Positions 1-64,000 of a stretch of DNA of 64,000 nucleotides are shown piece after piece. The notes below the pieces were generated by a model. The model did no database searches and was not told where the DNA came from. It was given only the letters and a program-made list of their open reading frames with translations. Every line of letters starts with the position of its first letter. The first letter of the stretch is position 1. The stretch is taken from assembly GCA_964645795.1 (NCBI GenBank), contig CAZYCL010000001.1, forward strand, positions 95,194 to 159,193. Direction: 5' to 3'. Origin of the DNA: an uncultured Planctomycetales bacterium. Lineage in GTDB: Bacteria; Omnitrophota; Gorgyraeia; Gygaellales; Profunditerraquicolaceae. Both the position numbers and the translations under genes were made by a program.

Positions 1-496
1 AGTTTGTTTTTCTGTCTCCCAAGGGAAACTTAACTTTTATAACCTTTGATATGGATTCATAATAAGAAACTGTATCGGTTACAGATAACGGAATTTCATC
101 AGTGTATCTTTTATAAGAATAGGCGAACCAGGCAAAGCCCAACGCCTCAATTGCCGTATGATAATCTCCATCTTTAAACGCTTTCTCGGCACAGCGGTAT
201 GCGACTAATGACATAGCAGGGTAATCCTTAAGGTAGTTGCATACTGTGCCGACAGCCTTGATTATTTCCTTATCGGCATAATTACTTAACTCAAGAGCAT
301 ATTTTAGGTAATAGAGACTGTCTTCCCAAAGACCGACAGACTTTGCCATTCTCATGGCAAGAATGCTTAAACCGAACGCCACCTCTCTTGTTTCTCCTGA
401 ATCAAGAAGGTTTTTTATGCCATCCGCATATTTAAGATGTTCGGCATGGATGAACTTATAGATATTTTGCCTATTATTCAATGAAAATCTCTCCAT
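1..496 (-). CDS. Hypothetical protein. N-terminal part only; the ORF runs off the left edge of the window
   Basis: Open reading frame on the minus strand from ATG at 494-496 (MERFSLNNRQNIYKF...) with no stop before position 1. Not in the ORF track because it is truncated. No recognisable motif. Confidence 0.35.
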   Translation of the reverse strand, partial: MERFSLNNRQNIYKFIHAEHLKYADGIKNLLDSGETREVAFGLSILAMRMAKSVGLWEDSLYYLKYALELSNYADKEIIKAVGTVCNYLKDYPAMSLVAYRCAEKAFKDGDYHTAIEALGFAWFAYSYKRYTDEIPLSVTDTVSYYESISKVIKVKFPLGDRKTN

Positions 497-499
497 AAA

Positions 500-1522
500 T
501 CAATCTTCAGCGAAATTACCTTCGATATCCTGGATATCTAGATTAAAAAATCTCTTCTTGCTGAGTTCGGCGCTTTTTACCAACTTCCAATAATTGTGCT
601 TCCAGGAACGATATTTCCAATCAGGGCAATTCTTGCATAATTCTAATTTGTGTCCCTGCTTATTCAAATGCATCTTTCTAAAATAGTTAAAACCCTCGCT
701 ATGCCAAATATCCTTAATCTGTTTTTCATGAACGTTTCCCATGTCAGTCGTAGCCCTGATATCAAAGCCGCAAACCATCACCTTGCCGCGCGAATCAATG
801 TTAAGCCGCTCAAATAGAAAGGGACATGGAATATGCTCCTCGGGTTCCAAATAGGGATGCGGATCTGCTGATTCCCCCGGATCACTTATATTCCAAGTAA
901 GGTATTTCCTTTTCTGTAGATTATCAACATAACGGCTCCAAAAACTTATTGCCTTATCGACATCGACCCCGACTTGGTTAATAATGCTGGCAATAATTTT
1001 TGTAGGGCTTTTTAATCTATCCCTGAGCTTGCGCATTCGTTTTACGTTTACCACGAGCTTATCCCAATCAAGCCCTTTTCGTACACGCGAATAAGTCGCG
1101 GGATCGCCGGCATCAACACTAAACTCAATCATATCGATACCCGCGTTAAGAAGACGGGTGCTATTCTCTTCGTTAAACAGTGAACCATTGGTAATAAGAC
1201 CGACCTTTGCACCGACCTTCTTAGCGTATTCAAAAAGCTCAACTGCCTTAGCATGCAGCATCGGTTCGCCTCCGCCGGAAATACGCAACCATGCCTTATA
1301 TTGGCCACATTGGTCAGCGATAATTTTGAACGTCTCTCCGGACATTATGGGGGTGTCTTTATAGGTTAAGCGGATATTCGAATTGGTATAAGGACAGTTG
1401 GGGCACCGTGCATTGCAGATATAAACGAACGAGAGTACGCACATCATGGGGAACTCTTCTGCCTCTGCCCTTACCCCATAATACGACTGAGTATGTTCTA
1501 TATCCTGGTTATTTTCCGTCAT
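500..1522 (-). CDS. Radical SAM enzyme with a C-terminal Cys-rich SPASM/twitch-like domain
   Basis: CNARCPNC (CxxxCxxC) near the N-terminus. C-terminal CPF..GKVMVC and CKNCPDW cysteine clusters. Paralogous in architecture to the 4277-5215 protein. Confidence 0.8.
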   Translation of the reverse strand: MTENNQDIEHTQSYYGVRAEAEEFPMMCVLSFVYICNARCPNCPYTNSNIRLTYKDTPIMSGETFKIIADQCGQYKAWLRISGGGEPMLHAKAVELFEYAKKVGAKVGLITNGSLFNEENSTRLLNAGIDMIEFSVDAGDPATYSRVRKGLDWDKLVVNVKRMRKLRDRLKSPTKIIASIINQVGVDVDKAISFWSRYVDNLQKRKYLTWNISDPGESADPHPYLEPEEHIPCPFLFERLNIDSRGKVMVCGFDIRATTDMGNVHEKQIKDIWHSEGFNYFRKMHLNKQGHKLELCKNCPDWKYRSWKHNYWKLVKSAELSKKRFFNLDIQDIEGNFAED

Positions 1523-1911
1523 TTTTTCTCAAAATTGATCGACTGAACCAATCTTTCTGCATGAACAAATCTTCAGATAACTCCTCTTTATCCTACCTTT
1601 ATTAAAAACGGACCTTTCATCTTAAAGATTAATTACAGTTGAAATAATTAAATCAATGCCTATTTTCAGATAACCCTCGCCAGGTCATTTGTCTTTCGGA
1701 ATTTAACCTTCTTCTCAAGCAATGCTAAACAAATTATATGCTCAAGAAAAGTCAAAATCATAATAAAAACGGTGCTTTTGCCATACGATCGCCACTTGTC
1801 AGAACCTTTACTTGATTTCTCCAGGGTAGACAACATTAAATTGTTATATCTCTCGATGCCTTGCTTTTGCTAAAGCGCGCTCTTAATAATGCTACCTTGT
1901 ATTTCATGACA

Positions 1912-2376
1912 TTAACCTTCTTTACCTGAAAGAGCGAAAGATTTAATATATTTGAAACCTTTACGTATGGCACCTTGATATTCTCTTCCTTCCATTCCCT
2001 TCTTAACAAATCCTTTTTTTTCGAAGGCTCTCTGCGCTATTGCATTCCCCTCCCATACCCAAGCCCACATAGAATTCAAACCACTCTTTTTGGCAACACC
2101 CTCTGCCAAATCAAGTAATTGAGAGCCCAAACCCTTACTTGGCTCATTCACGAAAAAAGCTAATTCGTTTTTACGCGCAAGATAAATAATCAAAACCCCC
2201 TGAAGGATATCGTCTTCTACTATGCCAATTATTTCGATATTGGCGTGCGCAAACCACTCTTTGGTCTGCTCTTCCTCTACTGGCTGAGTAATTAGTAGCT
2301 CTTTATATCTATTCCTCAGTTGAACGTATTGACTGATGAATTCTGGTTCATGTTTTAAGTCCACTACTCTCATCAT
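1912..2376 (-). CDS. GNAT-family N-acetyltransferase
   Basis: 154 aa. Central motif QGVLIIYLARKNELAFFVNEPSKGLGSQLL and C-terminal AFEKKGF are typical of the GNAT fold. Confidence 0.55.
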   Translation of the reverse strand: MMRVVDLKHEPEFISQYVQLRNRYKELLITQPVEEEQTKEWFAHANIEIIGIVEDDILQGVLIIYLARKNELAFFVNEPSKGLGSQLLDLAEGVAKKSGLNSMWAWVWEGNAIAQRAFEKKGFVKKGMEGREYQGAIRKGFKYIKSFALSGKEG

Positions 2377-2406
2377 TACTAATCTCGAAATACTGTCTTT
2401 AATAAG

Positions 2407-4269
2407 TTAATTAAAATACGTCTCCCACCAGAGCTGGAACATCATAAGGTTCCAGATATGGCCTGCAAGCCTTTTCTCCCCTAAATAATAGGCCTTAACC
2501 ATAGAGGTAACGGCATCCGACTTGAAATAGCCGTGTTTCTTAAGTCTTTCCTTTGACAGAACGCCTAAAACATAGTTCTTAATATCGCCTCTTAACCAAT
2601 CAAAGATAGGCAAAACAAAACCTTCTTTAGCCCGTGCTGTAATACCTTCAGGCAATAAATCTTTGACCGCCTCTTTAAGGATATATTTGACAACGGCGCC
2701 TTTAATTTTCATAGCATCGGGAACGGTTGCGCAAAACTCTACCAGCCGATGGTCTAAAAAGGGGGAGCGGATTTCGACTGAATGTGCCATTGATAAAAAA
2801 TCAACAAATGCCAATACCTGATCCGGAAGCTGCGTATTCCATTCCATCTCCAATATTCTATTAAGAGGACTGCGAGCAGAAAGACCGTTAAAATACGAAG
2901 AAATGAAACCGAGGCTTGATATTTCTTTTAAATTAGCCTTAAATTTATCGCTTAACAAATTGTCTTTTTCCGAATCGGAAAAAAGATATAACATGTACCG
3001 CCATTTGACTTCGTCGCCATTACTCTTCATAAACAAATTACACAGAAAATCCATCTCGCAAGGCTTAAATAGATTCCTCTCATCATCGCTAAGCGTACCG
3101 CTGCAAATTTTCTCGTAAAGCCGCTGATAATGGAACATCGGCTGCGCTACGCGATGCGTAAGATAGCTGCCGAACAATTCGTCTGCAGCATCTCCGGAAA
3201 GCGCGACTTTCACGTGTTTGCTAATAAGCTTAGTGAGAAAATATGTGGAAATAGTTCCGGAAAAAGGCTGATCGAAACTGGCCACAACACAAGGGAGTTC
3301 ATTAACTAATTCATTATGCGACATAATATATTCATAATGTTCGGTATGGAAGCGCTTTGAAACTTTCCGTGAGAAAAATAGATCAGCTTCCTTGTTCTTT
3401 AACTCATCTTCATAACCCAAGGAAAATGTCTTTACCGGCTGATTGGTAAATTGTGCCATCAGAGCGACAACGGTACTGGAATCAACGCCGCCACTTAGAT
3501 ACGCCCCAAACGGAACATCACAGTTCATGCGTAGCCTTACCGCATCTCCAAGAAGCGAAAGGATGTTCTTTTTTACAAATGCTTCCTCATAATCTTTATT
3601 TTCGTCAAATTTTACTTTCCACCAACGTGAAATAGCAGTTCCGCCGTTAACGAATGTCAAAATACTGCCGGGGTCTAGTGCAAATATATTCTTGTAGGCC
3701 GTTAGTGGAGCAGGGACATGCTTAAAAGTAAAGTAATGATGAAGAGCCTCGTAATTAATCTCCTGGGAATACGACGGGTAAGTAAGAATGCTTTTTATCT
3801 CCGAGGCAAAGACGAGGTTTCCGCCGATCTGAGAATAAAAGAGCGGCTTTACGCCCATGCGGTCCCTGACAAGAACAAGCCTGTCTCTGTTTTTGTCCCA
3901 AAGCGCAATGGCGAACATGCCGTTAAGTTTATGGCAAAAGTCAAGACCATATGCCTCATAAAGGTGCACGATTACTTCGGTATCAGAATGGTGTGTATAA
4001 AAACGGTGGCCCTTTTCTTCCAGCTCTTTGCGCAAGCTGCTAAAATTATAGATCTCGCCGTTAAAGACTAACCAAATACTGCTGTCTTCATTGTGGATCG
4101 GTTGGTGTCCGCTTGCTATGTCGATAATACTTAACCTCCGGATGCCCAGGTTGATCTTCCCGTCGGAAAACAACCCTTCTTCATCCGGGCCGCGGTGGAG
4201 CAGGGAATCCGTCATCCTCTGTAAAACCGTCCTGTTATTTTTTCCTGTAAATCCGCAAATCCCGCACAT
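2407..4269 (-). CDS. Asparagine synthetase (glutamine-hydrolysing)-like amidotransferase; PseA-like candidate for acetamidino formation on a nonulosonic acid
   Basis: Begins MCGICGF (Cys2 Ntn nucleophile). Carries the SGGVDSS PP-loop ATP-pyrophosphatase motif. 620 aa. AsnB homologues in flagellin glycosylation islands (PseA) make Pse5Am. Confidence 0.85.
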   Translation of the reverse strand: MCGICGFTGKNNRTVLQRMTDSLLHRGPDEEGLFSDGKINLGIRRLSIIDIASGHQPIHNEDSSIWLVFNGEIYNFSSLRKELEEKGHRFYTHHSDTEVIVHLYEAYGLDFCHKLNGMFAIALWDKNRDRLVLVRDRMGVKPLFYSQIGGNLVFASEIKSILTYPSYSQEINYEALHHYFTFKHVPAPLTAYKNIFALDPGSILTFVNGGTAISRWWKVKFDENKDYEEAFVKKNILSLLGDAVRLRMNCDVPFGAYLSGGVDSSTVVALMAQFTNQPVKTFSLGYEDELKNKEADLFFSRKVSKRFHTEHYEYIMSHNELVNELPCVVASFDQPFSGTISTYFLTKLISKHVKVALSGDAADELFGSYLTHRVAQPMFHYQRLYEKICSGTLSDDERNLFKPCEMDFLCNLFMKSNGDEVKWRYMLYLFSDSEKDNLLSDKFKANLKEISSLGFISSYFNGLSARSPLNRILEMEWNTQLPDQVLAFVDFLSMAHSVEIRSPFLDHRLVEFCATVPDAMKIKGAVVKYILKEAVKDLLPEGITARAKEGFVLPIFDWLRGDIKNYVLGVLSKERLKKHGYFKSDAVTSMVKAYYLGEKRLAGHIWNLMMFQLWWETYFN

Positions 4270-4276
4270 AAAACAT

Positions 4277-5215
4277 CTAAGGGTTAAGGCTGTGGTAATC
4301 TGCCTTTGCAGACTGCCAATCTCGGCATTCTCTGCAATTCTCAGGCAAAAGATGAAATCTGCCCTGTTTATGTTTATCCCGTAATTCCTTAAGCGGACCG
4401 TTCCATATCTCTTTTATAGAGTTTATATTCAGGTCTCCTGCGATATAGCGGGCATCCAGATCAACCGCACAGGTAACGACTTTTCCGGTATCGGTAATCG
4501 ATAGCGTCTGCATTGCCCAATAGCACGGCCAGCGCTCTTGGTTGCCAAGGACAAGATTCGGCGCATCCACCATCCCGGCCCAGCTTACCTTAGGCCGGAC
4601 TTTTACAATAGCGCCTTCTTTAGTCCAGAAATCAACAAAGGCATCCAATTCATGCCTGTTTTCGTTCATCTCAACAAATTGAACAAAGACCTTAGGTCTG
4701 TTGTAGCCTAATTCTTTCTTAAGGGCTATAAGCCTTTTTACATTACAAACCACCTTTTTGTAATCCCCACCGACTCTTATCCTAGCGTAATTATCGGAGC
4801 TAAAAGCATCAATTCCCACATAAACTGCGTCTAGCCCTGAAGCGATGAGCTTTTTTGCTGCGTCTTCATCGAGAAGGTTGGCATTGGAGTTCATCACCAC
4901 GTTGGCAAGCCCCTTATCCTTGGCATACCTGATCATGTCAAATATGCTAGGACTTGTTTTCTTAAGGATCAGCGCTTCCCCAAAAAATACCATCCAGACG
5001 CGTATATTCTTATTATTTAATGCAATCTCATTGATGATGCTGGTAAACAACTGCCAAGACATAATCCCTTTTTTACGCGTCATGTTCCTGTGCATACACA
5101 TCGCACAGCGAAGGTCGCAAAGACTCACCGTATCAATAAGTACGACAGCGGGAAAACCCCCGCTATCTTCTATCCTGCCGACATCCCGTACGTTGAAATA
5201 GGTGCGCCCCGTCAT
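4277..5215 (-). CDS. Radical SAM enzyme with a SPASM/twitch-like C-terminus; paralog of the 500-1522 protein
   Basis: CDLRCAMC CxxxCxxC motif. C-terminal CYW..GKVVTC and CRECRDW clusters. Confidence 0.8.
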   Translation of the reverse strand: MTGRTYFNVRDVGRIEDSGGFPAVVLIDTVSLCDLRCAMCMHRNMTRKKGIMSWQLFTSIINEIALNNKNIRVWMVFFGEALILKKTSPSIFDMIRYAKDKGLANVVMNSNANLLDEDAAKKLIASGLDAVYVGIDAFSSDNYARIRVGGDYKKVVCNVKRLIALKKELGYNRPKVFVQFVEMNENRHELDAFVDFWTKEGAIVKVRPKVSWAGMVDAPNLVLGNQERWPCYWAMQTLSITDTGKVVTCAVDLDARYIAGDLNINSIKEIWNGPLKELRDKHKQGRFHLLPENCRECRDWQSAKADYHSLNP

Positions 5216-5249
5216 CTATCTACTTTCAAATTTTTCTACGACAAAACAA

Positions 5250-5813
5250 CTATTTAACTTTTAACATTATTCTGTCAGCCATATCTTTAAGCCAGGGAAG
5301 AAATACGTATTCGAGGGAATCCGCCAAAAGGGTGTAATCCCTATTCTGGTATGCCTCGTTTATATCTTTCAGGCAATTAATCAAAGCGGCATAATCAAGG
5401 TCGTAATCTTCCCCTGAATTCAATTCAACCGCGCGCAGCCCCGTCGTAACGGTGCTGATGAGCGGAAGGATCCTGATGTATTCTTCGAGCGCGTTTTTTT
5501 CATCGCCTTTTCTTAATAAAGTAACGACATCTTTCAAGTCCCGCGCAAGATTGGGGAGATTGGCGATAATCTCCTTCAGGGCATCCTGGAGCAATTGCGC
5601 CTTGGGTTTGGTGCAAAGATTCATCGTTTTAACATTGTCCGGGCTGATCGCCGCTAGTTCATGCGGCGCCTTTTCCTTGCCGTCAACTTCAATCTTATAG
5701 ATGAGCTTCTCGGAAGAAGTGACTGCGCTTTTGGCGTAGTCAAAAACTTCCTTCAGGTTATTCATGCCCTCCAGAGACACGCACAACTCGTTGTTATCCA
5801 CTATTATTTTCAT
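5250..5813 (-). CDS. Hypothetical protein
   Basis: ATG at 5811-5813 (MKIIVDNNELCV...) is preceded by GGAGGAAGC. The longer track ORF start lacks an RBS. No recognisable domain. Confidence 0.45.
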   Translation of the reverse strand: MKIIVDNNELCVSLEGMNNLKEVFDYAKSAVTSSEKLIYKIEVDGKEKAPHELAAISPDNVKTMNLCTKPKAQLLQDALKEIIANLPNLARDLKDVVTLLRKGDEKNALEEYIRILPLISTVTTGLRAVELNSGEDYDLDYAALINCLKDINEAYQNRDYTLLADSLEYVFLPWLKDMADRIMLKVK

Positions 5814-5915
5814 GCTTCCTCCTCTTTCCTTGTTCATACTTTACTCGGTAAAAATTCACGGATCCGCTTTTTGCCAAAAACGCTTAAAAGATTAACGTGC
5901 CCTAAAGGCAAATTA

Positions 5916-7775
5916 CTATAGAATGAAAAATCTCCTTATCCCGCAGGAAACCAGCATCGAGTAAAACGACTGCCGGACAAGCTGCAGGCTTGCGCGCAGT
6001 TTTTTTAAAACATCCGACATGCGCAGGATGACCTCGCTGTGGCCCTTAGCCTTGATACGGTTGGTCTCAACCGCTATTCGCATGGACTCTATATCATTTT
6101 TTATCCTATAATCCAGCAAGCTAAGCGTCTTATAGCGGAAAAGCTCGTAGAAATATCCTTGAGTTGCCGCAAAAATACGTTTCTCCTGTTTAGGGGAGAA
6201 ATCCTTCTCGTTCTTGATATAAGCGGCTGCATCGGCCAGGACAGATTCGCCTTTCTTAAGGGAACCGTCGAGCGCCTTGAGCTCCCGCAGGGCCTTTTTA
6301 GCCTTACGGATATACCCCGCATCGAGAACCGGACGGATCTTGCCAAGGCTCTGCTTAAATATAGGGCCTGTATCGAAAGGCGCATTTTTTACGAAGCCAT
6401 CAAATACTTCATCGAGGGTCATGAGCCGCGCACCCTCTATCCTGGCGCCGCCGGCAGTAGCATTGATGAAAGCAATATCGGGAAACCTCCTGATATAACC
6501 CTCCATCCATCGCAAGAATATATAGAAGTAGCGGAAGGTCACCACCTTATCCTCGTAGTTACCTATGGCCTTCATATAATTTATATCATCGGGCCCTATG
6601 TTATAACGCTTATCCTCATGCATGGTGCCTTTGGCGTGAGAACGGTCATTCTCCAGGCAAAGATCCTGACCCACGAAAACAATGGGGTTAAGCCCCAATT
6701 TTACCGCCAGATCCAAGGCGCAGTTAGCTACCGATCCCCCTGATTCAAGATACATCTTCTCTGCCGTTTCCTTTCCCAGCATATAACTTAAAAACGGATT
6801 GGCCATGGAATCAAAAAAGAAGACCCGCGGATAAAACATGGAGACGATCTTAGGAGAGAGGCAGATCTCGGCAAAAAGCCACATGCCGGATGTATCCGTT
6901 ATCCCCTCAAGCTGCTTAAGGACGATGTCGGAAGCATCCAGTACGACCACTATATCCGGCTTGATCCCGTTATTAACCAGAGGCCTTAATGATGTCCCTA
7001 CGCTTATGATAACCGCCTTGGATTGAAATTTCTTGAGTTGCCCGATATTTTTATCCAGAGAAGGACCTGCGGCCACGATAACCCCGGTCCTATCTTTAAA
7101 CGATTTAAAAATAACAGATAAAGGAACGGATTTTAAAGCATCCGGAAGGTTGGTCAAAGAGTTGCTTTCCCAATAAGGCGCCAATTCGTCTATCGCGTTA
7201 TAATCACAGAGTTTGCGCGATGTCACGGTATTTATAAAATCAAGCACCCGGGTAAAATAACCTTCGAATACCCTGCGGTAAGCCGATAGATAAATAATCT
7301 CGGTTTTATAGAGCCCGCTGATTAGATGCGGCGCTATGGCATCTATCATCTTCTGGGGATCGGGATCAACGAAAAGGAGGATGCGCGGATTGGACAGAAT
7401 TTCGCTAAGATCGCCATGGGTAAGCGCGGACTTGAAGATCTCAAGAGAAGGCTCTATGATACAGATGGTGCCGTTAATTTGGGCGCTTTTACGCAGTTGA
7501 TCCACAAGATAGCCAAAACCCATGCCCAGCACAAAAATCACCTGCGTATCCGACAGATCCCTATCTGCCAGCAGATTAAAGGCCTCCTTTACCGGGTCAA
7601 ACAGGCTGTGAAACAGTATCCTTGGCTTATCCTCTGCCCTATAGAAGAAGGTCGCCAGGCCCCGCCGGCTCATCCGGACTTCGATGGATCCCTCAGGCGA
7701 AACGCCTTCAAGCCGTTCAGCAAGCTTTGCGTTGACCCTTTTTAACTCCTCGATATTCTTTGCATAATAGTCCAT
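5916..7775 (-). CDS. maf: Motility accessory factor (Maf, DUF115/MptE-like); putative flagellin nonulosonic-acid transferase
   Basis: Central VIVAAGPSLDKNIG...DIVVVLDASD block typical of DUF115. About 620 aa and located next to fliD. Start chosen at the internal Met (MDYYAKNIEELK) so that it abuts the upstream small ORF. Confidence 0.65.
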   Translation of the reverse strand: MDYYAKNIEELKRVNAKLAERLEGVSPEGSIEVRMSRRGLATFFYRAEDKPRILFHSLFDPVKEAFNLLADRDLSDTQVIFVLGMGFGYLVDQLRKSAQINGTICIIEPSLEIFKSALTHGDLSEILSNPRILLFVDPDPQKMIDAIAPHLISGLYKTEIIYLSAYRRVFEGYFTRVLDFINTVTSRKLCDYNAIDELAPYWESNSLTNLPDALKSVPLSVIFKSFKDRTGVIVAAGPSLDKNIGQLKKFQSKAVIISVGTSLRPLVNNGIKPDIVVVLDASDIVLKQLEGITDTSGMWLFAEICLSPKIVSMFYPRVFFFDSMANPFLSYMLGKETAEKMYLESGGSVANCALDLAVKLGLNPIVFVGQDLCLENDRSHAKGTMHEDKRYNIGPDDINYMKAIGNYEDKVVTFRYFYIFLRWMEGYIRRFPDIAFINATAGGARIEGARLMTLDEVFDGFVKNAPFDTGPIFKQSLGKIRPVLDAGYIRKAKKALRELKALDGSLKKGESVLADAAAYIKNEKDFSPKQEKRIFAATQGYFYELFRYKTLSLLDYRIKNDIESMRIAVETNRIKAKGHSEVILRMSDVLKKLRASLQLVRQSFYSMLVSCGIRRFFIL

Positions 7776-7981
7776 TAGATCAAAAAGAAACCTCCCCCCA
7801 CTCCGCGCCTTACGCCGATGAGCTTTATCTGTTTTAGTTTGCCGACGCATCTTCTGACATAGGCAGGATTGACATTGAGGCTGCGGGATAGATCGAAACT
7901 AGATACGGGACTGCGGTAGCAGGCGTTTTTCTCCCTTAATTCTTTGATTATTTCCTGCTGAAGAAAGCTAAGTCTATACAT
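7775..7981 (-). CDS. Small putative winged-helix DNA-binding protein
   Basis: 68 aa. The stretch DLSRSLNVNPAYVRRCVGKLKQIKLIGVRRGVGGGFFL resembles an Rrf2/MarR-like recognition helix plus wing. No clear RBS. Confidence 0.3.
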   Translation of the reverse strand: MYRLSFLQQEIIKELREKNACYRSPVSSFDLSRSLNVNPAYVRRCVGKLKQIKLIGVRRGVGGGFFLI

Positions 7982-8090
7982 AAGCTTACTAAAAGATACA
8001 AATACTTACACAAGGTAACATTTTAAAAGAAAATTCTTCTCCTTAATATAGCCATGTTCTACAACTCTTTAGGGCTGTAAGGGATTTTTG

Positions 8091-9479
8091 TTAATCAAAG
8101 CTTGGAATTAAACTGTAGCCGCCAAGAGACGCCATAAGAGTCTGGTTCTTGGTCAGAAGGCTATCTAAAGCGGTAAACTTAAGGATCAATACCTGCTGAT
8201 ATGACTCAAGCGCGCGTTCTTTCGCGGCTATCAGATCCTCCAGCCGCTTAACGCTGTCGGAATAAGACAACTGGCTATTTTGCAGGGCGCCCGTAGAAGA
8301 GGCAGTCAGGTCAATATAATCGTTTAGGCGCACAGCCACGCCCGTAGTGGCGGTATTAAATATGGCTTTTACGTCAGAGAGGTTTGCCTGAAGGGCGCTC
8401 TCCAGCTTATCGCTGTCTGTTATGGCAAGGGTGCCTTCTTTGTCCACCTCGATACCTATCACGCCCAGGGAGTTATAATCGCTGGTTATGCCGCTGACGA
8501 CATCGGTCATCAGGGAACGTAAGTCATAGCGAAGTTCACGCACCACGGGATTATTGATGAGCACGCCCATTTGCTTTGTTTCGGTATCATAGGCGCTTAC
8601 CTCTTTGGCGAAGCTGATCACCTCGTTGTAGGCATCGATAAATGACTGGATCTTCTCCGTGATGTTTTCGGTATCCGTAGAGACCTCGACTACCGCCGCT
8701 CCCGTGCTTTTCAGATTCAGCGTAACCTCTCCTATCGCATCGGAAATCACGTTGGAGCTGCGCTGTATACTCAGGGAATCTACGGTCAAAAGCGCATCCT
8801 GCGCCGCCTGGAGCTCATTAAGGAACGCGTTGCTTGCGTCAATTACCTGGCCCGTCTGCAATAAGCTGCCGGTTAGGTCCTGCATGGTCATAGCATTGGT
8901 CAGCCCGGTTTCACCGGAAGTTATCACCAGCCGCGCAGAAGAGCCGGTTTCGTTAACGACAATAGCGGTAGCGTGCGCGCCGGAAGAGTTGATCGCAGTA
9001 GCTATATTAGTAAGCACGGTCTGGTTTGAATCCCCGGCATTAACATCTAAATTAATATCGGTATCCACGCCGTTTATGCTAAGCCTAAACTGCATTGTCC
9101 CTGTACCGGCATCTGAGATGTCCGTGCCGGCGGCGGAAAACTGCGCAGATGCCACCTTATGTTGAGCGGCAAGCTGAGTAATATTGACGTTATACGTCCC
9201 AGAAGCCGCCACTTCCGTGGCAGCAACGCTAACGCGCGACTCGTCAGAGCTGGTCGCGGCCTTAGCTAAAAACGCAGTGCCGCTTTCAAAAGACAAGATC
9301 TTGCTTTTCAAGTAGGAAAGCTTGTTGATTATCTCGCTTAGGGCAGTGCTCTGTTTTTGGGTCGTGGACATTCTTTCTTCTAACGGCGTAATTTGCTGGC
9401 TGCGCCAATTGTTGACCAGGGCCTCAATGATCGCAGAGGTATCCACGCTGCTTCCTAAACTTATGCCGTTAACTAACAT
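8091..9479 (-). CDS. fliD: Flagellar filament cap protein FliD (HAP2)
   Basis: N-terminus GISLGSSVDTSAIIEALVNNWRSQQITPLE... and C-terminal heptad region are typical of FliD. Follows flaG. Confidence 0.85.
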   Translation of the reverse strand: MLVNGISLGSSVDTSAIIEALVNNWRSQQITPLEERMSTTQKQSTALSEIINKLSYLKSKILSFESGTAFLAKAATSSDESRVSVAATEVAASGTYNVNITQLAAQHKVASAQFSAAGTDISDAGTGTMQFRLSINGVDTDINLDVNAGDSNQTVLTNIATAINSSGAHATAIVVNETGSSARLVITSGETGLTNAMTMQDLTGSLLQTGQVIDASNAFLNELQAAQDALLTVDSLSIQRSSNVISDAIGEVTLNLKSTGAAVVEVSTDTENITEKIQSFIDAYNEVISFAKEVSAYDTETKQMGVLINNPVVRELRYDLRSLMTDVVSGITSDYNSLGVIGIEVDKEGTLAITDSDKLESALQANLSDVKAIFNTATTGVAVRLNDYIDLTASSTGALQNSQLSYSDSVKRLEDLIAAKERALESYQQVLILKFTALDSLLTKNQTLMASLGGYSLIPSFD

Positions 9480-9503
9480 GGGAACTGCTCCTTTCTAAAA
9501 ACC

Positions 9504-10001
9504 TCAAGCAAGGATATCGGTGATGACCGCTGTTTGCGTTAAATTCGCGTTAAGCCCAAAACTCTGAGAAGTTTCTCCTGAATCCAGCTCACCCGTACCC
9601 CTGGCCATTAAGATGCGCAAGAGAATATGCAAAGGTATGGTCGTGACCTGGCGATTGGTAATTTTATCAAAAATACGCACCAACTGCTTGCTTTCTTTGG
9701 TTAAAATCAACTCGAAACGCAAACCAAACCTTCCCGTAATCTCCTTGATTTTTTGCATCAGCTCCTGGATCTTCTTTTCGTCATTCTCGCCCAATTTAGC
9801 CTCAAGGCCTTCGATCTTCTTAAGAAGCTCGGCTATCTTCTCAAACCCTATGTCTTTTAATAACTCGCGAAGCGAATTCTTTACCGAAGCTTTTCTATTA
9901 AAGACTTTTTTAGGCGTGTATTCGGTGCCCAGATAGTCAACTTCTACCTGTTGAGTCACCGCTTTAGCCGCAGTTTCCTTTATAACCTCTATCCCGTCCA
10001 T
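9504..10001 (-). CDS. flaG: FlaG family flagellar protein
   Basis: 165 aa acidic protein between the flagellin gene and fliD. The C-terminal VRIFDKITNRQVTTIPLHILLRI segment is FlaG-like. Confidence 0.55.
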   Translation of the reverse strand: MDGIEVIKETAAKAVTQQVEVDYLGTEYTPKKVFNRKASVKNSLRELLKDIGFEKIAELLKKIEGLEAKLGENDEKKIQELMQKIKEITGRFGLRFELILTKESKQLVRIFDKITNRQVTTIPLHILLRILMARGTGELDSGETSQSFGLNANLTQTAVITDILA

Positions 10002-10029
10002 GGTAACCTCTTCTTTGCCCGCCCTGATA

Positions 10030-10066
10030 TATTATAATGACGGCTGGGGGAATAAATCCCCCCAGC
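10030..10066 (-). terminator. Probable intrinsic terminator after the flagellin gene
   Basis: GCUGGGGGG-AUUUAUU-CCCCCCAGC hairpin on the minus-strand transcript, followed by an A/U-rich tract, about 20 nt after the flagellin stop. Confidence 0.4.
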
Positions 10067-10086
10067 ACTTAAAACACCTCTACCTG

Positions 10087-10920
10087 CTATCCTCCGCCAA
10101 TCAGACCCATCGCCAAGGTGGCGGCCGCGTTTGCCTGCGCTAATGCGGCAACACCAGACTGAACGATTATCTGTGAATTGGTAAGGTTGGTTGTTTCTGC
10201 CGCGATGTCGGCATCATAGATCCTGGAACGAGCTGCTTTAAGGTTAGTGCTGTAGGACTCCTGGGCTGCGGTTGAACGCATCCAACCACTTGCCTGGGCA
10301 CCTAATGCAGCTATTGTCGGACCAACGGTTACCCTTACCGCAGATTTTATCTGCAGGATAGCGCTGTCCGCGCGCTGGATGGTGGAAATTGCCAATCCGG
10401 TAAGAGCTAAACCGCTACCACCGGCGGTCATCGTCTGGATGGACATAGTGACTACATCGGCTGCGGAAGCACCGGTCTGGATGGTTACGCCGGCCAAACT
10501 TCCGTTCATTAATACCCTGCCGTTGTAGTTGGCATTGGTCGTCAACCTCTGAATTTCGCTGATCAACTCCTGAAATTCATAGTTGTATGTGTTTCTCTGA
10601 TCGGGGGTCATCAAACCATTCTTTGCCAGGTATGCCAACTCGTTCATCCTCTGCAAATCGTCCTGGACGACGCGCAGAAATGAATCGGCGGTATTCAAGG
10701 CATCGATGGCCATATACAGGTTATTGGTACCGACATCAGTACCAGTAATCTGGAACTGCATCTGCAGGGCCATTAGATAACCTGCCGGATCGTCGTATGC
10801 GTGATTGATTCTGGAACCAGAAGAGAGTTTCTCTAGAGCCGATGTCAACGCCCTCTGCGTATACGTGAGGTTCGTCTGGGCTACCAGAGACATCGTATTG
10901 GTGAGAATTCTAAAACCCAT
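10087..10920 (-). CDS. fliC: Flagellin; short form with D0/D1 domains only
   Basis: N-terminus MGFRILTNTMSLVAQTNL and C-terminus ...QANAAATLAMGLIGG are canonical flagellin. 277 aa with a Ser/Thr-rich middle. AAGGAGG ribosome-binding site. Confidence 0.9.
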   Translation of the reverse strand: MGFRILTNTMSLVAQTNLTYTQRALTSALEKLSSGSRINHAYDDPAGYLMALQMQFQITGTDVGTNNLYMAIDALNTADSFLRVVQDDLQRMNELAYLAKNGLMTPDQRNTYNYEFQELISEIQRLTTNANYNGRVLMNGSLAGVTIQTGASAADVVTMSIQTMTAGGSGLALTGLAISTIQRADSAILQIKSAVRVTVGPTIAALGAQASGWMRSTAAQESYSTNLKAARSRIYDADIAAETTNLTNSQIIVQSGVAALAQANAAATLAMGLIGGG

Positions 10921-11048
10921 TTTTTCCTCCTTGATTTTTTGTTACCAGCATCCTTGCATTCCAGCTTGCGCTTAATCTACTTCCGGGCCGGCAAGCCCTT
11001 TAGCCCTTGGTTTTGATGTCTATTTGCCCTAAACATCACCTCCTTTAC
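10921..11048 (-). promoter_or_regulatory. Flagellin 5'UTR with two candidate CsrA-binding GGA sites
   Basis: AAGGAGG occurs at 10921-10935 (overlapping the SD) and at 11034-11048. This mirrors the Bacillus hag BS1/BS2 arrangement downstream of csrA-fliW. Confidence 0.4.
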
Positions 11049-11071
11049 CATGTTTTTGGCTTCCATAAGGA

Positions 11072-11098
11072 TTATCGGCAAAAAACCATTAAACTTTA
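11072..11098 (-). promoter_or_regulatory. Sigma-28 (FliA) promoter of the flagellin gene
   Basis: The minus strand reads TAAAGTTT-N11-GCCGATAA, an exact match to the sigma-28 consensus. The -35 element overlaps the csrA stop codon. Confidence 0.65.
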
Positions 11099-11343
11099 GC
11101 CTTTTTTGCCGGTTTCTTCATCTGGGCTAACTTGCCCAAAATCACGCTTCTGTCCTCGGACTTGCGAGAAGCCAATAAGTTCTCTTTCAGGATTAAATCA
11201 TAAACCTCTTTCCTGTGGACACTTACGTCACGAGGCGCCACTATCCCCAGGCGCACCGCATTTTTCCTTACTTCCAGGACCTTGATCTCTATATCCTGGC
11301 CTATTTTTATGCTTTCTTCCTGCTTCCTGGTCAAAACCAACAT
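11089..11343 (-). CDS. csrA: Carbon storage regulator CsrA
   Basis: [15 protein letters not shown]...IKVLEV...[18 protein letters not shown] is the classical CsrA sequence. Confidence 0.9.
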
Positions 11344-11369
11344 CTCGCCCTCCCTGGCTTAGCAAAAAA

Positions 11370-11825
11370 TCAAGTATTGTTCACAATCTTATGCTGAGCG
11401 GAGTAATCTTTCATGTTCCGGATTACTACCTGTTTAGCCTTTCCGGTTTTGATATTAATAATAATAGGTGCTGCCAGATTAATTGTAGTCTCGTTTATAT
11501 CCGCATCATTAAGGGCCACAAGAGATAATAAAAACAGGTCCTTGTCTTCAGGGGAGTCAATTGCCTTCAAATCGTCTTCTGAGACATCCGGCTTATAAGA
11601 CGGCAGCATTATCCAGGGGCTGACTACGATAAACTCTAAATTAAAGCCCCCAAGCGCGGACAGGTGCGCAAACGGCTGCTCTTGTTCGTTAAATAAGATG
11701 CAGTATTCTTTTATCTTTTCAAAGCCCGGGATCCCCTCCGCAAACGTAACTATCTGGCTGGCATTGAGATCCAACAGCTGGCACCCTTTTTTTTCCATCA
11801 TATCATTTAAAATCAAACTTGGCAT
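11370..11825 (-). CDS. fliW: Flagellar assembly factor FliW
   Basis: The F.EGIPGFE...Y.L......PF..L motif block is present. 151 aa, immediately upstream of csrA. Confidence 0.85.
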   Translation of the reverse strand: MPSLILNDMMEKKGCQLLDLNASQIVTFAEGIPGFEKIKEYCILFNEQEQPFAHLSALGGFNLEFIVVSPWIMLPSYKPDVSEDDLKAIDSPEDKDLFLLSLVALNDADINETTINLAAPIIINIKTGKAKQVVIRNMKDYSAQHKIVNNT

Positions 11826-11857
11826 AGCCTGCTCCTTATAGTATAAGTATACTTGAA

Positions 11858-12787
11858 TTAGGCAAGAAAATCAAATAAAGACACGGAAAAAAGCCGCGCG
11901 CCAACCTGTAAGGCGGACTGATAAGCAACCTGCTCATTGGACATGCCGGACATGGCTACAAAAGGATCCGCTTCTTCGATATCCGCCCTGACAAGATCTT
12001 TGTATAGGATCTCGCTATCCAGGCTATTGCGGACATTGTACACCTCTTTGGAGTTAACCGCCAATTGCCCGGCCAATCCTTGGAGATATGAGATATAGGA
12101 AGACAGGGTCCCTTGATCGTTAAGAATATTGGTGATATTACCCGCAAATAAATCCGTTCTTAACTGGATGAGGCCGTTGAAGATATCCACGCCCGCGGTA
12201 GCATCGACAAAAACTCCCGGGCTGCCTACCACAGCGGAGCTGCCGGCAAAATTCACATTGACCGACCTGCCGCTGGATATTTCCACAAGCCTTTGACCGG
12301 TATCGCCAAAATAGTTAACCGCATTGATATAGCCTCCCAGGTACGCTGCGACAAAAGGCATGGTCCCGGTCTGGAAACCGGCAAACATATATTTGTTATT
12401 GATCGTATTGTTACCGGCGGAAACAAGGTTGGTGAGTATCTCTTCTACTTCCAGTGCCCCGGCATCCATGGCGCTCTGGGAAATGACGCTATTGCTGCAG
12501 CTGACGGCAATCTCCTTAACCCTCAACAGCGAATCCAAGACGTTATCGATAGTATTGCTGGCGGCATTGATCTCATCCAGGGCGCTGTCGATATTGGACT
12601 GATACTGCTTGGACCTGCTGATAGACCCCCGCAGCCAGAAGACCCTGGAAAGCCCTACCGGATCATCGGAAGGCACGTTGATCCTTAAGCCGGTTGCGGT
12701 CTGCTTCTGATAAGTAGAAAGCCTCTCGTAGCTGTCTTGTATGGCTTTTAAGATAGTCCGCTGGGTAATGGTGTCAGTAAGGCGCAT
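11858..12787 (-). CDS. flgL: Flagellar hook-associated protein 3 FlgL
   Basis: Flagellin-like N-terminus (RLTDTITQRTIL...GLRINVPSDDP). Located downstream of flgK. Confidence 0.8.
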   Translation of the reverse strand: MRLTDTITQRTILKAIQDSYERLSTYQKQTATGLRINVPSDDPVGLSRVFWLRGSISRSKQYQSNIDSALDEINAASNTIDNVLDSLLRVKEIAVSCSNSVISQSAMDAGALEVEEILTNLVSAGNNTINNKYMFAGFQTGTMPFVAAYLGGYINAVNYFGDTGQRLVEISSGRSVNVNFAGSSAVVGSPGVFVDATAGVDIFNGLIQLRTDLFAGNITNILNDQGTLSSYISYLQGLAGQLAVNSKEVYNVRNSLDSEILYKDLVRADIEEADPFVAMSGMSNEQVAYQSALQVGARLFSVSLFDFLA

Positions 12788-12789
12788 AT

Positions 12790-14220
12790 TTAACCCACAA
12801 GGTTAATAATTATCTCAAGCATCTCGTCGTAAGCGGTAATGATCTTTGCCGCTGCCTGATATGATTTTTCATACTCGAGCAGGTATGTCCCTTCCTCATC
12901 CAGAGAAACAGCTGAGGCGCTGTCCCTTAAGTTTTGCACTTCCGTAAGCAGGTTTTGGGTATAATTCATCCTGGTCTCGGTGTCTGCGGTATTGGCTCCC
13001 AGGTGGCTTACCAACTGCGTAAAGAAATCCGAAAAGGTATAACCGCCTAAGCCGGCGATGCCTGCATCCACGATTTGCGCTATTGCCAGGGCATTCAAAC
13101 CGTCTCCCGGCACGCCAGCGGCATTTGAAGCAGCGGCAAGCAAGCCCGGGCCGGTAATAGGGTTAAGAAACGCCGCGTTAACCTGCATATTAAGGGCAGG
13201 CTCGGCAGGGACCACGGGATCAAAGAAGTTGCCGCCTGCGGCTCCCGCCAGATCAAAACCCAGCGCGTGCTGTGTATTAATAGTGTTAATAAACTCGGTA
13301 GCGAAGTTATCCAGCTGCTGCTTATAATAAAGGATGCCGGTAGAAGCTGAGTCTCTTAAATTAAGCAGGCCCCTTAATTCTCCATCGTTAATAGTGGCAT
13401 CCGGACCTAAGGGCGCATCGGAAAACCTTATGTCCACGTAATTATAATTGGCGGGATCCTGCACGCCCACCAGCGTAAGGTAATAATTATCCTGGACGAC
13501 TACCCTTCCTCCGATATAAACCTGAATGGAATTATTGGTCCCTTCAGAGACCGTGATATCCACATAGTTACTTAAATCGTTCAAGGCCTGGTCGCGCTGA
13601 TCAAGCAGGTCGTTAGGCATATCGCCTGTTCCGCTCGCCTCCCGGATAAGCACGTTTAAATCGCGCAAATGCTGCAACAGGGTATTTACCTTGGTGATAT
13701 CCTGCTGTATGTATCTATCGGTATCGTTGCGGGCATTCATCAATGTCTGGGAGAGGGCATTTATCTCCTGGGAGAGCGATACGCCCGCCTGGACAGCTAC
13801 CTGCCGCACAGTTATGCTTTCAGGTGTATTGGAAACGCTCTGGAAGGCATTGAAAAAATCGGTTATTTTATCAAAGATGCCTTCTCTTAATCCGGCTATG
13901 GAATCTATCTGCTGCAGAAACTGTGCTGACATGCTGTAGTTGCCCTGGGTGGAAACCAGGTTGCGTATGTTATACTCAAGCGCCTTATCGTAATTGCGGT
14001 AAATAGAAATAACGTCTACGCCGGTCCCTACCTGATACGGCCCTATCTCCTTGACAAAAGAAGGAGCTGCAAAAGGATCGGAGGCGGACATCACCGGTGA
14101 CTGGCGGTGAAAACCCGGGGTATTGACATTGGCCACGTTATGGCCGACAACGTCTATGGCCCTGCGAAACGCAGAAAGCGCCCTTCTGCCTAATTCAAGG
14201 CCGAAAAAGGTAGAAAGCAT
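12790..14220 (-). CDS. flgK: Flagellar hook-associated protein 1 FlgK
   Basis: N-terminus MLSTFFGLELGRRALSAFRRAIDVVGHNVANVNTPGF. 476 aa. Confidence 0.9.
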   Translation of the reverse strand: MLSTFFGLELGRRALSAFRRAIDVVGHNVANVNTPGFHRQSPVMSASDPFAAPSFVKEIGPYQVGTGVDVISIYRNYDKALEYNIRNLVSTQGNYSMSAQFLQQIDSIAGLREGIFDKITDFFNAFQSVSNTPESITVRQVAVQAGVSLSQEINALSQTLMNARNDTDRYIQQDITKVNTLLQHLRDLNVLIREASGTGDMPNDLLDQRDQALNDLSNYVDITVSEGTNNSIQVYIGGRVVVQDNYYLTLVGVQDPANYNYVDIRFSDAPLGPDATINDGELRGLLNLRDSASTGILYYKQQLDNFATEFINTINTQHALGFDLAGAAGGNFFDPVVPAEPALNMQVNAAFLNPITGPGLLAAASNAAGVPGDGLNALAIAQIVDAGIAGLGGYTFSDFFTQLVSHLGANTADTETRMNYTQNLLTEVQNLRDSASAVSLDEEGTYLLEYEKSYQAAAKIITAYDEMLEIIINLVG

Positions 14221-14549
14221 TATTTAAGCTCCTCGTATATATCTATTTTTCCCTTTAAGATGGTGGCCGCAACGTCTTCGCTGCTTACTTTATACTGGCC
14301 GGACGAGACCTTTTCCTTGATTTCATTGACTTTTTCTTCCCGGACCTTATCAAACTCTTCACGAACTTCCATCTGCAATCTCTTGACTAAAGCCTCCTGT
14401 GAGATAGAAACGTAGTCCCCTTCGCTTCCAGCCCTTTCTGAGGCTCCAGGCTCAGAAGAAGGCTGGGAAGCAGGAGACGATTTTTCTGCTTTATTCGTTT
14501 TTTTGGTAAATCCTAAGAAATTTAACGGATTGAGTCTATTTATGTCCAT
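14220..14549 (-). CDS. flgM: Anti-sigma-28 factor FlgM
   Basis: The C-terminal VREEKVNEIKEKVSSGQYKVSSEDVAATIL matches the FlgM family. ATG at 14547-14549 with GGAGG 8 nt upstream. The track ORF begins at an upstream GTG. Confidence 0.7.
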   Translation of the reverse strand: MDINRLNPLNFLGFTKKTNKAEKSSPASQPSSEPGASERAGSEGDYVSISQEALVKRLQMEVREEFDKVREEKVNEIKEKVSSGQYKVSSEDVAATILKGKIDIYEELK

Positions 14550-14569
14550 TTCCTTTGCCTCCACTAAGA

Positions 14570-14596
14570 TTATCGGCTTTGCTCAGGAAAACTTTA
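14570..14596 (-). promoter_or_regulatory. Sigma-28 promoter of flgM-flgK-flgL
   Basis: Exact TAAAGTTT-N11-GCCGATAA on the minus strand, about 20 nt upstream of the flgM ATG. Confidence 0.6.
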
Positions 14597-14705
14597 ATAT
14601 TTTTCCTTATCCTAACATTCTGGGCAACAAATAGATATATGAATATCTAATTAAACTTTCAGGCATGACTAGGAATTACAGAATTCTTAAACTTTGCCTT
14701 TGAGC

Positions 14706-15878
14706 TTATCTTCTTATTAAACTAAGGTATTGCTGACCCCGGCCAAAAGCCTGGGCTAAAAACGCTGCCCTGGATATCTTATCCTCACTCAACTCATTGT
14801 CTGTCAAAAGGTTAAGTGATTGGACAATAGCCTGACTTACTCTTTCATCCATATCTTTTACTAACTCTCTGATTTCCTTAACCGTTCGGATTACTGATGT
14901 TAAATTAACAAATTCCTTTTTGGCCAGCTTATTCTCAATTATCTTAACCAGCTTAAGGAAATCCCCGATCTTCTTATAAAGCTTCCTATTAACCAGGGGG
15001 TCCCTCTGGCTCTCAGCCATATTCCATAACAGTAAAAGATGATGTTTGCGCCTGAACTGGTCGATGACATTTTTATTGGCGTCAAAACCTGTGTCCTTAT
15101 ACCAGGCGTAATCAGTAAACATTGCCGGCGAACTCCCAAGGAAGATAAATTCTTTTTTAAAAGCATTGATGCATTCCTCTATGCTCAAATTGCCATAGAT
15201 CGCCGGATTGAGGAAGTTATCCGCCACCCAATCCTCAACTGGCCGCGAAGCATGCTTCAGGCTTTTCAGATGACTCCCAAAAGCCCTTGATAGCACAGCT
15301 ACCTTCTCCTTAAAGTCGTTTGTTTTCTTCTTGAAAAGCAGGATGTGCCCCAGGAGCCGTTTCAGTATTTCGAAAAATAAACTCATATTATCGCTGCAGG
15401 TAACTACGAGTACCCCTTTGCGGCTGACTAGATTCGTTAACTTCTTGCTGATAATTTTTTGGGCCTCCTTGCCTAAGCCGTGCAAAAAGCCTTCGGCAAT
15501 AACTAAATCATACCCCTGCTCAAGGTTAAAATCCTCGATTTTCCCCGGGAAAAGCTTCCAACGGTTTTTTTCTATCTTGTGCCTTCGCAATAAAATCAGC
15601 AATTCCTTCTGTGCGGCTGGGTTGGGCTCAACAAAATCTACATCAGCGCCCCAAAAAAAGAAAGCCAGGGCATTATATCCGCCTCCCGGCCCCACTTCTA
15701 GGATGGTCTTATTCTTGAAGAATGCGGGTGCAATACCTAAAAGTCGATAAAGCCTTTGCCTGCGCTCAATGTGCCGCTTGAAGTTCCGGATATCCTGATG
15801 CACAGGCGATATTTTATGTCTGCCGTAAAAAAGTAAAAAGGGATTATCTTTTTTCATTCCTGCCGGGGATTTGCGCAT
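14706..15878 (-). CDS. Class I SAM-dependent methyltransferase
   Basis: ILEVGPGGGYNALAFFFWGADVDFVEP is a Rossmann motif I (GxGxG) followed by an acidic loop. Confidence 0.7.
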   Translation of the reverse strand: MRKSPAGMKKDNPFLLFYGRHKISPVHQDIRNFKRHIERRQRLYRLLGIAPAFFKNKTILEVGPGGGYNALAFFFWGADVDFVEPNPAAQKELLILLRRHKIEKNRWKLFPGKIEDFNLEQGYDLVIAEGFLHGLGKEAQKIISKKLTNLVSRKGVLVVTCSDNMSLFFEILKRLLGHILLFKKKTNDFKEKVAVLSRAFGSHLKSLKHASRPVEDWVADNFLNPAIYGNLSIEECINAFKKEFIFLGSSPAMFTDYAWYKDTGFDANKNVIDQFRRKHHLLLLWNMAESQRDPLVNRKLYKKIGDFLKLVKIIENKLAKKEFVNLTSVIRTVKEIRELVKDMDERVSQAIVQSLNLLTDNELSEDKISRAAFLAQAFGRGQQYLSLIRR

Positions 15879-16528
15879 AAGGCAATAAGATAGTGCGACA
15901 TGGCGAAGAAACCTGAATGCAGTACTTCGTCGTTCATGCCGAATATAAACACGTTTTTGAAGTATCTTCTCAAGTCGTTCTTTAATTCGGTTCCTGTCTT
16001 AGGATTCACATGCCCCTTTTTACTCCAATAAGAAGCATACCTTTGGCTTTCTTTGCTTGGAGTACCGATAATACAGATACCTGTTTTCTTTAGTGATTTG
16101 CTTATATTGAGCAAAAACATCGCCTCCTTGCTTTTAGGGATATGCTCCAGGACATCCAGGGAATAAGCTGCGTCATGAAGGGGGCGTACTGGCTTCTTAG
16201 TTAAATCCGCAACCTTAAAGACTACGTTATAATCTTTGCGTTTTACTTGGCAATCCTCAATAAAAACCGGATCAAAATCAACTGCCACAACCTTACCTGC
16301 TTCCTTCGCCACCAGCTCCGCTCCCACCCCGTCTCCGCAGCCGACCTCAAGGACGGTTTTGCATCCCGAGAGCATCTTAGCCACAAACTTATACCGAGCT
16401 AACATAAATAAGAGCCGTTTTGGGTCGGATCTCCAAAAATGGCTGGTATGCATGCCTAACTCAACTGCACCGATTTTTTCATATTCTTTTACTATCTGAT
16501 TGTACTGTTGCTCTTTGGTCGTCCTCAT
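15854..16528 (-). CDS. Class I SAM-dependent methyltransferase
   Basis: VLEVGCGDGVGAELVAKEAGKVVAVDFD motif. Start moved to the internal Met (MRTTKEQQY) to remove the 107-nt overlap with the upstream gene. Confidence 0.7.
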   Translation of the reverse strand: MRTTKEQQYNQIVKEYEKIGAVELGMHTSHFWRSDPKRLLFMLARYKFVAKMLSGCKTVLEVGCGDGVGAELVAKEAGKVVAVDFDPVFIEDCQVKRKDYNVVFKVADLTKKPVRPLHDAAYSLDVLEHIPKSKEAMFLLNISKSLKKTGICIIGTPSKESQRYASYWSKKGHVNPKTGTELKNDLRRYFKNVFIFGMNDEVLHSGFFAMSHYLIALCANPRQE

Positions 16529-16538
16529 AATTGCTCCT

Positions 16539-17621
16539 TTAATTAGGGATAGCGTACCAAACCGTATCCCAGAATGTTTTAGAGTAATGGGCGAGATGAT
16601 AAGTATAACCCTTAAGCATTTTCGACAAAAACAACGGAATAGCAAACATATCTTGCTTGCGATGATAAATGCTTACCGCCAGAGATGGCCGATGGGTACG
16701 GATGACAACCAGCCCTCCCTTCAACACATCCATTTCTGATCCCTCCACATCCAGTTTAATAAAATCGAGCTTTTCTATTCTTTTTTCCCTGACAAAATCA
16801 TCTATAGTAACCGTTTTTAACTTCTCGGCCCCTTTCCTGCCAAAAACTATACCTGAGCCCTCAGGATTATCCCGGCTATTCCAGAACGGTATCAGGCCGC
16901 CCTTGCTCCAGAGAAGATGAGGGTATATTTTTATATTCTTCTTATTTTTAAGATCCTTCTTGAAGGAAGATTGAATATTCTTATAGAGTGGGTCGAAACC
17001 GTAAATAAAACCTTTTGCGCCGGTCTTGCGAGAGAAATTAAGGGTATCTTTGCCGTTAAAGACCCCTCCCTCTATAACGGTGTGGATCTTACCCCAGGGC
17101 AGAAAATCCAGGTACTGCGAACTCTGCATCCTTTGCGATTTCACTCTGTTGTAAAGCTTAACCAAGCCCTCCGGATTCCGCATCCTGGCCCCTATCAACA
17201 ACCGATACAGATACCTCTCTCTTTTGTCTTCCAATAATTGCTCGGTATTTTTAAAAAACACGGAATATTTTCTTGCTTCGTCTGCATTAAAAATAAGGTA
17301 ATCGTAATAAAGCAGGGGGTTGACGATAAAATAATTTCTGATCCCTAAATCATCCAATCGCTCTTTAATCATCGGCCAGAATGCAGAAGTTACAAGGAGA
17401 CAATCGAGTTTTTTCATGTTGAGTGAGTCAATAGGATTTACTATCCTGAGCCCGCTTCTTACTCCGGTCTTATGGTCGTCGACAAAACAGGCGATAGCCA
17501 CGTCCCTGCGCCTGACCTCAAGCATCCCCTTGAAGCGCGCGCCACCGTCGCCGGCCCCATAAAGCCCGACCCGGCAGCCAATCGGTATCTGCTCAAACCT
17601 ATTGATAAACTTAGCTTTCAT
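16539..17621 (-). CDS. FkbM-family methyltransferase
   Basis: GFDPLYKNIQ...FIKLDVEGSEMDVLKGG is the FkbM-domain signature. Confidence 0.75.
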   Translation of the reverse strand: MKAKFINRFEQIPIGCRVGLYGAGDGGARFKGMLEVRRRDVAIACFVDDHKTGVRSGLRIVNPIDSLNMKKLDCLLVTSAFWPMIKERLDDLGIRNYFIVNPLLYYDYLIFNADEARKYSVFFKNTEQLLEDKRERYLYRLLIGARMRNPEGLVKLYNRVKSQRMQSSQYLDFLPWGKIHTVIEGGVFNGKDTLNFSRKTGAKGFIYGFDPLYKNIQSSFKKDLKNKKNIKIYPHLLWSKGGLIPFWNSRDNPEGSGIVFGRKGAEKLKTVTIDDFVREKRIEKLDFIKLDVEGSEMDVLKGGLVVIRTHRPSLAVSIYHRKQDMFAIPLFLSKMLKGYTYHLAHYSKTFWDTVWYAIPN

Positions 17622-18426
17622 CTAACGGGCCTAATATTTTGCTGATTTTCCCAACGTTAAGCGATGAGTTAAGCGCTCTTTTCTCCTCGCAGGGAAGGCT
17701 TAAAAAATCGATTTTTTCAATAAGGCGCTTATCGAGGCGATTTTCCTCTGCCACCCACAGCGCAAAATCATACCTGCTCATCGTCTTCGGGCAAGCGAGA
17801 TGGTATAAACCTGCGATATTCTTTTTAAGTGCCGCGTAAATCCAACCGCTTAAATCAATGACGTCTGTAGGGTTGAAAATCCGGTTGAACGCTGCTTTGA
17901 CGGGACGCTTATCCTTCAAATTTGAATATACATCTGAATATATGCTCTTTTCCTCAAGATTGCGGGAGTATGTCTGGCTCAGGCGCAAGATAAGATAATC
18001 CCTGATGTTGCCCTCGATAAATTGCTCGGTTTCGCGTTTCAGCTTTCCGTAAAGATTAACCGGGGCCGGCGGGTCAGTCTCCGAATAATTGCCCTTAGCG
18101 CCATCAAAGACCTGATCGGATGAAAGAAATACCACCTTGATCTTTCTGGAGGCCAAATAGGAAATGAATTCCGACGTCTTTTCGACATTTATGCGTCGGG
18201 CAAGCTCCCGGTCTTTAAGACAATCATCGATCTTGACGACAGCCGCAGCGACCACTACCCAATCGCAGGGATCAAACAAAGAGAAATCCCCGCTTAAAAG
18301 ATCGAAGTTTACCAGGCCGTTTTTCTTATGGGAAAGGCAGGTGCCGATTACTTTCTCTTTCCGGGAGAGAAAATTGAAAAGATTGTAACCAATAAGGCCG
18401 GATGCCCCCGCGATTCCTATCGTCAT
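17611..18426 (-). CDS. NAD(P)-dependent sugar reductase, dTDP-4-dehydrorhamnose reductase (RmlD)-like
   Basis: Glycine-rich N-terminus IGIAGASGLIGYNL. The C-terminal substrate-binding region is RmlD-like. Confidence 0.65.
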   Translation of the reverse strand: MTIGIAGASGLIGYNLFNFLSRKEKVIGTCLSHKKNGLVNFDLLSGDFSLFDPCDWVVVAAAVVKIDDCLKDRELARRINVEKTSEFISYLASRKIKVVFLSSDQVFDGAKGNYSETDPPAPVNLYGKLKRETEQFIEGNIRDYLILRLSQTYSRNLEEKSIYSDVYSNLKDKRPVKAAFNRIFNPTDVIDLSGWIYAALKKNIAGLYHLACPKTMSRYDFALWVAEENRLDKRLIEKIDFLSLPCEEKRALNSSLNVGKISKILGPLDES

Positions 18427-19493
18427 ACGAATTCAAGATGACCGCTGTCCGATTCCAGATATTCTAAAATCAGCTTATTCTTGTTATTGGCCACACAGTG
18501 ATGATTGCAGACCAATGAAGGGTTGATCTTAAAGAATTTGTTTTTGTCCGAATACCAAAATTCTTTAAAGCGCCGGTCTTTGATCGAACCTATAAGCCCC
18601 TGCTGTAGGTTATAGGCCTTATCCTGACAGGGATATATATTCATATCCGCCCCGATAACCGGAAGGACCTGAAGATAGGGGCACCAGGCATAATCTTTCT
18701 TGAATTTATCATCCAGCTCATGGTAGGCATCAAAAATCTCGAAACCTTCGCCGGTAAAATCGTTTATCGCACGGCAAACCTGCTCTTTAACAAGGGCGAA
18801 TACCGGCTTATGGTAATCGTTATTCTCTTTACCGTTATTGCTGACAATACAAGGAGAGACCTTGACACTGTCCACTTTCATGCCCTTAAGCCGGGATATA
18901 AAATCGTAGATATGGACAGCGTTCTCCCGGCCCACGATAAAGCTTATTCCCAGATAGCACTTGCCGTTGTGCTTCTTGAACTCTTCGATGTTCTTCATTA
19001 CTTTGCCAAACTCCCCTTTTGCTACCTTGCGATAACTCGAATAGCTCTCCTCATCCCATCCGTCGATGGAGATCCTAAGCCAGGTAGCGTTTTTTGCAAA
19101 AAAATTGGCGATTTCGCCGGTCAACAGCGCCCCGTTGGTAAGGCTGGCGAACTTTATGCCGCCACGCGCCAGATTCTTGACTGCTTCCAGTAAATAGGGA
19201 TAGCAGAAAGGCTCCCCCCCTCCGCTGAAAGTAACTGCCCTGACCTTCATCTCAACAAGATCATCGATGATCTCGAGCATCTTTTCTCTGGGGATAAAAT
19301 CGCGCGTCACCATGTCTTTACCCAGCTGCAGGTTATCTACGCGATAGGCGCAGTAATGGCAGTTGTGGTTACAGACATTGGTAGGCTTGATACGGATATG
19401 TATAGGCGCCAGGATCGCGGGATTCTCCTTGGGCAGCGAATCCAGCTTATCCTTGAAGTGGAAGACCTTGGTCTTTGTGTAGAGGTGCCCCAT
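18423..19493 (-). CDS. Radical SAM enzyme with a SPASM/twitch-like C-terminus
   Basis: CNHNCHYCAY (CxxxCxxC). C-terminal Cys clusters (C..GADMNIYPC, CNHHC). Start set at ATG 19491-19493 (MGHLYTK), 1 nt after the upstream stop. The Arg/Ser-rich 102-aa extension in the track is an overlap artefact. Confidence 0.8.
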   Translation of the reverse strand: MGHLYTKTKVFHFKDKLDSLPKENPAILAPIHIRIKPTNVCNHNCHYCAYRVDNLQLGKDMVTRDFIPREKMLEIIDDLVEMKVRAVTFSGGGEPFCYPYLLEAVKNLARGGIKFASLTNGALLTGEIANFFAKNATWLRISIDGWDEESYSSYRKVAKGEFGKVMKNIEEFKKHNGKCYLGISFIVGRENAVHIYDFISRLKGMKVDSVKVSPCIVSNNGKENNDYHKPVFALVKEQVCRAINDFTGEGFEIFDAYHELDDKFKKDYAWCPYLQVLPVIGADMNIYPCQDKAYNLQQGLIGSIKDRRFKEFWYSDKNKFFKINPSLVCNHHCVANNKNKLILEYLESDSGHLEFV

Positions 19494-19494
19494 T

Positions 19495-20157
19495 TTATTC
19501 GAAGAATATAAACTCGTAATCGCCGGTATAACCGAACTCTTTAAATAAAAACACCCACTCCTCGGGCCTGAAGAACGACTCGCAGGTAAGCGCCCAGCAT
19601 TCCAGATTAAACAGCTCTGCCTCGTCGCGATAACTTTCAACCGCGATATATTTGTTCTTGCCCACTCTCTCGATCTCCTTGACTGCCTTCTTAAGATCAG
19701 GCGCGATAAGATTATGCAAAGTGGTGATGGAGATGACCAGGTCAAACTCCTTCGGCTTAAAAGGGAACTTATCCTGGGCGCGCTGCACAAAAAGGTCATT
19801 TTTTATCTCTTCTTTCGCATCCCCAACGGCGTAGCTTGAGATATCAAAGCCCTTTACTTCGGCTTTGGGAATAAGCCGGGTGAACTCATAAAGCAGGTAT
19901 CCCTTGCCGCAGCCGACATCCAGGATCCGGGCATTCTTGGGCAGGCGGTAATGTTCGATGAGCTTGCGAGCGACCGGCTCCCATCTTCCGTCGTATTTAT
20001 AGCCTCCGTAACCGTAGCGTCTGTCTCCGTCCCAGAAATCCTTACCGTAGGAACGCGCGACCTGCATGCAGTGGATCTTGTCGTCCACCATCCTCTTAAG
20101 GTAATCGCGCTTTGTCCCTTTATGAAGCGAGGTGATGATATTAAGCTCTTTTAACAT
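19495..20157 (-). CDS. Class I SAM-dependent methyltransferase
   Basis: ILDVGCGKGYLLYEFTRLIPKAEVKGFDIS motif. Confidence 0.75.
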   Translation of the reverse strand: MLKELNIITSLHKGTKRDYLKRMVDDKIHCMQVARSYGKDFWDGDRRYGYGGYKYDGRWEPVARKLIEHYRLPKNARILDVGCGKGYLLYEFTRLIPKAEVKGFDISSYAVGDAKEEIKNDLFVQRAQDKFPFKPKEFDLVISITTLHNLIAPDLKKAVKEIERVGKNKYIAVESYRDEAELFNLECWALTCESFFRPEEWVFLFKEFGYTGDYEFIFFE

Positions 20158-21071
20158 TTTGACCTGACTCCTTTGATAAACTGAAATATCCTGTCCGCGG
20201 ATATGCCGAAATAATCGCGCATTCCGTCGGTAGTTTTTACCTCATGGAGGAACCTGTCGGCTATGCCCAGACAAAACAGCTTCCAGGGGACATCGGTCCT
20301 GGATCTTTCCCTGGCGATAATGCTGCCAAGGCCGCAGCCGATAAAATGCTCCTCTACGCACAATACCGTCTTGCAACTCTCCAGCAGCTTCAAGAGTCTT
20401 TCCTTGTTCAACGGCTGGACCATGGGCACGGATATTAACTTTACGTTAATGCCTTCCTTCTCAAGCATCTGTGCGGCCGCCAATACCTGCGTGCCTATGG
20501 AACCGTGGAATACTATGGCGATATCCCCTATTTCCCGCATGAGGATCGGTGCCGTGATATCGATATCGTGGCCGGCATGCAGTTTGGGCTCCCCCCTTTT
20601 TGCCAGCCTCACATACACAGGTTCCCGGGCAGAAAGAGAATACTCTGCCGCTTTTTGAGCTTCAACCGGGTCAATCGGCGAGATAACCGTCAGGTTCGGC
20701 AAGGTCTGGGCAACACCGATATCCTCTACCGAGTAATGCGTCATTCCTTGCGGCGCATAGGTCACGCCGCTGCCGATACCTGCCAGCACAACAGGAAGTT
20801 TCTGATAGCATATGTCGTTTCTAACCTGCTCATAACAGCGGTACAAAAGAAAAGGGATGATATTGTACAGGTAAACTTTGAACCCTGCCATGCTCATGCC
20901 TGCCGCAAAGCTGGTAGCGTTCTGCTCAGCCACGCCTAAATTGAGGAACTGCTCAGGAGAATCCTTCTGAAACTCATCGAATACCCCCAGGCCTGCATCT
21001 TCGCTTATAATAAATATATCTTTTCTTTGCTTAGAGGACTCTATTATCTTATTGATAAAGGTATTTCTCAT
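20151..21071 (-). CDS. Transketolase, C-terminal (pyrimidine-binding) subunit
   Basis: 306 aa with a Transket_pyr-like core. Stop/start overlaps the N-terminal subunit gene, as in split transketolases. Confidence 0.85.
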   Translation of the reverse strand: MRNTFINKIIESSKQRKDIFIISEDAGLGVFDEFQKDSPEQFLNLGVAEQNATSFAAGMSMAGFKVYLYNIIPFLLYRCYEQVRNDICYQKLPVVLAGIGSGVTYAPQGMTHYSVEDIGVAQTLPNLTVISPIDPVEAQKAAEYSLSAREPVYVRLAKRGEPKLHAGHDIDITAPILMREIGDIAIVFHGSIGTQVLAAAQMLEKEGINVKLISVPMVQPLNKERLLKLLESCKTVLCVEEHFIGCGLGSIIARERSRTDVPWKLFCLGIADRFLHEVKTTDGMRDYFGISADRIFQFIKGVRSKC

Positions 21072-21850
21072 CCCAATTCCTTTAACGCCTTCTCTTTTAT
21101 CTCGTCGGTCACCAGGTAATAATGCCAGACAAGCTCATCCTCCATAAAAGATACGCCTTTGCCCTTGGTCGTGCAGCAAAGGATGATCTTTGGCTTTCCG
21201 GGGCAGTCGGCATTCAGCGCCTCTTCGATCTGGGAATAATCGTGTCCGCCGGCCTCAAATACTCCCCAGCCGAACGATTCCCACTTTTTACGCAACGGCT
21301 CAAAATGGCAGATCTCTTTGGCGCGGCCGTAGCCCTGAAGGTTGTTGAAATCTACAAGAGCGGTGAAGTTATCGATGTTCAGCTTGGAGGCGAAGAGCGC
21401 GCCTTCCCAGATAGAGCCCTCCTGCGACTCTCCGTCGCCGATAAGGGCATAGACTTTGCGGTTGTTTGCCTGCTTCTTAAAAGCATAAGCAAGCCCCAAG
21501 CCGACGTTGAAGCCGTGGCCGAGAGAGCCCGCGGAAACTTCTATGCCCCTGGCAGAGAATCGGTCCAGGTGCGCAGGAAGCGTCCCATTGTTTAAATAGT
21601 AACCATCGAGTGTGGCGGCATCGATGATGCCTTTCTGCGCCAAGGTCGCATAAAGCGATATTGCCGCATGCCCTTTACTTAAAATAAAGATGTCCCTTTT
21701 GTCCCAGGGCTCAAGCACGAGCTTCCTGAAGTAAAGCGTGGCAAGGATATCCACGCAGGACAAAGCCGAGCCCACGTGGGGGCTCTTGGAGCGATGCGCG
21801 GCAATGATTATCTTCTTTCTTATCTGCCTGGCAATATCTTTTAGGTCCAT
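21068..21850 (-). CDS. Transketolase, N-terminal (thiamine-diphosphate-binding) subunit
   Basis: SKGHAAISLYATLAQKG...GSLGHGFNVGLGLAYAFK...LIGDGESQEGSIWEGALFASKLNIDN are TPP-binding motifs. Confidence 0.85.
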   Translation of the reverse strand: MDLKDIARQIRKKIIIAAHRSKSPHVGSALSCVDILATLYFRKLVLEPWDKRDIFILSKGHAAISLYATLAQKGIIDAATLDGYYLNNGTLPAHLDRFSARGIEVSAGSLGHGFNVGLGLAYAFKKQANNRKVYALIGDGESQEGSIWEGALFASKLNIDNFTALVDFNNLQGYGRAKEICHFEPLRKKWESFGWGVFEAGGHDYSQIEEALNADCPGKPKIILCCTTKGKGVSFMEDELVWHYYLVTDEIKEKALKELG

Positions 21851-22915
21851 TTAAATAAAGTTTATATGCCTGACTTTGGGGTTCTTGATCTCCCAGAGGA
21901 ACTCGTTTATCTGGTGCGGCCGGCAGTTGGGAGGGCACCTGCTTACGTCAAGCCTCTTTTCAAGGAGGCTTTTTATGCGCTTGCGCCTCGGCCCTTTCCA
22001 GATATCTGCGAACGAATCCTTGTAGATGTTGCCGAAAACGAACTCTTTTTTGTCCCAATGCGGCAGGCAGGCGGCGATATCGCCTGCGGAGTTGAGGGTC
22101 GAAATAAAGCTGGTGCCGTAACAATGACGATAGCCTCTTTTTCCGTATTCACAAAATGACTGCCTGCGGGCGATCACTGAAAAATTCTTCGTAGAAAGCT
22201 TTTCTGCGGCATCCAGGGAGCGTCTTAGCGAAATCGCGCTGAACTTTTTGGGTTTATAGTTTTGAAGCCGGCTCTGGTGTACGAACGGCTTGATGGCAAA
22301 ATAATCCACTCCCCGCTTTTTCGTTTCCCTGACCGCAGCCAGCAAATACCTGATGTTCTCCGGAATAAGCACGAATTGTATCCCGATATCCAGCTTAAGC
22401 CTCTTCATTCTTTTTATCTCACAGGAATTCTTTATGTTATCCAGGACCGTCGCGAATACCTCCTTTTTGACCCCGTGGATTGCCGCGTAGTTTTCCGGGC
22501 TTCCGGCGTTAAAACTAAAACGGACAAACGTCAGGCAGGCAAGGATCTCGGCGGCCAAATCGCGGTTAAGGAATTGCCCGTTGGTGAACATCCCGACGTC
22601 GATGCCGCATTGTTTAGAAAACTTTACGAGGCGAGCAATATCAGGATGGAGCAAAGGCTCCCCCTCGCCGGCAAACAGGATGCTCTTCAGGCCGCAGGAT
22701 GCGGCTTGCCTGATGAAAGAAAGCATCTTTTTTGTATCGAGCCTGCGGTTAGGATAACCGATAAAATCATAGGCGCAAAATATGCAACGGTGGTTGCACC
22801 TGCCGACGGGGCTGACTTCCATGTATAGGGGAAAACAATCGCCTTTTTCCAGGAATAGGTTAACCCTGGGCAAGTGATACGTAAGCTTATGCCCGTCAAA
22901 AATGAATTTGGCCAT
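21851..22915 (-). CDS. Radical SAM enzyme with a Cys-rich C-terminus
   Basis: VSPVGRCNHRCIFCAYDF. C-terminal CLPHW..SRCPPNC. Related to the 18423-19493 protein. Confidence 0.8.
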   Translation of the reverse strand: MAKFIFDGHKLTYHLPRVNLFLEKGDCFPLYMEVSPVGRCNHRCIFCAYDFIGYPNRRLDTKKMLSFIRQAASCGLKSILFAGEGEPLLHPDIARLVKFSKQCGIDVGMFTNGQFLNRDLAAEILACLTFVRFSFNAGSPENYAAIHGVKKEVFATVLDNIKNSCEIKRMKRLKLDIGIQFVLIPENIRYLLAAVRETKKRGVDYFAIKPFVHQSRLQNYKPKKFSAISLRRSLDAAEKLSTKNFSVIARRQSFCEYGKRGYRHCYGTSFISTLNSAGDIAACLPHWDKKEFVFGNIYKDSFADIWKGPRRKRIKSLLEKRLDVSRCPPNCRPHQINEFLWEIKNPKVRHINFI

Positions 22916-23815
22916 CTAACCCCTTATATCCTCGATCTCCACGCTCGTATGGCCGAAGATCTGAAACCTGTTGGTCTTGACCTTTACGTCACATGGGTTG
23001 CATTCGCCGTAATAATCGCAGTCTCTGAATTTGTCTATTTCATCCATGGAGAAGCCTTCCTCAAGTATATGGGCAATCGGGTTCCTGGCATTATACAAAT
23101 CAGAGTGACAACGATAAATATGGCCTCCTGGATCAACAATAAGCTCGCTTATCCTACACCGGCAGCGGCGCAGCTTATGACTGGAGACGCTATCCGGATA
23201 TTTGAAACTGCCATATATAGTTCCGTTATAATCACCAAGGTACTCTTTAGTCCTGAAATCAATATCCAAGGCAAGGCAGTCCTTTTGCACCCGGAGTATA
23301 TGCTGCCTTTTCTCGGGATCGGGATGCAAAACCGAATACAGCCCTACCCGGAATCCCGCAGCTTCCATTTTTTTGGCTTTAGAGATCAAATCTTTAATAT
23401 CGTTCTGGCCGGGATGATAGCTGACCCGAATGGCCGCGTATGGCGCCTGGCGGATAAAACGCTCGACCGGAACACGCTTGATAAATTCATCCACATCAAA
23501 CATCATATTGGTAAGAAGGTCCATTTTGATATCTTTTTTTACCTCGTTCACGAAACGGTAGAAACCCGGGTGCAACGTCGGCTCTCCCCCCTGAAAAGTA
23601 AGCGGCAGGTCATCGCGCAGCACTAAACGGTTTGCCGCAGCAATCCAGTCATCTATCTTCATCTGATTGCGCTTTGCCTGGGCCAAACGCCCTTGGCCTG
23701 CGTCATCGTGCAGATTGATGCAATAAGGGCACTTAAGATTGCATGCCAAAGTAAGGAAGAATGCCACATAATTATGGTGCTGCTTTAAAATGATCGGTTT
23801 CAATCGAGCCGCCAT
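22916..23815 (-). CDS. Radical SAM enzyme with a Cys-rich C-terminus
   Basis: TLACNLKCPYCIN. C-terminal RCRCR...GGHIYRC...CDYYGECNPCD. Confidence 0.75.
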   Translation of the reverse strand: MAARLKPIILKQHHNYVAFFLTLACNLKCPYCINLHDDAGQGRLAQAKRNQMKIDDWIAAANRLVLRDDLPLTFQGGEPTLHPGFYRFVNEVKKDIKMDLLTNMMFDVDEFIKRVPVERFIRQAPYAAIRVSYHPGQNDIKDLISKAKKMEAAGFRVGLYSVLHPDPEKRQHILRVQKDCLALDIDFRTKEYLGDYNGTIYGSFKYPDSVSSHKLRRCRCRISELIVDPGGHIYRCHSDLYNARNPIAHILEEGFSMDEIDKFRDCDYYGECNPCDVKVKTNRFQIFGHTSVEIEDIRG

Positions 23816-23818
23816 GGA

Positions 23819-24757
23819 TTATTTCGGCAAAAGCCGTTTTACGTAACCACAAACCGCTTCCGGAGTAATAAAATACATGCAGCGCTTTTTCTGCATGCAG
23901 TCTCTGCTCATGTTCATGCAAGGCATGCACTCGTAATCTGCTTCCGGTTTCAACTTTACCCCGAGACGGCCCAGATCCACTTCGCTGCTGAAGGTTGGGC
24001 CGAACAAAGCGATGATCTTTTTCTTGAAGGCAAGCGCCAAATGCATCCCGAGGCTGTCGTTGGTTATGATCAGCCTGCAGGAGTTGAGCCAATCCATGTA
24101 TTCATACAGGCTGTTCAGCCCCTTTTGATAGGAGATTGTATACTTGTTCTTCTTCAGCTTCTTCTCCAGCGCCTTCCAATACTCGGCCGGCCAGGCCTTA
24201 TTCGGCCACTTTGGGCCGATATGTGTATTAAAACCGATATCGTAGGCTTCTTTTGTCTTCGGGGCATAACCCAAAAGGGAATCTTCTCCGTTCCATCTTT
24301 TACCGACGATCTCAAACAGGAAATTGTAGAATGATTTATGTGTTTTATGCTTGAGGCTGTGGTTGGCGCTTACCTCAAGGACCTTCTCGGCCATGGAGTA
24401 GGCAGCGACTTCCCCTGTAACCGGATCAAAGCGGAAACCGAATTTCTTCCATGCCTTCATGGAATCCGCAAGGGCGCAGATCCCCGGAGCCTTCTCAAGG
24501 TTAATGATCGTATCAAAATGCTCGGACTGGAGCTGCAAAACCGTGGTCAGGTCATAATGCATGAGCCTCTTTATGTAAGGTATCCCCTCCAGGAAAGGAT
24601 AGCAGCTTTTGTCGGTAAGCCAGGTTACTGCCGCATCCTTGAAGCAATGCAAGATCGGCGTGCACCTGACCACATCGCCGAGGCTAACCTTGTCATCGGT
24701 CTTATCCACCAAGAACTCGGTATAGCCTATTTTTATGATCAATACCTTTTCTTTCAT
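23819..24757 (-). CDS. Family 9 glycosyltransferase (heptosyltransferase-like)
   Basis: N-terminus KVLIIKIGYTEFLVD..GDVVRCTPIL. C-terminus ITNDSLGMHLALAFKKKIIALFGPT is the GT9 signature. Confidence 0.75.
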   Translation of the reverse strand: MKEKVLIIKIGYTEFLVDKTDDKVSLGDVVRCTPILHCFKDAAVTWLTDKSCYPFLEGIPYIKRLMHYDLTTVLQLQSEHFDTIINLEKAPGICALADSMKAWKKFGFRFDPVTGEVAAYSMAEKVLEVSANHSLKHKTHKSFYNFLFEIVGKRWNGEDSLLGYAPKTKEAYDIGFNTHIGPKWPNKAWPAEYWKALEKKLKKNKYTISYQKGLNSLYEYMDWLNSCRLIITNDSLGMHLALAFKKKIIALFGPTFSSEVDLGRLGVKLKPEADYECMPCMNMSRDCMQKKRCMYFITPEAVCGYVKRLLPK

Positions 24758-24770
24758 TATCTGCCCCCTA

Positions 24771-26678
24771 TTAATTGCCGCCTCTCAAGAGGCCTTCTTT
24801 TACAATATCCAGCACCCATTGCATGCGGTGCTTCACGGTATGCTCTCTGAGAAGCCGCTCCTGCCCTCTTCTGGCTATCTCCATGCGTTGGTCATCGTGT
24901 TTTAAATAGAACTCGATCTTTTCGCGCAGCTCTTCTTTAGTCCTGAATACCTCTATCTCTTTACCCAACTCAAAAAGTTCGCCTATGCCTCCGGGCTCCT
25001 CATCCTCGGCGGTTAATCGAGTAAGGAGAAAACCTCCCGCGGCAATGGTATCAAATATGCGGGGGTGGTTATTGGTAGCCGCGTGCATATTCAGGTTGAT
25101 CTTGGCGGCATTCACGATCTTACAGATCTCGTCGCCGTAAGCGGCGCTTCCCCGGGCGCTGGCCTTAAAACGGGGGTCAAGCGACCAGCCTTTGCCGTAA
25201 AGCGAAAGGTTCATATCCCTGATGCTTTCAAGATAGGGCAGACGAAGGCTGGCAGCGGCAAGACCGCTCCAGAGGTAAGTGGTTAAAATCACGTTTTCGC
25301 TGATATCGCCGTAAATTTGCCTGCACTTTCTGCAGGCGTCTTCGTTCATCTCTATTTTACCGAATTTCTTCTTAGCCTGCTGATAAATTTCTCGAAAGGC
25401 AGCGAAATCGTACGAATCGGCTTCGCGCATTGCCTCAATTAAATACTCTACCACATCTGCCGGGATAAAGCTATTCGCCGAAGCATAATCAGGATAATGG
25501 CATATAAACGCGATATCGCTGCCGTATTTTTTCCTGTCTTCATCGCAAAGCTCCAGGCTCCGGTAGACATCGGTATCGGCTCCGAGATACAAACGGTGGA
25601 TCCTGTCTTTCTCAAAACCTAATTTCTCCAAATCGTCAATAAACATCGCTGCCACGATAAATATCTGATCATGCGGGCCGATCTTTTTATCCGCCCGGAT
25701 ACCGGGATTAAAGATAAAAGGCATATAATCCTGAATCCAGCTGGCCGTGATTAACCCGGGATGCTCATACGACTCACCCGCAAGATGATTGATCTTAAAA
25801 TAAATGTCAGGCATGAACTCGCGTAACATCTTGTAAAAATAGACCTGTGATATCAATAGCGTATCCGATTCTAAGACTTGCGTCTGGCAGCCAAGAAGGT
25901 TAAAACCTTTTATGCAGGTGCGCATAGAATGCTGCATATAGGCAGTCGTGGTATTAAGCTCTCCCAAAACGCGTAACCTGCGCCCTGATTTTTCAGATAA
26001 AACATCGACAAGCCTGCTGCGGTCGATCTGGCGGTAATGGGAACTGACCTCAAGGAGGCAGCGCTGCGCGTCTTCGTACATTCCCTTAACCAAAGAAAAA
26101 ATGCTTTTCTGGGCGTCTTGGTAAAAAGCGTGGTCCTCTGCGGCGCAAAAGACAGCACCGAGGAAAGGGATCTGGCCCTGATAGCCGCTGCGCAAGAAAT
26201 CCGTAAATGAATTTACGGCATCTTGTCCGGCAAATATGTAAACTTTGCGGGATTCGAACAATTGCCGCAAATCAAAATGGCGCATTATGGCCTTAAGGAT
26301 CCCCGTATGACGCTCGATTACGAAAAAAACATCCGACTGCTCGCTCCTCGAACATGCGTAAAACAGGCGCACTCCGGCATCAAGCCCAAAAAAGATAAAG
26401 GCGCCGTTATGAGCGGACATTTTAGCCAGATAGCCGTTCGCCTCGGGGAAAATCTCTTCTCTGTAATACTTTTTCAGCTCATGCATCAGCCTGCGTTCCC
26501 CGCCTTTTTTGACAAAAACCCCCAGATCTCCCTCTTCATTAACTGCGGCCAACTCAAACTCAGAGCCGTTATCGGCAGCCAACTGCTGATAAAGAGGATA
26601 ATTATGGATCTTTAATGAAGCCAGGTTCTCCTCATAGAAGTTTTCAGACAACATTTGCCCCTCTTCGGCCCGTTTCAT
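24771..26678 (-). CDS. Maf-like N-terminal region fused to a CgeB/GT1-like C-terminal domain; putative flagellin glycan transferase
   Basis: The N-terminus (FYEENLASLKIHNYPLYQQL) resembles Maf/DUF115 starts. The last ~150 aa (LYGKGW...RTKEELREKIEFYLKHDDQRMEIARRGQERLLREHT) look like a CgeB-type glycosyltransferase C-terminus. Confidence 0.45.
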   Translation of the reverse strand: MKRAEEGQMLSENFYEENLASLKIHNYPLYQQLAADNGSEFELAAVNEEGDLGVFVKKGGERRLMHELKKYYREEIFPEANGYLAKMSAHNGAFIFFGLDAGVRLFYACSRSEQSDVFFVIERHTGILKAIMRHFDLRQLFESRKVYIFAGQDAVNSFTDFLRSGYQGQIPFLGAVFCAAEDHAFYQDAQKSIFSLVKGMYEDAQRCLLEVSSHYRQIDRSRLVDVLSEKSGRRLRVLGELNTTTAYMQHSMRTCIKGFNLLGCQTQVLESDTLLISQVYFYKMLREFMPDIYFKINHLAGESYEHPGLITASWIQDYMPFIFNPGIRADKKIGPHDQIFIVAAMFIDDLEKLGFEKDRIHRLYLGADTDVYRSLELCDEDRKKYGSDIAFICHYPDYASANSFIPADVVEYLIEAMREADSYDFAAFREIYQQAKKKFGKIEMNEDACRKCRQIYGDISENVILTTYLWSGLAAASLRLPYLESIRDMNLSLYGKGWSLDPRFKASARGSAAYGDEICKIVNAAKINLNMHAATNNHPRIFDTIAAGGFLLTRLTAEDEEPGGIGELFELGKEIEVFRTKEELREKIEFYLKHDDQRMEIARRGQERLLREHTVKHRMQWVLDIVKEGLLRGGN

Positions 26679-27796
26679 TGCGGTCTGCGGTATTCCGGAA
26701 AATAGCCATTAGGCTGATTATCTACCCCGGAAATATTGGAGTAAGCCCTGAACTGCATGCAAAGCTGCTGGTATAGACGGCTATCATGGATGGTTGAATA
26801 AGTATAAAAATCGCAACAAGCGCCGGAAAAAGATGATTTAAAGCTGTAGAGTGAATCTGCGCCGCTGTTATGGTATCCGCCGCCCAGGCTGAAAACCTTA
26901 TAACCCTCTTTCTTGGCCCATAAAATCGCCTCATAAAGCAGGAGATTATTCGGGCATAAAGACAGGTGATGTTGGTCAGAACCCGAAAAGTAATAATGAA
27001 TATAGTTTCCCAGATGCAGGAATACGGATGAGGCGATCTTATCACTTTTATAAAAAGCGCTGAAGAGGGAAATATTGTCTTTGAGCGAAGAAAATAAATC
27101 CAGGAAGAACTCCAATGAAAAGAAATAGAATCGGCTTGCCTGGTTGCGGCTCATCGTAGAGGCATAAAGCTCATAAAACTTTTTAATGCTCTCTTGCGAA
27201 ACTACGTCTTTTTTGATCTCCACCCCCTGCCGCTGCGCCTTTTTAATAGAGCTTCTATTGCCCTTGGAAAAACCTTTGCGGATAATATCTTCGGTCTGCA
27301 ACAGGTCCACATAAACAATCCGGCGGTTCATTCGCGCCGAAAACATCTCAAGCGTATCCTTGTCGCCGTTGTAATACGGATTGACCCTGCCGAATTCGCA
27401 GACAATCTTATTTTCCCGGCAAAAATCGTTGAATGTCTTAAGAAAGAACGGAATAAAGTTTTCTTTATCTTTAGCCGGACATTCAATGATCGGTCCGCTG
27501 TATTCCGGAGTTATAATGTCAAAGGCCTCCTCTTTTCCTTCGTAAAACGGCAAAAGATGCACAGGCCTGCGCAGAAAAATATGCACTGCCCGGTTTCTAC
27601 CCTGATTTAGGCAAAAAAGCCCGGCCTTGGCCTGATATAGATTCTCGTAAACCCGGGCATAGCCTGGTAGCAGAAAAACATCCTGATGCGGCCTTTCCAG
27701 GCAGCCAAGCTCATCCAACCACTGCGATTGATCTTCCGGAAGCGAGAAATTCTTAACCTGATAGTCCGCGCTCATTTCTCGGCTCTGATCACCCAA
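26675..27796 (-). CDS. FemAB-like (Acetyltransf_6/BioF2-like) aminoacyl- or acyltransferase
   Basis: FYELY...RFYFFSLEFF...YYFSGSD...PNNLLLYEAILWAKKEGYKVFSLGGG is typical of the FemAB/GNAT-type fold. Confidence 0.6.
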   Translation of the reverse strand: MGDQSREMSADYQVKNFSLPEDQSQWLDELGCLERPHQDVFLLPGYARVYENLYQAKAGLFCLNQGRNRAVHIFLRRPVHLLPFYEGKEEAFDIITPEYSGPIIECPAKDKENFIPFFLKTFNDFCRENKIVCEFGRVNPYYNGDKDTLEMFSARMNRRIVYVDLLQTEDIIRKGFSKGNRSSIKKAQRQGVEIKKDVVSQESIKKFYELYASTMSRNQASRFYFFSLEFFLDLFSSLKDNISLFSAFYKSDKIASSVFLHLGNYIHYYFSGSDQHHLSLCPNNLLLYEAILWAKKEGYKVFSLGGGYHNSGADSLYSFKSSFSGACCDFYTYSTIHDSRLYQQLCMQFRAYSNISGVDNQPNGYFPEYRRPQ

Positions 27797-28443
27797 TGCC
27801 TGATGCTGTTCTTACGGTTATCAAACGTCCTTTCGGCATATTCATAAGAATGATTTCTGAAAACACTAAAAAGAGCGCGTATTTCCTTCTCGCTGAAAAA
27901 ATGAATCCAGCCGACGTCTTTTAAATCAAAATCGTTGTAGTCGGTATAAGTCCCCTCTTCTATTTTACGCCCTTTTCCATAGGCATAATCCTTATCGGTG
28001 CGCACCATGGAGAAGAATTCCCCTGCGGGTTTCAGGGTGCGGTATACTTCTTTAACGGACTTTCTGATGCCGGCAAGGCGATTATGCTGCAAGGAAACGC
28101 AATCAATGACCACGTCAAAATAGTTATCAGGATAAGGAAGGCGGTTAAAATCCCCTGCCCTGACAAGCGCCTTAAGCCTAAAGGTTTTCAGCTTTTGCCT
28201 GCATAAAGATACGGCTTGGGGTGATCCTTCTATGCCGTAAGCCTTAAACCCCTCTTGCGCCAGGAATATCACGTGCCTGCCCGGGCCGCACCCCAAATCC
28301 AGGATGCGATACCTGCCTCTTTCCTGCGCCGGAAACCTGAAATATTTCCCGGCGATAAAACGCACGACGAATTCATCGGGATACTTGGCCCGGAACCCCT
28401 GCTCGGCATAAATATCATCCCACCTGGAATCCCAGCTTTTCAT
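27772..28443 (-). CDS. Class I SAM-dependent methyltransferase
   Basis: ILDLGCGPGRHVIFLAQEGFKAYGIEGS motif. Confidence 0.75.
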   Translation of the reverse strand: MKSWDSRWDDIYAEQGFRAKYPDEFVVRFIAGKYFRFPAQERGRYRILDLGCGPGRHVIFLAQEGFKAYGIEGSPQAVSLCRQKLKTFRLKALVRAGDFNRLPYPDNYFDVVIDCVSLQHNRLAGIRKSVKEVYRTLKPAGEFFSMVRTDKDYAYGKGRKIEEGTYTDYNDFDLKDVGWIHFFSEKEIRALFSVFRNHSYEYAERTFDNRKNSIRHWVIRAEK

Positions 28444-30063
28444 CTACCCTCCGTTTTTCAATGCCGCCAGCTGCGCTATCCTGGCTCTTGCCTCTTGATT
28501 ATCCGGGTTTATTTTTAGCACCCTTTCGTATTCCTTAAGCGCGTTGTCTTTATCGCCTTTGGCCTGGTGGCATTTGCCAAGGCATAAGTGGGCGACTTCG
28601 TGTTCAGGATAAAACTTGATCACCCGGTTAAAATCCCTTATCGCCACATCAAACCTTCCTTCACGCATATTGATATTATTTAGAAAATTAATATTTAAGT
28701 TTGTTTCAAACCATTTACCCTGCAGATACTCGGGGTCAAATTCGGGTGTCTTTATGCTGCCGATGGTATACTTTAACTTAGATAACTGGAAATCTCCGAC
28801 AAGATACCCCTTTTCTTTGCATATATCATACATAGCAGTACCGGGCAGAGGCGTAGCAATATTCATCGCTACCCAATCAAGGCCTACGGTCCTGATAAAA
28901 TTAAGCGTTTCTTCGACTTGAGATTTATTTTCATCGGGAAAACCGATGATAAAAAACCCCTTGGTGTGTAATCCTAAGGCGCGCATCTTCTTGACTAAAG
29001 GCGCTACCCTGGACAGATCCAGCGGTTTATGCACTATATTATCAAGCACCTCCTGCGAGCCAGATTCAATAGCGATAGCCACCGAAAAGCATCCCGATTC
29101 TTTCATAAGTTCCACGGTCGATTCATCGAGGGCAAAAACCGCCAGGCCGTTAGGCGCGCACCAGGAGATGTTGAATTTTTGTGCGATCATGTTGCTAAAT
29201 ATCTCTTTTGCCCGCGGGATATTAAAAGTCATATTGTCGTCTTCAAAATGTATCTCCCTTATGCCATAATCCCTCACTAAAATTCCTATTTCTTCCAGAA
29301 CGTTGCGGCTGGAGCGGATGCGGTACTTTTTGCCCCATAACTTTAGGGCCGAACAAAAAATACAACGGGCGGGACAGCCGCGCGAAGTGATCATGGTGGC
29401 AAAAGGCATGCGCAGAAAATCGCCGTGCGGCTGGGATATTTCGGAGTATAACTTCATGGGGATAAGGTGCCTGGCGGGAAACGGGATTGAATCCAGATCT
29501 TCAATAAACTTTGTTTTCTGGTTAATGCGCAGGCTGCCGCCCTTGCGATAAGCCAAACCGTCAAAATCATCAAACTCTAGGTTCTTCTCCAGGCGCTCGA
29601 TCAGCTCCGGCAGCGCATAATCGCCCTCTCCCAAGACAGCAAAATCAACCAACTCATCCTCCATCACCAGCTGCGGAAAGGTTGTCGGATGGGCTCCGCC
29701 CATGACCGTAATTATATCTTTGTCCGCATCCTTGGCCAACCGGCATAAGTTGTGCGCATCCCTATATTTATTGGTAAGCACGCAGGATACGCCTACCATA
29801 TCAGGCTTGAATTCGATTATCCTTTCCTTTATGCCGCTGTCGGTAAGGCCGTAGCGGATCATGCCTGCGGAGAGCTTGGAAGGGGACAAAAACCCTTCCA
29901 CCAGGCAATCAACGATCTTGACATCATAACCCAGCTTTTCCAGCACCGCAGCAACATAGGCGATCCCCAGCGGAGGCACGACCGGCATGCGCTGCTGCTG
30001 CACGGCGCCTTCAGGCAATGTAACCGGCGGCTCAAATAATATTATCTTCTTTATCTTTTTCAC
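28444..30063 (-). CDS. B12-binding (class B) radical SAM enzyme with a C-terminal TPR
   Basis: N-terminal cobalamin-binding Rossmann region (VGVSCVLTNKY...VMGGAHPT). TSRGCPARCIFCS radical SAM motif. C-terminal TPR (EYERVLKINPDNQEA). Confidence 0.85.
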   Translation of the reverse strand: MKKIKKIILFEPPVTLPEGAVQQQRMPVVPPLGIAYVAAVLEKLGYDVKIVDCLVEGFLSPSKLSAGMIRYGLTDSGIKERIIEFKPDMVGVSCVLTNKYRDAHNLCRLAKDADKDIITVMGGAHPTTFPQLVMEDELVDFAVLGEGDYALPELIERLEKNLEFDDFDGLAYRKGGSLRINQKTKFIEDLDSIPFPARHLIPMKLYSEISQPHGDFLRMPFATMITSRGCPARCIFCSALKLWGKKYRIRSSRNVLEEIGILVRDYGIREIHFEDDNMTFNIPRAKEIFSNMIAQKFNISWCAPNGLAVFALDESTVELMKESGCFSVAIAIESGSQEVLDNIVHKPLDLSRVAPLVKKMRALGLHTKGFFIIGFPDENKSQVEETLNFIRTVGLDWVAMNIATPLPGTAMYDICKEKGYLVGDFQLSKLKYTIGSIKTPEFDPEYLQGKWFETNLNINFLNNINMREGRFDVAIRDFNRVIKFYPEHEVAHLCLGKCHQAKGDKDNALKEYERVLKINPDNQEARARIAQLAALKNGG

Positions 30064-30121
30064 TTTTCCTCAATGCTGCATTTTTAGATACAGACAAAAA
30101 TCTTGGCAATTTTGGCTATTT

Positions 30122-31729
30122 TCAGGAATTAAGCCTTTCTTTGGCTTCACTGGAATCCGGGTTAAGCTCTAACGCTGTTCTCCACTCTCTGGCCGCTTCC
30201 TCAACCATGCCTTTCTTTTTATAGGCATCGCCTAAGAAGAGGTGGCCGTACCAGATATGCGGATAAAACTCCAGGACGGACTGAAAATCCCTGATCGCTT
30301 CGTCAATATCATATTTAATCAAATTAGGGTTATTCCTGAAATTTATGTCGATATTGGCTTCCTCTTTGACCTTCTCAACGTAATCGCCGTCAAACTCAGG
30401 AGTCTGGATATTGCCGGCGTAGAAACTGTGCGCGAAATCCACGGATTCGTCCTTTAGATAGCGCTTATTCTTGCAAATCTCATAAATCTTGGTCCCCACC
30501 AGAGGCGTGGCGATAAAAAACAGGGTCCAGTCCAGCTCAAGGCTTTTGGCGAAATCCACTGTCTTTTGCATGGTCTTCTTAGTCTCTCCGGGAAAGCCTA
30601 AAATAAAAAATCCCTTGGTCTTCATGCCCAGCGAGCGCGCCTTATCTGCGAGCGGTTTGGCGCGGTTAAGCTTTATCGGTTTGTGCATCAATTTATCCAG
30701 GACATGCTGGTCTCCGGATTCGACGGCCAGCGAAATGCTGTAACAGCCGCTTTGCGCCATTTTTTCCAGCAACTCCTCGTCTAAGGAATAAATCGCCAGG
30801 CCGCTGGGGACGGTCCAACTGATATTAAATTTTCTATCGATTATCCCGTTAAATATCTCCAGGGCGCGCTTTTTGTTGGAGGTTAAATTGTCGTCTTCAA
30901 AGTGTATTTCCTTGACTCCGTACTTTTTGATGAGAAACTCAATTTCTTCAAGGATGCTTTTGCTTGAGCGGTAGCGCGGGACCTTTCCCCATAAAAGCTC
31001 TATTGAGCAGAATGTGCATTTGGCAGGGCAGCCGCGCGAGCTGATAATCGAAGCGAAAGGTTTGTTTTTGTAGCCGCTGTGCGCCGAGCCAAGCCGGCTG
31101 TACTCCTGCATGCTTAAAAGGTGCCGCGCGGGAAAAGGCAGGGTATCGAGATTAGGGATAAAATGCGCCTTGTGGACACAATTAATTTTTCCTTCGTGAC
31201 GATAGGCGATACCATCGAGCATCCTTGGGTCTCCGCCTGACTTAATAATGCCTAACAACTGCAAGAAAGTCATTTCTCCTTCGCCTAAAATTACGTAATC
31301 AATGTTTATTTCATTTTCCAGGAGCTCTCTGGCAATAGCCGTAGGATGCACCCCCCCTACAGCCACCAAACACCGGGGGTTGACTTTCTTAACAATGCGG
31401 CTGGCGTTGCGCATATCCCAATCCTTGTTTGAAAAAAGACACGAAATGCCGACAATATCGGGATTTTCTTTACGCAGGATCTCTTCGATCTGCTGGTCAG
31501 TCAGGCCATAACGCAACATCCCTTCGTTATATTTTTGCTGCCCCTGCCCTGCCCCCTCCAGTAGCGCATCAATAATCTTTACCTCATAGCCTGAATCCTC
31601 CAGCACCGCTGCGATATAGGCCAGCCCCAAAGGCGCGAATACGCTGACGCGACAACGCTCTTTAGAGAAATCCGCGGGCCTGGTCACCGGAGGGTCTATC
31701 AGCAATATCTTTTTTATCCTACTGGTCAT
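30122..31729 (-). CDS. B12-binding radical SAM enzyme with a C-terminal TPR; tandem paralog of the 28444-30063 protein
   Basis: Roughly 55-60% identical by eye to the neighbouring protein over the core (FPARHL...SSRGCPAKCTFCS...EIHFEDDN...KFNISW). TPR tail EWRTALELNPDSSEA. Confidence 0.85.
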   Translation of the reverse strand: MTSRIKKILLIDPPVTRPADFSKERCRVSVFAPLGLAYIAAVLEDSGYEVKIIDALLEGAGQGQQKYNEGMLRYGLTDQQIEEILRKENPDIVGISCLFSNKDWDMRNASRIVKKVNPRCLVAVGGVHPTAIARELLENEINIDYVILGEGEMTFLQLLGIIKSGGDPRMLDGIAYRHEGKINCVHKAHFIPNLDTLPFPARHLLSMQEYSRLGSAHSGYKNKPFASIISSRGCPAKCTFCSIELLWGKVPRYRSSKSILEEIEFLIKKYGVKEIHFEDDNLTSNKKRALEIFNGIIDRKFNISWTVPSGLAIYSLDEELLEKMAQSGCYSISLAVESGDQHVLDKLMHKPIKLNRAKPLADKARSLGMKTKGFFILGFPGETKKTMQKTVDFAKSLELDWTLFFIATPLVGTKIYEICKNKRYLKDESVDFAHSFYAGNIQTPEFDGDYVEKVKEEANIDINFRNNPNLIKYDIDEAIRDFQSVLEFYPHIWYGHLFLGDAYKKKGMVEEAAREWRTALELNPDSSEAKERLNS

Positions 31730-33162
31730 TTCTTTCTTGCGGCAATGGACTGCGCGGTGACGTTGCGGCCGCGCAACTTTGGCGTCCTCTTATAATAAAA
31801 CTCTAACAGCTTCTTAACTCCGGGCACTCCCCTAAAGTAAAAAAATAGTTTCGATAACCAAAGCGCGGTATACGGTATAACGCTTGCCAACTGGTAATAA
31901 AAATCGGATTCGTCATAGTCAGAATACCCGCGCTCGTAGGGGTTGGTTCTCGGGACTACCCCTCTTTGTTTATATATCTCTTCCAATTCTGTACGGGGAT
32001 AGGCTGTTAAGGCATAAAGCGTCAAGGAAAACGGCCGGGCAATTTTAAGAAGAAGCTTTATGGTCTGGTTGCGGTCACGATCCTCTTCCAGGTCGTTTTG
32101 TATAATGATATCGTAGTAAGGATACACTTGGTTGCGGCTTAATATACGCGATGAACCGACTACGGCGCTTTTATTGAACGACCGATGGTAGATCAGGCGG
32201 TGCGTACGGCTGCTGCCCGACTGTATGCCGATCTGAGTAAACATCAAACCCGCATCCTTTAATTTCTTTAGTACGCCGTCATCGAAACTGCCCGGCACAA
32301 GCCTTACGATAAAAGGCAGCCCTACCTCTTTCGTATAACGTTCGATAAATTCGTCATTCCACTGCCTGGAAGTCAGAAATTGATCATCAATAAAATTAAC
32401 GAATTTGATATTCGGGATATACTCTAAGGCATATTTGATCTCGGCAATGACGTGACCGACGCTTCGTTTCCTTATCCTGTTACCCTCTTTATAGAGGCTA
32501 TTTAAATAGCTGTTACAGCAATAGCTGCAGCTAAAGGGGCAGCCTCGCGTTGCCATTAAAGTATAATCCTCGCCCCGGTAATTTGAATACCTTACATACT
32601 CCTCTTGGCTGAACCGGCGAAGGCCGAATCTGTCAATAACATAAAAATCAGACCAGCCGTACCGCGGGAAGGCAATACTGTCTAAGTCGCTATTTAACTG
32701 CGGAGGATTTATGATGCACTTGCCTTCTTTTGTCTTTAAGCCGATGCCGGGTATCGAAGAAATATCCCTTCCGGTAAAAAAACATTGCAGTAGCTTAAGA
32801 AACGCTACCTCTCCTTCCCCGATACATACGCTATCTGCATATTCAAGGCATTCCTGCGGCATAAGCGTCGGGTGTATCCCTCCCCATGTAATGTGAGCGC
32901 GGTCAAGAAATTTTTTTATATCCGAGGTTAGGCGGCGGCTGAAATCCATCCCATCGGTCATCAGCGATATGCCGACTACCGAGAAGGCCTCTGCGTTCAG
33001 CAGCTCCCTCAATTGCTCGCTATTATATTCGTCTTGCCTTGGGACAAAAAGGAGCTTTACATCGATAGAAGCTGCCTTTAATGCCGAATACAGCGAAAGA
33101 CAGCTTAAATTACGGTGACTGTCGCGTAAAATAGAAATAAGGAGAACGCTTGGTTCAGGCAT
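31726..33162 (-). CDS. B12-binding radical SAM enzyme
   Basis: VVGISLMTDG...ITWGGIHPT B12 region and MATRGCPFSCSYCCNS. No TPR tail. Confidence 0.8.
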   Translation of the reverse strand: MPEPSVLLISILRDSHRNLSCLSLYSALKAASIDVKLLFVPRQDEYNSEQLRELLNAEAFSVVGISLMTDGMDFSRRLTSDIKKFLDRAHITWGGIHPTLMPQECLEYADSVCIGEGEVAFLKLLQCFFTGRDISSIPGIGLKTKEGKCIINPPQLNSDLDSIAFPRYGWSDFYVIDRFGLRRFSQEEYVRYSNYRGEDYTLMATRGCPFSCSYCCNSYLNSLYKEGNRIRKRSVGHVIAEIKYALEYIPNIKFVNFIDDQFLTSRQWNDEFIERYTKEVGLPFIVRLVPGSFDDGVLKKLKDAGLMFTQIGIQSGSSRTHRLIYHRSFNKSAVVGSSRILSRNQVYPYYDIIIQNDLEEDRDRNQTIKLLLKIARPFSLTLYALTAYPRTELEEIYKQRGVVPRTNPYERGYSDYDESDFYYQLASVIPYTALWLSKLFFYFRGVPGVKKLLEFYYKRTPKLRGRNVTAQSIAARKK

Positions 33163-33164
33163 TG

Positions 33165-34301
33165 CTAAAAACTCAGGCGTCTGTTCAAGAGACGATCATC
33201 CAGCTTAACAGCCCTCAATATATTAGTAATCTTTTTATCCGTATTCAAGTCGCGGTAGGGATTGCCTCCTTTTATCCGTTTATAGCTATTCTTTCTAAAC
33301 CGCTTTATGGCCTGGATAATCTTACGTTTAGAATAGGGCACATCGACAACATTGGCCGCGCGCTCCCTACCGTCCTGACGGCTGCCGATATTTACCACAG
33401 GCGTGCCGAAAAACGGCGCCTCAACTATACCGCTGGAAGAATTGCCTATCAGTACCGAGGCATATTTGAGCAGCCCCAGATAATAAGGACGCTCGATATT
33501 CTTGAATATCCTGATAAAAGGAAACTTGCGATACTTTAATATTTCCTTAATCATGCTTTGCCCGCCCATATCGCAATTGGGATAGAATATTACGGTTTGG
33601 GTTTTAAAATGCCTTGCCGCCTCAAGCGTCCGGCGCATCTGCAAGGCCGCATCCCGATATTCATTCGCCACCGGATGCTGGATCACTAAAAATAGGGCCT
33701 TATTAAGATCTATCCCCAGCTTTCTTCGGATCTCTTCCTTTGAACAGGACTGTCCGAGAATGGCTTTGGATACGGCCAGGGTCCCGACATATTTGATGCG
33801 CCATGGCTCCTCCCCCATTCTTAAAAGCCTCTTGCAGCTTGCCTTTGTATTTGCCAAATGAAGATGAGCAAACCTGGATAAGCTGTGCCTTATGGCATCA
33901 TCCATGCCTCCGGAAACATCGCCTCCGGATATATGGACAATGGGCAGATTCAAGAATGCCGCGGCAAGCCCTGCCGCAAGCATCTCGATCCTGTCAGCCT
34001 CAAGCACTACGATATCAGGCTCTAATTTTTTAAAAATACGCGCAAAACCCGGTACCGCCCTGGCAAATGAACCGGCCAGTTGCAAGCCGCCTTCTTTCCC
34101 GGAAAAAATATCCAGTTTTGCGCTTATTTTGAAGCCATCCTTGCGGATGATATCTACCGATGAACCAAAACGCCGCATAAGATGCATCCCGCAGACAACC
34201 AATTGCAGCCTTAAATCAGCGCTGTCCCTGATGCGCTCTAAAAACGGCTTCATCACCCCGTATTCTGCCCGCGTTCCCGTAATAACGCATATTTTTCTCA
34301 T
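33165..34301 (-). CDS. neuC: UDP-N-acetylglucosamine 2-epimerase (hydrolysing), NeuC/LegG family
   Basis: KICVITGTRAEYGVMKP...VHISGGDVSGG...YLGLLKYASVLIGNSSSGIVEAPFFGTPVVNIG is the NeuC signature. Confidence 0.85.
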   Translation of the reverse strand: MRKICVITGTRAEYGVMKPFLERIRDSADLRLQLVVCGMHLMRRFGSSVDIIRKDGFKISAKLDIFSGKEGGLQLAGSFARAVPGFARIFKKLEPDIVVLEADRIEMLAAGLAAAFLNLPIVHISGGDVSGGMDDAIRHSLSRFAHLHLANTKASCKRLLRMGEEPWRIKYVGTLAVSKAILGQSCSKEEIRRKLGIDLNKALFLVIQHPVANEYRDAALQMRRTLEAARHFKTQTVIFYPNCDMGGQSMIKEILKYRKFPFIRIFKNIERPYYLGLLKYASVLIGNSSSGIVEAPFFGTPVVNIGSRQDGRERAANVVDVPYSKRKIIQAIKRFRKNSYKRIKGGNPYRDLNTDKKITNILRAVKLDDRLLNRRLSF

Positions 34302-35737
34302 GCCGCGTACTGGAATTTTCCTTTACAAAATTGGCATAAAGACAAATTTTCGAGCCTGTGATTCAATAAAGAACACTGCAACATCTTCATGCGCTCGGAG
34401 CTCCAGACCGCATCAACGCTGCAGTCTTTCGCATTGCCGAGCTCCATCTCTGCGTTAACATCATAGCAGCACGGAGTGATGGTGCCATCGCATAGAATGT
34501 TCAGTTTCTCAAGAGATTCCGGACACAGCGTATCCTGCCCAGCCGCGCGTCCCGGAATAATTGCCGCTTCTTTGAACGAAAACAACTTTCCGTCACGGCC
34601 AAAGAAACTCCCTCCCAGCCTGCGGTCAAGCACAGAGAACCCGCTGTAATCAACCAGGGGCAGGAGCGAAGATAAAAAACCAGAAGTTTTCCTGGTGCCT
34701 TCGGGATCGCTAAACGGTATGACCGAGGTTATGCCCAGCTTTATCTGGTCCTCAAGCCCCATTTCTTTCCTTTCACGGTTAACCGTCTTTATGATCCTGC
34801 AAATCTTGTTCCAGCTGCTGCCCTTACGCACCGACTCATAGCTCTCTTTGCTGAAACCGTCAACAGAAAACCAGATGCCCGAAGGCCGGGCTTCCAGTAT
34901 CTTTTTTCTCCGCTCGCAATCTGCCAGCGCAAATCCATTGGTCTGTAAAGCAAGGTATATCCCCTCTTGCCTGATCTTTGATATCAAGGTATCGATCCCC
35001 GGATGCAGCAGCGGCTCTCCCATATAATAAAATTTGATAACGCCGGGCACTTTCCAATTCTTAATTATGGCTCTATCCAAAACTAAATGCGGGATGCTTA
35101 TCTCAATACTCCTCGCGCTCCAGCCTGAAATTATCTTATCTAAAAGGGCCTCATCAAGATACCCGATGTTTCTGGCCATCTTGTGGCGGGGGCACATCAG
35201 GCATTTTATGTCGCAATTGTTGGTAGGTTCGACCTGAAGCACAAAGGGGGATTTGGGCACAGGATAAATCCCTCCCTCCACGCATCCCGATTCGTTCCTG
35301 ATGCACCAAACAAGGTGGCGTTTCAACATGCTCTCCGCTTCTTTACGCAAAAGAAGGTCTTCTACATCGTGCGCTATGAGACGCGCCTTTACCGCCGCCT
35401 TGTTGCTGTATTTTAACGCCAGGGTATTGTCCAGCTTAAAAACGGTATGAAATTCTGAGAGCGCCGCCAATTGCAACGCCACCTGTCCGACAAAACGCTT
35501 GGTTTCAATATCCGGATTCTTGAACAAAAGCAAATTTTCATAAAGCTCGCAGATTTCGTTTAAATGCGCCAGGCCTCCCGAGAAATCATCGTCGTAAATC
35601 TTGGCTATTCCCGCGCAGTAACGCACTGCCAAATCCTGCGGCCGGTGCATCACGATGCTTTCAGTCAGGTCGATAATATCTTTTATCCTGCGCTGTTTTG
35701 AGAGCTCATACAGTCTGTTCTTGAGTTCGCAATCCAT
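34298..35737 (-). CDS. Radical SAM enzyme with a full SPASM-like C-terminal domain and a ~150-aa N-terminal helical extension
   Basis: NNCDIKCLMCPRH. C-terminus CPESLEKLNILCDGTITPCCYD....C....C..C. Confidence 0.8.
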   Translation of the reverse strand: MDCELKNRLYELSKQRRIKDIIDLTESIVMHRPQDLAVRYCAGIAKIYDDDFSGGLAHLNEICELYENLLLFKNPDIETKRFVGQVALQLAALSEFHTVFKLDNTLALKYSNKAAVKARLIAHDVEDLLLRKEAESMLKRHLVWCIRNESGCVEGGIYPVPKSPFVLQVEPTNNCDIKCLMCPRHKMARNIGYLDEALLDKIISGWSARSIEISIPHLVLDRAIIKNWKVPGVIKFYYMGEPLLHPGIDTLISKIRQEGIYLALQTNGFALADCERRKKILEARPSGIWFSVDGFSKESYESVRKGSSWNKICRIIKTVNRERKEMGLEDQIKLGITSVIPFSDPEGTRKTSGFLSSLLPLVDYSGFSVLDRRLGGSFFGRDGKLFSFKEAAIIPGRAAGQDTLCPESLEKLNILCDGTITPCCYDVNAEMELGNAKDCSVDAVWSSERMKMLQCSLLNHRLENLSLCQFCKGKFQYAA

Positions 35738-36259
35738 TTACTTACCCTGGATTTCCTTAAGCTGCTGTTCAAGCGCCTCCCGGCGCGCCCGCTCTTCGCC
35801 TAAATACCACTGCGTATCGCGCAGCTGCTGTTCGGCTGAAACGGCCTTTTCCCTGAGGCTGTTAAGCTCCCCCTCCATCGACTCGCAGCGCTGGCGGAAT
35901 TCACTCAGGGAATTTTCCGAATGCTCGCGCTTGGACTTTTCCTCTCCCAGCTGCCAGGCAGCTTCGTCATGCTGAGATTTAAGCTTCTGCGAATACTCTT
36001 CCATCTTATGGACGTATTCGTTCTTTTCCCTAAGCTGCAACTCCAGGCTTTCTCTACGCGCCCTCTCTTCGCCCAAAAACCAGCGCGCATCCTGCAGGTC
36101 ATTCTTTAATCCCTCAAGCTCCGCCTCTTTCTCCTTGGCAGCCTGGCTGATGCAAGCCTGAATTTCTACAAGAAACTTGTCTTTATCGGACTGGAGCCTC
36201 TGAAGTATAAGTTCAACGATCTTGGCCAGTGCCGCCTCCCCTATCGTAACAGCCGCCAT
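35738..36259 (-). CDS. Coiled-coil protein with three internal W-x-LGEE-[RK]-x-[RK]-RE repeats
   Basis: Repeats WFLGEERARRESLELQL / WQLGEEKSKREHSENSL / WYLGEERARREALEQQL. GGGAGG RBS upstream. No known domain. Confidence 0.5.
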   Translation of the reverse strand: MAAVTIGEAALAKIVELILQRLQSDKDKFLVEIQACISQAAKEKEAELEGLKNDLQDARWFLGEERARRESLELQLREKNEYVHKMEEYSQKLKSQHDEAAWQLGEEKSKREHSENSLSEFRQRCESMEGELNSLREKAVSAEQQLRDTQWYLGEERARREALEQQLKEIQGK

Positions 36260-36277
36260 ATCCAGCCTCCCTACCGC

Positions 36278-37324
36278 CTACAGGTCGCCCTTCCTGATGG
36301 GCATATCCCTCTTAACGTCTTTCTTTAGCTTCTTGCCGATGATTTCAAAGTAGTGTTTCGGCAGAAGCCCATGCTGAGGTCGTTTAATTGCCAAATGTTG
36401 TTTTTTGATCCTGGTGCCCCTGGGTAAATCCACTTTGGCCACTATGCTTTTTCTTATGCAAGTCATGTCCTTTTTCTCGGTCTTGGTCGGACATTTCTTG
36501 CTGCTGCCAAGGCACTCTTCCGTTTCACGTAAAAGCTTTACGAAAACCTTGAACTCTTCGGGCTCATAGGAAGAGGCGTGGTCGGGACCGGGAAGCTTTC
36601 GGTCAAGGGTTATATGCTTTTCAATAACGCAGGCACCAAGGCTGACCGCACTCATACTGGCGCTAACGCCTGCAGTATGGTCGGAATATCCTACCGGAAG
36701 CCTCAGGCATTCTCTGATAGTCGAAAGCGCGCGCATATTCACGTCTTTGAGCGGGCAGGGGTATTGGGTCGTCGTATGCATCACTATAAGTGGAACCCGC
36801 CTGGTCTTAAGAATTACATCGTATACGGCCTCTTTTATCTCCTTGAGCGTGCCCATGCCCGTAGAAAGAATGATGGGTTTGCCTTTTGCGGCAACGTATT
36901 CCAGAAGCGGGAAATTGTTAAGGTCATCGGAACCGATCTTGAATAACGACACTCCCAGCCTGTCTAACAGGTCGGCCGAGGCAAAATCTCCCGGAGTAGA
37001 AATCAGGATTATGCCTCTGTCTTTGGCAAACTTCATAAGCTGAAAGTGGTCCTGGTCCGACAGCTCCAGGGCCCTAAGCATGTCAAACTGAGTACGCGCG
37101 CCCTTGGCAAACTCCTTTTGATAGGGGACCAGCCTGGTCGTGCGGCTTACCACCTCTTCGGTCTTGAATGTCTGGAACTTTACGGCGTCGGCGCCCGCAT
37201 GGCTGGCTGCCACGATCAATCTCTTGGCCAGCTCAATATCTCCGTTATGATTGACTCCCGCTTCTGCAATTATAAAGACAGGTTTGTTATTGCCGATTTC
37301 TTTTTTCCCGATTTTAACAATCAT
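36278..37324 (-). CDS. neuB: N-acetylneuraminate / legionaminate / pseudaminate synthase (NeuB family)
   Basis: KPVFIIAEAGVNHNGDIELAKRLIVAASHAGADAVKFQTF. C-terminal SAF/antifreeze-like domain. Confidence 0.9.
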   Translation of the reverse strand: MIVKIGKKEIGNNKPVFIIAEAGVNHNGDIELAKRLIVAASHAGADAVKFQTFKTEEVVSRTTRLVPYQKEFAKGARTQFDMLRALELSDQDHFQLMKFAKDRGIILISTPGDFASADLLDRLGVSLFKIGSDDLNNFPLLEYVAAKGKPIILSTGMGTLKEIKEAVYDVILKTRRVPLIVMHTTTQYPCPLKDVNMRALSTIRECLRLPVGYSDHTAGVSASMSAVSLGACVIEKHITLDRKLPGPDHASSYEPEEFKVFVKLLRETEECLGSSKKCPTKTEKKDMTCIRKSIVAKVDLPRGTRIKKQHLAIKRPQHGLLPKHYFEIIGKKLKKDVKRDMPIRKGDL

Positions 37325-37368
37325 TTTTGCTGGTCTCCTTGTTGAGGTTGTGCAATAAGGAAAATCGA

Positions 37369-38091
37369 CTAAATTATCATCCCCCCTTTTCTTTTTTTCA
37401 TTATTAATCCAGCTATCTCTAAATCGAAATAATTATCTATGTCCCAGGCAGCCAGATCTCCGGTCGTAAAACCGATAACTTTATGCCCTTTAAAGTAGTG
37501 CGAAACAATGAACGGGTCTGAGCCATAAAGCAGGCTTGTCTTCAGGATTATCAACCCGGAATCGATGTAAAAAACAGGAGGCAGGCGCTGGCTGCGGAAA
37601 GTTGAGATTTTTTTTGCATAGAGATTAAACCTGCGGTTTTTTGCCAGAATAACCAGGCGCTCGGGGTGAAACCGCTCAACGGGGGAAACCGTTACCAGAG
37701 CATCCGCCCTGCAGGAAATCATCTTTTTTATTGCCGAATCTATGAGCCCTTTTTCACGAAAAGGAACATTTGCATATAAGAGCGCAATCGCATCCGGCCG
37801 GTAACCGTCTTTTTCCTTCAGGTATTCTACGGCATGCCTTAACGGCTCCTCTATGGGGGAATAATCGGTTGCGTACCGGCTGGGCCGCTTGATTGCCTCC
37901 AAACCGCGGGCCCTGACAAGCTTAAAGATCCGCTCGGAGTCTGTAGAGCACACTACCCTGTCCAAAAGCCGTGACTGCCTGGCTGCATCTATGGTATAAC
38001 TTATCAAAGGCCTGCCTCGGAAAATAAGTATATTCTTATTGCGCACTCTCTTGCTGTTTCCTCTGGCTGTAATTATCCCTAGTATTTTCAT
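37369..38091 (-). CDS. neuA: Acylneuraminate cytidylyltransferase (CMP-nonulosonate synthetase, NeuA/LegF/PseF family)
   Basis: MKILGIITARGNSKRVRNKNI...STDSERI matches the CMP-NeuAc synthetase N-terminus. Confidence 0.85.
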   Translation of the reverse strand: MKILGIITARGNSKRVRNKNILIFRGRPLISYTIDAARQSRLLDRVVCSTDSERIFKLVRARGLEAIKRPSRYATDYSPIEEPLRHAVEYLKEKDGYRPDAIALLYANVPFREKGLIDSAIKKMISCRADALVTVSPVERFHPERLVILAKNRRFNLYAKKISTFRSQRLPPVFYIDSGLIILKTSLLYGSDPFIVSHYFKGHKVIGFTTGDLAAWDIDNYFDLEIAGLIMKKRKGGMII

Positions 38092-38268
38092 CTTTGGAAA
38101 AAAATTTGCGGTTTAACGCCTGTGTTAAGCATGGATACCCCTATCCTGCGCCATGACGCACATGGTCACCGGGCCCCATCAGCGCTTGGCTATTAATTAA
38201 CATTTTTGGCTTTTTTAGAGCCATTGTGATAAAACGGCAGGTAATGCAGGCAACCAGACGGCACAGGG

Positions 38269-38763
38269 TCATATTTTACGGTTGAGATGACGATAGAAGT
38301 TCCCTTTTGACTCCTTGAGATGTCCTTTTGTATCATAGACGGCATCATCGGGATTGCTGGCTAAGGCGTTGACGTAATTGTTGATAAAACCGAGGCCGTG
38401 CTGAATAAGGGCGCTGTTTATCTGCTGCTTGCTTTTTATCATCTCCAACACAACTTTTAGCTCCTTGCGCAGCTGAATAAAACGGGGTTCAGACCATATC
38501 TTGGCGAGCATGGAAAGCGTCACGTCCTTGGCATTCATATTAAGTATCCCCGCAATATTCATGACAAGCTGCTGCCGCAGGTCTTCTCTCCTGCGTATAT
38601 CCTCAATCAATGCTTCTTTCTTCTTGATTGTTTTATTAAGGGTGCCCGGATCTTTTGATATGTTGTCTTTTTCTTCTTCAAGAAGTGAAAGCATCTGCTT
38701 GTGCAGCAGGAGCTCGTTCTCCAAGACTACGATCAACTCCTTTTTAATCTTCTCCTGTACCAT
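38269..38763 (-). CDS. flgN: FlgN-like flagellar export chaperone (tentative)
   Basis: 164-aa all-helical protein with a Leu-rich N-terminus (LIVVLENELLLHKQMLSLLEEE). Sits after flgJ, where Bacillus-type late operons carry flgN. Confidence 0.4.
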   Translation of the reverse strand: MVQEKIKKELIVVLENELLLHKQMLSLLEEEKDNISKDPGTLNKTIKKKEALIEDIRRREDLRQQLVMNIAGILNMNAKDVTLSMLAKIWSEPRFIQLRKELKVVLEMIKSKQQINSALIQHGLGFINNYVNALASNPDDAVYDTKGHLKESKGNFYRHLNRKI

Positions 38764-38765
38764 TT

Positions 38766-39170
38766 CTATCCTTTCTTATCCACGGTGATATCGGCCTTGT
38801 TGAGAAGCGAATCCTTGATCTGTCTGTAGAGCGTAGCGCCCAGGCCCATACCCTTTGATTGGGCGATCTTGTCCGCTATCTTCTCGTCGAACATGTCCTG
38901 GTAGAACTCCTGCGCGCGAGACTCCTCAAGGATCCCCTCATCCTTGGGAATGCTGGTCCTCATTTGCTTTAGCAGGTAATATAGAAAGAAGGATTCGAAA
39001 TCCTTGCAGGCCTTTTGGAGCCTGGCGTCCTCCTCGGGGCTCAGCGCGCTTTTTGCCTTGGACAACTTGTCAAAGGTCGCTTTTTGCTCGCCGTTAATAA
39101 GGACCCCCTTGTTCTGGACGCTCCAGATATCTTTAGCCTGATTATCAGCTGCTATTTTCTTAAGTTGCAT
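38766..39170 (-). CDS. flgJ: Rod-binding protein, FlgJ N-terminal-domain type (no muramidase domain)
   Basis: FESFFLYYLLKQMRTSIPKD...QEFYQDMFDEKIADKIAQSKGMGLG is the rod-binding domain signature. Only 134 aa. Confidence 0.7.
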   Translation of the reverse strand: MQLKKIAADNQAKDIWSVQNKGVLINGEQKATFDKLSKAKSALSPEEDARLQKACKDFESFFLYYLLKQMRTSIPKDEGILEESRAQEFYQDMFDEKIADKIAQSKGMGLGATLYRQIKDSLLNKADITVDKKG

Positions 39171-39180
39171 GGCCTCTCCT

Positions 39181-40317
39181 TTAAATAACCTCTATTTCTG
39201 CCTGCAACGCCCCTGCTTCTTTGATCGCCTGTAGTATCGCGATAAGGTCTTTGGGGGGCACACCGAGAGCGTTGAGCGCCTTTACCAGCTCATTGATATC
39301 CGCCCCCTCGTCAAGGACCAACATCTGAGACAAGCCGTCTTTTACCGTTCCTTCGCCGTCAACGCGGGTAACAATGCTGTTGGATATAAGTTCGCCCTTC
39401 GGCGGATAGGCTGCTGACTGAACGGTCGAAACCGTATTCTCGAACTTGTTCTGGACGGTCACTGAAATATTACCGTGGGTAACCGCAACTGTAGAGATGC
39501 GCACGTCCCTGCCTACAACGACCGTACCGGTCCTCTCATTGATGACGACCTTGGCCGTTGTGTCAGGGTTAACCGGCAGAGACTCGATTTGAGCTATAAG
39601 CTTGACAAGATTGTTTTTGTAATCGTCGGGTATCTCCACCCTGATCGTGCCCGCGTCGGTAGCCTTGGCAAGCTGCGAATTCAACGATGCGTTGATCACC
39701 TGAATTATCCTGTCGGCTGTGGAAAAATCAGGATTATTGAGTATGATCGAAACGGCGCCGTTTCTTACGATAGTCGAAGGTACGTCTTTCTCCACCAGCG
39801 CACCGTTTGGTATGCGCGCGACGTTCAAGGGGCCGGTATTTGTAGTCCTTGTACCGGCACTAAGGCCAACTGAAACCTGGCCCTGGGCCACGGCATAGAC
39901 ATTGCCGTCGGCCGCAAAGAGCGGCGCCTGCACAAGCACTCCGTTGGCAAGGCTTGTAGCATCGTTGATGGAAGATATGGTAACGCTTATGCGCGTGCCC
40001 GGCCTGGCGTAAGCCGGAAGGTCGGCGGTTACGATGACCGCGGCGACGTTCCTGCTTTTTATCTGGGTAGTCACCTGGTCGGCAGGTATGTTTATGCCCA
40101 GCCTTCTAAGCATATTGCCGATACTCTGCGCCGTATAGGTGCTTTGTTTGTCACCCGTGCCGTTTAAGCCGATGACAAGCCCGTAGCCGTAGAGCTGGTT
40201 GCTCCTTACCCCATCGATGCGAGCGATATCCTTGATGCGCGTAGCCGCATCCGCACACGCCAAACCCAAACACAAATAACCCGTAATCAATAAGAACGCT
40301 GCTGATATTCTTTTCAT
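39181..40317 (-). CDS. flgI: Flagellar P-ring protein FlgI
   Basis: Signal peptide followed by IKDIARIDGVRSNQLYGYGLVIGLNGTGD. Start set at MKRISAAF (ATG 40315-40317, GAGGTG RBS). Confidence 0.9.
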   Translation of the reverse strand: MKRISAAFLLITGYLCLGLACADAATRIKDIARIDGVRSNQLYGYGLVIGLNGTGDKQSTYTAQSIGNMLRRLGINIPADQVTTQIKSRNVAAVIVTADLPAYARPGTRISVTISSINDATSLANGVLVQAPLFAADGNVYAVAQGQVSVGLSAGTRTTNTGPLNVARIPNGALVEKDVPSTIVRNGAVSIILNNPDFSTADRIIQVINASLNSQLAKATDAGTIRVEIPDDYKNNLVKLIAQIESLPVNPDTTAKVVINERTGTVVVGRDVRISTVAVTHGNISVTVQNKFENTVSTVQSAAYPPKGELISNSIVTRVDGEGTVKDGLSQMLVLDEGADINELVKALNALGVPPKDLIAILQAIKEAGALQAEIEVI

Positions 40318-40337
40318 CTTAACCCACCTCTGCTTTT

Positions 40338-40976
40338 TTAAAACGGCCAAATCCAATCAAGGATCCTTTCGAATACGCCGCGTTTAGTCTTGTCCGCCAG
40401 CGGCCCCTTGCCTATGAGCCTTACCTTTGCATCCGCTAACTGCGTTGAAAGCACGGTATTGTTCGGGCCGATGTCCTGAGGCCGCACAATGCCGGATATA
40501 GCCACGGTGTTTCTTTCGGCGTTCACCATAACTTCGCTTGAGCCCTCGACGACCAGGCTTTTATTGGGAAGCACCTCGATGACCTTAGTAGTGATCTGGG
40601 CGCGTATATTATAGGCGCCGGTATAGGTGCCGCCGCCGCTGAATTTAGACGCGCCTTCTACTTCGTAAATAGGCAGATTTGTGGTCCTGTCGATCTTGGT
40701 ACGCAAGCCATGATAAAATTCAGGCTGAGTCCAGTTCTTTACCTCAAGGTTTATGCTTGACTGGCGATCACGGGAGCTGGTGGCCTTTTGGCTGACGGAG
40801 GAGCTTTCCACTATCAAAACGGTGATGATGTCGCCGATCTTGTTGGCGCGATGATCGCTGGATAGCGCATCAGGCGTGCCCCCCTCCTCGTTGGTCCAGA
40901 GCGAATCACAGAGCCCCGCGGTGTTCATCGTTACAACAATAACAGCGCTCAAGGCAATCCTCAGTAAGGTATTCAT
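40338..40976 (-). CDS. flgH: Flagellar L-ring lipoprotein FlgH
   Basis: Lipoprotein signal MNTLLRIALSAVIVVTMNTAGLC. FlgH core (LPNKSLVVEGSSEVMVNAERNTVAISGIVRPQDI). GGGGAG RBS before ATG 40974-40976. Confidence 0.85.
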   Translation of the reverse strand: MNTLLRIALSAVIVVTMNTAGLCDSLWTNEEGGTPDALSSDHRANKIGDIITVLIVESSSVSQKATSSRDRQSSINLEVKNWTQPEFYHGLRTKIDRTTNLPIYEVEGASKFSGGGTYTGAYNIRAQITTKVIEVLPNKSLVVEGSSEVMVNAERNTVAISGIVRPQDIGPNNTVLSTQLADAKVRLIGKGPLADKTKRGVFERILDWIWPF

Positions 40977-41015
40977 TTTATTCTCCCCGTATGGATAATA
41001 TAGCAAAATATCGCA

Positions 41016-41729
41016 TTATCTGCCGGTCTCAACCGCTACCGTTGCCGCATCGACCACTTTGCCGTAAATGTCTTTCTTGGAATCCAATAATCTAAGCTTA
41101 ATGACCTCGTCTTTTCTGCCGTCCATAAGAGCTACGCCCTTGGCGCTTATCTGTATATTCTTGCTTTCCATGATAACGTTTACCGGATCCCTACTTCTGA
41201 CAAGCGGAGGCAGCTCGATGCCGGAGCCGGTAATGATCCTGCCTTTGGCAATTGCGGCCTTGGCTACCTTTCCCGCAAGATCCTCATCGACAGAAAGCGC
41301 GTTCATCGGTATCTTGGAGCGGTACGTATCTACGATGTTGACGTTATCCGGACCCAGATACTCATAACGCTTGATCCAGCGGCTTGCCATATAAGCCTTG
41401 GTCTTGATATCTATTTCAAGATAAACTATAAAACTCTTGTATACCTTCTCATCCAGCAAAATATATACTTCCAATGTCGTAAATCCTAGAAATTTGGCGT
41501 TTGCCCCGGATTTTATCTCAATAGCTGCCCTGCCGGAGGGGATCTTTTCGTCTGCCAGGGGCGTCTTGTATTCGATCAGCAGGTCATTCTGGGCGCAGCC
41601 GGCGTTTTTGGCCACGTAATCGATTATCTCCTGCTGGATTACCCCTGCGGGAATAACCTGAGATTCCTCGGCAAGCACTACAGCAGCCATGATCAATATT
41701 AAAGTGATCAGAATAAATATTTTTTTCAT
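41016..41729 (-). CDS. flgA: Flagellar P-ring assembly chaperone FlgA
   Basis: Signal peptide. C-terminal SAF-like domain (GRIITGSGIELP...VALMDGRKDEVIKLRLLDSKKDIYGKVVD). Positioned before flgH-flgI. Confidence 0.7.
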   Translation of the reverse strand: MKKIFILITLILIMAAVVLAEESQVIPAGVIQQEIIDYVAKNAGCAQNDLLIEYKTPLADEKIPSGRAAIEIKSGANAKFLGFTTLEVYILLDEKVYKSFIVYLEIDIKTKAYMASRWIKRYEYLGPDNVNIVDTYRSKIPMNALSVDEDLAGKVAKAAIAKGRIITGSGIELPPLVRSRDPVNVIMESKNIQISAKGVALMDGRKDEVIKLRLLDSKKDIYGKVVDAATVAVETGR

Positions 41730-41783
41730 ATAAAGCCTCCCCCGGCCGCGATTATGGCAGCCGGAAGGTTTTGAGCCGATCTT

Positions 41784-42578
41784 TTACCTGCTCAGATTAT
41801 TGGCGATCGCCAGCATATCGTCGGCGGTTCGCACGGCCTTGGAGTTTACCTCATAGGCGCGCTGAGCAATGATCATCCGCACCATTTCCTCTACCACCTT
41901 TACGTTCGACATTTCCAGAAAACCCTGCATGATCGCTCCATACCCTTCGGAGCTGGGTATGCCGGCTACAGGCTGGCCTGAGGCCGCGGATTCAAGAAAC
42001 AGATTCTTGCCGTAGCTTAAGAGCCCCGCGGGATTGACGAACTTGACAAGCTCAATCTGTCCGAGCTCTTCAGGGGTAGTTGTGCCAGGCCTTAGCACCG
42101 ACACGACCCCCTCGGCGCTGATGTTAATGCTTATGGAATCCTGGGGAACCGTCATCTCCGGAAGCAGGTAATAACCGTCGGCGGTGACGATGTTTCCGTC
42201 AGAGTCGATCTTAAACGAACCGTCCCTGGTGTAAGCGGTAGTGCCGTCGGCAAGCGTGATCTGAAAAAACCCATCTCCTGAGATAGCCAGGTCCAATGGA
42301 TTCTCGGTCTCGGTAAAGCCCTCGACTGAAAAAATCTTGCCTATTGCCGCCGGTTTTACGCCCAGGCCTATCTGCTGGCCTACGGGAAGCTGGATCTCGC
42401 CGCCGCTGGTGACCGGAGTGCCGGGCGCCTGCAGCACCTGATAAAAGAGATCCTGAAAATCGACGCGTGATTTCTTGAAACCCGTGGTGTTTACGTTTGC
42501 CAGGTTGTTAGAGATTACGTCGAGGTTTACCTGCTGGCCGTACATGCCCGATGAAGCTGTCCACAATGCGCGCATCAT
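41784..42578 (-). CDS. flgG: Flagellar distal rod protein FlgG
   Basis: MMRALWTASSGMYGQQVNLDVISNNLANVNTTGFKK ... AQRAYEVNSKAVRTADDML. Confidence 0.9.
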   Translation of the reverse strand: MMRALWTASSGMYGQQVNLDVISNNLANVNTTGFKKSRVDFQDLFYQVLQAPGTPVTSGGEIQLPVGQQIGLGVKPAAIGKIFSVEGFTETENPLDLAISGDGFFQITLADGTTAYTRDGSFKIDSDGNIVTADGYYLLPEMTVPQDSISINISAEGVVSVLRPGTTTPEELGQIELVKFVNPAGLLSYGKNLFLESAASGQPVAGIPSSEGYGAIMQGFLEMSNVKVVEEMVRMIIAQRAYEVNSKAVRTADDMLAIANNLSR

Positions 42579-42601
42579 AAGAAAACCACCTCCTTAGTTT
42601 G

Positions 42602-43357
42602 TTAAGCCCTTGATTCGCTTATCAGTTTTTGTAATGCTGTGTCCTGAGAAACAATAGCCTTTTGGTTTGCCTCATAGAGCCTGAGTCCCGAGATCATATT
42701 TACCATCTCCGAAACCACGTTTACATTAGAGCTCTCCAGGCACCCCTGGACTATCTTGGCATTATCCACATCTACTACTGCGGCGTCCGCCTGTAGCGCA
42801 AAAAGATTTTTGCCGACCTTGACAAATGAACCGGGCTGAGTGCCGTCTACGACCCGCAATTTGTTTACCAGGTTTCCGTCGGCAACTACCGTGCCGTCGG
42901 CGTTAAAGACGATATCCGTTACATTCGCCAGGTTAATTATCCCCTGCGTTCCGACGACGTTATAACCGTCTCTGGTCACCAGGTCCCCGTTTACGGCAAT
43001 AGTAAAACTTCCGTCACGGGTATACATATCCCCCTGCGGGGTCTGGACCACGAAGAACCCTTCGCCACCCAAAGCAACGTCAAGCTTGTTCTCGGTAGCC
43101 TTCAGGGCCCCCTGGCTTAAGTCCGTATAGACACCGTCGATATTGCAGCCGGTACCGAGGCTGCCAAGGGTCACATCCATGCCCCTGTCACTATTATCCC
43201 CGACGCGATTTAACAGGAGCTTCTGGAAAGACTTAGTGACGGTCAGGTCTTTTTTGTATCCGGTCGTATCGGCATTGGCAAGGTTGTTGCTGATGACCTC
43301 CTGATTGGTAAGCTGGGTCATCATGCCTGAAGCCGAAGTATAGAGTCCGCGTATCAC
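42602..43357 (-). CDS. flgF: Flagellar rod protein FlgF/FlgG paralog
   Basis: IRGLYTSASGMMTQLTNQEVISNNLANADTTGYKKD. Probable GTG start at 43355-43357; the upstream part of the track ORF would overlap fliM. Confidence 0.8.
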   Translation of the reverse strand: MIRGLYTSASGMMTQLTNQEVISNNLANADTTGYKKDLTVTKSFQKLLLNRVGDNSDRGMDVTLGSLGTGCNIDGVYTDLSQGALKATENKLDVALGGEGFFVVQTPQGDMYTRDGSFTIAVNGDLVTRDGYNVVGTQGIINLANVTDIVFNADGTVVADGNLVNKLRVVDGTQPGSFVKVGKNLFALQADAAVVDVDNAKIVQGCLESSNVNVVSEMVNMISGLRLYEANQKAIVSQDTALQKLISESRA

Positions 43358-43377
43358 CTGCCACCTCCTTTCAAAGA

Positions 43378-44334
43378 TTATCTTTCGTCGTATAGAGATT
43401 CGATCTTTACTGCCACCCTTTTGCCGCACAAACCCGGCTTGCCGAAGAACTTGCTTAAGCCTCCGATCTGCACTTCAAGAAGACCTTCCTTGGGTTTATC
43501 CAACCTGATATAATCCCCTGCTTGCAGCTTAAGCAGGTCTTTAAGCGTCAGCTCGCAATCCCCGAGCTTGCCTACGATTGTAAGTTTGGTGTTGCCCAGA
43601 TGGGTCTTTATCAGTCCGCCTAGCTCTATCTCGGATTTCTTCTGCGCATACATAAACCACTTCTTGATGTCCAGATGCTCGGTAAGCGACTCCAGGGTCA
43701 GATACGGCAGGCAGATCACCGCCTCCCCTGCCACGTTCTTGATCTTAATCTCGAGGTTGATGAAGAGCGCGGCCTCATTGGGAGATGCCAGCACCACAAA
43801 CTGGGGGTTTGAGTCGGTAGATTCGATACGCGGCTCAAACTGTATCGTTTTCTCAAACGACTCCTTCAGGCACGATAGGATCCTGCCGGCAAACACCGTG
43901 GCGGTCTCGGTCTCTATCTGGGAAAGCTCCCGGTTCTCGGGCTTTGCGGCGTTTTCTCCACCCAGAAGCTGCTCCATTAGATAGACAAGAAATCCCGTCT
44001 CGATGACAATTGCTGAAGTCCCGTCCAGCGGTTTTACCGTAAATATGCCGATGTAAGAAGGATAGTGCATTGAAAGAAACTCCTTGAACACCGACTGCCG
44101 TATAGAGCTGATATTGACCTCGATATCCAGTCGCAGGTGCTGCGAGAGCCGTTTCCTGAGCCTGTGGCAGAAATCCTCCATCAGCATCTGGAAGACCCTC
44201 AGATGCTCCTTGGATAGCCTCTCGGGCGCGTGAAAGTCGTAGGGCCGGACAATTTTCCCTTTCAGGTCCAAATTCTTCTCGGCCTCACCCTTAAGCAAAG
44301 CCTCCATCTCTTCTTTTGAAAGTATGTCGCTCAT
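43378..44334 (-). CDS. fliM: Flagellar motor switch protein FliM
   Basis: MSDILSKEEMEALLKG N-terminus (CheY-P-binding-like) plus the FliM middle domain. 318 aa. Confidence 0.85.
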   Translation of the reverse strand: MSDILSKEEMEALLKGEAEKNLDLKGKIVRPYDFHAPERLSKEHLRVFQMLMEDFCHRLRKRLSQHLRLDIEVNISSIRQSVFKEFLSMHYPSYIGIFTVKPLDGTSAIVIETGFLVYLMEQLLGGENAAKPENRELSQIETETATVFAGRILSCLKESFEKTIQFEPRIESTDSNPQFVVLASPNEAALFINLEIKIKNVAGEAVICLPYLTLESLTEHLDIKKWFMYAQKKSEIELGGLIKTHLGNTKLTIVGKLGDCELTLKDLLKLQAGDYIRLDKPKEGLLEVQIGGLSKFFGKPGLCGKRVAVKIESLYDER

Positions 44335-44336
44335 TT

Positions 44337-44639
44337 CTAACCTCCGGATTTTCTCCTAAAATGCGCATCTACGGAATATACCCAGGCCATGACCTCGGCC
44401 ACGAGTTGATACAGGCTTTCAGGGATAGCCTTATCAAGCGAAACCTCATAAAGCATTGCCATAAGATGCGAGTCGGCGTAGATCGGGACATCGCTTTGTT
44501 GGGCTACCTCTATTATCTTTTTCGCCAGGTTTCCCCTGCCTTTAGCGGTTACCCTTGGAGCCGCATCCGTTCCGGCATCGTACCTCAGCGCTACGGCGGC
44601 ATCGGGATCGGAACTTGTCTTCTTCTTGGTTATGATCAT
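44337..44639 (-). CDS. Stand-alone FlhB C-terminal-domain homolog (EscU/YscU family, FhlB-domain protein)
   Basis: 100 aa. ...AKKIIEVAQQSDVPIYADSHLMAMLYEV...LYQLVAEVMAWVY matches the FlhB C-terminus after the NPTH site. Confidence 0.8.
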   Translation of the reverse strand: MIITKKKTSSDPDAAVALRYDAGTDAAPRVTAKGRGNLAKKIIEVAQQSDVPIYADSHLMAMLYEVSLDKAIPESLYQLVAEVMAWVYSVDAHFRRKSGG

Positions 44640-45559
44640 GCCTTTATCTCCAGGCGCGGCAAAAGCGAAGGCAGGTAATCCCCGGCTGCCGCGGTCTTAC
44701 ATTTGAAATCATTCAAAACAAACCTTATGCCTTTAAGACGACTGGCCAGATCAGGCGACCCCCCCTTAATGGCCGCCAGGACGCTCTCATTTTCTACGCT
44801 CAGGCTGCAGGAAACCTGTTTTTTGCGCACCCGGACAAAGACGTTGACCATCCCCAGCGAGTCGGTATCCAAATTAAGATTAAAGCTGAAGGAATCGGTA
44901 TTGAACGCACCCCGCCTGTCGGTTTCGGGATAAACAACCAGCTCCATCTTCCTTTTTTTGCCGTCTTCGGGGTTAAGCGTAAAAGGGAAATATAGAAAAC
45001 TGGTTTTTGCCGAGCTATTGCTTGCCGCTTCACGATTAAAGAAATTAACCGACTCAAGCATCTCCAGGAAGCTAGATATCCTCTCTTTAAGGGCAACAAC
45101 AGTCGCATCTTTATGAGTAAGCTGCATAAAGAGCTCAAGGAGGTTGAGCTTAAGCTCTCCTGCCCCGTTATAAACTTCGATTACGCTCCTTACAAATGAA
45201 ACGGTAATCTCCTTGCTGTTAAGCGAGTTGTTTAAAGACAACAGTGATTTCATCGCGTTATTCAACTGGCTTAAGAGCTGCTTATCGGTTATTTCATTCT
45301 TTGCCGCTGACAGCAGCTCCAGGATGTCGTTTATTTCCTTTAAGAGGAAGAAACCGTTATTATTAAAGTTATCGAGCACGATCCTGAATAAACCGAGCCT
45401 GCGCTCAGACATGGAAGAAACGAGGTAGCTTTCTGCTTCCTTGTGCCCGGAAGCTAAAGCAGGCGCCCTGGCGTTTTCCGGCGTTTGGCCTTCGACCTGC
45501 TGACTGCCTGAAGGCTTATGTTTTACTGACTGAGGTAGGTCCAAATGCCTTATCTGCAT
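44636..45559 (-). CDS. FliK-like protein with a Flg_hook-type C-terminal domain (second copy in the window)
   Basis: The C-terminal block LGMVNVFVRVRKKQVSCSLSVENESVLAAIKGGSPDLASRLKGIRFVL resembles the FliK C-terminal domain. Coupled by a 4-nt overlap to the FlhB-C homolog. Confidence 0.45.
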   Translation of the reverse strand: MQIRHLDLPQSVKHKPSGSQQVEGQTPENARAPALASGHKEAESYLVSSMSERRLGLFRIVLDNFNNNGFFLLKEINDILELLSAAKNEITDKQLLSQLNNAMKSLLSLNNSLNSKEITVSFVRSVIEVYNGAGELKLNLLELFMQLTHKDATVVALKERISSFLEMLESVNFFNREAASNSSAKTSFLYFPFTLNPEDGKKRKMELVVYPETDRRGAFNTDSFSFNLNLDTDSLGMVNVFVRVRKKQVSCSLSVENESVLAAIKGGSPDLASRLKGIRFVLNDFKCKTAAAGDYLPSLLPRLEIKA

Positions 45560-46032
45560 TATCTTGCCCTGTTTAAAATACCCAATCTCAGCTCCACTTC
45601 CCCTACTCCGATGCCAAGGTTCCGGGCGATATCATGTGCCGCCAAACCCTGCTGGTGAAGCTCAAATACCTTGCGAAAGCTGCTCTGGTTCCCTGAGCCA
45701 AAAGCGAATCCGGAAGGTTCTGGCACGGTCTCGGCTGCCCTAGAGAGCTCATCTAAGCGCTCGTCAACCAGCTTTAAGAGCTCGTTAAGACTTGCCTCTC
45801 TTTGGGCCAGCATATCTGATTTTGACTGTATATCGGCAAGCAGCTCGGTGACCGCGGCTTTCAGCGTCTCCGACTGTTTCTGGATATCTTCTTTTATATC
45901 CGCCGGCAGGGCTTCTTCGGACTGGCCGTTGTTATTATTGGCCCTGAAACGGCTCCTGAAGAAGTTTATCATCAGGTAGTTTACCCCCAAGCCTATACCC
46001 GTCAAGAATATAAAAGCCGCTACATATTTCAT
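45559..46032 (-). CDS. Membrane-anchored coiled-coil protein with a C-terminal HTH-like motif
   Basis: N-terminal transmembrane segment (AAFIFLTGIGLGVNYLMI), a coiled coil, and C-terminal LAAHDIARNLGIGVGEVELRL. Confidence 0.4.
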   Translation of the reverse strand: MKYVAAFIFLTGIGLGVNYLMINFFRSRFRANNNNGQSEEALPADIKEDIQKQSETLKAAVTELLADIQSKSDMLAQREASLNELLKLVDERLDELSRAAETVPEPSGFAFGSGNQSSFRKVFELHQQGLAAHDIARNLGIGVGEVELRLGILNRAR

Positions 46033-46056
46033 TTATAAGCCTCCGTTGCCAGTGCC

Positions 46057-46770
46057 CTACTGATTGATATCGGGCTCAATGCTCATTACCAGCTCCATGA
46101 ACTTACCCTGTCTTTTGGCCTTGCGTATGGTAGCTTCATCCACCACATGACCTTCGGTGGCGATGACGCTGCCGCTGTCGGTCTCAAGTCTCCTGAGGAG
46201 CCTCTTACCCATTACAAACTCCATCTGCCTTTTCTCAAATATCGAATTAAGGTCATAATCATCGTCAGCGTTTACTATTTCTTTTGACAACTCCATAAAA
46301 TTGGATACCTGCTCCTTGGTAACGATTAGTTCTTTGCCTATGGAGATAGTATCCTTGTAGCTCATCAGGGTGTTCAACCCTTTAACCTTATAAGAATCGA
46401 TCTTGCCGCTGGTAGGATTAAAGGAGAACTCTTCGATGTATCCCAGCACCCTGCCGGTCTCGGTAATGACTTTATGGCCTATCAACTGAATATTCTCTTC
46501 GAGCTGTTTCTGTATAGCCTTAAGGTTAGTGACTGACATGACCGCCGCCTCATCCTCAACGGTCACCACATCCTTGCCCATTCCGCGAACCAGCGGCAGG
46601 AGGATCACCTTTGTCTCCATGTACCACTTATCATCGTCGATGACAAAACCGATGACCTCCTGCTTGCCGGCATCGATTATGGGGTAGCGCACCTTGCCGA
46701 TCAGCTTTCCCGGCCTTATCGCCAAAATCGGCTTGGCTATCAGGTCTCTTGAATTCATATTTACCTCCAT
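46057..46770 (-). CDS. Hypothetical protein with two PRC-barrel-like repeats
   Basis: LIGKVRYPIIDAGKQEVIGFVIDDD... and LIGHKVITETGRVLGYIEEFSF... resemble PRC-barrel (YlmC/YmxH-type) modules. Confidence 0.3.
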   Translation of the reverse strand: MEVNMNSRDLIAKPILAIRPGKLIGKVRYPIIDAGKQEVIGFVIDDDKWYMETKVILLPLVRGMGKDVVTVEDEAAVMSVTNLKAIQKQLEENIQLIGHKVITETGRVLGYIEEFSFNPTSGKIDSYKVKGLNTLMSYKDTISIGKELIVTKEQVSNFMELSKEIVNADDDYDLNSIFEKRQMEFVMGKRLLRRLETDSGSVIATEGHVVDEATIRKAKRQGKFMELVMSIEPDINQ

Positions 46771-46774
46771 TTTC

Positions 46775-47086
46775 TTAGATTAAGAAATCTATAATATGGT
46801 CGCTTTTTCCGGAATCCGTCCTGCCATCTTCTTCTTGGGACTGCTTCTTTCTTTTGCGACCGCCGCTTCCCTGTTCCTTGCCTTCCGAATCTATTTGCCT
46901 GACCTGCGATTGTTCCGCCTTGGCTGCAGCCTCGGTCTGGCTCTTTCTCTCCTCGATCTCGCGCTGAAACCTGCTGATCAGATGTTCCTGCTGGGCCCTG
47001 GCCTGCTGCTGCGCGACCTCTTGCAAGCTTTCGATGGCGCGCGTAGCCGTCATAATAACCTGCAAATCCGTAGGCCTTAGAGCCAT
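46775..47086 (-). CDS. Small charged hypothetical protein
   Basis: 103 aa with a Gln/Glu/Lys-rich helical N-terminus. No recognisable motif. Confidence 0.35.
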   Translation of the reverse strand: MALRPTDLQVIMTATRAIESLQEVAQQQARAQQEHLISRFQREIEERKSQTEAAAKAEQSQVRQIDSEGKEQGSGGRKRKKQSQEEDGRTDSGKSDHIIDFLI

Positions 47087-47096
47087 AATTAGCCGC

Positions 47097-47795
47097 CTAT
47101 CTCTGCATCTCTTTCTTTACAAGCCTGAGCTTATCCCTGAGGACATCGATTACATTACTCAATAGCTGCGATATGCGTGACTCGCTTAGATCCATGACCT
47201 TGCCGATCTCTTTCAAGTTTAAGCCCTCATAATAATAAAGCGTGACTACCTGTCTTTCTTTTTCTTCAAGGACGCTGATCGCCTCGGCCAAAACCGCCGC
47301 AATCTCTTTCTCCTCAAGCTCTCTTGTCCCTTCTTCCCGGGTATCCGCAAGCGCGTCCTGAAGCTCCTCTTCCAGGGAAATAATCTTTGCCTGCTGCGAT
47401 TCAAACTGCATGGTCCTGACCTGCTCGACAGAAACCTTTAAATGCTGGGCAACTTCGTAATCGTGCGGTTCGCGGCCGAACTTTCCTTTTAATCCCTCTA
47501 CGGTGCTTTCCATATGCTTGATCTTATGCCGCAGGGGCCTGGGCAGCCAGTCTTGAGCGCGCAGACCGTCGAGTATCGCACCCCTTATACGGTAAAACGC
47601 GTAAGTAGAAAACTTTACATTCCTTGAAGGGTTAAAACTTCTTATGGCCTCCATAAGACCGAGCACTCCGTAACCTATCAGGTCATCCAGGTCTACGTGC
47701 GTGGGCAGATTGGCAAAAAGCCTGAAAGCCACGCTCTTGACCAGCGGCAGGTAGCCGATAACCTCTTCCTGCGCAACATCCTTTAATTTGCTCAT
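47097..47795 (-). CDS. fliA: Flagellar sigma factor sigma-28 (FliA/SigD)
   Basis: Region 2 (LIGYGVLGLMEAIRSFNPSRNVKFSTYAFYRIRGAILD) and region 4 (LNLKEIGKVMDLSESRISQL). Confidence 0.9.
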   Translation of the reverse strand: MSKLKDVAQEEVIGYLPLVKSVAFRLFANLPTHVDLDDLIGYGVLGLMEAIRSFNPSRNVKFSTYAFYRIRGAILDGLRAQDWLPRPLRHKIKHMESTVEGLKGKFGREPHDYEVAQHLKVSVEQVRTMQFESQQAKIISLEEELQDALADTREEGTRELEEKEIAAVLAEAISVLEEKERQVVTLYYYEGLNLKEIGKVMDLSESRISQLLSNVIDVLRDKLRLVKKEMQR

Positions 47796-48166
47796 TTGCT
47801 TATCATCGCCTCTACGGCCTTGGCCATCTCTTTCGGTTTCTCTCTGGCCAACTCCAGGGTTTCTCTCTTCATTGCCTCAAGCGCCGGTTCCTGCCCTTGC
47901 GCTGGATTCGCCGAAGGCGCAGCCGCAGCGCCTACCTTAACATCCAGCTTCTCCCCCTTTGCGGCCTGGGGCTTAGAAGCATCGCCTGCCTTATCCTTGG
48001 TCACCGGATCGACAAAAGCGCAGATGATGTTCCCCAGGATAATAAAAACAATGAATGCGCCCAGGCTTTTCAACAATATGCTCTCTATCGGCTCGTTTCT
48101 TATGAGCCCGAAGAGCTCGATAAACAGAAATGTGATCATCGAAAAATAAATAACGAATATTCGCAT
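47792..48166 (-). CDS. Small two-TM membrane protein of unknown function, translationally coupled to fliA
   Basis: Two hydrophobic helices followed by an Ala/Lys/Glu-rich tail. 4-nt overlap with the fliA start. Confidence 0.45.
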   Translation of the reverse strand: MRIFVIYFSMITFLFIELFGLIRNEPIESILLKSLGAFIVFIILGNIICAFVDPVTKDKAGDASKPQAAKGEKLDVKVGAAAAPSANPAQGQEPALEAMKRETLELAREKPKEMAKAVEAMISK

Positions 48167-48856
48167 TTAAATCTTCTTTATGCTGGTAACCGCAAGCTTG
48201 CGGATTATATCTTTGTGTTCCTCGCTGATCATGAGAAACTGCACCCGGGTTACATACTTGACATTGGGCTGGATGACCTCTTGGGATAAAGCCTTGCCCA
48301 CGGCCTCAACCCAGGTGTTGGCACTTACGATCGTAAGGTTTATGCGGATCTTTAAAAGCGTGCCGGCCGCGATCATCCGGTCTACAACCAGCTGCAGACC
48401 TCCTTCAGACAGGTCCTTGGTTATCGCCTCAAGATTAGTCACGATCTTGTTGGTATCGTAAAGGCTTAAATCCGTAGCGTTGATTATGGCGTACTCTGCC
48501 GGCAGGTATGCGTTTATGCGGAAAAACTGCCTCATCTGCACGTGCTCTATCTTCTTGGGCTTTTCCAGGGCGATGGTATAACCGTTGTCCCAATCCTGAG
48601 AAATTACCTTGCTGCTAAACTCGAATATACCGCCCTCAATGTAGACTTTTACCAGCACCTCCGTCTTTGGAGGGATCTCAAGCACGGTAGAGCCGACCCT
48701 CGGGGTAAGTATAAGCAGCTTATCGGACTCGCACGATACGACCTGGGATTTATAGACCTCGCGCAAAGCGATGCTTAAAGTAAGGTCGACCTTCTGGCCC
48801 ATGTCGAACTTGTTCCAATAAAGCTCTTCCTGGGGACCTAGACCAAACCAGCCCAT
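48167..48856 (-). CDS. PilZ-domain c-di-GMP receptor, YcgR (flagellar brake)-like
   Basis: RQFFR (RxxxR) and DLSEGG (D/NxSxGG) c-di-GMP-binding motifs. N-terminal YcgR-N-like domain. Confidence 0.7.
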   Translation of the reverse strand: MGWFGLGPQEELYWNKFDMGQKVDLTLSIALREVYKSQVVSCESDKLLILTPRVGSTVLEIPPKTEVLVKVYIEGGIFEFSSKVISQDWDNGYTIALEKPKKIEHVQMRQFFRINAYLPAEYAIINATDLSLYDTNKIVTNLEAITKDLSEGGLQLVVDRMIAAGTLLKIRINLTIVSANTWVEAVGKALSQEVIQPNVKYVTRVQFLMISEEHKDIIRKLAVTSIKKI

Positions 48857-49542
48857 CTCAAGCTCCTTAACCTCTCTTGAATATATTTGTTAAGCACGTT
48901 TTCCTTGTTTTCCCCGATGTTCAAAAATCTTACCCCGTAATACCACTTATCAAGGCTTGGCCGCGTATACTTCCAGACGATCTCCCCCGCAAACACCGTT
49001 TTCTCCTCACCCATACCCGAAATAGTCACGTCTATGCCGGTCTTAAGGGGAAGGTCTACGGTAGAGACCATGGCTATGCCGCCGATACTGATGTTTCTGG
49101 TCAGTCCGCGGCTTGAATCCTTCAGCAGTCCGCCGGAGACCTTAAAAGAAGCGTCCAAAACGTTGTCCAGGCGGAAGGCCTTGCGCCTTTCGGCATAGGC
49201 CGCAAGCTTCTTGGGCTTACTCAGGACCCACATCGGCAGCGGCTGGCTGATCTTCTTCTTAAGCACGCATTTATTCTTATAATAAAATTCGTCCATGAAG
49301 ACAAAAATCTCCAGCTTCTCGTCGGGCAACACAACGGAAAAATTAAGCTCCTTATCCGTCACCGCAGAAATATAAATGTTATCCTTATCCACGTCCTCGA
49401 TGCGGGTAATAAATGTATTGGGGAGCGACTCAAGCTTGATTCCCACTCTCTGGTTGGGCTTGATATCATGACAGCCCCCCGCCGGCTTTAATGACCTGAG
49501 CCTTTCGACGATCTCCTTCCACATCTTTAAAAGACCCCCCAT
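48838..49542 (-). CDS. PilZ-domain c-di-GMP receptor, YcgR-like (tandem paralog)
   Basis: RRKAFR and NISIGG motifs. Confidence 0.7.
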   Translation of the reverse strand: MGGLLKMWKEIVERLRSLKPAGGCHDIKPNQRVGIKLESLPNTFITRIEDVDKDNIYISAVTDKELNFSVVLPDEKLEIFVFMDEFYYKNKCVLKKKISQPLPMWVLSKPKKLAAYAERRKAFRLDNVLDASFKVSGGLLKDSSRGLTRNISIGGIAMVSTVDLPLKTGIDVTISGMGEEKTVFAGEIVWKYTRPSLDKWYYGVRFLNIGENKENVLNKYIQERLRSLRWAGLV

Positions 49543-50384
49543 CTCACAGGGCTGAAATCCTGCCTGCTTAAAAGCCTATCCGCTATAGCTAAACAATCGT
49601 TTGAGGCCTGGCTGTAAGGATATTTCAGGACAAATGGCGTCCTGGCCTTGAGCGACTTTATCACCTCCGGCAGCAGCAAAACAAAACCCAGGTCTTCGAC
49701 CTCAATATCCTGGAACTTCTTTACCGTAGCAATGAGCTTTCTTGATTGCGTAACCGCCTCGCGCTCGCTATGGCACATGTTCATGATCAGTTTTAATGAC
49801 AGTTGGCGCTTGTCGTGAACAAGCTGCTTTATCATGGCGTAAGAGCGGGTCAACATCTCCTGGCCTCCAGATACCAGCATCACGACCTCGCCCGTTGCCA
49901 GCGCAAACCTTGGCGCATCTTCACTGATAAGAATAAGATCGGCCTCTTCTTCAAAGGACAGCCAGTGGCTAAAGAAATCGTTCTTGGCTTTGAAATCCAG
50001 CTTCTGCAGACGGTTAAGCACGTCGCCGAGCTTTACGTATTTGACTCCGCAGGAGCCGGTGTAGATGATTTCTTTTGTCTTGGACTGCTGGCCGAGTATC
50101 TCCTCCAGGCCCGTGCGCGGCTGCAGCCCAAGAGGAATACTCGTATCTATCTTGCCCTTGTAGGAATCGAGGATCATTACCTTCTTTCCCTTCCTGGCCA
50201 AAGACGCCGCGATATTGGCTACGAGGTTGGAGTTGGCGGCTGCGGATTCATGGGGACCAAGGAAAACGATCACCCTTTTTCTTGAATCCAGCTTCTCTTC
50301 AAGAATCTGGGAAAGTCCAAGATCTACCCCCATCTCTTTACGCTTGACCCACCTGCGCAGCCTCTCTGCCTGATCCATTATCAT
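49527..50384 (-). CDS. flhG: FlhG (MinD/ParA-like) paralog with a degenerate Walker A box
   Basis: N-terminal DQAERLRR FlhF-activating motif and MinD-like fold throughout. The P-loop position reads GPHESAAAN instead of GKGGVGKT. Confidence 0.65.
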   Translation of the reverse strand: MIMDQAERLRRWVKRKEMGVDLGLSQILEEKLDSRKRVIVFLGPHESAAANSNLVANIAASLARKGKKVMILDSYKGKIDTSIPLGLQPRTGLEEILGQQSKTKEIIYTGSCGVKYVKLGDVLNRLQKLDFKAKNDFFSHWLSFEEEADLILISEDAPRFALATGEVVMLVSGGQEMLTRSYAMIKQLVHDKRQLSLKLIMNMCHSEREAVTQSRKLIATVKKFQDIEVEDLGFVLLLPEVIKSLKARTPFVLKYPYSQASNDCLAIADRLLSRQDFSPVRWGVF

Positions 50385-51256
50385 CTTATCTTGACCTCAT
50401 CACCCAACTTCAGGTTGTCGGGCGAGGTCTTGATATCACAGGCGCTGACCCTGGCCCGCGCCTCGATTATCTCAAGCTCTCCGACCGCTGCCCCGTTATT
50501 CATGACCAAGAGCCTCATGCCTTTCATGTAGCCGTTTTCCTGGCCCGCGCTTACAAGCACAAATAGAGCATCTTTATTGATAAGCAATATCTTCGGATAT
50601 GCGGCTGCTTCTGCGCCGGATGCCTGAATGCTTCCGATAACCGAGGCGCTTTCCTCAAGCTTCAGGCTTAGCTCGGCTATCTTATCCTGCAGACCGGATA
50701 TCTGTTCCTGGGTACCGTTGACGCTCTCCTCCAGCTGCTGGCGCAGGGCCTGGCGCTCGCGGGCAATCTTATCCGTATTTTCCCTGGCTTCGGAGATCTG
50801 ATCAAGGAGCAACTTGCGTTCCCGTGCCAGAACGCTCAACTGGTCGTTCAGGGAAGAGTTGGTCTGTTCGAAATCCTGCAGCTGTTCGGATAGCTCCTGA
50901 TTCTTTTTGAGATTAGCCGTAAGCCTCTGCTCCAAATCCCTGGTCTTCTCCAGGACGGAGGCGAACTCTTCTTTTAAGCCGCGGCTTTCCCGATTCAGGC
51001 TGTTTATTATGGTTTTGTAACGAATGCTGTTTTGCCAGCTTAAGAAGACAACGAGCATAACGATCGCCAGAATAGCTGTCCCGGTTAAAATTATAGCGAT
51101 ACCCCTTAACCTTGACGCCCGGCCGGCCCTTAAGGACTCGGCGCTGCTTTTGCCAATGAGCGAAGAATAGGTAAGAGGGGCCTCTTCCTGGGCGCCGGCA
51201 TCCTGCCTGCCGGCTAAAACCCTTAGCTTCTCCGCCTGGTCCTTTCCAAACATCAT
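50381..51256 (-). CDS. Membrane-anchored coiled-coil protein carrying an N-terminal DQAxxLR motif
   Basis: MMFGKDQAEKLRVL..., one TM (IAIILTGTAILAIVMLVVFL), a ~120-aa coiled coil, and a C-terminal beta-rich domain (GMRLLVMNNGAAVGELEIIEA...GDEVKI). Inserted between flhF and flhG. Confidence 0.45.
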   Translation of the reverse strand: MMFGKDQAEKLRVLAGRQDAGAQEEAPLTYSSLIGKSSAESLRAGRASRLRGIAIILTGTAILAIVMLVVFLSWQNSIRYKTIINSLNRESRGLKEEFASVLEKTRDLEQRLTANLKKNQELSEQLQDFEQTNSSLNDQLSVLARERKLLLDQISEARENTDKIARERQALRQQLEESVNGTQEQISGLQDKIAELSLKLEESASVIGSIQASGAEAAAYPKILLINKDALFVLVSAGQENGYMKGMRLLVMNNGAAVGELEIIEARARVSACDIKTSPDNLKLGDEVKIR

Positions 51257-52365
51257 TTCTTGGTCGCCTCTGCTTTCTTAATAAATGGGTTGAAATCCTT
51301 GGTTAATATGAGCCTGGCCAGCTTCATGGGATCAGCCAACTCTATGTCTTCCGGGACATTCTGCCCGGTAGTGATATAGGATATCGGCCTTTTTGAGCCT
51401 GTGGCGGCAGTAAGCAGGTTGCCGAAGCTGGTTACTTCATCGATCTTGGTGAGGATCACGCGGTGGATCCTGGCAAGCTCAAAACGGTTGAAGATCTCGA
51501 TCATCTCCTTAGGCTTTGTGGTCATGCTTATGAGAAGAGAGACCTCAATGCTGCCGTCTTGGCCGATAAAATTGCGCAACTCATCCATTTGAAGATCGTT
51601 AAGGGGGTTCCTTCCGGCAGTGTCAATAAGGATGAGGTCCTTGTCTTTATACTTCTTGAATGCGGGTATTAGCTCTTTAGGGGTAAACACTACCTCAATC
51701 GGAATACCCATAATCTCGGCATAGGTCTTGAGCTGCTCGACAGCCGCGATCCTGTAGGTATCCAGGGTTATCAGGGCGACCTTCTTCTTCTCCAGGAGCG
51801 TAAAGTTTGCGGCCAGCTTTGCTATGGTGGTGGTCTTTCCTACTCCCGTAGGGCCGACAAAGGCAATTATCTTATTGTTTTCGGCGCTAAGCGGTCCCGA
51901 GGCTTCGATGGTTTGCGCGATCTGCCTGATCAGGAGCTCCTCAAGCAAATGAACGTCCTTAAGTTCTTTTTCGGTGGCGCGTTGCTGGATGCGCTTGATC
52001 AGGTCTTCGGCGATCTCCTCCTGGACTTCGCAATCCAGAAGCTTCTGATAGGCCTGCCTTAGGCCCAAAGCCATAAAGGCGGTCTTGGGAGAACTCTGTA
52101 TGTTCTGAAGGGCGACTTCCTTCATAAAATCCTTTATCTCTCTTAACTCGTACTGGATCATCTCCAGCTTTGTTTGGTTGACCGCTTCGCGTTGCATATC
52201 CTCGACACCGGCGATCACTTCGATGCTCAATATGGGATGCAGCCGGAACGAGCGGTAGCGCTTTATCTCTTTGACGTAAAGCACGACCGCTTCGGGGCCA
52301 AGATCAAGCTTTATCTGAGACAGCGCCTCCTGGATGCTTTTTGCTTCAAACCTTTTTACTCTCAT
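51253..52365 (-). CDS. flhF: Flagellar biosynthesis GTPase FlhF
   Basis: SRP-type GTPase motifs: FVGPTGVGKTTTIAKLA, DTAGR, TKIDE. Confidence 0.9.
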   Translation of the reverse strand: MRVKRFEAKSIQEALSQIKLDLGPEAVVLYVKEIKRYRSFRLHPILSIEVIAGVEDMQREAVNQTKLEMIQYELREIKDFMKEVALQNIQSSPKTAFMALGLRQAYQKLLDCEVQEEIAEDLIKRIQQRATEKELKDVHLLEELLIRQIAQTIEASGPLSAENNKIIAFVGPTGVGKTTTIAKLAANFTLLEKKKVALITLDTYRIAAVEQLKTYAEIMGIPIEVVFTPKELIPAFKKYKDKDLILIDTAGRNPLNDLQMDELRNFIGQDGSIEVSLLISMTTKPKEMIEIFNRFELARIHRVILTKIDEVTSFGNLLTAATGSKRPISYITTGQNVPEDIELADPMKLARLILTKDFNPFIKKAEATKK

Positions 52366-54437
52366 ATTGTCACCATCCCCAGAGATTTGACCTCCTGGTC
52401 CGTGGGCACTTCGTTGTAGGCCAGGACGTTAAGCTGTGCGAAATTGCGTTCCGTCAACCTTTTGAAAGCGCTCCTTACCTGAGGAGAAACCAGGATAACC
52501 GGCGGCCTGGATGAATTTATCAGTTTGGAGATCCCGTTTGACAGGCTTGAAAATATCTTCTTGACCGTTTCAGGATCAAGGGCAAGATAGCTTGCGCGGC
52601 TATCCTGGCTCCTGATATTCTCCATGATCATCTGTTCGACCTGCGGATCCAGGGTTACCACGCTGATCGATTTGTCTTCAACCTGAAGCTGTTTGCAGAT
52701 CTGGCGCGATAAAGCGACGCGCACGTAACCGACGAGGGCGTCAACTTCCTTGGTCGAGCGCACATTATCCGCCAGCGTCTCCAGGATCGTAGGCAGGTCC
52801 CGGATGGAAACACGCTCGGCCAACAGGCTCTGAAGGATTTTTTGCAGCTCGCCTATCGTCATCAGGCCCGGTATAAGCTCCTCAACAACCGTAGGATAAT
52901 CTTTTTTGACGTTATCGATAAGCGACTGCACGTCCTGGCGGCTAAGTATATTTGCGGCTTGAGAACGAATGATCTCGCTTAAGTGCGTGCCGATGATCGA
53001 GGCGATATCGACAACGGTGTATCCGGCCATCTCGGCGCTGCGTTTCCTGCCTTCGGTTATCCAGATCGCCGGCAGGCGGAACACCGGTTCATGCGTAGCG
53101 ATGCCCTCGACCGTTTCGGTGACCTTTCCCGGATTTATCGCCAGATACTGGTTTAACTGCACGGTGCTGTGCACAACATCTACTCCCTTTATCTTTATGG
53201 CGTACTCGTTGGGGGCCAGGGACACGTTATCGCGGATGCGTATGGGAGGCACGACTATGCCGGCATCCAGGGCTATCTGGCGCCTTATCAGGGTTATGCG
53301 GTCGAGAAGCGAGCCTCCCTGTTCGGGATTCACCAGCGGGATGAGGCCGTAACCGATCTCCAGCTCCAGGATGTCCATCTTCAACATCCCCGCTACGTTT
53401 TCCGGTTTTTTCCTTAGAACCGCCTCTTTCTCAATCTGTTTCTTGGCTTCTTCTTCTGTCTTAGACTGGGCTTTACGCAGGGTATAGGCGATACCGCCGA
53501 CGGAGCCTGCGATCAAAAGAAACGGGATCTTGGGAATAGAGGGAACGAATAAGAATACAAACAGCAGGGAAGCTGCGACGGCAATAGCGCGAGGCTGGCT
53601 CAAGACCTGACCGGTAATGGCGTTACCAAGGTCGGTATCCGTTGCTGCCCGCGATACTACAAGGCCGGCGGCGGTAGACAGAAGGAGCGCTGCCACCTGC
53701 ATGGCGATGCCTGCCCCGATAGTCATCAGGGTATATACCTGCAAAGCTTTCAGGAAGGGCATGCCCTGCTGGGCCACCCCGATGATAAAACCGCCGATGA
53801 TGTTGACAAGGATGATAACGATCGCCGCAGTGACGTCTCCGCGCACGAACTTGGAAGCACCGTCCATCGAACCGTAAAAATCAGCCTCTTTCTGGATCTG
53901 GAGGCGGCGCTGCTTGGCCTGCTCCTCGTTTATCAGCCCGCTGTTTAAATCCGCATCAATTGCCATCTGCTTACCGGGCATGGCATCGAGGGTAAAACGC
54001 GCGGCTACTTCGGCGATACGCTGGCTGCCGCTGGTAAGCACGATAAACTGGATGACAATGAGGATCAAGAATATGACTATGCCTACGACGTAACTGTCTC
54101 CCACCACAAAGCCGCCGAAGGCCTTTATAACGTTTGAGGCGGCATCCCCCCTTATCAGGATTGCCCGGCAGCAGGCTACGTTTACCGCAAGCCTGAAGAG
54201 GGTCAGAAGCAGAAGCAGGGCCGGAAACATAGAGAACTGGACAGCCTGCTTCAGGTATATGGTAATTAAGAGCACGACCAGAGATACCGCAATGTTCATC
54301 AGAAGGAACACGTCGATCATCATTGCCGGCAGCGGAACAAGGAGCAGGCCTATTACCAGGAATACGCCGATAGCGATGACGATATCGCTGTATTTGGTAA
54401 ACCTCTGTACGTATAATGCTTCGGCAGTTAGGGCCAT
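52362..54437 (-). CDS. flhA: Flagellar export apparatus protein FlhA
   Basis: 691 aa. Conserved FHIPxxLLxL-like transmembrane region and cytoplasmic domain. Confidence 0.95.
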   Translation of the reverse strand: MALTAEALYVQRFTKYSDIVIAIGVFLVIGLLLVPLPAMMIDVFLLMNIAVSLVVLLITIYLKQAVQFSMFPALLLLLTLFRLAVNVACCRAILIRGDAASNVIKAFGGFVVGDSYVVGIVIFLILIVIQFIVLTSGSQRIAEVAARFTLDAMPGKQMAIDADLNSGLINEEQAKQRRLQIQKEADFYGSMDGASKFVRGDVTAAIVIILVNIIGGFIIGVAQQGMPFLKALQVYTLMTIGAGIAMQVAALLLSTAAGLVVSRAATDTDLGNAITGQVLSQPRAIAVAASLLFVFLFVPSIPKIPFLLIAGSVGGIAYTLRKAQSKTEEEAKKQIEKEAVLRKKPENVAGMLKMDILELEIGYGLIPLVNPEQGGSLLDRITLIRRQIALDAGIVVPPIRIRDNVSLAPNEYAIKIKGVDVVHSTVQLNQYLAINPGKVTETVEGIATHEPVFRLPAIWITEGRKRSAEMAGYTVVDIASIIGTHLSEIIRSQAANILSRQDVQSLIDNVKKDYPTVVEELIPGLMTIGELQKILQSLLAERVSIRDLPTILETLADNVRSTKEVDALVGYVRVALSRQICKQLQVEDKSISVVTLDPQVEQMIMENIRSQDSRASYLALDPETVKKIFSSLSNGISKLINSSRPPVILVSPQVRSAFKRLTERNFAQLNVLAYNEVPTDQEVKSLGMVTI

Positions 54438-54446
54438 ATCAAATAA

Positions 54447-55514
54447 TTAGAAAAACTTCTTCTTTAATTTACCCGTCCTCCAGACAAAGGCGAGGATATC
54501 CGCTACCGCCTGGTAAAGATCCAGGGGGATGAACTTACCGATATCCACCATCTTAAATAACAAGCGCGCCAAAGGCTTGTTCTCCATGACCGGTACGTTG
54601 TTTTCTTTGGCTATGGCGATGATCCTCTCGGCTATGAGGCGCGCGCCCTTAGCGACCACCTTGGGCGCTGCCATATCCTTCGGATTGTACTGCAGCGCGA
54701 CGGCCAGGTGGGTGGGGTTGGTGATGACTACGTCGGCTTTCGGGACCTCCTGCATCATCCTGCGCATAGCCAATTGGCGCTGGATAGAACGCACCCTGGA
54801 CCTGACCTCCGGCCTTCCTTCGTATCTTATCAGCTCTTCCTTGACTTCCATTTTGGTCATCCTGAGGCCTCTCTCATGCTCCCATCTCTGATACCAGTAA
54901 TCAATGGCGGCGAATGCCGCAAATACCAGCCCGATGCGCACGCCAAGACGAAAGATCAATATCGCCACATAATTGATGCTGTCTATGGGATCCATGTCGG
55001 CGGCCAGGATCAGATGACCGAGCTCCGGTTTTATGACCTGATAGGCCACTACCGCGGTAAGCGTAATTTTAACCACGCTCTTTACAAGCTCGATAAGGAT
55101 CCTGTATGAGAAAAACCTTTTCATGCCGTTAATCGGGTTTATCCGCGAGAACTTCGGCTTTATGATAGAAGTGCTGTGCATAAAACCCACCTGCAATATG
55201 TTTATCAGTATCGAAGACAGCGCAACTATCAGGATGAACGGCAGCACCACGTATCCGATCGTAATGATTATCCTTATCGCATAGTGCGAAAAGTTCTCCT
55301 CGTTCATCACTACGGTGCCCAGATTAGCGAGGCTAAACCTGGTTACCTCCGCCAGGCCGTTCCACATATGGGGCCCCAGGGCGCGCAAGACATAAAAAGA
55401 GATGATCAGGATAAAAGCGGTATTAAGCTCCATGCTCTTGGCAACCTGGCCTTTCTCCCTGGCCTCCTGCCTGCGTCGCCCAGTTGGGACTTCTGTCTTA
55501 TCCGAATCGGCCAT
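54447..55514 (-). CDS. flhB: Flagellar export switch protein FlhB
   Basis: 355 aa with the NPTH autocleavage site (VVITNPTHLAVAL). Confidence 0.95.
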   Translation of the reverse strand: MADSDKTEVPTGRRRQEAREKGQVAKSMELNTAFILIISFYVLRALGPHMWNGLAEVTRFSLANLGTVVMNEENFSHYAIRIIITIGYVVLPFILIVALSSILINILQVGFMHSTSIIKPKFSRINPINGMKRFFSYRILIELVKSVVKITLTAVVAYQVIKPELGHLILAADMDPIDSINYVAILIFRLGVRIGLVFAAFAAIDYWYQRWEHERGLRMTKMEVKEELIRYEGRPEVRSRVRSIQRQLAMRRMMQEVPKADVVITNPTHLAVALQYNPKDMAAPKVVAKGARLIAERIIAIAKENNVPVMENKPLARLLFKMVDIGKFIPLDLYQAVADILAFVWRTGKLKKKFF

Positions 55515-55516
55515 AT

Positions 55517-56305
55517 TTAGAACAACCTCATTAAAAGGTTAAAATTCAGCAATGCTTGCGTAAAAAAACGCTTGATGACCAGAAAAAATAAAGGCAGGGA
55601 GATTACTGCGAAAAACAATCCCAGCCCTATCTTTACGGGAAAACCTACGATCATGATATTGGCCTGGGGGACGGTTCGCGCGATTACCCCGTATGCCAGA
55701 TCAATAAGGAAAAGCGACATCACCAGGGGCGCGGATACCTTAAACCCTATGACAAAGATATAGGAAGCGATCTTAACCATACCCCAGACGATGTTTGGGC
55801 TGTAGCGAAAACCGTCAAGCGGAATGATCTGAAAGCTCTTGACCATGGCCTGCACCAGCCAATGATGGCCGTCTATCAATAAAAAAATAAAAATCGCGAA
55901 GATATAAAGGAATTGGCCCATGATCGGTATCTGCAACCTTGATTCGGGGTCAACGACATTGACAAAACCGAAACCCATCTCATAATCGATGAGCTGGCCG
56001 GCTATCTGGATACCCGCAAATAAAAGCCTGGCCGCAAACCCTATGATAAGGCCTATGGACACTTCCCTGACTATCGCCCCCAGGAACAAAAGATTATTGG
56101 AATGAAGGCTCAGGCCATTTATCGGGACAAAGGGAAAGACGATCATGCTCATAAAAAATAGCAGCCCGATCTTGACCATTGCCGGAATATTGCGGTTGCT
56201 CAAAAGTGGGGCATCAAGGAAGAGTCCGCCGAGTCGGCAGAGGACAAAAAGAAATGCCTCCAACTGAAGAGGGTTAAGTTGTTTTATCTGGGTAATGATA
56301 TCCAT
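55517..56305 (-). CDS. fliR: Flagellar export protein FliR
   Basis: 262-aa polytopic membrane protein downstream of fliQ. Confidence 0.9.
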   Translation of the reverse strand: MDIITQIKQLNPLQLEAFLFVLCRLGGLFLDAPLLSNRNIPAMVKIGLLFFMSMIVFPFVPINGLSLHSNNLLFLGAIVREVSIGLIIGFAARLLFAGIQIAGQLIDYEMGFGFVNVVDPESRLQIPIMGQFLYIFAIFIFLLIDGHHWLVQAMVKSFQIIPLDGFRYSPNIVWGMVKIASYIFVIGFKVSAPLVMSLFLIDLAYGVIARTVPQANIMIVGFPVKIGLGLFFAVISLPLFFLVIKRFFTQALLNFNLLMRLF

Positions 56306-56309
56306 AGAT

Positions 56310-56579
56310 TCAGCGCGCTAAATACGGCAGATTAACCAGCAAGCCGTAGGTATAGGTCACGACGACCCTAAGCATCCAGGGGCCGAATATGACTATAGCC
56401 ACGAATACCGCAATTATCTTAGGCACAAAAGCCAGCGTAACATCCTGTATCGAAGTTATTGCCTGAAGGATGCTTATTACCAATCCCAAAATCAGCGATA
56501 ACCCCAGCAGCGGACCGGCTACCTTAAGCACGACCATCAGCGTACTTTGAGCCAAAGTAAGAATATAGGCTTCCGTCAA
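56310..56579 (-). CDS. fliQ: Flagellar export protein FliQ
   Basis: 89 aa with two transmembrane segments. ...LSLILGLVISILQAITSIQDVTLAFVPKI is the FliQ consensus. Confidence 0.9.
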   Translation of the reverse strand: MTEAYILTLAQSTLMVVLKVAGPLLGLSLILGLVISILQAITSIQDVTLAFVPKIIAVFVAIVIFGPWMLRVVVTYTYGLLVNLPYLAR

Positions 56580-56594
56580 CTGATTTACCTTTCT

Positions 56595-57353
56595 TTAATG
56601 AAAACTGTATACCAAAGACCTGCTGATAAGATGCCAGCCGTCCACCATTATAAAAAGCAGGATCTTAAAAGGGAACGAAATGATTACCGGCGGCAGGAGC
56701 ATCATGCCCATCGACATCAGGGCAGAAGCTACCACCATATCCACGACCAAAAAAGGTATGAATATAACAAACCCCATCTGGAAGGCAGTTTTTAGCTCGC
56801 TGATCACGAAAGCCGGTATCAAGATATGGTTCGGTATATCCTTGGGGGTTGCCGGCCGCGGCATCTTGGATAAATGCACAAACAGGGCCAAATCGTTTTG
56901 CCTGGTCTGCCTGAACATGAACTCTCGCAGGGGATCCATCGCCCGCTCAAAAGCAACCTCCTGGGTGATCTCATTCTTAAGATACGGCTGTATCGCCTCC
57001 TTGTTCATCTTCTCGCCGATAGGGGCCATCACAAAAACCGTCAAAAACAGCGCCAGGCCGACGATCACCTGGTTAGGAGGTATCTGCTGGGTAGCCATCG
57101 CTTGCCTGGTAAAGGCCAGGACGATGATTATCCTGGTAAAGGCAGTCAGCATTATGATAATCGCCGGGGCCAGGGTCAGGACCGTCAATAAAAGCAGTAT
57201 CTGGATGCTGGTAGAAACCTGCGCAGGCGTTTCGGCTGATCCAACGCGTAAGTTTATATCGGGGATAGTTACCGGCGCAGCATAAGCCGCTTGTGCCGAA
57301 AACGCCGCGCATAGCGCCAGCGATAACAATATTATCAATCTCGTCTTTTTCAT
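56595..57353 (-). CDS. fliP: Flagellar export protein FliP
   Basis: Signal peptide followed by the conserved IIIMLTAFTRIIIVLAFTRQA...FKT.F..GF core. Confidence 0.9.
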   Translation of the reverse strand: MKKTRLIILLSLALCAAFSAQAAYAAPVTIPDINLRVGSAETPAQVSTSIQILLLLTVLTLAPAIIIMLTAFTRIIIVLAFTRQAMATQQIPPNQVIVGLALFLTVFVMAPIGEKMNKEAIQPYLKNEITQEVAFERAMDPLREFMFRQTRQNDLALFVHLSKMPRPATPKDIPNHILIPAFVISELKTAFQMGFVIFIPFLVVDMVVASALMSMGMMLLPPVIISFPFKILLFIMVDGWHLISRSLVYSFH

Positions 57354-57355
57354 GC

Positions 57356-58000
57356 CTAACTCTTTTTCGAGCCGCGCAGAAAATCCGTAAGACCGCTAAA
57401 ATATAGGCGCAACTGATCCTGAGCGGCCTTTCTCTGTCGTGCGCCCTTGAAATGCTCCTTGAACGTGCGCACATTGGCAACCTTATCTTTGGACTTGGCA
57501 AAGATATCACGGACCTGCTGAGCATCTTCAATCTTATCCAAAAGCACCACGTCTTTATCGGATATGGACAAGACCAGTATCCGGACCTGATTTATCCCCA
57601 CCAAATAGATGCTCCTTTGCGGGCCTATGCTCACAGAATCAAGTATATCGAACATGCCGCCTTCAAGGATACTCGAAGGCCTGTACTTGGAAGTGACGGT
57701 CCTTAGCATAAACACCGTAAAGTACACCAGCACTATTATTACAACCAGCGAAAAGGCGAACTTGAAAAGTGTGCCCAGAAAAGTTGCGCCGCCCGCTTCG
57801 GCAGCCGGGGGCTGAGGAGGCGCATACTCGGGGACAAGCGGCCTCTGGGTATCCGCCTTCGGGGCGGCAGGCTTTTGGACCACGGGCTTCTGGAAAACCG
57901 CCTTTTGCGCCGAAGACTTGACCTTCTGCTGGGCATAAACAAACCCGGGGCTTATCAGCAAGAAGGATAAAACGGTAAGCGAAAAGATTATTTTTCTCAA
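57356..58000 (-). CDS. fliO: FliO/FliZ-like protein
   Basis: Signal peptide, Pro-rich linker, a single TM (FAFSLVVIIVLVYFTVFML), then a C-terminal domain. Immediately upstream of fliP. Confidence 0.6.
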   Translation of the reverse strand: MRKIIFSLTVLSFLLISPGFVYAQQKVKSSAQKAVFQKPVVQKPAAPKADTQRPLVPEYAPPQPPAAEAGGATFLGTLFKFAFSLVVIIVLVYFTVFMLRTVTSKYRPSSILEGGMFDILDSVSIGPQRSIYLVGINQVRILVLSISDKDVVLLDKIEDAQQVRDIFAKSKDKVANVRTFKEHFKGARQRKAAQDQLRLYFSGLTDFLRGSKKS

Positions 58001-58001
58001 C

Positions 58002-58910
58002 TTAAACCCTCTCGTTGGGATTGATGATATGCGTCAGCCTTACGCCGATGTTCTCGTCGATTATCACAACTTCGCCCTTAGCCAAAGGTTTGTTGTTAAG
58101 CATTATATCCACCGGCTCGCCGGAGAGCCTCTCCAGCTCTATGATCGAACCCACTCCCAGCTCTAAAACGTCCTTTAACGGCATCCTGGTCCTTCCCAGC
58201 TCCACGCTTAACTGCAGCGGTATATCCACAAGGAGGCTGCCCAGATCTCCGCTTGGAGAGGCCCCGCTTTTTTCCAAAGGAAAGAGGTTTAACGGTTCGA
58301 TGTTCTGGCCGGCCTTCTGCAGCTTTGCAGGAAGCGCCTGAGCCAGCTCTCCTGCTACATCTTGCCCCAGCCCCAGTAAAAGCGAACCATCGGCAATTCC
58401 TTCCAGGCTTACCTGCGCGCTTATAAGGGTCCCGGAGGACGATGCCTGGCTGATCACCGAAGCCCCGTCAGCCTCAAGCGTAGAAAGCTTTAAGTCCGGG
58501 TTGCTCAGGTTTACCTTTTTACTCAATGTCTGCGAGAGTGCCGCGGAAAATGCCGCCAGCATTTGATTGACCAGCTGCGTCAATACCCCCAGCTCGTTCT
58601 GGCCGATCTGCTCAGGAGGATTCTTGCCGCTACCACCCGTAGAGATGTCGCAGAGTATGCGGGCGAAATTTTCGTCTATCGCCAAGATGCCTTCCCCCTG
58701 CACGTCATTGGCAATAGCAAACCGGCTGATAAGCTGCGCTGAGGGATAGCGGCCAGCCAGCTCTTCGACGGATAATGTCGCGATCTCCTGAAGGCTGATT
58801 TGTGTTTTTACCCTTAAGACCGTGGAAAGCAGCGTCGCCGTCTGTTTTAAAACTTGAGCGAAAATCAACTTGAGCGCTTCGGCGCTCTTTGTTTCAAGAC
58901 CGTTTGCCAT
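58002..58910 (-). CDS. fliY: Flagellar motor switch protein FliY/FliN
   Basis: C-terminal FliN/SpoA domain (LELGVGSIIELERLSGEPVDIMLNNKPLAKGEVVIIDENIGVRLT). 302 aa with a CheC-like N-terminal half. Confidence 0.85.
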   Translation of the reverse strand: MANGLETKSAEALKLIFAQVLKQTATLLSTVLRVKTQISLQEIATLSVEELAGRYPSAQLISRFAIANDVQGEGILAIDENFARILCDISTGGSGKNPPEQIGQNELGVLTQLVNQMLAAFSAALSQTLSKKVNLSNPDLKLSTLEADGASVISQASSSGTLISAQVSLEGIADGSLLLGLGQDVAGELAQALPAKLQKAGQNIEPLNLFPLEKSGASPSGDLGSLLVDIPLQLSVELGRTRMPLKDVLELGVGSIIELERLSGEPVDIMLNNKPLAKGEVVIIDENIGVRLTHIINPNERV

Positions 58911-58928
58911 CTCTGTCCTCCTCTGTTT

Positions 58929-59591
58929 TTAGTAATTTACTATTACCTTCTGCCTTAAAACTGTCAAAACCACCCTGCGGTTAGCTGCCCTGCCCGCGGG
59001 CGTAGCGTTGCTGGCAACAGGACGGTATTCTCCGTAACCGGATGCCGATATGCGCGCAGGCTTTATCCCCAACTGCTCGACCAGATACTTGACCATGTTC
59101 GTCGCGCGGGCCGTAGATAATTCCCAGTTGGAGCCGAATTTTTCGTTTGATATAGGGACATTATCGGTATGCCCCTCGAGGTTTATCTCGTTATTGACAT
59201 CCTTTAGCTTGCTGACGATCTCATTCAATAGCGGCAGCGCCTGCGGCAGGATGTCGGCAGAGCCGCTGTTAAACATCAGCTTCTCGGAAAAGCTGATCGC
59301 CAGGCCCCGCTCGTTGATCTCCATAGCTATCGAATCGCCGAATCCGCGCTTTTCGGCCCACTCGGCTATCTCAAGCATCAGGCGCCTGAGCTGCTCCTCA
59401 TCCAGGACCACCGGAGGCTTCTTCATCTTCTTGAAGAAGCTGCTGAACTTTACGAGATTAATGTCCGAAAGACTGAACAGCAGGATAAAAAATACCATAA
59501 CCTGGGTAATAAGGTCGGCGTATGATAACATCCATGCCGGCGCCGGCTTTCCTATGCTTATGTCTTCCTGGCCTCTTTTTCTCCCTCTCAT
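58929..59591 (-). CDS. motB: Flagellar stator protein MotB
   Basis: WMLSYADLITQVMVFFILLF plug/TM segment. C-terminal OmpA-like peptidoglycan-binding domain. Confidence 0.85.
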   Translation of the reverse strand: MRGRKRGQEDISIGKPAPAWMLSYADLITQVMVFFILLFSLSDINLVKFSSFFKKMKKPPVVLDEEQLRRLMLEIAEWAEKRGFGDSIAMEINERGLAISFSEKLMFNSGSADILPQALPLLNEIVSKLKDVNNEINLEGHTDNVPISNEKFGSNWELSTARATNMVKYLVEQLGIKPARISASGYGEYRPVASNATPAGRAANRRVVLTVLRQKVIVNY

Positions 59592-59600
59592 CTGATTTCC

Positions 59601-60386
59601 TTATTTCTTCTTGGCGGCCACGGCAGCCCCGGCCTGCCTTATCTTTTCCATGCGGGGGGTAATGTAAGCCTTGAGCTTTTCTCCGATAACTCGCGGCGAC
59701 TCGCCCGCCTGGATGGATAAAACGCCTTCCATGATTACTTCCTTTAATAGCAGCTCTTCCTGGCTCCTGACCTTTAATTTTCCGGCTATGGGAAGGAAGA
59801 TAAGATACGAAGCCAGGGCCCCGTAAAAGGTAGTGATGATGGCCACCGCCATGCCCGGGCCCACCTTCTTTGGATTATCCAGATTATACAACATAAGGAT
59901 AAGGCCCATCAGGGTACCGATCATACCGAAAGCCGGACAGTAGGTGCCGATGGAAACGAATATTTCCTGCCCCAGCTTATGCCTGTCCTGTAAAAACCCA
60001 AGCTCCTTCTCCAGGCTGTCTTTGAGCACGTCGCGGTCCATGCCGTCGACCACATGCTGAAGGCTTTTCCTCATAAACTCATCATCGATCTTGGCCATCT
60101 CATTGTCTAATGCCAAGAGCCCCTCCCTGCGCGCTTTTTCCGCCAAAGTTATGATCTTGTCTACAACCGCATAAGGCGTCATGGGACGCGAGAAGAACGC
60201 CTTCTGGGTCACCTTTAAAACCCTTAATACCTGGGCCGCAGGGTAATTCAGGAGCGTTGCCGCGAAGGCCCCTCCGAAAGTTATCATAAGAGACGGCGGA
60301 TTCCAGAACAGGACGAGATTGTCTTTTACCGCCAGCACCAAACATCCCACTCCGATGATGATACCTACTATACTGGTAATGTCCAT
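59601..60386 (-). CDS. motA: Flagellar stator protein MotA
   Basis: Four-TM MotA/TolQ/ExbB fold, including ...AFGMIGTLMGLILMLYNL. Confidence 0.9.
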   Translation of the reverse strand: MDITSIVGIIIGVGCLVLAVKDNLVLFWNPPSLMITFGGAFAATLLNYPAAQVLRVLKVTQKAFFSRPMTPYAVVDKIITLAEKARREGLLALDNEMAKIDDEFMRKSLQHVVDGMDRDVLKDSLEKELGFLQDRHKLGQEIFVSIGTYCPAFGMIGTLMGLILMLYNLDNPKKVGPGMAVAIITTFYGALASYLIFLPIAGKLKVRSQEELLLKEVIMEGVLSIQAGESPRVIGEKLKAYITPRMEKIRQAGAAVAAKKK

Positions 60387-60510
60387 AACTGCTCCCTTTT
60401 TATGATTTAATTTTCAAACTGCAGTCTAATTACTAACAAATTATTCAATTGAAATTATTACAATCAGCCCAAAACTCATCTTTATGAAAACGTAAATCTT
60501 TCAGAAATCC

Positions 60511-60720
60511 TTACTCTTCTTTTTTGTCAACGACAAGGGGGCGGACTATGCTGCGTTTATAGACGGTCACCTTCTCGACGATCTCATCCGCGCTATCACA
60601 GACCACGATCTTGTTGCCCGTCGTAAGAGTAATCACGGTATTCGGCGTAGTCTCGATATGGCTGATCAGCTCTGCGTTGACCACCAACTCCTTGCCGTTA
60701 AGCTGTTTCACTTTAATCAT
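60511..60720 (-). CDS. flbD: Flagellar protein FlbD
   Basis: MIKVKQLNGKELVVNAELISHIETTPNTVITLTTGNKIVV..S.DEIVEKV is the FlbD consensus. Start at the internal Met. Confidence 0.8.
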   Translation of the reverse strand: MIKVKQLNGKELVVNAELISHIETTPNTVITLTTGNKIVVCDSADEIVEKVTVYKRSIVRPLVVDKKEE

Positions 60721-60781
60721 AAGCTGAATTTTGTGGTGCTGTGCGGGTTTTAAGGCCCGCACAGCACCCAACTACTTGGTA

Positions 60782-62038
60782 TTACCTCTTCAAGTTAAGC
60801 AACTCCTGTAACATCTCATCCGAAGTGGTAATACTGCGTGAATTGGCCTGGAAACCGCGTTGCGCGGTGATCATAGTTGTGAACTCTTCTGCCAAATCCA
60901 CGTTGGACATTTCCAGCGTGCCTGCGGTAACGCTGCCTCTGCCGCCGGTCTGCGCCGTACCTATTTGGGGCGTCCCGGAGTTACCGGTCTCGCTCCACAT
61001 ATTGCTTCCTTCTTTAAACAAACCTCCGTAGTTGTTGAAATGCGCGATGGCCAACTGGGCCAAGTCCTGATTCAGGCCGTTGGAGTAGACCCCGCGGATG
61101 ATACCGGAGTCGCTGACCGCGTAAGACGTCAGCGTCCCGGAAGCATAACCATCCTGAGTGTTAGGTATCAGGGTGTTATCCGCGGCATATTGTGTCACAT
61201 TGGCTGTGCCAAAGGTGAGGTTGTAGTTCTGAGGTGTTAACGCGCCATACGCAGGTAAGTAGGTTATCTGGATGGCAGCTGTTTCAGCGGCGATAAGCTG
61301 ACCTGCGCCGTTGAAGTTAAGCGGCATGCTACCGCCGGTGACCGCAGCACCTATGATATTGGTATCGGCTGCCGGCCAGGTAACTCCCAGGCCCCAGGTA
61401 TTTGCCGCAGTTTTCGTGAAAGTCATGATCAGCGTATGCTGCGCGCCCAAAGAATCATAAAAGAGCGCAGACGCCGTATATGTGCCGCCTATTGCGGTAG
61501 TGGCATCGAGGTTACCGGTGAAGTCAACCGTAGTTGTAGCATTAGGTGCAAGGTTAGTGCCTATAGGAACATTGATGTTGCCTTCGGTTCCGGGCGTAGG
61601 CGTAATCACTCCGCCTACAGAAGTCCAGCCCAGGACATGCCAGCCGGTTGCCGTATCAACCAGGTCGCCGTTAGCATCCAGTGTGAACGATCCGGCACGC
61701 GTAAAGCGCACGGACGCGTTGTCCGTTATCATGAACATCCCGTTACCCTGCAAGGCCATATCGGTGTTGACTCCGGTAGTCTGAAGGTTGCCCTGGGTAA
61801 AAAGATTGTCGATTGCGCCCAGGCTCATGCCTAAACCGACCTGTTTGGGGTTAATACCGCCCACCGAAGTGGAAGGGATCGCGCCGCCGGAAAGGGTCTG
61901 GTTAAGGATATCCTGAAAATTGACCCTGCCCTTCTTGAACCCGATGGTATTGACGTTGGCAATGTTATTTGCCACCACATCCATCCTCACCTGGTGGTTC
62001 TTAAGACCGCCTATAGCGGTGAACATTGATCTTAACAT
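60782..62038 (-). CDS. flgE: Flagellar hook protein FlgE
   Basis: MLRSMFTAIGGLKNHQVRMDVVANNIANVNTIGFKK ... SNVDLAEEFTTMITAQRGFQANSRSITTSDEMLQELLNLKR. ATG at 62036-62038 with a GGAGG RBS. Confidence 0.9.
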   Translation of the reverse strand: MLRSMFTAIGGLKNHQVRMDVVANNIANVNTIGFKKGRVNFQDILNQTLSGGAIPSTSVGGINPKQVGLGMSLGAIDNLFTQGNLQTTGVNTDMALQGNGMFMITDNASVRFTRAGSFTLDANGDLVDTATGWHVLGWTSVGGVITPTPGTEGNINVPIGTNLAPNATTTVDFTGNLDATTAIGGTYTASALFYDSLGAQHTLIMTFTKTAANTWGLGVTWPAADTNIIGAAVTGGSMPLNFNGAGQLIAAETAAIQITYLPAYGALTPQNYNLTFGTANVTQYAADNTLIPNTQDGYASGTLTSYAVSDSGIIRGVYSNGLNQDLAQLAIAHFNNYGGLFKEGSNMWSETGNSGTPQIGTAQTGGRGSVTAGTLEMSNVDLAEEFTTMITAQRGFQANSRSITTSDEMLQELLNLKR

Positions 62039-62099
62039 GGTTTTTCGCCTCCTTAAAACGAGGCCTCCTCTCAAGCGAGGTCCAGCCTCTAGTTTAACC

Positions 62100-62483
62100 C
62101 TAGATTATTATCGCACTGTCAATGTTGGTAAACACGTTCTCTTTGATGCTTTCTCCGTCAATAGCAGTGATAACCATATGGTTCTTGATGCTGACGATCA
62201 GCGCCAGGTTATCCATCAGAACCAGGGATTCACGGCTGCCCTTGGCCTCGGCCTTGGCAACCGCGCTGTTAAGCTTTTCGATCTTCTCAGGGGTAAAAAC
62301 GATGTTTCTCTTCTGCAGCCGCTCCATGGCATGCCCCGAGAACTTCACTGCAGGCTGTATCTTAGCCTTTAATATGTCCTGAAAGGCGGATACACCCTGC
62401 AGCTGACCGGCAGGCTTAGTTACCCCTTGAGACTGAACCGGGTTTATCTTATTGCTATTGACCGGTTTGATTTCTCCTGTCAC
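62100..62483 (-). CDS. Flagellar operon protein of the flgD-flgE intergenic family (TIGR02530-like)
   Basis: 127 aa. ...FSGHAMERLQKRNI...LVLMDNLALIVSIKNHMVITAI, in the characteristic position between flgD and flgE. Confidence 0.55.
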   Translation of the reverse strand: MTGEIKPVNSNKINPVQSQGVTKPAGQLQGVSAFQDILKAKIQPAVKFSGHAMERLQKRNIVFTPEKIEKLNSAVAKAEAKGSRESLVLMDNLALIVSIKNHMVITAIDGESIKENVFTNIDSAIII

Positions 62484-62501
62484 TTAACTCAACCCCCTTT
62501 G

Positions 62502-62915
62502 CTAGTTAACGGAAAGGATCCTGTCGATGGTGACCCTGTATTCGGTCCCATCTTCCTGCTGAATGACCAGCTTTGCCAATCCGTCCTTGAATTCAACCGC
62601 GGTTACAGTACCGCTGATGCTTGCTCCGCTATCGTCTAAAGCCTCGATATTCCTGCCGACCAGAGAGGCGGTCTGGGAAAGGATCTGAAGATTCCCGAGG
62701 CTGGCCATAGTCTGGTTCAGGTTTATCATCTGCTCCAGCGAATTGAACTGGGCAAGCTGGGCGATGAAATCCTCATTCTTCATGGGATCAAGAGGATCCT
62801 GGTTCTGCAGCTGCGATATCATAAGCATCAGGAAATCGCTTTTGCCCAGCTCCTCCTTACCGCCCGTATCAGGGATATACCCCGTCAATTGGGTTAACGC
62901 GTTAGTAACAATCAT
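62502..62915 (-). CDS. flgD: Hook capping protein FlgD
   Basis: SDFLMLMISQLQNQDPLDPMKNEDFIAQLAQFNSLEQM is the FlgD signature. Confidence 0.85.
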   Translation of the reverse strand: MIVTNALTQLTGYIPDTGGKEELGKSDFLMLMISQLQNQDPLDPMKNEDFIAQLAQFNSLEQMINLNQTMASLGNLQILSQTASLVGRNIEALDDSGASISGTVTAVEFKDGLAKLVIQQEDGTEYRVTIDRILSVN

Positions 62916-62925
62916 CTTTCACCTC

Positions 62926-64000
62926 TTATATAAGGTAATTAACAAGCGCTGTCTCAAGATAATAATTCGGCTGAGTTTCACCTAAATTATCCGAAACCAG
63001 CGCTTTTTCAGCATCGTTTTCCACTTCTTCGAACCAGAGAGCGTTGGCCGTATCGGGGGCAACGAACTGCCCCTTGGGATGCTCGCTACCTGCGCGGGCA
63101 TCAACGCCGACAGAAACGGAGAACCTGTCCGTGGTAAAACCCCGGTCTCTCAAGGAATCCTTAAGCATTGAGAAGTTACTCTCCAGGGTCTCCTTGACCG
63201 CAAGGTTCGATACCTGGATACGTACAGACACCTTGCCGTCTTCCAGGGTCACCTTTAAAAAAGCCCTTCCCAGGTGTTCAGGCTTAAGCTCAATGAATGC
63301 CTCCTGAACCCGATCCCTGAGACTGGTATGGATCCTCTGGACGAACTGGTCCACGACCTCCTTCTGATTCAGCATTTGGTTGAGCGCATCGGCCTCTTCC
63401 AGGAACTTGGCCGCGTTATTGGCCAAAGCTTCGGTCTTTTCCGCGGACAAAGCGCTGCCTGCCGTAAAGATATTCGCTCCCCCTTCATTATCAAGATTAT
63501 TCTCGGCTAAATTGAACTTCAGCCCGATCTCTTTAATGAGGTTATCGCTCTTCGGCAGCTGCAGATACCTCGATTCGATATCAACGGGTTTATCCTTGGT
63601 TGATACCGTATCGGTTTCGCTCTTGGAAAGCACACCCTCCTGGCGGAGTCCATATGCCTTTGCGCTTGTATCCAAATCAGTCAGCTTTACCGATCTGGAT
63701 AGGTTTTGCGCTAAAGTAAGAAGTTTTTCGTAGGTCAGTCCTGCGGTCTCCGGTTTCTCAACCGGCGCATTATTGCCCTCGACTGCGACAGCGTCTGCTT
63801 CTGGCTGTTCCTGGACCTGGGGGAGATTATTGGCGATCTCCGGCTTTTGTTTAAGCTGTAACGAAACCAGCTCCGACAAAAGCTCCTGCCAACTAACTCC
63901 GGACAGCTTAACAGGCGTGCCATCGGCTTTTGCTTGCCCCAGCTTATCAAAAAGCAACTGAATAAGCTCAGAGCTCCCTTTCAGTTCTTCCAGCAGCTGG
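62926..64000 (-). CDS. fliK: Hook-length control protein FliK; 5' end beyond the window
   Basis: C-terminal Flg_hook domain (ELKPEHLGRAFLKVTLEDGKVSVRIQVSNLAVKETLES). The reading frame stays open from 63957 to the window end; the track start is a TTG. Confidence 0.8.
   Translation of the reverse strand, partial: QLLEELKGSSELIQLLFDKLGQAKADGTPVKLSGVSWQELLSELVSLQLKQKPEIANNLPQVQEQPEADAVAVEGNNAPVEKPETAGLTYEKLLTLAQNLSRSVKLTDLDTSAKAYGLRQEGVLSKSETDTVSTKDKPVDIESRYLQLPKSDNLIKEIGLKFNLAENNLDNEGGANIFTAGSALSAEKTEALANNAAKFLEEADALNQMLNQKEVVDQFVQRIHTSLRDRVQEAFIELKPEHLGRAFLKVTLEDGKVSVRIQVSNLAVKETLESNFSMLKDSLRDRGFTTDRFSVSVGVDARAGSEHPKGQFVAPDTANALWFEEVENDAEKALVSDNLGETQPNYYLETALVNYLI

Follow-up and report, generated by a model that had tools for sequence, protein, structure and literature searches.

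The question raised by this locus is what radical SAM enzymes act on when they are encoded in a flagellar gene cluster. The window analysed here (64,000 nucleotides from an uncultured Planctomycetales bacterium, GCA_964645795.1, CAZYCL010000001.1 positions 95,194-159,193, forward strand) encodes six such enzymes, R1-R6, which a preliminary description had assigned to the SPASM/twitch class, with sugar intermediates or flagellin itself as possible targets. The account favoured here, which is probably correct as a whole, places five twitch-type enzymes and R5 in a Maf flagellin island, where R1-R5 belong to two portable nucleotide-sugar cassettes and R6 serves the nonulosonic-acid branch or docks to a partner through a TPR domain.

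A Maf-type flagellin island

Flagellin, Maf, NeuB and NeuC are found together with FliD, FlgK/L, FliW/CsrA, a CMP-transferase, glycosyltransferases and methyltransferases (Table 1), and PseB/PseC-like and RmlB/DegT-like genes lie just past coordinate 1. Maf enzymes O-glycosylate Ser/Thr residues of flagellin with nonulosonic acids (PMC11339370), and the flagellin here, as described earlier, is devoid of Cys and rich in Ser/Thr (0 and 50 residues respectively). The island is best explained as Maf-dependent flagellin glycosylation, making a Neu/Leg-type nonulosonic acid and further sugars. The Maf islands of Campylobacter, Clostridium botulinum and Geobacillus similarly contain Maf, a nonulosonate synthase, a NeuC-type epimerase and a CMP-transferase beside flagellin, FliD and FliS; this island differs from them by its nine radical SAM genes, and the flagellin-glycosylation literature searched does not mention radical SAM enzymes as island components.

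R1-R6 are all present on the minus strand at the coordinates in Table 1, each with one CxxxCxxC motif, and the R3 start at 19493 and the 299-aa form of R5 match gene calls on identical public contigs. The B12-binding proteins B1-B3 lie outside these six and were not mentioned in the preliminary description; B1 and B2 each carry a C-terminal TPR and are 46% identical to each other.

Table 1. Features of the window discussed in the text, in order of position.
Feature	Position	Strand	Evidence and setting
R1, twitch-type radical SAM, 340 aa	500..1522	-	Pfam Radical_SAM and SPASM; cassette A
GNAT acetyltransferase	1912..2376	-	Acetyltransf_1; cassette A
AsnB-like glutamine amidotransferase	2407..4269	-	GATase_6, GATase_7, Asn_synthase; cassette A
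R2, twitch-type radical SAM, 312 aa	4277..5215	-	Pfam Radical_SAM and SPASM; cassette A
Maf (MptE-like), putative flagellin nonulosonic-acid transferase	5916..7775	-	PF01973, Maf_flag10_N
Flagellin, 277 aa	10087..10920	-	Flagellin_N, Flagellin_C
383-aa methyltransferase-like protein, 224-aa methyltransferase, 360-aa FkbM-type methyltransferase	14706..17621	-	distal cassette B
RmlD-type NDP-4-keto-sugar reductase	17611..18426	-	RmlD_sub_bind, 144 bits; cassette B
R3, radical SAM with twitch-like domain, 356 aa	18423..19493	-	Radical_SAM E 5.9e-23; cassette B
SAM methyltransferase, 220 aa (MT220)	19495..20157	-	cassette B, in 29/52 loci
Split transketolase, C-terminal half (TktC)	20151-21071	-	Transket_pyr/Transketolase_C; 31/52 loci
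Split transketolase, N-terminal half (TktN)	21068-21850	-	Transketolase_N; 33/52 loci
R4, twitch-type radical SAM, 354 aa	21851..22915	-	Radical_SAM and SPASM; cassette B
R5, radical SAM, 299 aa, unclassified five-Cys C-terminal cluster	22916..23815	-	Radical_SAM only; cassette B
GT9 glycosyltransferase (312 aa) and 635-aa Glyco_trans_1_2 protein	23819..26678	-	
B1, B2, B3, B12-binding radical SAM proteins	28444..33162	-	Pfam B12-binding, Radical_SAM, TPR
NeuC-type hydrolysing UDP-GlcNAc 2-epimerase	33165..34301	-	TIGR03568, 403 bits vs cutoff 236
R6, TPR-like N-terminal domain (residues 1-140), then twitch radical SAM, 479 aa	34298..35737	-	
173-aa coiled-coil protein, three W-x-LGEE[RK]x[RK]RE repeats	35738..36259	-	abuts R6 start
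NeuB-type nonulosonate synthase	36278-37324	-	TIGR03569, 404.7 bits vs cutoff 399.65
CMP-sugar synthetase-like protein	37369-38007	-	PseF model 79 bits, below cutoff

Auxiliary cysteines and closest relatives

The Pfam Radical_SAM model matches all six proteins above its gathering score (E 1.6e-8 to 5.9e-23), and the proposed check against SPASM/twitch HMMs divides them: R1, R2, R4 and R6 pass the gathering score of SPASM (PF13186), R3 falls short of it (17.5 vs 21.5 bits; 11/17 members of the R3 family match at E<=0.01), and SPASM is absent from R5 and from all 23 members of the R5 family. C-terminal Cys residues are conserved in the families of R1 (C233, C251, C296, C299), R3 (C271, C289, C329, C333), R4 (C265, C283, C327, C331) and R6 (C405, C423, C424, C468, C471) and invariant in that of R5 (C220, C236, C266, C272, C275); together with the ORFs and the motif scan, this bears out the earlier statement that all six combine CxxxCxxC with C-terminal auxiliary Cys clusters. 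Using motif definitions from PMC6231123, none of the six shows the two-cluster SPASM signature CX2CX5CX3C; five carry CX9-15GX4C and a late CX2-3C, and R5 carries CX15(GX4)C. These motifs suggest that five are BtrN-type four-Cys twitch proteins with a single auxiliary Fe-S site rather than two-cluster SPASM enzymes, so the earlier class assignment stands in this narrower form for five, and R5, which does not match the SPASM/twitch model, is left unclassified.

BtrN, the 2-deoxy-scyllo-inosamine dehydrogenase of butirosin biosynthesis (PDB 4M7T/4M7S), likewise joins a radical SAM core to a C-terminal four-Cys twitch, and is the best solved-structure match for the C-terminal domain of R1, R2, R4 and R6. 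The exact spacing C-x17-C-x44-C-x2-C is common to BtrN, R1, R2 (C231-x17-C249-x44-C294-x2-C297) and R6; BtrN C187, C232 and C235 align with R1 C251, C296 and C299 (profile E 4e-12), and the R1 family aligns with BtrN 180-240, including the LCKNC segment. Superposition of the predicted R6 structure on BtrN covers 192 residues at 2.5 A, and the top Foldseek matches of R6 are BtrN, DesII and BlsE; the predicted R1 structure is of low quality in its twitch (pLDDT < 50). Sequence likeness to BtrN does not extend beyond the twitch and the generic core, and the latter by itself gives i-E values of 3 to 7. BtrN acts on a small carbohydrate-like substrate adjacent to an aminotransferase step (PMC9012708); its setting differs, as this island has no 2-deoxystreptamine genes and instead groups two or three radical SAM genes in each of its NDP-sugar/cell-surface glycan cassettes.

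The cores of R1, R3 and R4 (the last nearest to BlsE, AbmM and DesII) are best matched, at E values of only 1e-4 to 1e-8, by BlsE, DesII, AbmM and SpeY, which act on NDP-sugars, nucleoside sugars and aminocyclitols in actinomycete antibiotic pathways, whereas the loci here are surface-glycan loci. DesII acts downstream of a 4,6-dehydratase and a DesI-type aminotransferase, the same enzyme pair as in cassette A; unlike the twitch-type proteins here, it is not known to have a twitch domain. The peptide maturases and anSME (AlbA, PqqE, CteB, SuiB, anSME) have the Pfam SPASM model and overall fold in common with the present proteins, but not their second-cluster signature. CteB is the best solved relative of R5, with a weak match to its SPASM region, and the twitch enzymes SkfB (a sactisynthase, the best match) and MoaA are those of R3, which hhalign (99.9%) shows to be homologous to the R4 family from end to end, auxiliary Cys columns included. 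None of the NCBIfam models reaches its cutoff against the radical SAM proteins, rSAM_desII, rSAM_BlsE and the maturase models all scoring far below theirs.

Two portable sugar cassettes

Cassette A has the order R2-AsnB-(GNAT or formyltransferase)-R1-WbqC-4,6-dehydratase-aminotransferase. The R1 family has 1474 matches at ~70% identity across phyla, and in a survey of 80 genomes from many phyla R1 (80) is accompanied by AsnB (69), WbqC (67), R2 (67), the dehydratase (62) and DegT (57), with the complete five-gene core in 31 of the 38 loci that have full flanks. In 22 loci the GNAT gene keeps its position between those for AsnB and R1; the Methylocapsa acidiphila B2 locus has a formyltransferase there instead, and a glycosyltransferase after the cassette. 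An amino-deoxy sugar that is N-acylated and amidated may be the product. In the R1 and R2 reactions, hydrogen would be abstracted from a sugar C-H and the second electron would pass to the auxiliary cluster, a mechanism proposed for BtrN. The result would be an NAD-independent oxidation yielding a ketone for transamination or rearrangement, though it might instead be epimerisation or deamination.

Cassette B runs R5-R4-(GT9)-split transketolase-methyltransferase-R3-RmlD-like reductase, followed by further methyltransferases, all of which co-occur with R3/R4 in other loci (L102, L119-121, L161). The R4 family has 793 matches at ~60% identity. Among 52 loci, R4 is found in 50, R5 in 31, R3 in 27 and GT9 in 22 (see Table 1 for the transketolase halves and MT220), and R5 adjoins R4 in 25 (median spacing -1 bp). 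Further copies of the cassette come from metagenomes and from Geotalea toluenoxydans, and in Scalindua an R4 homologue lies among heptose-pathway genes. Its product could be a methylated sugar with a two-carbon extension or branch, made via three radical steps.

The pairs R1/R2 and R3/R4 were previously read as paralogues that arose by expansion through duplication. They are homologous, anciently so (27% and 22.5% identity), and local duplication is rejected at this level of identity: all four have orthologues of their own in other phyla (55-75% identity), where the partner genes co-occur, and the genes were therefore acquired as pre-assembled cassettes.

The best reading of R1-R5 is thus radical tailoring of nucleotide-sugar intermediates; substrates and reaction types are inferred, because no family has a characterised member. 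The earlier suggestion of a sugar target fits these five, which are fixed parts of sugar-nucleotide cassettes across phyla. The cassettes recur in O-antigen, S-layer and other glycan settings and almost never next to flagellin, and this distribution disfavours flagellin as a direct substrate of R1-R5.

The same distribution would also suit sugars destined for LPS O-antigen, capsule or an S-layer glycan, with the position in a flagellar cluster incidental. Elsewhere cassette A lies with Rml genes and an ABC-2 transporter, or with GT2, nucleotidyltransferase and SLH genes, flagellin being within 10 kb in only 1/38 full-flank loci and NeuB nearby in 3/38; the Geotalea copy of cassette B has no flagellar neighbours, and GT9 is typically an LPS heptosyltransferase family. 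This alternative is nevertheless quite unlikely: here FlgN, FlgM/FlgK, flagellin, Maf and FliS surround both cassettes, with all the genes in the same orientation and hardly any space between them, Wzx/Wzy, ABC-2 and lipid-carrier priming transferase genes were not found in the window or 10 kb beyond, and Maf accompanies cassette B in 5/52 metagenome loci.

No sign of a peptide precursor

SPASM/twitch enzymes are often RiPP maturases (PMC9012708), and the six could in principle mature ribosomal peptides from an overlooked small gene. The preliminary description discounted this on the ground that the minus-strand gaps were too small, which does not quite hold, because the 389-bp gap at 1523-1911, upstream of R1, contains a 56-aa ORF. 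This gap is, however, peculiar to the window: inter-gene gaps in the cassettes have medians of -7 to 56 bp, and in other genomes the spacing of GNAT and R1 never exceeds 113 bp (median -7 bp). The 168 related loci examined (2.2 Mb) contain no homologue of the 56-aa ORF or of any other ORF in the gaps, and no leader-like small ORF was found, in agreement with the earlier statement that no precursor gene is present. Profile searches of the six gave no PqqD/RRE match, and R1-R5 have no space for an RRE because their CxxxCxxC starts at residue 25-41. AsnB homologues serve as lasso cyclases, but AsnB here, with its true start at 4269 (MCGICGF), retains Cys2 and an intact glutaminase domain. With protease, exporter and sulfatase partner also absent, and NDP-sugar enzymes as the conserved cassette partners, a RiPP cluster is extremely improbable.

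R6 and the nonulosonic-acid genes

R6 is a rare protein encoded between NeuC and NeuB. It would tailor the nonulosonic-acid branch, or dock through its TPR domain to a protein partner, and with this domain it is the only remaining candidate for the earlier proposal that flagellin itself is modified. R6, and possibly B1/B2, could have protein or flagellin-bound glycan as substrate, the TPR binding flagellin, the 173-aa coiled-coil protein or a flagellar export/chaperone component while the radical domain crosslinks, epimerises or oxidises a residue or bound sugar. Consistent with this, the TPR-like domain is conserved throughout the R6 family, B1 and B2 have TPRs as well, flagellar genes surround R6 in three of the five independent contexts (the window, L177, and L178 beside MotA/MotB), and the gene for the W-x-LGEE repeat protein directly adjoins the R6 start codon, the protein having 57% identity to its sole homologue among the 168 loci, in the syntenic contig L177. 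Against the favoured sugar reading, moreover, the TPR domain points to a protein partner, and distant R6 homologues adjoin MotA/MotB or stand alone, outside sugar clusters. Yet both syntenic loci place R6 within nonulosonic-acid genes between NeuC and NeuB, the coiled-coil protein is missing beside distant R6 homologues, an RRE is absent, the top structural matches are sugar-acting enzymes, and TPR domains mediate enzyme-enzyme docking too. Action on protein or attached glycan is judged unlikely, though less so than a destination in another surface glycan.

R1-R5, the enzymes for which radical tailoring of nucleotide sugars is favoured here, belong to two cassettes that are portable and widely conserved.

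Radical SAM genes in a flagellar glycosylation island

The window carries a flagellar regulon (FlhA/FlhB, FliM, FlgA/H/I, FlgK/L, FlgM/N, FliW/CsrA, a 277-aa flagellin and FliD) interleaved with a glycosylation island, and all genes of positions 1-38000 lie on the minus strand. The island is a Maf-type flagellin nonulosonic-acid island, in which Maf (MptE-like, PF01973), the synthase NeuB (TIGR03569, above cutoff), the hydrolysing 2-epimerase NeuC (TIGR03568, above cutoff) and a CMP-transferase adjoin flagellin; the match of this cytidylyltransferase to the PseF model reaches no more than 79 bits. Other island genes encode glycosyltransferases, five or six methyltransferases, a FemAB-like protein, an AsnB-type amidotransferase, a GNAT acetyltransferase, a split transketolase and an RmlD-type reductase. 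Past coordinate 1 of the window, the contig goes on to encode a GT1 glycosyltransferase, WbqC, an RmlB/LegB-like dehydratase, a PseC-like aminotransferase, FliS, a PseB-like dehydratase and a second aminotransferase. No Rfam RNA families were found in the window.

Within ~36 kb, the island contains nine radical SAM genes, namely R1-R6, which are the subject of this section, and three consecutive genes for B12-binding proteins (B1-B3). Radical SAM proteins are not mentioned as island components in the flagellin-glycosylation papers retrieved, and searches of the literature for radical SAM together with flagellin glycosylation, nonulosonic acid, Maf, O-antigen or nucleotide sugar returned nothing relevant.

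The flagellin is very short despite the very large glycosylation island around it. Two small conserved proteins of unassigned role flank the Maf-FliD-flagellin block, and two of the three public contigs have the 68-aa ORF next to Maf annotated as a gene.

Features of the island and its relatives. Positions are those of the window unless a locus is named (L064, Methylocapsa acidiphila B2; L007, a locus that extends just past window coordinate 1); invariant cysteines are from family alignments.
Feature	Position	Strand	Remarks
R1	500-1522	-	radical SAM ORF; invariant C233, C251, C296, C299
R2	4277-5215	-	radical SAM ORF
R3	18423-19493	-	radical SAM ORF; invariant C271, C289, C329, C333, plus C179
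R4	21851-22915	-	radical SAM ORF; invariant C265, C283, C327, C331
R5	22916-23815	-	radical SAM ORF; invariant C220, C236, C266, C272, C275
R6	34298-35737	-	radical SAM ORF, 479 aa; invariant C405, C423, C424, C468, C471
B1-B3	28444-33162	-	B12-binding radical SAM, three in a row
Coiled-coil protein, 173 aa	35738-36259	-	three W-x-LGEE[RK]x[RK]RE repeats; stop codon abuts R6 start
AsnB-like protein	2407-4269	-	full ORF begins MCGICGF
AT-rich gap, 389 bp	1523-1911		between GNAT gene and R1
ORF, 56 aa	1666-1836	-	in the 389-bp gap
Protein, 187 aa	5250-5813	-	TP0873_N and DUF8042
ORF, 68 aa	7775-7981	-	weak Rrf2/winged-helix matches; directly upstream of Maf, overlaps Maf start
Protein, 165 aa	9504-10001	-	no family match
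Flagellin, 277 aa	10087-10920	-	N- and C-terminal domains only; no Cys, 18% Ser+Thr
Formyl_trans_N gene	12949-13689 (L064)	+	replaces GNAT, between AsnB and WbqC
GT1 glycosyltransferase, 543 aa	11042-12673 (L007)		just past window coordinate 1; inserted between R1 and WbqC

Twitch domains and relationship to known families

R1-R6 translate cleanly and have a single CxxxCxxC motif each (R1-R5, residue 25-41; R6, residue 175); together with PF04055 scores of 35-82 bits (gathering score 29.5), this places all six in the radical SAM superfamily. Identical copies are present on a 100-kb public metagenome contig, where the gene calls coincide with the positions in the table; exact matches were found in Logan/NCBI metagenome contigs only. 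Translation, Pfam, public gene calls and family alignments thus confirm the six ORFs and their C-terminal cysteine clusters, as the preliminary description had reported.

That description had left the class as SPASM/twitch. The SPASM signature is CX9-15GX4C-gap-CX2CX5CX3C-gap-C, whose seven cysteines accompany two bound auxiliary clusters (PMC6231123), and the twitch fold is a truncated SPASM with one cluster, which in BtrN is fully ligated by four cysteines (PMC6231123; PMC9012708). Twitch domains were recognised by cysteines on either side of a β-hairpin (CX9-15GX4C) followed by two cysteines past the next helix. A motif scan found the hairpin motif in five of the six proteins and a late CX2-3C pair in all six; the CX2CX5CX3C motif of two-cluster SPASM domains is absent from R1-R6, in which four or five C-terminal cysteines are conserved per family.

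R1, R2, R4 and R6 combine the hairpin motif with Pfam SPASM scores above gathering and have BtrN as best match, for R2, R4 and R6 in the C-terminal domain; the x17/x44/x2 spacing is also common to R1, R2 and R6. Among solved structures, BtrN is the top match of the R1 family profile (E 4e-12), with BtrN C187, C232 and C235 aligned to R1 C251, C296 and C299. R3 scores 17.5 bits against the SPASM model, below the gathering score of 21.5, its glycine spacing differs from the hairpin motif and the twitch enzymes SkfB and MoaA are its closest relatives of solved structure; it is counted as twitch because its homology to R4 spans the whole protein, with the four cysteine columns aligned (hhalign 99.9%, E 3e-35). 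R5 has the hairpin motif and weakly resembles CteB in its SPASM region, no match to the SPASM model is found in R5 or in any of 23 members of its family, and comparison of the R5 and R4 profiles aligns the core only. R1-R4 and R6 are therefore predicted to be twitch-type radical SAM proteins with one auxiliary cluster, the two-cluster SPASM alternative falls for all six, and R5 has a conserved C-terminal cysteine cluster that is left unclassified.

The closest known enzymes are BlsE, DesII, AbmM and SpeY for the cores and BtrN for the twitch domain, and R1-R6 lie outside all five families. BtrN aligns significantly with R1 over the twitch segment only, short of full-length orthology, and no btr-like (2-deoxystreptamine pathway) neighbours occur in the window or the genes just adjoining it. 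An anaerobic sulfatase maturase would exceed the cutoff of the anSME model TIGR03942 and have a sulfatase partner; R1-R6 do not qualify, as the best score is 59 bits (R3) against a cutoff of 349. Best scores against W_rSAM_matur (105 bits, cutoff 380), spiroSPASM (86 bits, cutoff 250) and N_Twi_rSAM (68 bits, cutoff 170) are similarly low, and no NCBIfam model exceeds its cutoff for any of R1-R6. The predicted structure of R1 (mean pLDDT 58.6, below 50 in the twitch region) was left out of the fold search.

Two portable sugar cassettes

The preliminary description attributed the pairs R1/R2 and R3/R4 to expansion by duplication. All-against-all BLAST gives 27% identity for R1/R2 and 22.5% for R3/R4, values that correspond to old divergences and rule out recent duplication. 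The sole recent pair in the island lies outside R1-R6 and is formed by B1 and B2, tandem paralogues with 46% identity that each carry a C-terminal TPR, which B3 lacks. The partners of R1-R5 recur together in other genomes, and from these conserved neighbourhoods it follows that R1/R2 and R3/R4/R5 were inherited together as parts of two portable sugar cassettes and did not arise by local duplication.

Cassette A has the fixed gene order R2-AsnB-(GNAT)-R1-WbqC-dehydratase-aminotransferase. A total of 1474 relatives of R1 were found in Nitrospirota, Desulfobacterota, Alphaproteobacteria and other groups; many are ~70% identical to it, and none among GTDB representatives exceeds 72%. In 80 genomic R1 loci, fetched and probed with all island proteins, AsnB is present in 69, WbqC and R2 in 67 each, the dehydratase in 62 and the aminotransferase in 57 (R1 in all 80). 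Where full 10-kb flanks are available, 31 of 38 loci contain all five core genes, with flagellin nearby in one and NeuB in three. In annotated examples the cassette adjoins RmlA/C/B and an ABC-2 transporter, or GT2, nucleotidyltransferase and SLH-domain genes. In the cultured alphaproteobacterium Methylocapsa acidiphila B2 it lies amid housekeeping genes and glycosyltransferases, not flagellar genes, and is followed by a glycosyltransferase; here a sugar-type formyltransferase takes the place of GNAT, a swap that is expected of a cassette for N-acylation of an amino sugar. In the genome of the window the GT1 gene is an insertion between R1 and WbqC, which adjoin each other elsewhere (median gap 15 bp). 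WbqC has no NCBIfam or PDB relative, and its literature matches are uninformative.

Cassette B comprises R5-R4-(GT9)-split transketolase (TktN and TktC)-methyltransferase-R3-RmlD-like reductase. R4 has 793 relatives at ~60% identity. Of 52 metagenome loci that are 7 kb or longer, 50 contain R4, 33 TktN, 31 R5, 31 TktC, 29 the 220-aa methyltransferase, 27 R3, 22 GT9, five Maf and one flagellin. Geotalea toluenoxydans has the order R5-R4-GT9-TktN-TktC-MT-R3 away from flagellar genes, whilst in Scalindua an R4 homologue lies amid GmhA/HldE-type heptose genes.

The recurrence of NDP-sugar cassette partners in other genomes supports sugar tailoring by R1-R5, the first of the two roles proposed for R1-R6 from the sequence. 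For the second, modification of flagellin, the single flagellin-adjoining locus in each set (1/38 and 1/52) makes R1-R5 unlikely candidates; R6 possibly remains one.

Search for a peptide substrate

A SPASM-like cysteine cluster could also indicate a RiPP cluster, in which case an adjacent precursor peptide gene is expected and, as a rule, an RRE/PqqD-like domain at the N-terminus of the enzyme. All ORFs of 15-110 aa in every gap on both strands were listed, and tblastn of the gap ORFs against 168 loci found no homologues. In other genomes, the genes of the cassettes are separated by median gaps of -7 to 56 bp (130+ loci). Just one large gap in the window adjoins a radical SAM gene, the one of 389 bp, and it is lineage-specific: GNAT and R1 overlap or are separated by at most 113 bp in 22 other genomes, the 56-aa ORF is not conserved in the 168 loci and the gap has no Rfam match. 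Pfam detected no PqqD/RRE domain in R1-R6, and R1-R5 have no room for an RRE since the radical SAM motif is already at residue 25-41. The public AsnB call begins 18 codons late; the full ORF brings back Cys2, the catalytic residue of class II glutamine amidotransferases, and with this glutaminase domain AsnB is an amidotransferase, not a lasso cyclase-like protein. The RiPP reading is thus rejected on the lack of a conserved small ORF, the tiny cassette gaps and the lack of PqqD/RRE, and the initial observation that no precursor peptide gene is present holds.

R6 and its neighbour

R6 is rare in its full-length form: a word-indexed search found only 11 relatives, and an exhaustive profile search of 1.84 billion representatives found ~30 full-length clusters versus thousands of shorter twitch proteins. 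The predicted structure (pLDDT 84) consists of a helical-repeat N-terminal domain (1-140), which is an all-helical TPR, a radical SAM core and a twitch domain, and Foldseek ranks BtrN, DesII and BlsE first. On a related contig, R6 is again flanked by NeuC and, on its opposite side, by a 174-aa coiled-coil gene plus NeuB; distant homologues adjoin MotA/MotB or a glycosyltransferase, or occur in an unrelated setting. R6 may tailor the nonulosonate branch or act on a protein-bound target.

The adjacent 173-aa coiled-coil protein belongs to no Pfam or NCBIfam family, and its only homologue is in the syntenic contig L177 (57% identity). As a substrate of R6 it is a low-probability lead, given that its W-repeat motif occurs only in the window and L177 and not beside distant R6 homologues.

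Proposed chemistry and significance

In cassette A, an NDP-hexose would undergo 4,6-dehydration and transamination to an amino-deoxy sugar, which would then be N-acylated and amidated. R1 and R2 may abstract hydrogen from sugar C-H bonds, with the auxiliary cluster taking the second electron, as has been proposed for BtrN (PMC9012708); the outcome could be an NAD-independent oxidation, or else epimerisation or deamination. In cassette B, a keto-sugar would receive a thiamine-dependent two-carbon unit and methyl groups, in a pathway that includes three radical steps and a reduction of RmlD type.

A bolder proposal is that at least one cassette performs unprecedented radical carbohydrate chemistry, giving a new sugar class on flagellin and on the surface glycans of many environmental bacteria, and that R6 may be a TPR-guided modifier of a flagellar protein or protein-bound glycan; taken jointly, we consider this speculative and rather improbable. 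An example would be deoxygenation, ring rearrangement or C-C bond formation started by a radical, linked in cassette B to the two-carbon unit that the transketolase delivers or in cassette A to the AsnB/WbqC steps.

Sugar-acting radical SAM enzymes have been described almost exclusively from antibiotic pathways. Those of twitch type are already a known kind; we rate as new their organisation in multi-enzyme, widespread surface-glycan cassettes. Cassettes A and B, with two and three radical SAM enzymes that are of predicted twitch type except for R5, occur in hundreds to thousands of genomes from the environment, at 55-75% identity across Nitrospirota, Desulfobacterota, Alphaproteobacteria, Planctomycetota, Omnitrophota, Elusimicrobiota and Bacillota, and their radical SAM families have no characterised member. 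The cassettes occur in several cultured strains, among them Methylocapsa acidiphila B2, M. polymorpha RX1, Dongia sedimenti R-7 and Roseomonas ATCC 49961, so the question is open to direct testing. Once worked out, their chemistry would reveal new surface-sugar structures and NAD-independent sugar-tailoring catalysts, and would help to end the habit of always reading a SPASM-annotated gene as a RiPP maturase.

Follow-up and report, generated by a model that had tools for sequence, protein, structure and literature searches.

Two Juxtaposed Modules, a Conserved Maf Trio and a Portable Radical SAM Cassette, between fliD and fliS of an Uncultured Planctomycetales Bacterium

We found that the interval between fliD and fliS in an uncultured Planctomycetales bacterium is composed of two juxtaposed modules, a conserved Maf trio and a portable gene cassette, of which the window, that is, the whole 64-kb stretch of DNA that was analyzed, contains the first half. 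Three conserved genes linked to fliD make up module A (5250-7981); they encode Maf, a DUF8042 protein, and a wHTH protein of 68 aa. Module B (1-5215, continuing for 4.9 kb past the left edge of the window) probably yields a 4-amino sugar that bears a carboxamide and is destined for the flagellin glycan. We proposed a two-module model, in which the Maf trio stands beside a mobile cassette whose 4-amino sugar joins the flagellin glycan, and we put its probability at roughly 0.6. The gene content, synteny, and catalytic motifs were observed, and from them we infer all of the chemical steps and the flagellin target.

Organization of the fliD-fliS Interval

Gene calls and family scans placed every gene of the interval on the minus strand, and the gene families were assigned with Pfam and NCBIfam (table 1). 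The first-pass annotation had listed six genes here, for Maf and a hypothetical protein, followed by two radical SAM (rSAM) enzymes with an AsnB-like amidotransferase and a GNAT between them; all six were recovered where it had placed them, on the minus strand, and with the identities it had given, including the twitch-type label of the first rSAM enzyme. It had also reported that fliS was missing, and indeed none was found within the 64-kb window. When fliS was sought elsewhere in the genome, as had been advised, it was present on the source contig: an identical public contig continues beyond the left edge with the rest of the GT4 gene and the genes for WbqC, an RmlB-like SDR, and a PseC/ArnB-like aminotransferase, directly after which FliS follows (TIGR00208, 55.1 bits vs. 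a cutoff of 53.75). Position 500, where the island had been closed, is thus not its end, as GT4 starts at approximately 496 and the cassette runs on until it overlaps fliS. Because the cassette continues past the window up to fliS, the interval holds two modules; the glycan-related set described after fliD does lie between fliD and fliS, but as two units and not one.

Table 1. Features of the fliD side of the interval (positions in the window)
Feature	Position	Strand	Description
Flagellin	10087-10920	-	Upstream of the FlaG-like gene and FliD
FlaG-like gene	9504-10001	-	Pfam FlaG, E 0.009 only
FliD	8091-9479	-	Pfam FliD_N and FliD_C; upstream boundary of the insertion interval
wHTH (Rrf2-like) gene	7775..7981	-	68 aa, unannotated; Pfam Rrf2; first gene of module A
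Maf	5916-7775	-	619 aa; MptE-like and Maf_flag10_N
DUF8042/TP0873_N protein	5250-5813 (187 aa); alternative start 5837 (195 aa)	-	
rSAM1	4277-5215	-	312 aa; Radical_SAM and SPASM; first gene of the cassette
AsnB-like amidotransferase	2407-4269	-	620 aa; GATase_7 and Asn_synthase
GNAT	1912-2376	-	154 aa; Acetyltransf_1
Intergenic gap GNAT/rSAM2	1523..1911	none	389 nt, within the cassette
rSAM2	500-1522	-	340 aa; Radical_SAM and SPASM
GT4, N-terminal part	1..496	-	ORF; whole gene 543 aa, runs past the window edge

The Conserved Trio Adjoining fliD

The wHTH protein scored 33.9 bits against Pfam Rrf2 (cutoff, 30), and the stop codon of its ORF overlaps the ATG of the Maf gene in the sequence TAATG. 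Homologs with 49-56% identity lie between fliD and DUF8042/Maf in two further loci, L067 and L068, as well as on a JGI contig; L068 displays an "empty" arrangement, in the order fliD, wHTH, DUF8042, Maf, and fliS. The Maf gene, located 316 nt downstream of fliD, encodes a protein matching MptE-like (PF01973, E 1e-43), Maf_flag10_N (PF20157, E 4e-6), and a PseD-domain model (E 7e-33). With a DUF115 domain, a Maf N-terminal domain, and a position beside fliD, it is a predicted Maf flagellin nonulosonate transferase, and no second Maf was found within the window. The nonulosonate genes earlier noticed at 33-38 kb were supported, with NeuC passing TIGR03568 and NeuB passing TIGR03569, and Maf presumably puts the nonulosonate from these genes onto flagellin. 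The DUF8042 protein carries the precomputed Pfam domains PF27299 and PF26154, and its AF2 model (pLDDT 90) consists of a small N-terminal alpha/beta domain and a four-helix bundle. Its family has 76 representatives; it adjoins fliD in four contexts, in three of which Maf lies downstream. FliS and FliT were rejected as identities for this protein: hhalign gave FliS a probability of 0.4%, and neither was among the Foldseek PDB matches.

Composition and Distribution of the Cassette

We fetched 55 related loci, and 36 non-redundant loci carry the cassette, in the recurring order rSAM1, AsnB-like, GNAT or formyltransferase, rSAM2, WbqC, RmlB-like SDR, and C4 aminotransferase. AsnB-like orthologs (44-68% identical) adjoin rSAM1 in these 36 loci, which represent at least 12 phyla; for the core genes, those for GNAT and the aminotransferase excepted, identity is mostly 55-70%. 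The neighbors in the other loci examined are polysaccharide genes (GT2, flippase-like, Wzx, and ABC transporter), and in Trichlorobacter lovleyi, too, this cassette lies within a polysaccharide locus; no NeuB, Maf, or flagellin was found within 10 kb in the 55 related loci. As judged from its genes, the cassette is a widespread, uncharacterized, and horizontally mobile set predicted to build a sugar.

The AsnB-like protein is predicted to be a full Cys2 glutamine amidotransferase domain (GATase_7, E 3e-47) fused to a PP-loop asparagine-synthase domain (Asn_synthase, E 6e-87). Its MCGICG start, NGEIYN, and SGGVDS provide the Cys2, NGE glutamine pocket, and SGGxDS PP-loop of the asparagine synthetase B superfamily; the MCGI start with the catalytic Cys2 is conserved in 36/36 orthologs and SGGxDS in 35/36, and the public gene call, of 602 aa, is without this Cys2. 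The protein passed TIGR01536 (483.9 bits vs. a cutoff of 267), its best model was TIGR03108 (521 bits, under the cutoff of 817), and its best PDB match was the hydroxyamidotransferase 7YLZ (E 2.6e-67).

The two rSAM enzymes are full-length paralogs with 27% identity (E 4e-33); rSAM1 matched Radical_SAM at E 4e-13 and SPASM at E 1e-9. Each has CX3CX2C and exactly four invariant C-terminal cysteines (C33/C37/C40 and C231/C249/C294/C297 in rSAM1; C36/C40/C43 and C233/C251/C296/C299 in rSAM2, invariant in 30 orthologs), and this pattern fits a predicted one-cluster twitch domain and not a two-cluster SPASM domain. The rSAM1 C-terminus aligned weakly with the twitch region of BtrN (E 0.0016). Homologs of rSAM1 at 53-67% identity are spread over phyla, and those in 12 loci, at equal identity (approximately 61%), are solitary, none of the other cassette genes having been detected around them; thus, rSAM1 may not be sugar-specific. 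In the literature, we found no paper connecting rSAM enzymes to flagellin glycosylation.

The slot between the AsnB-like and rSAM2 genes is occupied by GNAT in 20 of the 36 cassette loci and by an Fmt/ArnA-N-like formyltransferase in 6, with 8 loci encoding the latter in all. Here, the protein is a predicted GNAT acetyltransferase (PF00583, 31.1 bits vs. a cutoff of 20.7, E 3e-7) with the acetyl-CoA motif KGLGSQ. Orthologous loci have approximately 5-110 nt at the position of the GNAT/rSAM2 gap, for which neither protein nor DNA comparison gave a match in other loci and in which promoter-like sites were no commoner than in shuffles. On the identical contig, the full GT4 gene carries Pfam Glycos_transf_1, and the AF2 model of WbqC (pLDDT 93.6) had BshC (PDB 4WBD) as its best structural match (probability 0.94, TMq 0.45), a weak one at E 0.025 and 10% identity.

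Proposed Pathway and the Position of the Carboxylate

We proposed that an NDP-sugar would be oxidized at C4 by the SDR, converted to a 4-amino sugar by the PseC/ArnB-type aminotransferase, and capped at the amine with an acetyl group by GNAT or, in other genomes, with a formyl group by the formyltransferase of the same slot. The AsnB-like enzyme would then adenylate a carboxylate and, using glutamine-derived ammonia, turn it into a carboxamide; this carboxylate may belong to an acyl or aminoacyl substituent, for whose attachment the BshC-like WbqC is a candidate, or may instead be a C6 carboxyl that was retained. Two radical tailoring steps by the putative twitch enzymes rSAM1 and rSAM2 would follow, and GT4 would attach the completed sugar to the flagellin glycan.

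The SDR has YxxxK, and its candidacy as a dTDP-glucose 4,6-dehydratase (RmlB) was rejected, with the TIGR01181 cutoff missed (320 vs. 365 bits) and the T-D-E broken: Ser replaces the RmlB catalytic Asp (TSE or SSE for TDE) in 29/29 cassette orthologs, and L010 and L013 additionally encode true RmlB paralogs that retain TDE. Because of this Ser, the SDR may not be a 4,6-dehydratase, which leaves the type of sugar undecided. The substitution argues for an Arn-like route keeping C6, in which the SDR would oxidize C4 without dehydration and the AsnB-like enzyme would amidate the C6 carboxylate of a uronic acid, giving a 4-acylamido-4-deoxy-hexuronamide; the ArnB score of the aminotransferase, nearly equal to its PseC score, the ArnA-N-like formyltransferase, and the presence of GT2 in 13 loci and a flippase-like gene in 7 point the same way. 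However, the SDR, at 243 bits to RmlB and 105 bits to UDP-GlcA decarboxylases, is far nearer to the former; S-E also occurs in GDP-mannose dehydratases, and none of the loci had a signature of a UDP-sugar 6-dehydrogenase. We therefore regard the uronamide route as unlikely.

Flagellin or Another Envelope Glycan

The evidence pointing to flagellin as the target of the cassette is positional, and just one other cassette locus (L010) lies near fliD/fliS. The cassette might instead serve a different envelope glycan (LPS, S-layer, or EPS); its place between Maf and fliS would then be a chance result of island insertion, and only module A would be flagellar. The polysaccharide genes that accompany it elsewhere favor this reading, as does the low GC3 (0.37-0.46 from AsnB-like to GT4 vs. 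0.50-0.59 in the remaining fliD-fliS genes), which suggests a recent acquisition. Nevertheless, a single strand is kept throughout the cassette up to fliS, the stop of the aminotransferase gene overlaps the start of fliS by 4 nt on the source contig, the genes are so closely spaced that co-transcription with late flagellar genes is implied, and a dedicated soluble GT4 is present here without a flippase or polyprenyl-type GT2. Thus, we consider a target other than flagellin to be quite improbable.

Substrate of the AsnB-Like Amidotransferase

PseA, whose product name is "N-acetyl sugar amidotransferase" (PMC6371046), had served the first-pass annotation as the model for the AsnB-like enzyme. 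In the full model built on this analogy, the enzyme would convert the acetamido group of a Leg/Neu-type nonulosonate to acetamidino, with GNAT and the rSAM enzymes tailoring the nonulosonate further. Nonulosonate genes inside the window, the adjacent Maf, and the use of PP-loop ATP chemistry by PseA-type enzymes as well as by the C-terminal domain of AsnB are in its favor, and the window contains no other ORF with an SGGxDS PP-loop. However, the N-acetyl sugar amidotransferase family of PseA, which we take to be WbuX/TIGR03573, was absent among the nine NCBIfam families matched at E <= 0.01, where TIGR01536 was passed. PseA-type enzymes are PP-loop enzymes that are not known to carry a class II glutamine amidotransferase domain, and the full domain seen here is typical of carboxylate amidation. 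NeuB lies 32 kb from the AsnB-like gene in this genome; elsewhere, the 36 orthologous loci are without NeuB nearby and the cassette supplies its own SDR and C4 aminotransferase, and therefore a nonulosonate is not the general substrate. A PseA-like role is accordingly very unlikely. That the gene is a housekeeping asparagine synthetase, for which the passed generic TIGR01536 model would speak, can be dismissed: the grouping with housekeeping AsnB once named as fatal to the PseA proposal was not found (NF006949, 308 bits vs. a cutoff of 499), and the gene is fixed beside rSAM1 in 36 glycan loci, in synteny with polysaccharide genes.

Implications and Comparison with Known Systems

At somewhat below even odds, we tentatively suggest that the cassette would encode an undescribed rSAM-dependent route to a carboxamide-bearing aminosugar, one that at least 12 phyla employ for surface glycans and that was recruited here onto flagellin. 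On the same reading, the trio would be an unrecognized conserved module that acts in flagellin glycosylation as a control or chaperone unit.

PseA of Campylobacter jejuni (Cj1316c), the acetamidino synthase of pseudaminic acid, resembles the AsnB-like enzyme in being an ATP-dependent, nitrogen-adding tailoring enzyme encoded among flagellin glycosylation genes. Its substrate is a nonulosonate, and the group that it activates is an amide carbonyl, whereas the AsnB-like enzyme is of the two-domain AsnB type, with predicted carboxylate amidation, in a cassette never found with NeuB. The XrtA/PEP-CTERM amidotransferases (TIGR03108) share the two domains, Cys2, PP-loop, and glycan loci, but the AsnB-like protein falls below their cutoff and is always paired with a twitch rSAM. 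WbpS and WbtH, AsnB-type uronamide synthases of O-antigens, have the same two-domain architecture; no uronate dehydrogenase was seen near the AsnB-like orthologs in the loci examined. BshC, the cysteine-adding enzyme of bacillithiol, couples the amine of an aminosugar with an amino acid, although its match to WbqC is weak and the lengths differ (540 vs. 231 aa).

On plasmid pBHWA1 of Brachyspira hyodysenteriae, seven rSAM/SPASM genes, several encoding products approximately 28% identical to rSAM1, likewise lie among deoxysugar genes (rfbABCD and rfbF) and amidoligases; that likewise uncharacterized locus differs in having ATP-grasp amidoligases for the AsnB-like enzyme, no WbqC, and no flagellar setting. 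Many cassette loci resemble the Arn system for Ara4N (ArnA, ArnB, and ArnC) in their SDR, ArnB-like aminotransferase, ArnA-N-like formyltransferase, GT2, and flippase-like genes. Unlike in Arn, the SDR is RmlB-like and not ArnA-C-like, the rSAM, AsnB-like, and WbqC genes are additional, and the version in the window uses GNAT and GT4. The modified-viosamine system of Pseudomonas syringae shares with the cassette a sugar SDR paired with a C4 aminotransferase; it has no rSAM, AsnB-like, WbqC, or Maf, and the SDR here, unlike in the viosamine case, is without the RmlB catalytic Asp. In P. syringae, dedicated transferases decorate flagellin with a 4-amino sugar whose N-acyl group is elaborated, and this modified viosamine and an N-acetylglutamine-bearing Pse provide the flagellin precedents for our model (PMC3958885).

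Gene content of the fliD-fliS interval

Pfam and model scans recovered, on the minus strand of 500-10920, every gene named in the first-pass annotation; the architecture and family assignments reported here rest on such tool results. An ORF from about position 496 continues past the left end of the window, and the public contig that extends it (99.8-100% identical across the compared stretches) carries the genes listed last in the table. There, the aminotransferase stop and the fliS start share a 4-nt overlap, and fliS lies approximately 4.9 kb outside the window; from this position, all genes leftwards of 7981 fall between fliD and fliS.

Features of the locus (window positions unless stated otherwise)
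Feature	Position	Strand	Remarks
FlgH, FlgI, FlgA	38269-45600
Rest of glycosylation locus	14700-38100		NeuB, NeuC, CMP-transferase-like gene, four methyltransferases; region on -
Radical SAM gene	34298-35737	-
Three radical SAM genes	28444-33162	-	B12-binding, TPR tails
FemAB-like gene	26675-27796
Radical SAM gene	22916-23815	-
Radical SAM gene	21851-22915	-
Split transketolase	20151-21850
Radical SAM gene	~18423-19493	-
Flagellin	10087-10920	-
FlaG-like ORF	9504-10001	-	Pfam FlaG E 0.009 only
FliD	8091-9479	-
Rrf2-like wHTH ORF, 68 aa	7775-7981	-	absent from public gene calls
Maf	5916-7775	-	MptE-like E 1e-43
DUF8042 protein, 187/195 aa	5250-5813 or 5837	-	listed as hypothetical protein
rSAM1	4277-5215	-	radical SAM enzyme
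AsnB-type amidotransferase	2407-4269	-	N-terminal MCGICG, SGGVDS PP-loop, Asn_synthase E 6e-87
GNAT	1912-2376	-
Non-coding gap, 389 nt	1523-1911
rSAM2	500-1522	-	second radical SAM enzyme
GT4 glycosyltransferase, 543 aa	past left edge		public contig
WbqC-family protein, 231 aa	after GT4		public contig
RmlB-like SDR, 344 aa	after WbqC (L001 17078-18112)		public contig
PseC/ArnB-like aminotransferase, 409 aa	after SDR		public contig
FliS, 144 aa	after aminotransferase		TIGR00208 55.1 bits vs cutoff 53.75

The flagellar glycosylation locus contains nine radical SAM genes in total, including rSAM1 and rSAM2. Three genes stand beyond fliS (16103-18677 of the fetched locus L062): a PseB-like dehydratase that scored 334 bits, under the cutoff for PseB, an ORF of 153 aa, and another aminotransferase of the DegT family; together they likely begin the nonulosonate pathway feeding NeuC and NeuB of the window. 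Because FlgH, FlgI, and FlgA are present, the flagellum is of the diderm type, despite the Bacillus-like flaG-fliD-fliS and fliW-csrA layout.

The Maf trio and the basal interval

The protein listed as hypothetical had precomputed Pfam matches to TP0873_N and DUF8042, and its AF2 model (pLDDT 90) consisted of a small N-terminal alpha/beta domain followed by a four-helix bundle. Kinship with FliS or FliT was rejected, as similarity to either was absent, and nothing was found on TP0873 in the literature. An exhaustive HMMER search placed 76 cluster representatives in the DUF8042 family; with DUF8042 or Maf as query, scans of metagenomes gave no matches. The stop of the wHTH ORF overlaps the Maf ATG as TAATG, and its product is 49-56% identical to homologues in L067, L068, and a JGI contig, three other contigs that keep it beside DUF8042 and Maf. 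Surroundings were examined for five members of the DUF8042 family. The gene order was FliD, 68-aa Rrf2-like wHTH, DUF8042, Maf in L067; FliD, 71-aa wHTH, DUF8042, Maf, FliS in L068; and 68-aa wHTH then DUF8042 in the JGI contig. By eye only, L069/L070 presented a FliD-like C-terminus, DUF8042, and a Maf-like N-terminus, and in L071 a FliD-like C-terminus preceded a DUF8042 protein of greater length. L068, with the trio alone inside, represents the basal fliD-fliS interval; the genome of the window has gained the cassette in addition, placed after the trio and before fliS.

A widespread cassette with two radical SAM enzymes

We fetched 55 loci from GTDB species representatives and determined their synteny by tblastn. 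Homologues of rSAM1 were 53-67% identical across phyla, and the gene adjoined an AsnB-like gene in 36 non-redundant loci. In these 36 cassette loci we also observed WbqC (32), rSAM2 (31), the RmlB-like SDR (28), a C4 aminotransferase (25), GNAT (20), GT2 (13), an Fmt/ArnA-N-like formyltransferase (8), a flippase-like gene (7), a ManC/HddC-type nucleotidyltransferase (6), and GT4 (5), short contigs accounting for most of the absences. The formyltransferase filled the GNAT slot, from the AsnB-like gene to rSAM2, in six of its eight loci. No homologue of NeuB, Maf, or flagellin was found within 10 kb in any of the 55 loci, and fliD and fliS were nearby only in L010. In Trichlorobacter lovleyi, the same cassette stood within a non-flagellar polysaccharide locus at positions 3428934-3449881 of CP058409; of the loci considered here, this one alone came from a complete chromosome record (3.7 Mb) and not a metagenome-assembled genome. 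GC3 was 0.37-0.46 over the AsnB-like, GNAT, rSAM2, and GT4 genes, versus 0.50-0.59 in the remaining genes of the interval, which is consistent with acquisition by transfer. Arrays of rSAM/SPASM genes amid deoxysugar genes were also seen on the plasmids pBHWA1 of Brachyspira hyodysenteriae (L066) and pDCAR1 of Solidesulfovibrio carbinolicus (L065); the latter had the order aminotransferase, rSAM, methyltransferase, WbqC, with asnB 9 kb upstream.

The gap between GNAT and rSAM2 spans roughly 5-110 nt in orthologous loci. A decayed formyltransferase or a conserved element was rejected for the longer gap of the window, which lacked similarity to the fetched loci; promoter-like sites in it were at chance level, and it may contain an internal promoter.

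rSAM1 and rSAM2 were 27% identical in a full-length alignment (E 4e-33), and orthologue alignments of each showed CX3CX2C plus exactly four invariant C-terminal Cys. The only solved-structure match of their C-terminal region was the BtrN twitch domain, and it was weak; given this match and the Cys pattern, the earlier label of twitch-type enzymes is reasonable. Equally similar (~61%) rSAM1 homologues occurred in 12 loci with no other cassette gene detected (L015, L019, L023, L024, L030, L032, L033, L038, L040, L043, L045, and L051; at about position 10000 in most). Their neighbours included NnrS, multicopper oxidase, COX1, heavy-metal P-type ATPase, amine oxidase, and P450, with no clear common theme among the 12. 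A subfamily of lone rSAM1 proteins was rejected, identities being 64% among cassette members, 66% among lone members, and 61% between them. There are hints of a second, non-glycan role in the rSAM1 family, and we caution against a strictly sugar-specific reading because equally similar homologues stand alone.

Predicted chemistry of the cassette

The SDR grouped with RmlB (243 bits to 2HUN vs 105 bits to UDP-GlcA decarboxylases), and the aminotransferases were of the PseC/ArnB C4 type. From these families and the alternation of GNAT and formyltransferase, we infer that the product is probably a 4-amino sugar with a capped amine. AsnB-type enzymes adenylate and then amidate carboxylates; a carboxamide is therefore expected on the product, and the AsnB-like enzyme would install it. 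The AF2 model of WbqC was confident (pLDDT 93.6) and had BshC as its best PDB match (E 0.025, TMq 0.45), followed by class I aminoacyl-tRNA synthetases and nucleotidyltransferases, all weak; searches of PDB sequences with a single sequence or a profile gave no match, and the literature was uninformative. BshC joins cysteine to an aminosugar, and the model suggests that WbqC could be a ligase of an acid or amino acid onto the sugar amine. The substituent so attached would subsequently be N-capped and amidated. Flagellins are known to bear N-acetylglutamine substituents and acylated viosamine (PMC3958885).

Alternatively, the AsnB-like enzyme may amidate a retained C6 carboxylate in an Arn-like route. 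In favor of this, the catalytic motif of the SDR was T/S-S-E in 29/29 cassette orthologues instead of the T-D-E of RmlB, with Ser replacing Asp (HISTSEVYG in the present genome, and the same change in 28 other loci), and true RmlB paralogues with the canonical STDEVYG occurred upstream in L010 and L013; from this change, the SDR may oxidise C4 without 4,6-dehydration. However, a UDP-sugar 6-dehydrogenase signature was seen in none of the loci searched.

The first-pass annotation had proposed that the AsnB-like enzyme acts like Campylobacter PseA on the nonulosonate made by the 33-38 kb genes, which our results do not support. The pseA gene is annotated as an N-acetyl sugar amidotransferase (PMC6371046) or an acetamidino-synthase (PMC13317340). 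The AsnB-like protein had no match to the N-acetyl sugar amidotransferase family at E <= 0.01 and passed the AsnB-type model TIGR01536; its best model was the PEP-CTERM amidotransferase TIGR03108, under cutoff, it fell under the housekeeping AsnB cutoff, and its closest solved relative was the AsnB-like hydroxyamidotransferase 7YLZ. In view of these model results and the NeuB-free cassette loci, PseA family membership is ruled out, and a nonulosonate appears unlikely as the general substrate. Because the AsnB-like gene is the sole SGGxDS PP-loop ORF in the window, a role like that of PseA is graded unlikely, and not more strongly, for the organism studied here. All 36 AsnB orthologues begin MCGI (PP-loop kept in 35/36); thus the 620-aa start is correct, and the public 602-aa call (L001 11001-12809), which starts 18 codons late and loses the catalytic Cys2, is wrong.

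Relation to known glycosylation systems

No experimental characterisation of the cassette and no paper linking rSAM enzymes to flagellin glycosylation was found in the literature; for the locus studied here, we infer flagellin to be the target. To our knowledge, nucleotide-sugar radical chemistry is barely explored outside antibiotic pathways. Gougerotin may be a chemical parallel to the cassette, and a literature search combining it with asparagine synthase gave no match. The GNAT/formyltransferase swap and the Asp-to-Ser change are testable clues to the product, and the cassette synteny, including the T. lovleyi copy, offers concrete experimental handles. The wHTH-DUF8042-Maf trio gives context to a DUF family and adds a gene missed by annotation, and the corrected start restores the catalytic Cys of the amidotransferase. 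Flagellin glycosylation islands and AsnB-type amidotransferases in glycan loci are already known; the present locus joins Maf to a very widespread, highly conserved cassette with two twitch radical SAM enzymes. Taken together, the locus is of the known Maf/nonulosonate flagellin glycosylation kind, with an aminosugar cassette, widely shared and uncharacterised, as its extension.

Follow-up and report, generated by a model that had tools for sequence, protein, structure and literature searches.

A radical SAM-rich island between flgN and flgM

The window analysed here, a 64,000-nucleotide stretch from an uncultured bacterium, contains flagellar genes which Pfam matches place in the order FlgN, island, FlgM-FlgK-FlgL-FliW-CsrA-FliC-FliD-Maf. 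The island (14706-38091; 23 kb) comprises 22 ORFs, all on the minus strand, with a coding density of ~100% and junctions that are either overlaps or gaps of at most 58 nt. The island genes and their immediate flagellar neighbours are listed below in the direction of transcription.

38269-38763, minus strand: flgN, last flagellar gene ahead of the island, separated from it by 177 nt (PF05130, E 6e-20)
37369-38091, minus strand: first island gene, NeuA/LegF-like, CMP-nonulosonate synthetase-like cytidylyltransferase (PF02348, CTP_transf_3, E 7.6e-18)
36278-37324, minus strand: NeuB/LegI-type nonulosonate synthase with SAF domain (PF03102, E 1.5e-83)
35738-36259, minus strand: coiled-coil protein, 173 aa, no family (ORF)
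34298-35737, minus strand: radical SAM protein with SPASM domain, 479 aa (PF04055, PF13186; CX3CX2C at residue 175)
33165-34301, minus strand: NeuC/LegG-type hydrolysing UDP-sugar 2-epimerase (TIGR03568, 403 bits vs cutoff of 236)
31726-33162, minus strand: B12-binding radical SAM protein without TPR, 478 aa (PF02310, PF04055)
30122-31729, minus strand: B12-binding radical SAM protein with C-terminal TPR, 535 aa, paralogue 1 (PF02310, PF04055, TPR)
28444-30063, minus strand: B12-binding radical SAM protein with C-terminal TPR, 539 aa, paralogue 2 (Pfam)
27772-28443, minus strand: class-I SAM methyltransferase, 223 aa, conserved partner of the TPR-tailed B12 enzymes (PF13649, E 1.5e-19)
26675-27796, minus strand: FemAB-like/Acetyltransf_6 acyl- or aminoacyl-transferase, 373 aa (PF02388, PF13480)
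24771-26678, minus strand: candidate flagellin glycosyltransferase, 635 aa, Maf-type N-domain and CgeB-like GT-B (PF13524, E 4e-29)
23819-24757, minus strand: GT9-family glycosyltransferase, 312 aa (PF01075, E 5e-13)
22916-23815, minus strand: radical SAM protein, 299 aa, with C-terminal Cys cluster (PF04055; CX3CX2C at residue 25 and six C-terminal Cys)
21851-22915, minus strand: radical SAM protein with SPASM/twitch, 354 aa (PF04055, PF13186)
21068-21850, minus strand: N-terminal (TPP-binding) half of transketolase (PF00456, E 1.2e-29)
20151-21071, minus strand: pyrimidine-binding and C-terminal half of transketolase (PF02779, PF02780)
19495-20157, minus strand: class-I SAM methyltransferase, 220 aa (PF13847, E 4e-19)
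18423-19496, minus strand: radical SAM protein, ~357 aa, twitch-like 4-Cys C-terminus (PF04055, E 1.5e-22)
17611-18426, minus strand: RmlD-like 4-keto-sugar reductase (PF04321, E 5e-42)
16539-17621, minus strand: FkbM-family methyltransferase, 360 aa (PF05050; TIGR01444, 66.8 bits vs cutoff of 37.7)
15854-16645, minus strand: class-I SAM methyltransferase, 224-263 aa depending on start choice (PF13649, PF08241; 224 aa in the L001 gene call)
14706-15878, minus strand: last island gene, 383-390 aa, weak methyltransferase-like N-terminal region (PF08242)
14570-14596, minus strand: perfect sigma-28 consensus, TAAA-N15-GCCGATAA, zero mismatches, just upstream of flgM
14220-14549, minus strand: flgM (anti-sigma-28), opening the flgM-flgK-flgL-fliW-csrA unit (PF04316)

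The existence of a radical SAM-rich island between flgN and flgM is thus confirmed, and so are its position and its 22 co-directional, tightly packed genes, all of which had been put forward in the original prediction. The accompanying claim that it splits the late flagellar operon is not borne out. The flgM gene, called at 109 aa, starts with an ATG at 14549 preceded by GGAGG; a perfect sigma-28 consensus is also found upstream of fliC (11072-11098), and 47097-47795 codes for a sigma factor of FliA size. With perfect sigma-28 promoters in front of both flgM and fliC, the island lies at the border between transcription units. Scans for promoters and terminators remained at chance level, and one predicted transcript of ~23 kb spanning the whole island is plausible.

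Two relatives, with FlgK proteins 69% and 59% identical to that of the present genome, carry radical SAM-rich but different blocks directly upstream of flgM (L005 and L006; flgM-side border seen), so that the place of the island is common to three lineage members and its content is variable. Counterparts of individual genes include a radical SAM protein 72% identical to 22916-23815, a GT9 enzyme of 66% identity in the same position and, at the site of the split transketolase, an E1_dh/Transket_pyr pair (all in L005), a B12-binding homologue of 31726-33162 with 50% identity (L006), and homologues of 34298-35737 with 37-38% identity in both. The original prediction suggested comparing the flgN-flgM junction: in three outgroups (L094, L095, L098) flgN/flgJ adjoins flgK and there is no island, indicating that the block is a lineage-specific insertion.

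Enzymatic repertoire of the island

Of the CMP-nonulosonate route predicted in full, NeuC and NeuB are secured by TIGRFAM cutoffs. Among solved structures NeuC is closest to LegG (5xvs), at 199.6 bits, and to the epimerase domain of human GNE, at 198 bits, and NeuB scores 404.7 bits against the TIGR03569 cutoff of 399.65. The cytidylyltransferase, recognised by PF02348, passes no NCBIfam equivalog cutoff (best, PseF, 120 bits vs 205.7); its nearest solved structures are CMP-Neu5Ac synthetases (6ifd, 9ftb, 1eyr).

Pfam and NCBIfam identify seven radical SAM proteins, three B12-binding and four others, each with one CX3CX2C motif. This agrees with the numbers predicted, with the refinement that Pfam calls SPASM only in 34298-35737 and 21851-22915, the proteins at 22916-23815 and 18423-19496 having C-terminal Cys clusters only. 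None of the seven reaches an NCBIfam equivalog cutoff, and hence every reaction assigned to them is inferred. The two TPR-tailed B12 enzymes are 46% identical to each other, and paralogue 1 shares 52% identity with an Aenigmarchaeota homologue that adjoins NeuC. The AF2 model of paralogue 2 (pLDDT 94) matches MgmA, AprD4, TsrM, OxsB, CysS and TokK in Foldseek; MgmA, a protein glutamine C-methyltransferase, is the top match by E-value, but AprD4, a sugar enzyme also among the top matches, equals it by TM-score. For 21851-22915 the nearest structures are BlsE (7vob) and DesII (8hzv), which are also nearest to 18423-19496 (356 aa in the L001 gene call), and the C-terminal region of 34298-35737 resembles the auxiliary-cluster domain of BtrN. 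The small radical SAM proteins thus have sugar enzymes as their closest solved relatives, which points to sugar substrates.

The FemAB-like, GT9, RmlD-like and split transketolase assignments are each borne out by Pfam. The RmlD-like protein scores 140 bits with TIGR01214, under the cutoff of 224, and no RmlA, RmlB or RmlC gene was found within the window. As for the five predicted methyltransferases, the FkbM and three class-I enzymes are clear, but the fourth class-I candidate (14706-15878) is weak, with 23.1 bits for PF08242 (E 1e-4), below the cutoff of 30, and no NCBIfam match. The 173-aa coiled-coil protein has no Pfam or NCBIfam match and no tblastn match in L005-L010. The 635-aa protein had been described as a Maf-like/CgeB fusion, and both the CgeB-like GT-B part and a Maf-type N-domain are indeed present: its first ~150 residues alone resemble the Maf N-domain (hhalign probability 92.9%, E 3.8e-7). 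A DUF115/MptE-like domain is, however, absent even at E<=10. Relatives carry Maf_flag10_N or TPR ahead of the same GT-B, an architecture like that of the FlmG class; it is through this architecture that FlmG and Maf-1 attach to flagellin (PMC7591256; bioRxiv 10.1101/2023.12.03.569772).

The abundance of radical SAM enzymes, B12 methylases, methyltransferases and glycosyltransferases, along with a TPP enzyme, is typical of antibiotic sugar tailoring, for which GenK, AprD4, BtrN, BlsE and DesII are the comparators, and might indicate a cluster for a diffusible aminoglycoside- or nucleoside-like compound, or a RiPP, unrelated to the flagellum. We regard this as very improbable, because protease, transporter, resistance, PKS, NRPS and cyclitol scaffold genes are lacking, the junctions are too short to hold a precursor-peptide gene, the island also contains CMP-nonulosonate genes, to which the radical SAM cassette described below is linked, and the flagellar position is conserved.

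Most SPASM radical SAM enzymes mature peptides or proteins, and RiPP maturases account for many of the weak NCBIfam matches of the island's radical SAM proteins. The TPR-tailed B12 and SPASM/twitch enzymes might accordingly act on protein, modifying flagellin residues or the glycan once attached, with TPR as a flagellin-binding module. The match to MgmA is in line with such a role, and C-methylation at the protein level would parallel the action of Mmp10 and MgmA on MCR. Moreover, Maf-1 and FlmG use their TPR domains to bind flagellin (bioRxiv 10.1101/2023.12.03.569772; PMC7591256), making action on protein possible, and FliB provides a precedent for flagellin methylation (mentioned in PMC13317340). 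Nevertheless, this remains an unlikely explanation, given the equally good TM-score of AprD4, the proximity of the small radical SAM proteins to BlsE, DesII and BtrN, a flagellin devoid of Cys for thioether chemistry, and the occurrence of TPR-type enzymes beside NeuC/NeuB both in DPANN archaea that lack flagella and in an O-antigen-like locus.

A probable nonulosonate-tailoring cassette with a wide distribution

The TPR-tailed B12 radical SAM subfamily extends across DPANN archaea and several bacterial phyla and shows linkage to NeuB/NeuC (5/7 vs 1/73 loci, Fisher p=5e-6). Its members directly follow NeuC in six loci (L009, L012, L013, L014, L015, L022), one of which reads NeuC, B12-radical SAM-TPR, NeuB, DegT, Maf (L015). 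Homologues of the 223-aa methyltransferase adjoin the TPR-tailed enzyme in L009, L010, L012 and L014, and FemAB-like homologues occur in L005, L008, L009, L010, L012, L014, L015 and L022. The cassette recurs in DPANN archaea without flagella, in Omnitrophota and in an Actinomycetes O-antigen-like locus with Wzx/Wzy. It is therefore not specific to flagella, and its spread suggests a general nonulosonate-tailoring cassette that was recruited here to flagellin.

This distribution could also be read as evidence that the island makes a general surface glycan (LPS O-antigen or core, capsule, S-layer), its flagellar location being incidental and flagellin not the target. Consistently, the closest homologue of the TPR-tailed enzymes (56% identity) resides in a Wzx/Wzy/Bac_transf polysaccharide locus, and GT9 enzymes are classically LPS-core heptosyltransferases. 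Yet Pfam detects no Wzx, Wzy, ABC exporter or initiating phosphoglycosyl transferase among the 22 island proteins, which fits cytoplasmic protein glycosylation. One of the island glycosyltransferases bears a Maf-type N-domain, three lineage members share the place upstream of flgM, and Maf and fliS are interleaved with companion blocks. A general surface glycan is thus a rather improbable product.

The island within a probable flagellin glycosylation supercluster

Further elements lie downstream of the flgM unit:

10087-10920, minus strand: flagellin, 277 aa, D0-D1 only, with Ser/Thr-rich centre, the presumed acceptor (PF00669, PF00700)
5916-7850, minus strand: genuine Maf flagellin nonulosonate transferase, MptE-like/DUF115 and Maf N-domain (PF01973, E 1e-43; PF20157)
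500-5837, minus strand: second glycan-tailoring block, DUF8042, radical SAM-SPASM (312 aa), AsnB-like amidotransferase, GNAT, radical SAM-SPASM (340 aa) (Pfam)

The true Maf, which matches that of M. magneticum (5mu5, E 2e-13), sits outside the island, downstream of fliD, where L005 and L006 likewise have Maf, DUF8042 and a radical SAM-SPASM protein. The second block runs on past the window with GT1, WbqC, two dehydratase/aminotransferase pairs and fliS, the latter flanked by glycan genes (gene context of L091). Rather than being self-contained, the island is the largest of three blocks in a glycosylation supercluster of ~47 kb that is interspersed with flgMKL, fliC, fliD and fliS and has nine radical SAM genes in total, two more than the island. 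The original prediction named flagellin or its glycan as the substrate from position and Maf genes; the flagellin glycan is still the likely target, but the island itself does not contain the Maf genes.

We favour, with a probability of roughly 60%, the interpretation that the island is part of a flagellin O-glycosylation supercluster making a tailored nonulosonate glycan that is attached by Maf; an exotic sialic-acid-like decoration of the flagellar filament is the most likely product. The genome is that of a deep-branching diderm, whose late flagellar genes are interspersed with the supercluster. NeuC, NeuB and the cytidylyltransferase, with the dehydratase/aminotransferase pairs just outside the window, would produce a CMP-activated nonulosonic acid of the Neu/Leg type. 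The conserved cassette, putatively the two TPR-tailed and the third B12 radical SAM enzymes, the 223-aa methyltransferase and the FemAB-like transferase, would tailor this sugar or its N-acyl groups, probably by cobalamin-dependent C-methylation, N-acylation and N/O-methylation. A second module, presumably composed of three small twitch/SPASM radical SAM proteins, the TPP-dependent split transketolase, the RmlD-like reductase and the FkbM and class-I methyltransferases, may provide a branched, methylated deoxysugar. Maf would transfer the nonulosonate to Ser/Thr of flagellin in the cytoplasm, and the Maf-N/CgeB-like GT-B enzyme and GT9 could extend the glycan.

In the literature searched, we found no radical SAM enzymes paired with flagellin glycosylation or nonulosonate biosynthesis, in accordance with the view that such richness is undescribed in flagellin glycosylation islands. 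An independent flagellin-linked, radical SAM-rich cluster is present in a Desulfobulbales MAG (L069).

Gene content and borders of the island

All long open reading frames within 14706-38091 lie on the minus strand, and at the 21 internal junctions of the 22-gene island neighbouring genes overlap or are no more than 58 nt apart, with gene starts backed by the public gene calls of an identical contig (L001). The original prediction of a co-directional, tightly packed gene set is thus borne out, and nearly all of the families that it assigned were confirmed with Pfam and NCBIfam models. Pfam places FlgJ-like and FlgN genes on one flank, and genes for FlgM, FlgK, FlgL, FliW, CsrA, a 277-aa flagellin, a weak FlaG-like ORF and FliD on the other.

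38269-38763: flgN
14706-38091 (-): 22-gene island
30122-31729 (-): B12-binding radical SAM protein with TPR tail (B12-radical-SAM-TPR)
28444-30063 (-): second B12-radical-SAM-TPR protein
27772-28443 (-): 223-aa methyltransferase
26675-27796 (-): FemAB-like protein
24771-26678 (-): 635-aa protein
22916-23815 (-): 299-aa radical SAM protein (rSAM299)
21851-22915 (-): 354-aa radical SAM-SPASM protein (rSAM-SPASM354)
18423-19496 (-): 357-aa radical SAM protein (rSAM357)
14220-14549: flgM

The complete NeuC/NeuB/NeuA route claimed for the island holds for its first two members: NeuC reaches 403 bits with TIGR03568 (cutoff 236), and NeuB, which carries an SAF domain, passes TIGR03569 marginally (404.7 bits versus 399.65). 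The cytidylyltransferase matches Pfam CTP_transf_3, but its best equivalog, PseF, yields 120 bits versus a cutoff of 205.7; its nearest structures are NeuA enzymes. In structure comparison, NeuC is equally near LegG and GNE. FemAB-like, GT9 and RmlD-like enzymes and both halves of a split transketolase were also identified with Pfam and NCBIfam, as were most of the five methyltransferases expected, namely one FkbM and three clear class-I members, the fifth giving only a weak match. An orphan 173-aa predicted coiled-coil protein (35738-36259, minus strand) is encoded between NeuB and a radical SAM gene; no family could be assigned to it, and no homologue was found among the related loci.

Perfect copies of the sigma-28 consensus (TAAA-N15-GCCGATAA) number only two in the 64 kb, where about 0.008 perfect 12-base matches are expected by chance, and a FliA-sized protein is encoded in the same cluster.

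14570-14596 (-): sigma-28 site directly upstream of flgM
11072-11098 (-): sigma-28 site upstream of the flagellin gene
47097-47795 (-): sigma-70-family protein of 232 aa

No sigma-28 site was found in the 177 nt that separate flgN from the first gene of the island. The island is therefore flanked by the flgF-G-A-H-I-J-N block on one side and, on the other, by the distinct sigma-28 unit flgMKL-fliW-csrA. Accordingly, its predicted position between flgN and flgM is retained, but not the view that it splits a late flagellar operon, since flgMKL-fliW-csrA forms a unit of its own. A single long island transcript, possibly with read-through from flgN, is plausible; generic sigma-70 promoter and terminator scans did no better than chance (22 versus 20.9 and 16.6 expected) and so are uninformative about transcript structure. 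Searches for tRNA genes, boundary repeats and an integrase revealed no such signs of a mobile element at the island borders. The glycan modules, including 14706-20157 and 500-7850, have a GC content of 0.44-0.47 (0.44-0.45 for the two stretches named) versus 0.51 in the flagellar core (38269-64000), which is consistent with mosaic acquisition. Homopolymer tracts that could act as phase-variation switches are not enriched, with only three C7 runs in the window. C7/G7 runs at 19214-19220 and 31351-31357 each fall inside a radical SAM gene, but these runs are neither long nor numerous enough to argue for phase variation.

Two tandem YcgR-like PilZ proteins (PilZNR and PilZ domains) are encoded at 48167-49542 (minus strand), adjoining the genes for FlhF and FlhA, which suggests c-di-GMP braking of the motor.

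Radical SAM enzymes and a nonulosonate-associated cassette

Each radical SAM protein contains exactly one CX3CX2C motif. Three are of the B12-binding type (PF02310, 65-94 bits, with PF04055 present), two of which have C-terminal TPRs. The AF2 model of a B12 enzyme (pLDDT 94) retrieves MgmA, AprD4, TsrM, OxsB, CysS and TokK in Foldseek searches, and by their B12 domain, CX3CX2C core and fold these proteins are predicted class B radical SAM enzymes. PF13186 is detected in four proteins, two within the island (479 and 354 aa) and two outside it (312 and 340 aa), whereas the 357- and 299-aa proteins show the C-terminal Cys pattern without PF13186, so that the prediction of four SPASM/twitch-like enzymes holds by domain for two, the other two showing C-terminal Cys clusters only. 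The nearest solved relatives of the small radical SAM proteins are BlsE, DesII, MoaA and BtrN. Because none of the radical SAM proteins here reaches an NCBIfam equivalog cutoff (the best match of the B12 enzymes, NF038361, gives 256-283 bits versus 575), we infer, rather than read off, their specific reactions. The two B12-radical-SAM-TPR genes (28444-31729, minus strand) are tandem paralogues with 46% amino-acid identity and a 77-nt DNA repeat at 71%, which points to local duplication.

The B12-radical-SAM-TPR family is large, with more than 3,800 proteins at E<=1e-30 and 525 confirmed relatives in GTDB species genomes, the best 80 of which all derive from MAGs. The closest members are found in glycan rather than flagellar loci, including a Wzx/Wzy cluster of Actinomycetes. 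Among the best 80 of the 525 GTDB relatives, NeuB/NeuC is encoded within 10 kb of five of the seven homologues that align into the TPR tail versus one of the 73 others (Fisher p=5e-6). Furthermore, the end of NeuC abuts the start of the B12 gene in six loci (L009, L012, L013, L014, L015 and L022), with the order NeuC, B12-rSAM-TPR, NeuB, DegT, Maf in L015. An Aenigmarchaeota locus encodes NeuA, NeuB, NeuC, B12-rSAM-TPR, DUF362, methyltransferase, FemAB, B12-rSAM, DegT, dehydratase and rSAM-SPASM proteins, and an Omnitrophota locus encodes methyltransferase, B12-rSAM-TPR, MBOAT, FemAB, DegT, NeuB, NeuC, nucleotidyltransferase, NeuA and B12-rSAM. This linkage and these contexts therefore identify the TPR-type enzyme, the 223-aa methyltransferase and the FemAB-like protein as a nonulosonate-associated cassette, which is common to Bacteria and DPANN Archaea and is coupled to Maf in some flagellated lineages.

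An independent radical-SAM-rich cluster lies directly upstream of three flagellin genes in a Desulfobulbales MAG (L069, JBFHWX010000053.1, 170-18579) and comprises three B12-radical SAM proteins, one rSAM-SPASM protein, a TPP enzyme, Fe-ADH, NeuB, an ATP-grasp ligase and a GH57-like protein.

Maf, a candidate second flagellin glycosyltransferase and the wider supercluster

The original prediction placed Maf genes within the island. This was not borne out, as the genuine Maf, a 644-aa protein, is encoded outside it, just after fliD and beside the flagellin genes.

5916-7850: Maf
5250-5837 (-): DUF8042/TP0873_N protein
10087-10920 (-): flagellin

Maf combines an MptE-like/DUF115 domain (PF01973, E 1e-43) with a Maf N-domain (PF20157, E 4e-6) and matches the Magnetospirillum Maf structure 5mu5 (E 2e-13). 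Downstream of it, Pfam identifies a second tailoring block with DUF8042/TP0873_N, rSAM-SPASM, AsnB-like amidotransferase, GNAT and second rSAM-SPASM proteins. Past the left edge of the window, a longer public contig (L091, 11042-20018) continues with GT1, WbqC, a Polysacc_synt_2 dehydratase, a DegT aminotransferase, fliS, a second dehydratase/DegT pair and DUF327; the 543-aa GT1 shows no similarity to the Maf N-domain. Across window positions 500-7850 and L091 11042-20018, a second and a third glycan block follow fliD, with fliS embedded between them. The island is therefore one third, counted in blocks, of a supercluster of about 47 kb that is interleaved with late flagellar genes and contains nine radical SAM genes, three of them cobalamin-type. 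With glycan biosynthesis genes and a glycosyltransferase dedicated to flagellin set among flagellin, fliD, fliS and other late flagellar genes, the locus has the gene layout of a flagellin glycosylation island.

The DUF8042/TP0873_N protein (187-195 aa) is found beside Maf in all three lineage members and, judging from gene position, could serve Maf as a candidate adaptor of the GlfM kind, GlfM being a four-helix bundle encoded in cis (bioRxiv 10.1101/2023.12.03.569772). The flagellin is a minimal one, with only D0-D1 in 277 aa, and is preceded by the FliW-CsrA pair.

For the 635-aa protein, predicted as a Maf-like/CgeB fusion, the Maf-type N-domain and the CgeB-like GT-B are upheld but the DUF115 catalytic domain is absent: no PF01973 match was found even at E<=10, and the one Pfam match is a C-terminal PF13524. 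Its N-terminal ~150 residues resemble the Maf N-domain of the lineage in BLASTP (E 0.001) and in hhalign (probability 92.9%, E 3.8e-7, residues 3-154 versus 26-173). The AF2 model, built from a 3-sequence alignment, has a pLDDT of 36.5, too low for a structural comparison of the N-domain. An exhaustive search retrieved 8,629 relatives at E<=1e-3; all 10 sampled end in a CgeB-like GT-B, preceded by Pfam Maf_flag10_N or TPR repeats, with Maf_flag10_N/PF20157 above cutoff in two (P0252 and P0269). FlmG represents the second class of nonulosonate transferases known to act on flagellin and likewise has an N-terminal acceptor-binding module followed by a GT-B (PMC7591256); by this analogy the island probably encodes a flagellin-directed glycosyltransferase of its own besides Maf. 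Compared by architecture alone, the FlmG enzymes of Caulobacter and Brevundimonas (PMC7591256) share the modular N-terminal acceptor-binding domain and C-terminal GT-B, and relatives of the 635-aa protein put TPRs before the same CgeB-like GT-B, whereas its own N-terminal module is Maf-type rather than TPR. With thousands of members, the Maf-N/TPR plus CgeB-like GT-B family may represent a widespread, hitherto overlooked class of glycosyltransferases that target proteins.

Substrate and proposed pathway

The radical SAM enzymes might act on the glycoprotein rather than on a nucleotide sugar, with the TPR tail letting them work there. TPR domains are the modules with which Maf-1 and FlmG bind flagellin, and the B12 model matches the protein glutamine C-methyltransferase MgmA and AprD4 equally well, so that the Foldseek search does not separate a sugar from a protein substrate. 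On the side of sugar substrates, AprD4 is itself among the top matches for the B12 type, the TPR-type B12 enzymes are linked to NeuC/NeuB, the best solved relatives of the small radical SAM proteins are BlsE, DesII, MoaA and BtrN, and the flagellin is free of Cys and has a short Ser/Thr-rich central segment (about residues 140-200). Nor does the island leave space for a precursor peptide gene; a RiPP cluster was rejected because gaps of at most 58 nt leave no such room and because protease and transporter families are absent among the island proteins.

The pathway could run as follows, with tailoring on either the nucleotide sugar or the glycoprotein. NeuC, NeuB and the cytidylyltransferase would make a Neu/Leg-type CMP-nonulosonate, for which two dehydratase/DegT pairs just outside the window are candidates for the early Leg/Neu steps; NeuC-type epimerases are not known to take part in pseudaminic acid synthesis. 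The B12-radical SAM, methyltransferase and FemAB-like cassette would then modify the nonulosonate, the B12 enzymes likely alkylating or rearranging an unactivated carbon of a sugar or acyl group, by analogy with their characterised relatives; AprD4 does not use cobalamin as a methyl donor. A second module, comprising rSAM299, rSAM-SPASM354, the split transketolase, rSAM357, the RmlD-like reductase and the FkbM and class-I methyltransferases, may build a branched, methylated deoxysugar. In antibiotic pathways, E1/transketolase-type enzymes add two-carbon branches to keto-sugars. Finally, Maf, the Maf-N/GT-B enzyme and GT9 would assemble the glycan on flagellin Ser/Thr in the cytoplasm, ahead of export.

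A more far-reaching reading, which we hold tentatively at a probability of about 0.4, is that NeuC, B12-radical-SAM-TPR, class-I methyltransferase and FemAB-like proteins, together with NeuB/NeuA, constitute an undescribed cobalamin- and radical-dependent branch of nonulosonic acid biosynthesis. It would yield sialic-acid-like sugars that are C-alkylated or carry other radical-based modifications ('higher-carbon' sugars), and it would have spread horizontally across DPANN archaea and many uncultured anaerobic bacterial phyla, to be recruited here, duplicated and joined with further radical SAM modules for flagellin.

Comparison with known systems

To our knowledge, flagellin glycosylation islands and nonulosonate chemistry are known only with acyl, amidino and N-/O-methyl tailoring. 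The Maf-dependent islands of Campylobacter, Helicobacter, Aeromonas, Shewanella, Geobacillus and Clostridium (PMC13317340, PMC5109656) resemble the present one in lying within a flagellar locus beside fliC, fliD and fliS, in encoding Maf (DUF115), NeuB/NeuC/cytidylyltransferase, dehydratase and aminotransferase genes for nonulosonate and both class-I and FkbM methyltransferases, and in combining variable content with conserved flagellar genes. They differ from it in that here we find nine radical SAM enzymes (three cobalamin-type), a TPP-dependent split transketolase, a GT-B with a Maf-type N-domain, the flgN-flgM position and a very large size (23 kb for the island, ~47 kb overall). The words 'radical', 'cobalamin' and 'transketolase' are absent from the comparative papers on such islands (PMC13317340, PMC5109656). 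Likewise, full-text literature searches found no link of radical SAM richness to flagellin glycosylation or nonulosonates, in agreement with the original prediction that it was undescribed in such islands. The only match to radical SAM enzymes together with flagellin glycosylation or nonulosonic, legionaminic or pseudaminic acids was an entry in a Campylobacter fetus table, which lists phase-variable radical SAM genes (MoaA/NifB/PqqE family) among methyltransferase, formyltransferase and SDR genes (PMC6321876). We read this region as one of glycan modification; unlike the present island, as far as the table goes, it has two radical SAM genes only, without a B12 type or functional analysis.

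The B12 enzymes share with class B radical SAM enzymes (GenK, GenD1, Fom3, TokK, CysS and AprD4-like) the N-terminal Rossmann-like B12 domain and the CX3CX2C barrel, but they lie in a protein-glycosylation/surface-glycan locus rather than an antibiotic cluster, have a C-terminal TPR tail and match no equivalog. A 2026 review of B12-radical SAM enzymes makes no mention of glycans, polysaccharides or a link to flagellin glycosylation or nonulosonates. The twitch/SPASM sugar enzymes BtrN, DesII and BlsE, the best solved matches of the small proteins, have the same single CX3CX2C and 4-Cys C-terminal motif, although the similarity is weak (E 1e-4 to 1e-8) and confined to the core.

Flagellin glycosylation islands, Maf, nonulosonate pathways and hypervariable flagellar regions are already known. 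New are the scale of radical SAM and cobalamin chemistry, the B12-radical-SAM-TPR cassette tied specifically to NeuB/NeuC across domains, and the Maf-N/TPR plus CgeB-like GT-B family. Nine oxygen-sensitive radical SAM enzymes acting on a flagellar glycan would predict new sugar chemistry (C-methylation, C-branching, deoxygenation), and such a locus would link the surface chemistry of the flagellum with anaerobiosis and the supply of cobamides. The NeuC-linked cassette, found from DPANN archaea to Thermodesulfobacteriota, offers a compact and testable five- or six-gene entry to unknown sialic-acid-like chemistry that could be suited to heterologous expression and would provide glyco-engineers with new enzymes. 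It also bears on the unexplained mass diversity of environmental nonulosonic acids, for which 'higher carbon variants' have been reported (PMC8157484).

A lineage-specific, hypervariable glycan slot

The window comes from an uncultured organism, and proteins identical to its own occur only on Logan or NCBI metagenome-derived contigs. Relatives of FlgK show 69%, 59% and 57% identity and then drop straight to <=38%, the nearest named matches in this latter range being MAGs of Armatimonadota, Nitrospirota and Chloroflexota. The two closest relatives on long contigs, L005 and L006, both have radical-SAM-rich blocks directly upstream of flgM, with differing contents. L005 retains, in the same order as the window, the 223-aa methyltransferase, FemAB-like protein, 635-aa glycosyltransferase, GT9, rSAM299 (72%) and rSAM-SPASM354 (39%), but its B12-radical SAM protein is a different one, its TPP enzymes are a pair of the E1 type, and the six final genes of the island are missing. 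The L006 block encodes UDP-galactopyranose mutase, two B12-radical SAM and two rSAM-SPASM proteins and thioredoxin. In both, fliD is followed by Maf, DUF8042 and more glycan genes, so that content varies while the flanking flagellar genes are conserved.

A synteny comparison proposed with the original prediction agrees with this picture. In three outgroups (FlgK 34-37% or FlgI 44% identical), drawn partly from an FlgI metagenome scan whose relatives were all distant (43-44% identity), flgN/flgJ is contiguous with flgK, or the order is flgM-flgN-flgK, and the island is absent. Blocks that vary upstream of flgM in the relatives and are missing from the outgroups thus mark a lineage-specific, hypervariable glycan slot, the position of which follows the same logic as the recently described flagellar hypervariable region of Clostridium (PMC13317340). 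One of the outgroups (L094, GCA_027392615.1) encodes, after its flagellin gene, a single 1,715-aa multidomain protein with GT2, GT1 and methyltransferase domains (14310-19457), which may be a fused flagellin-glycosylation enzyme.
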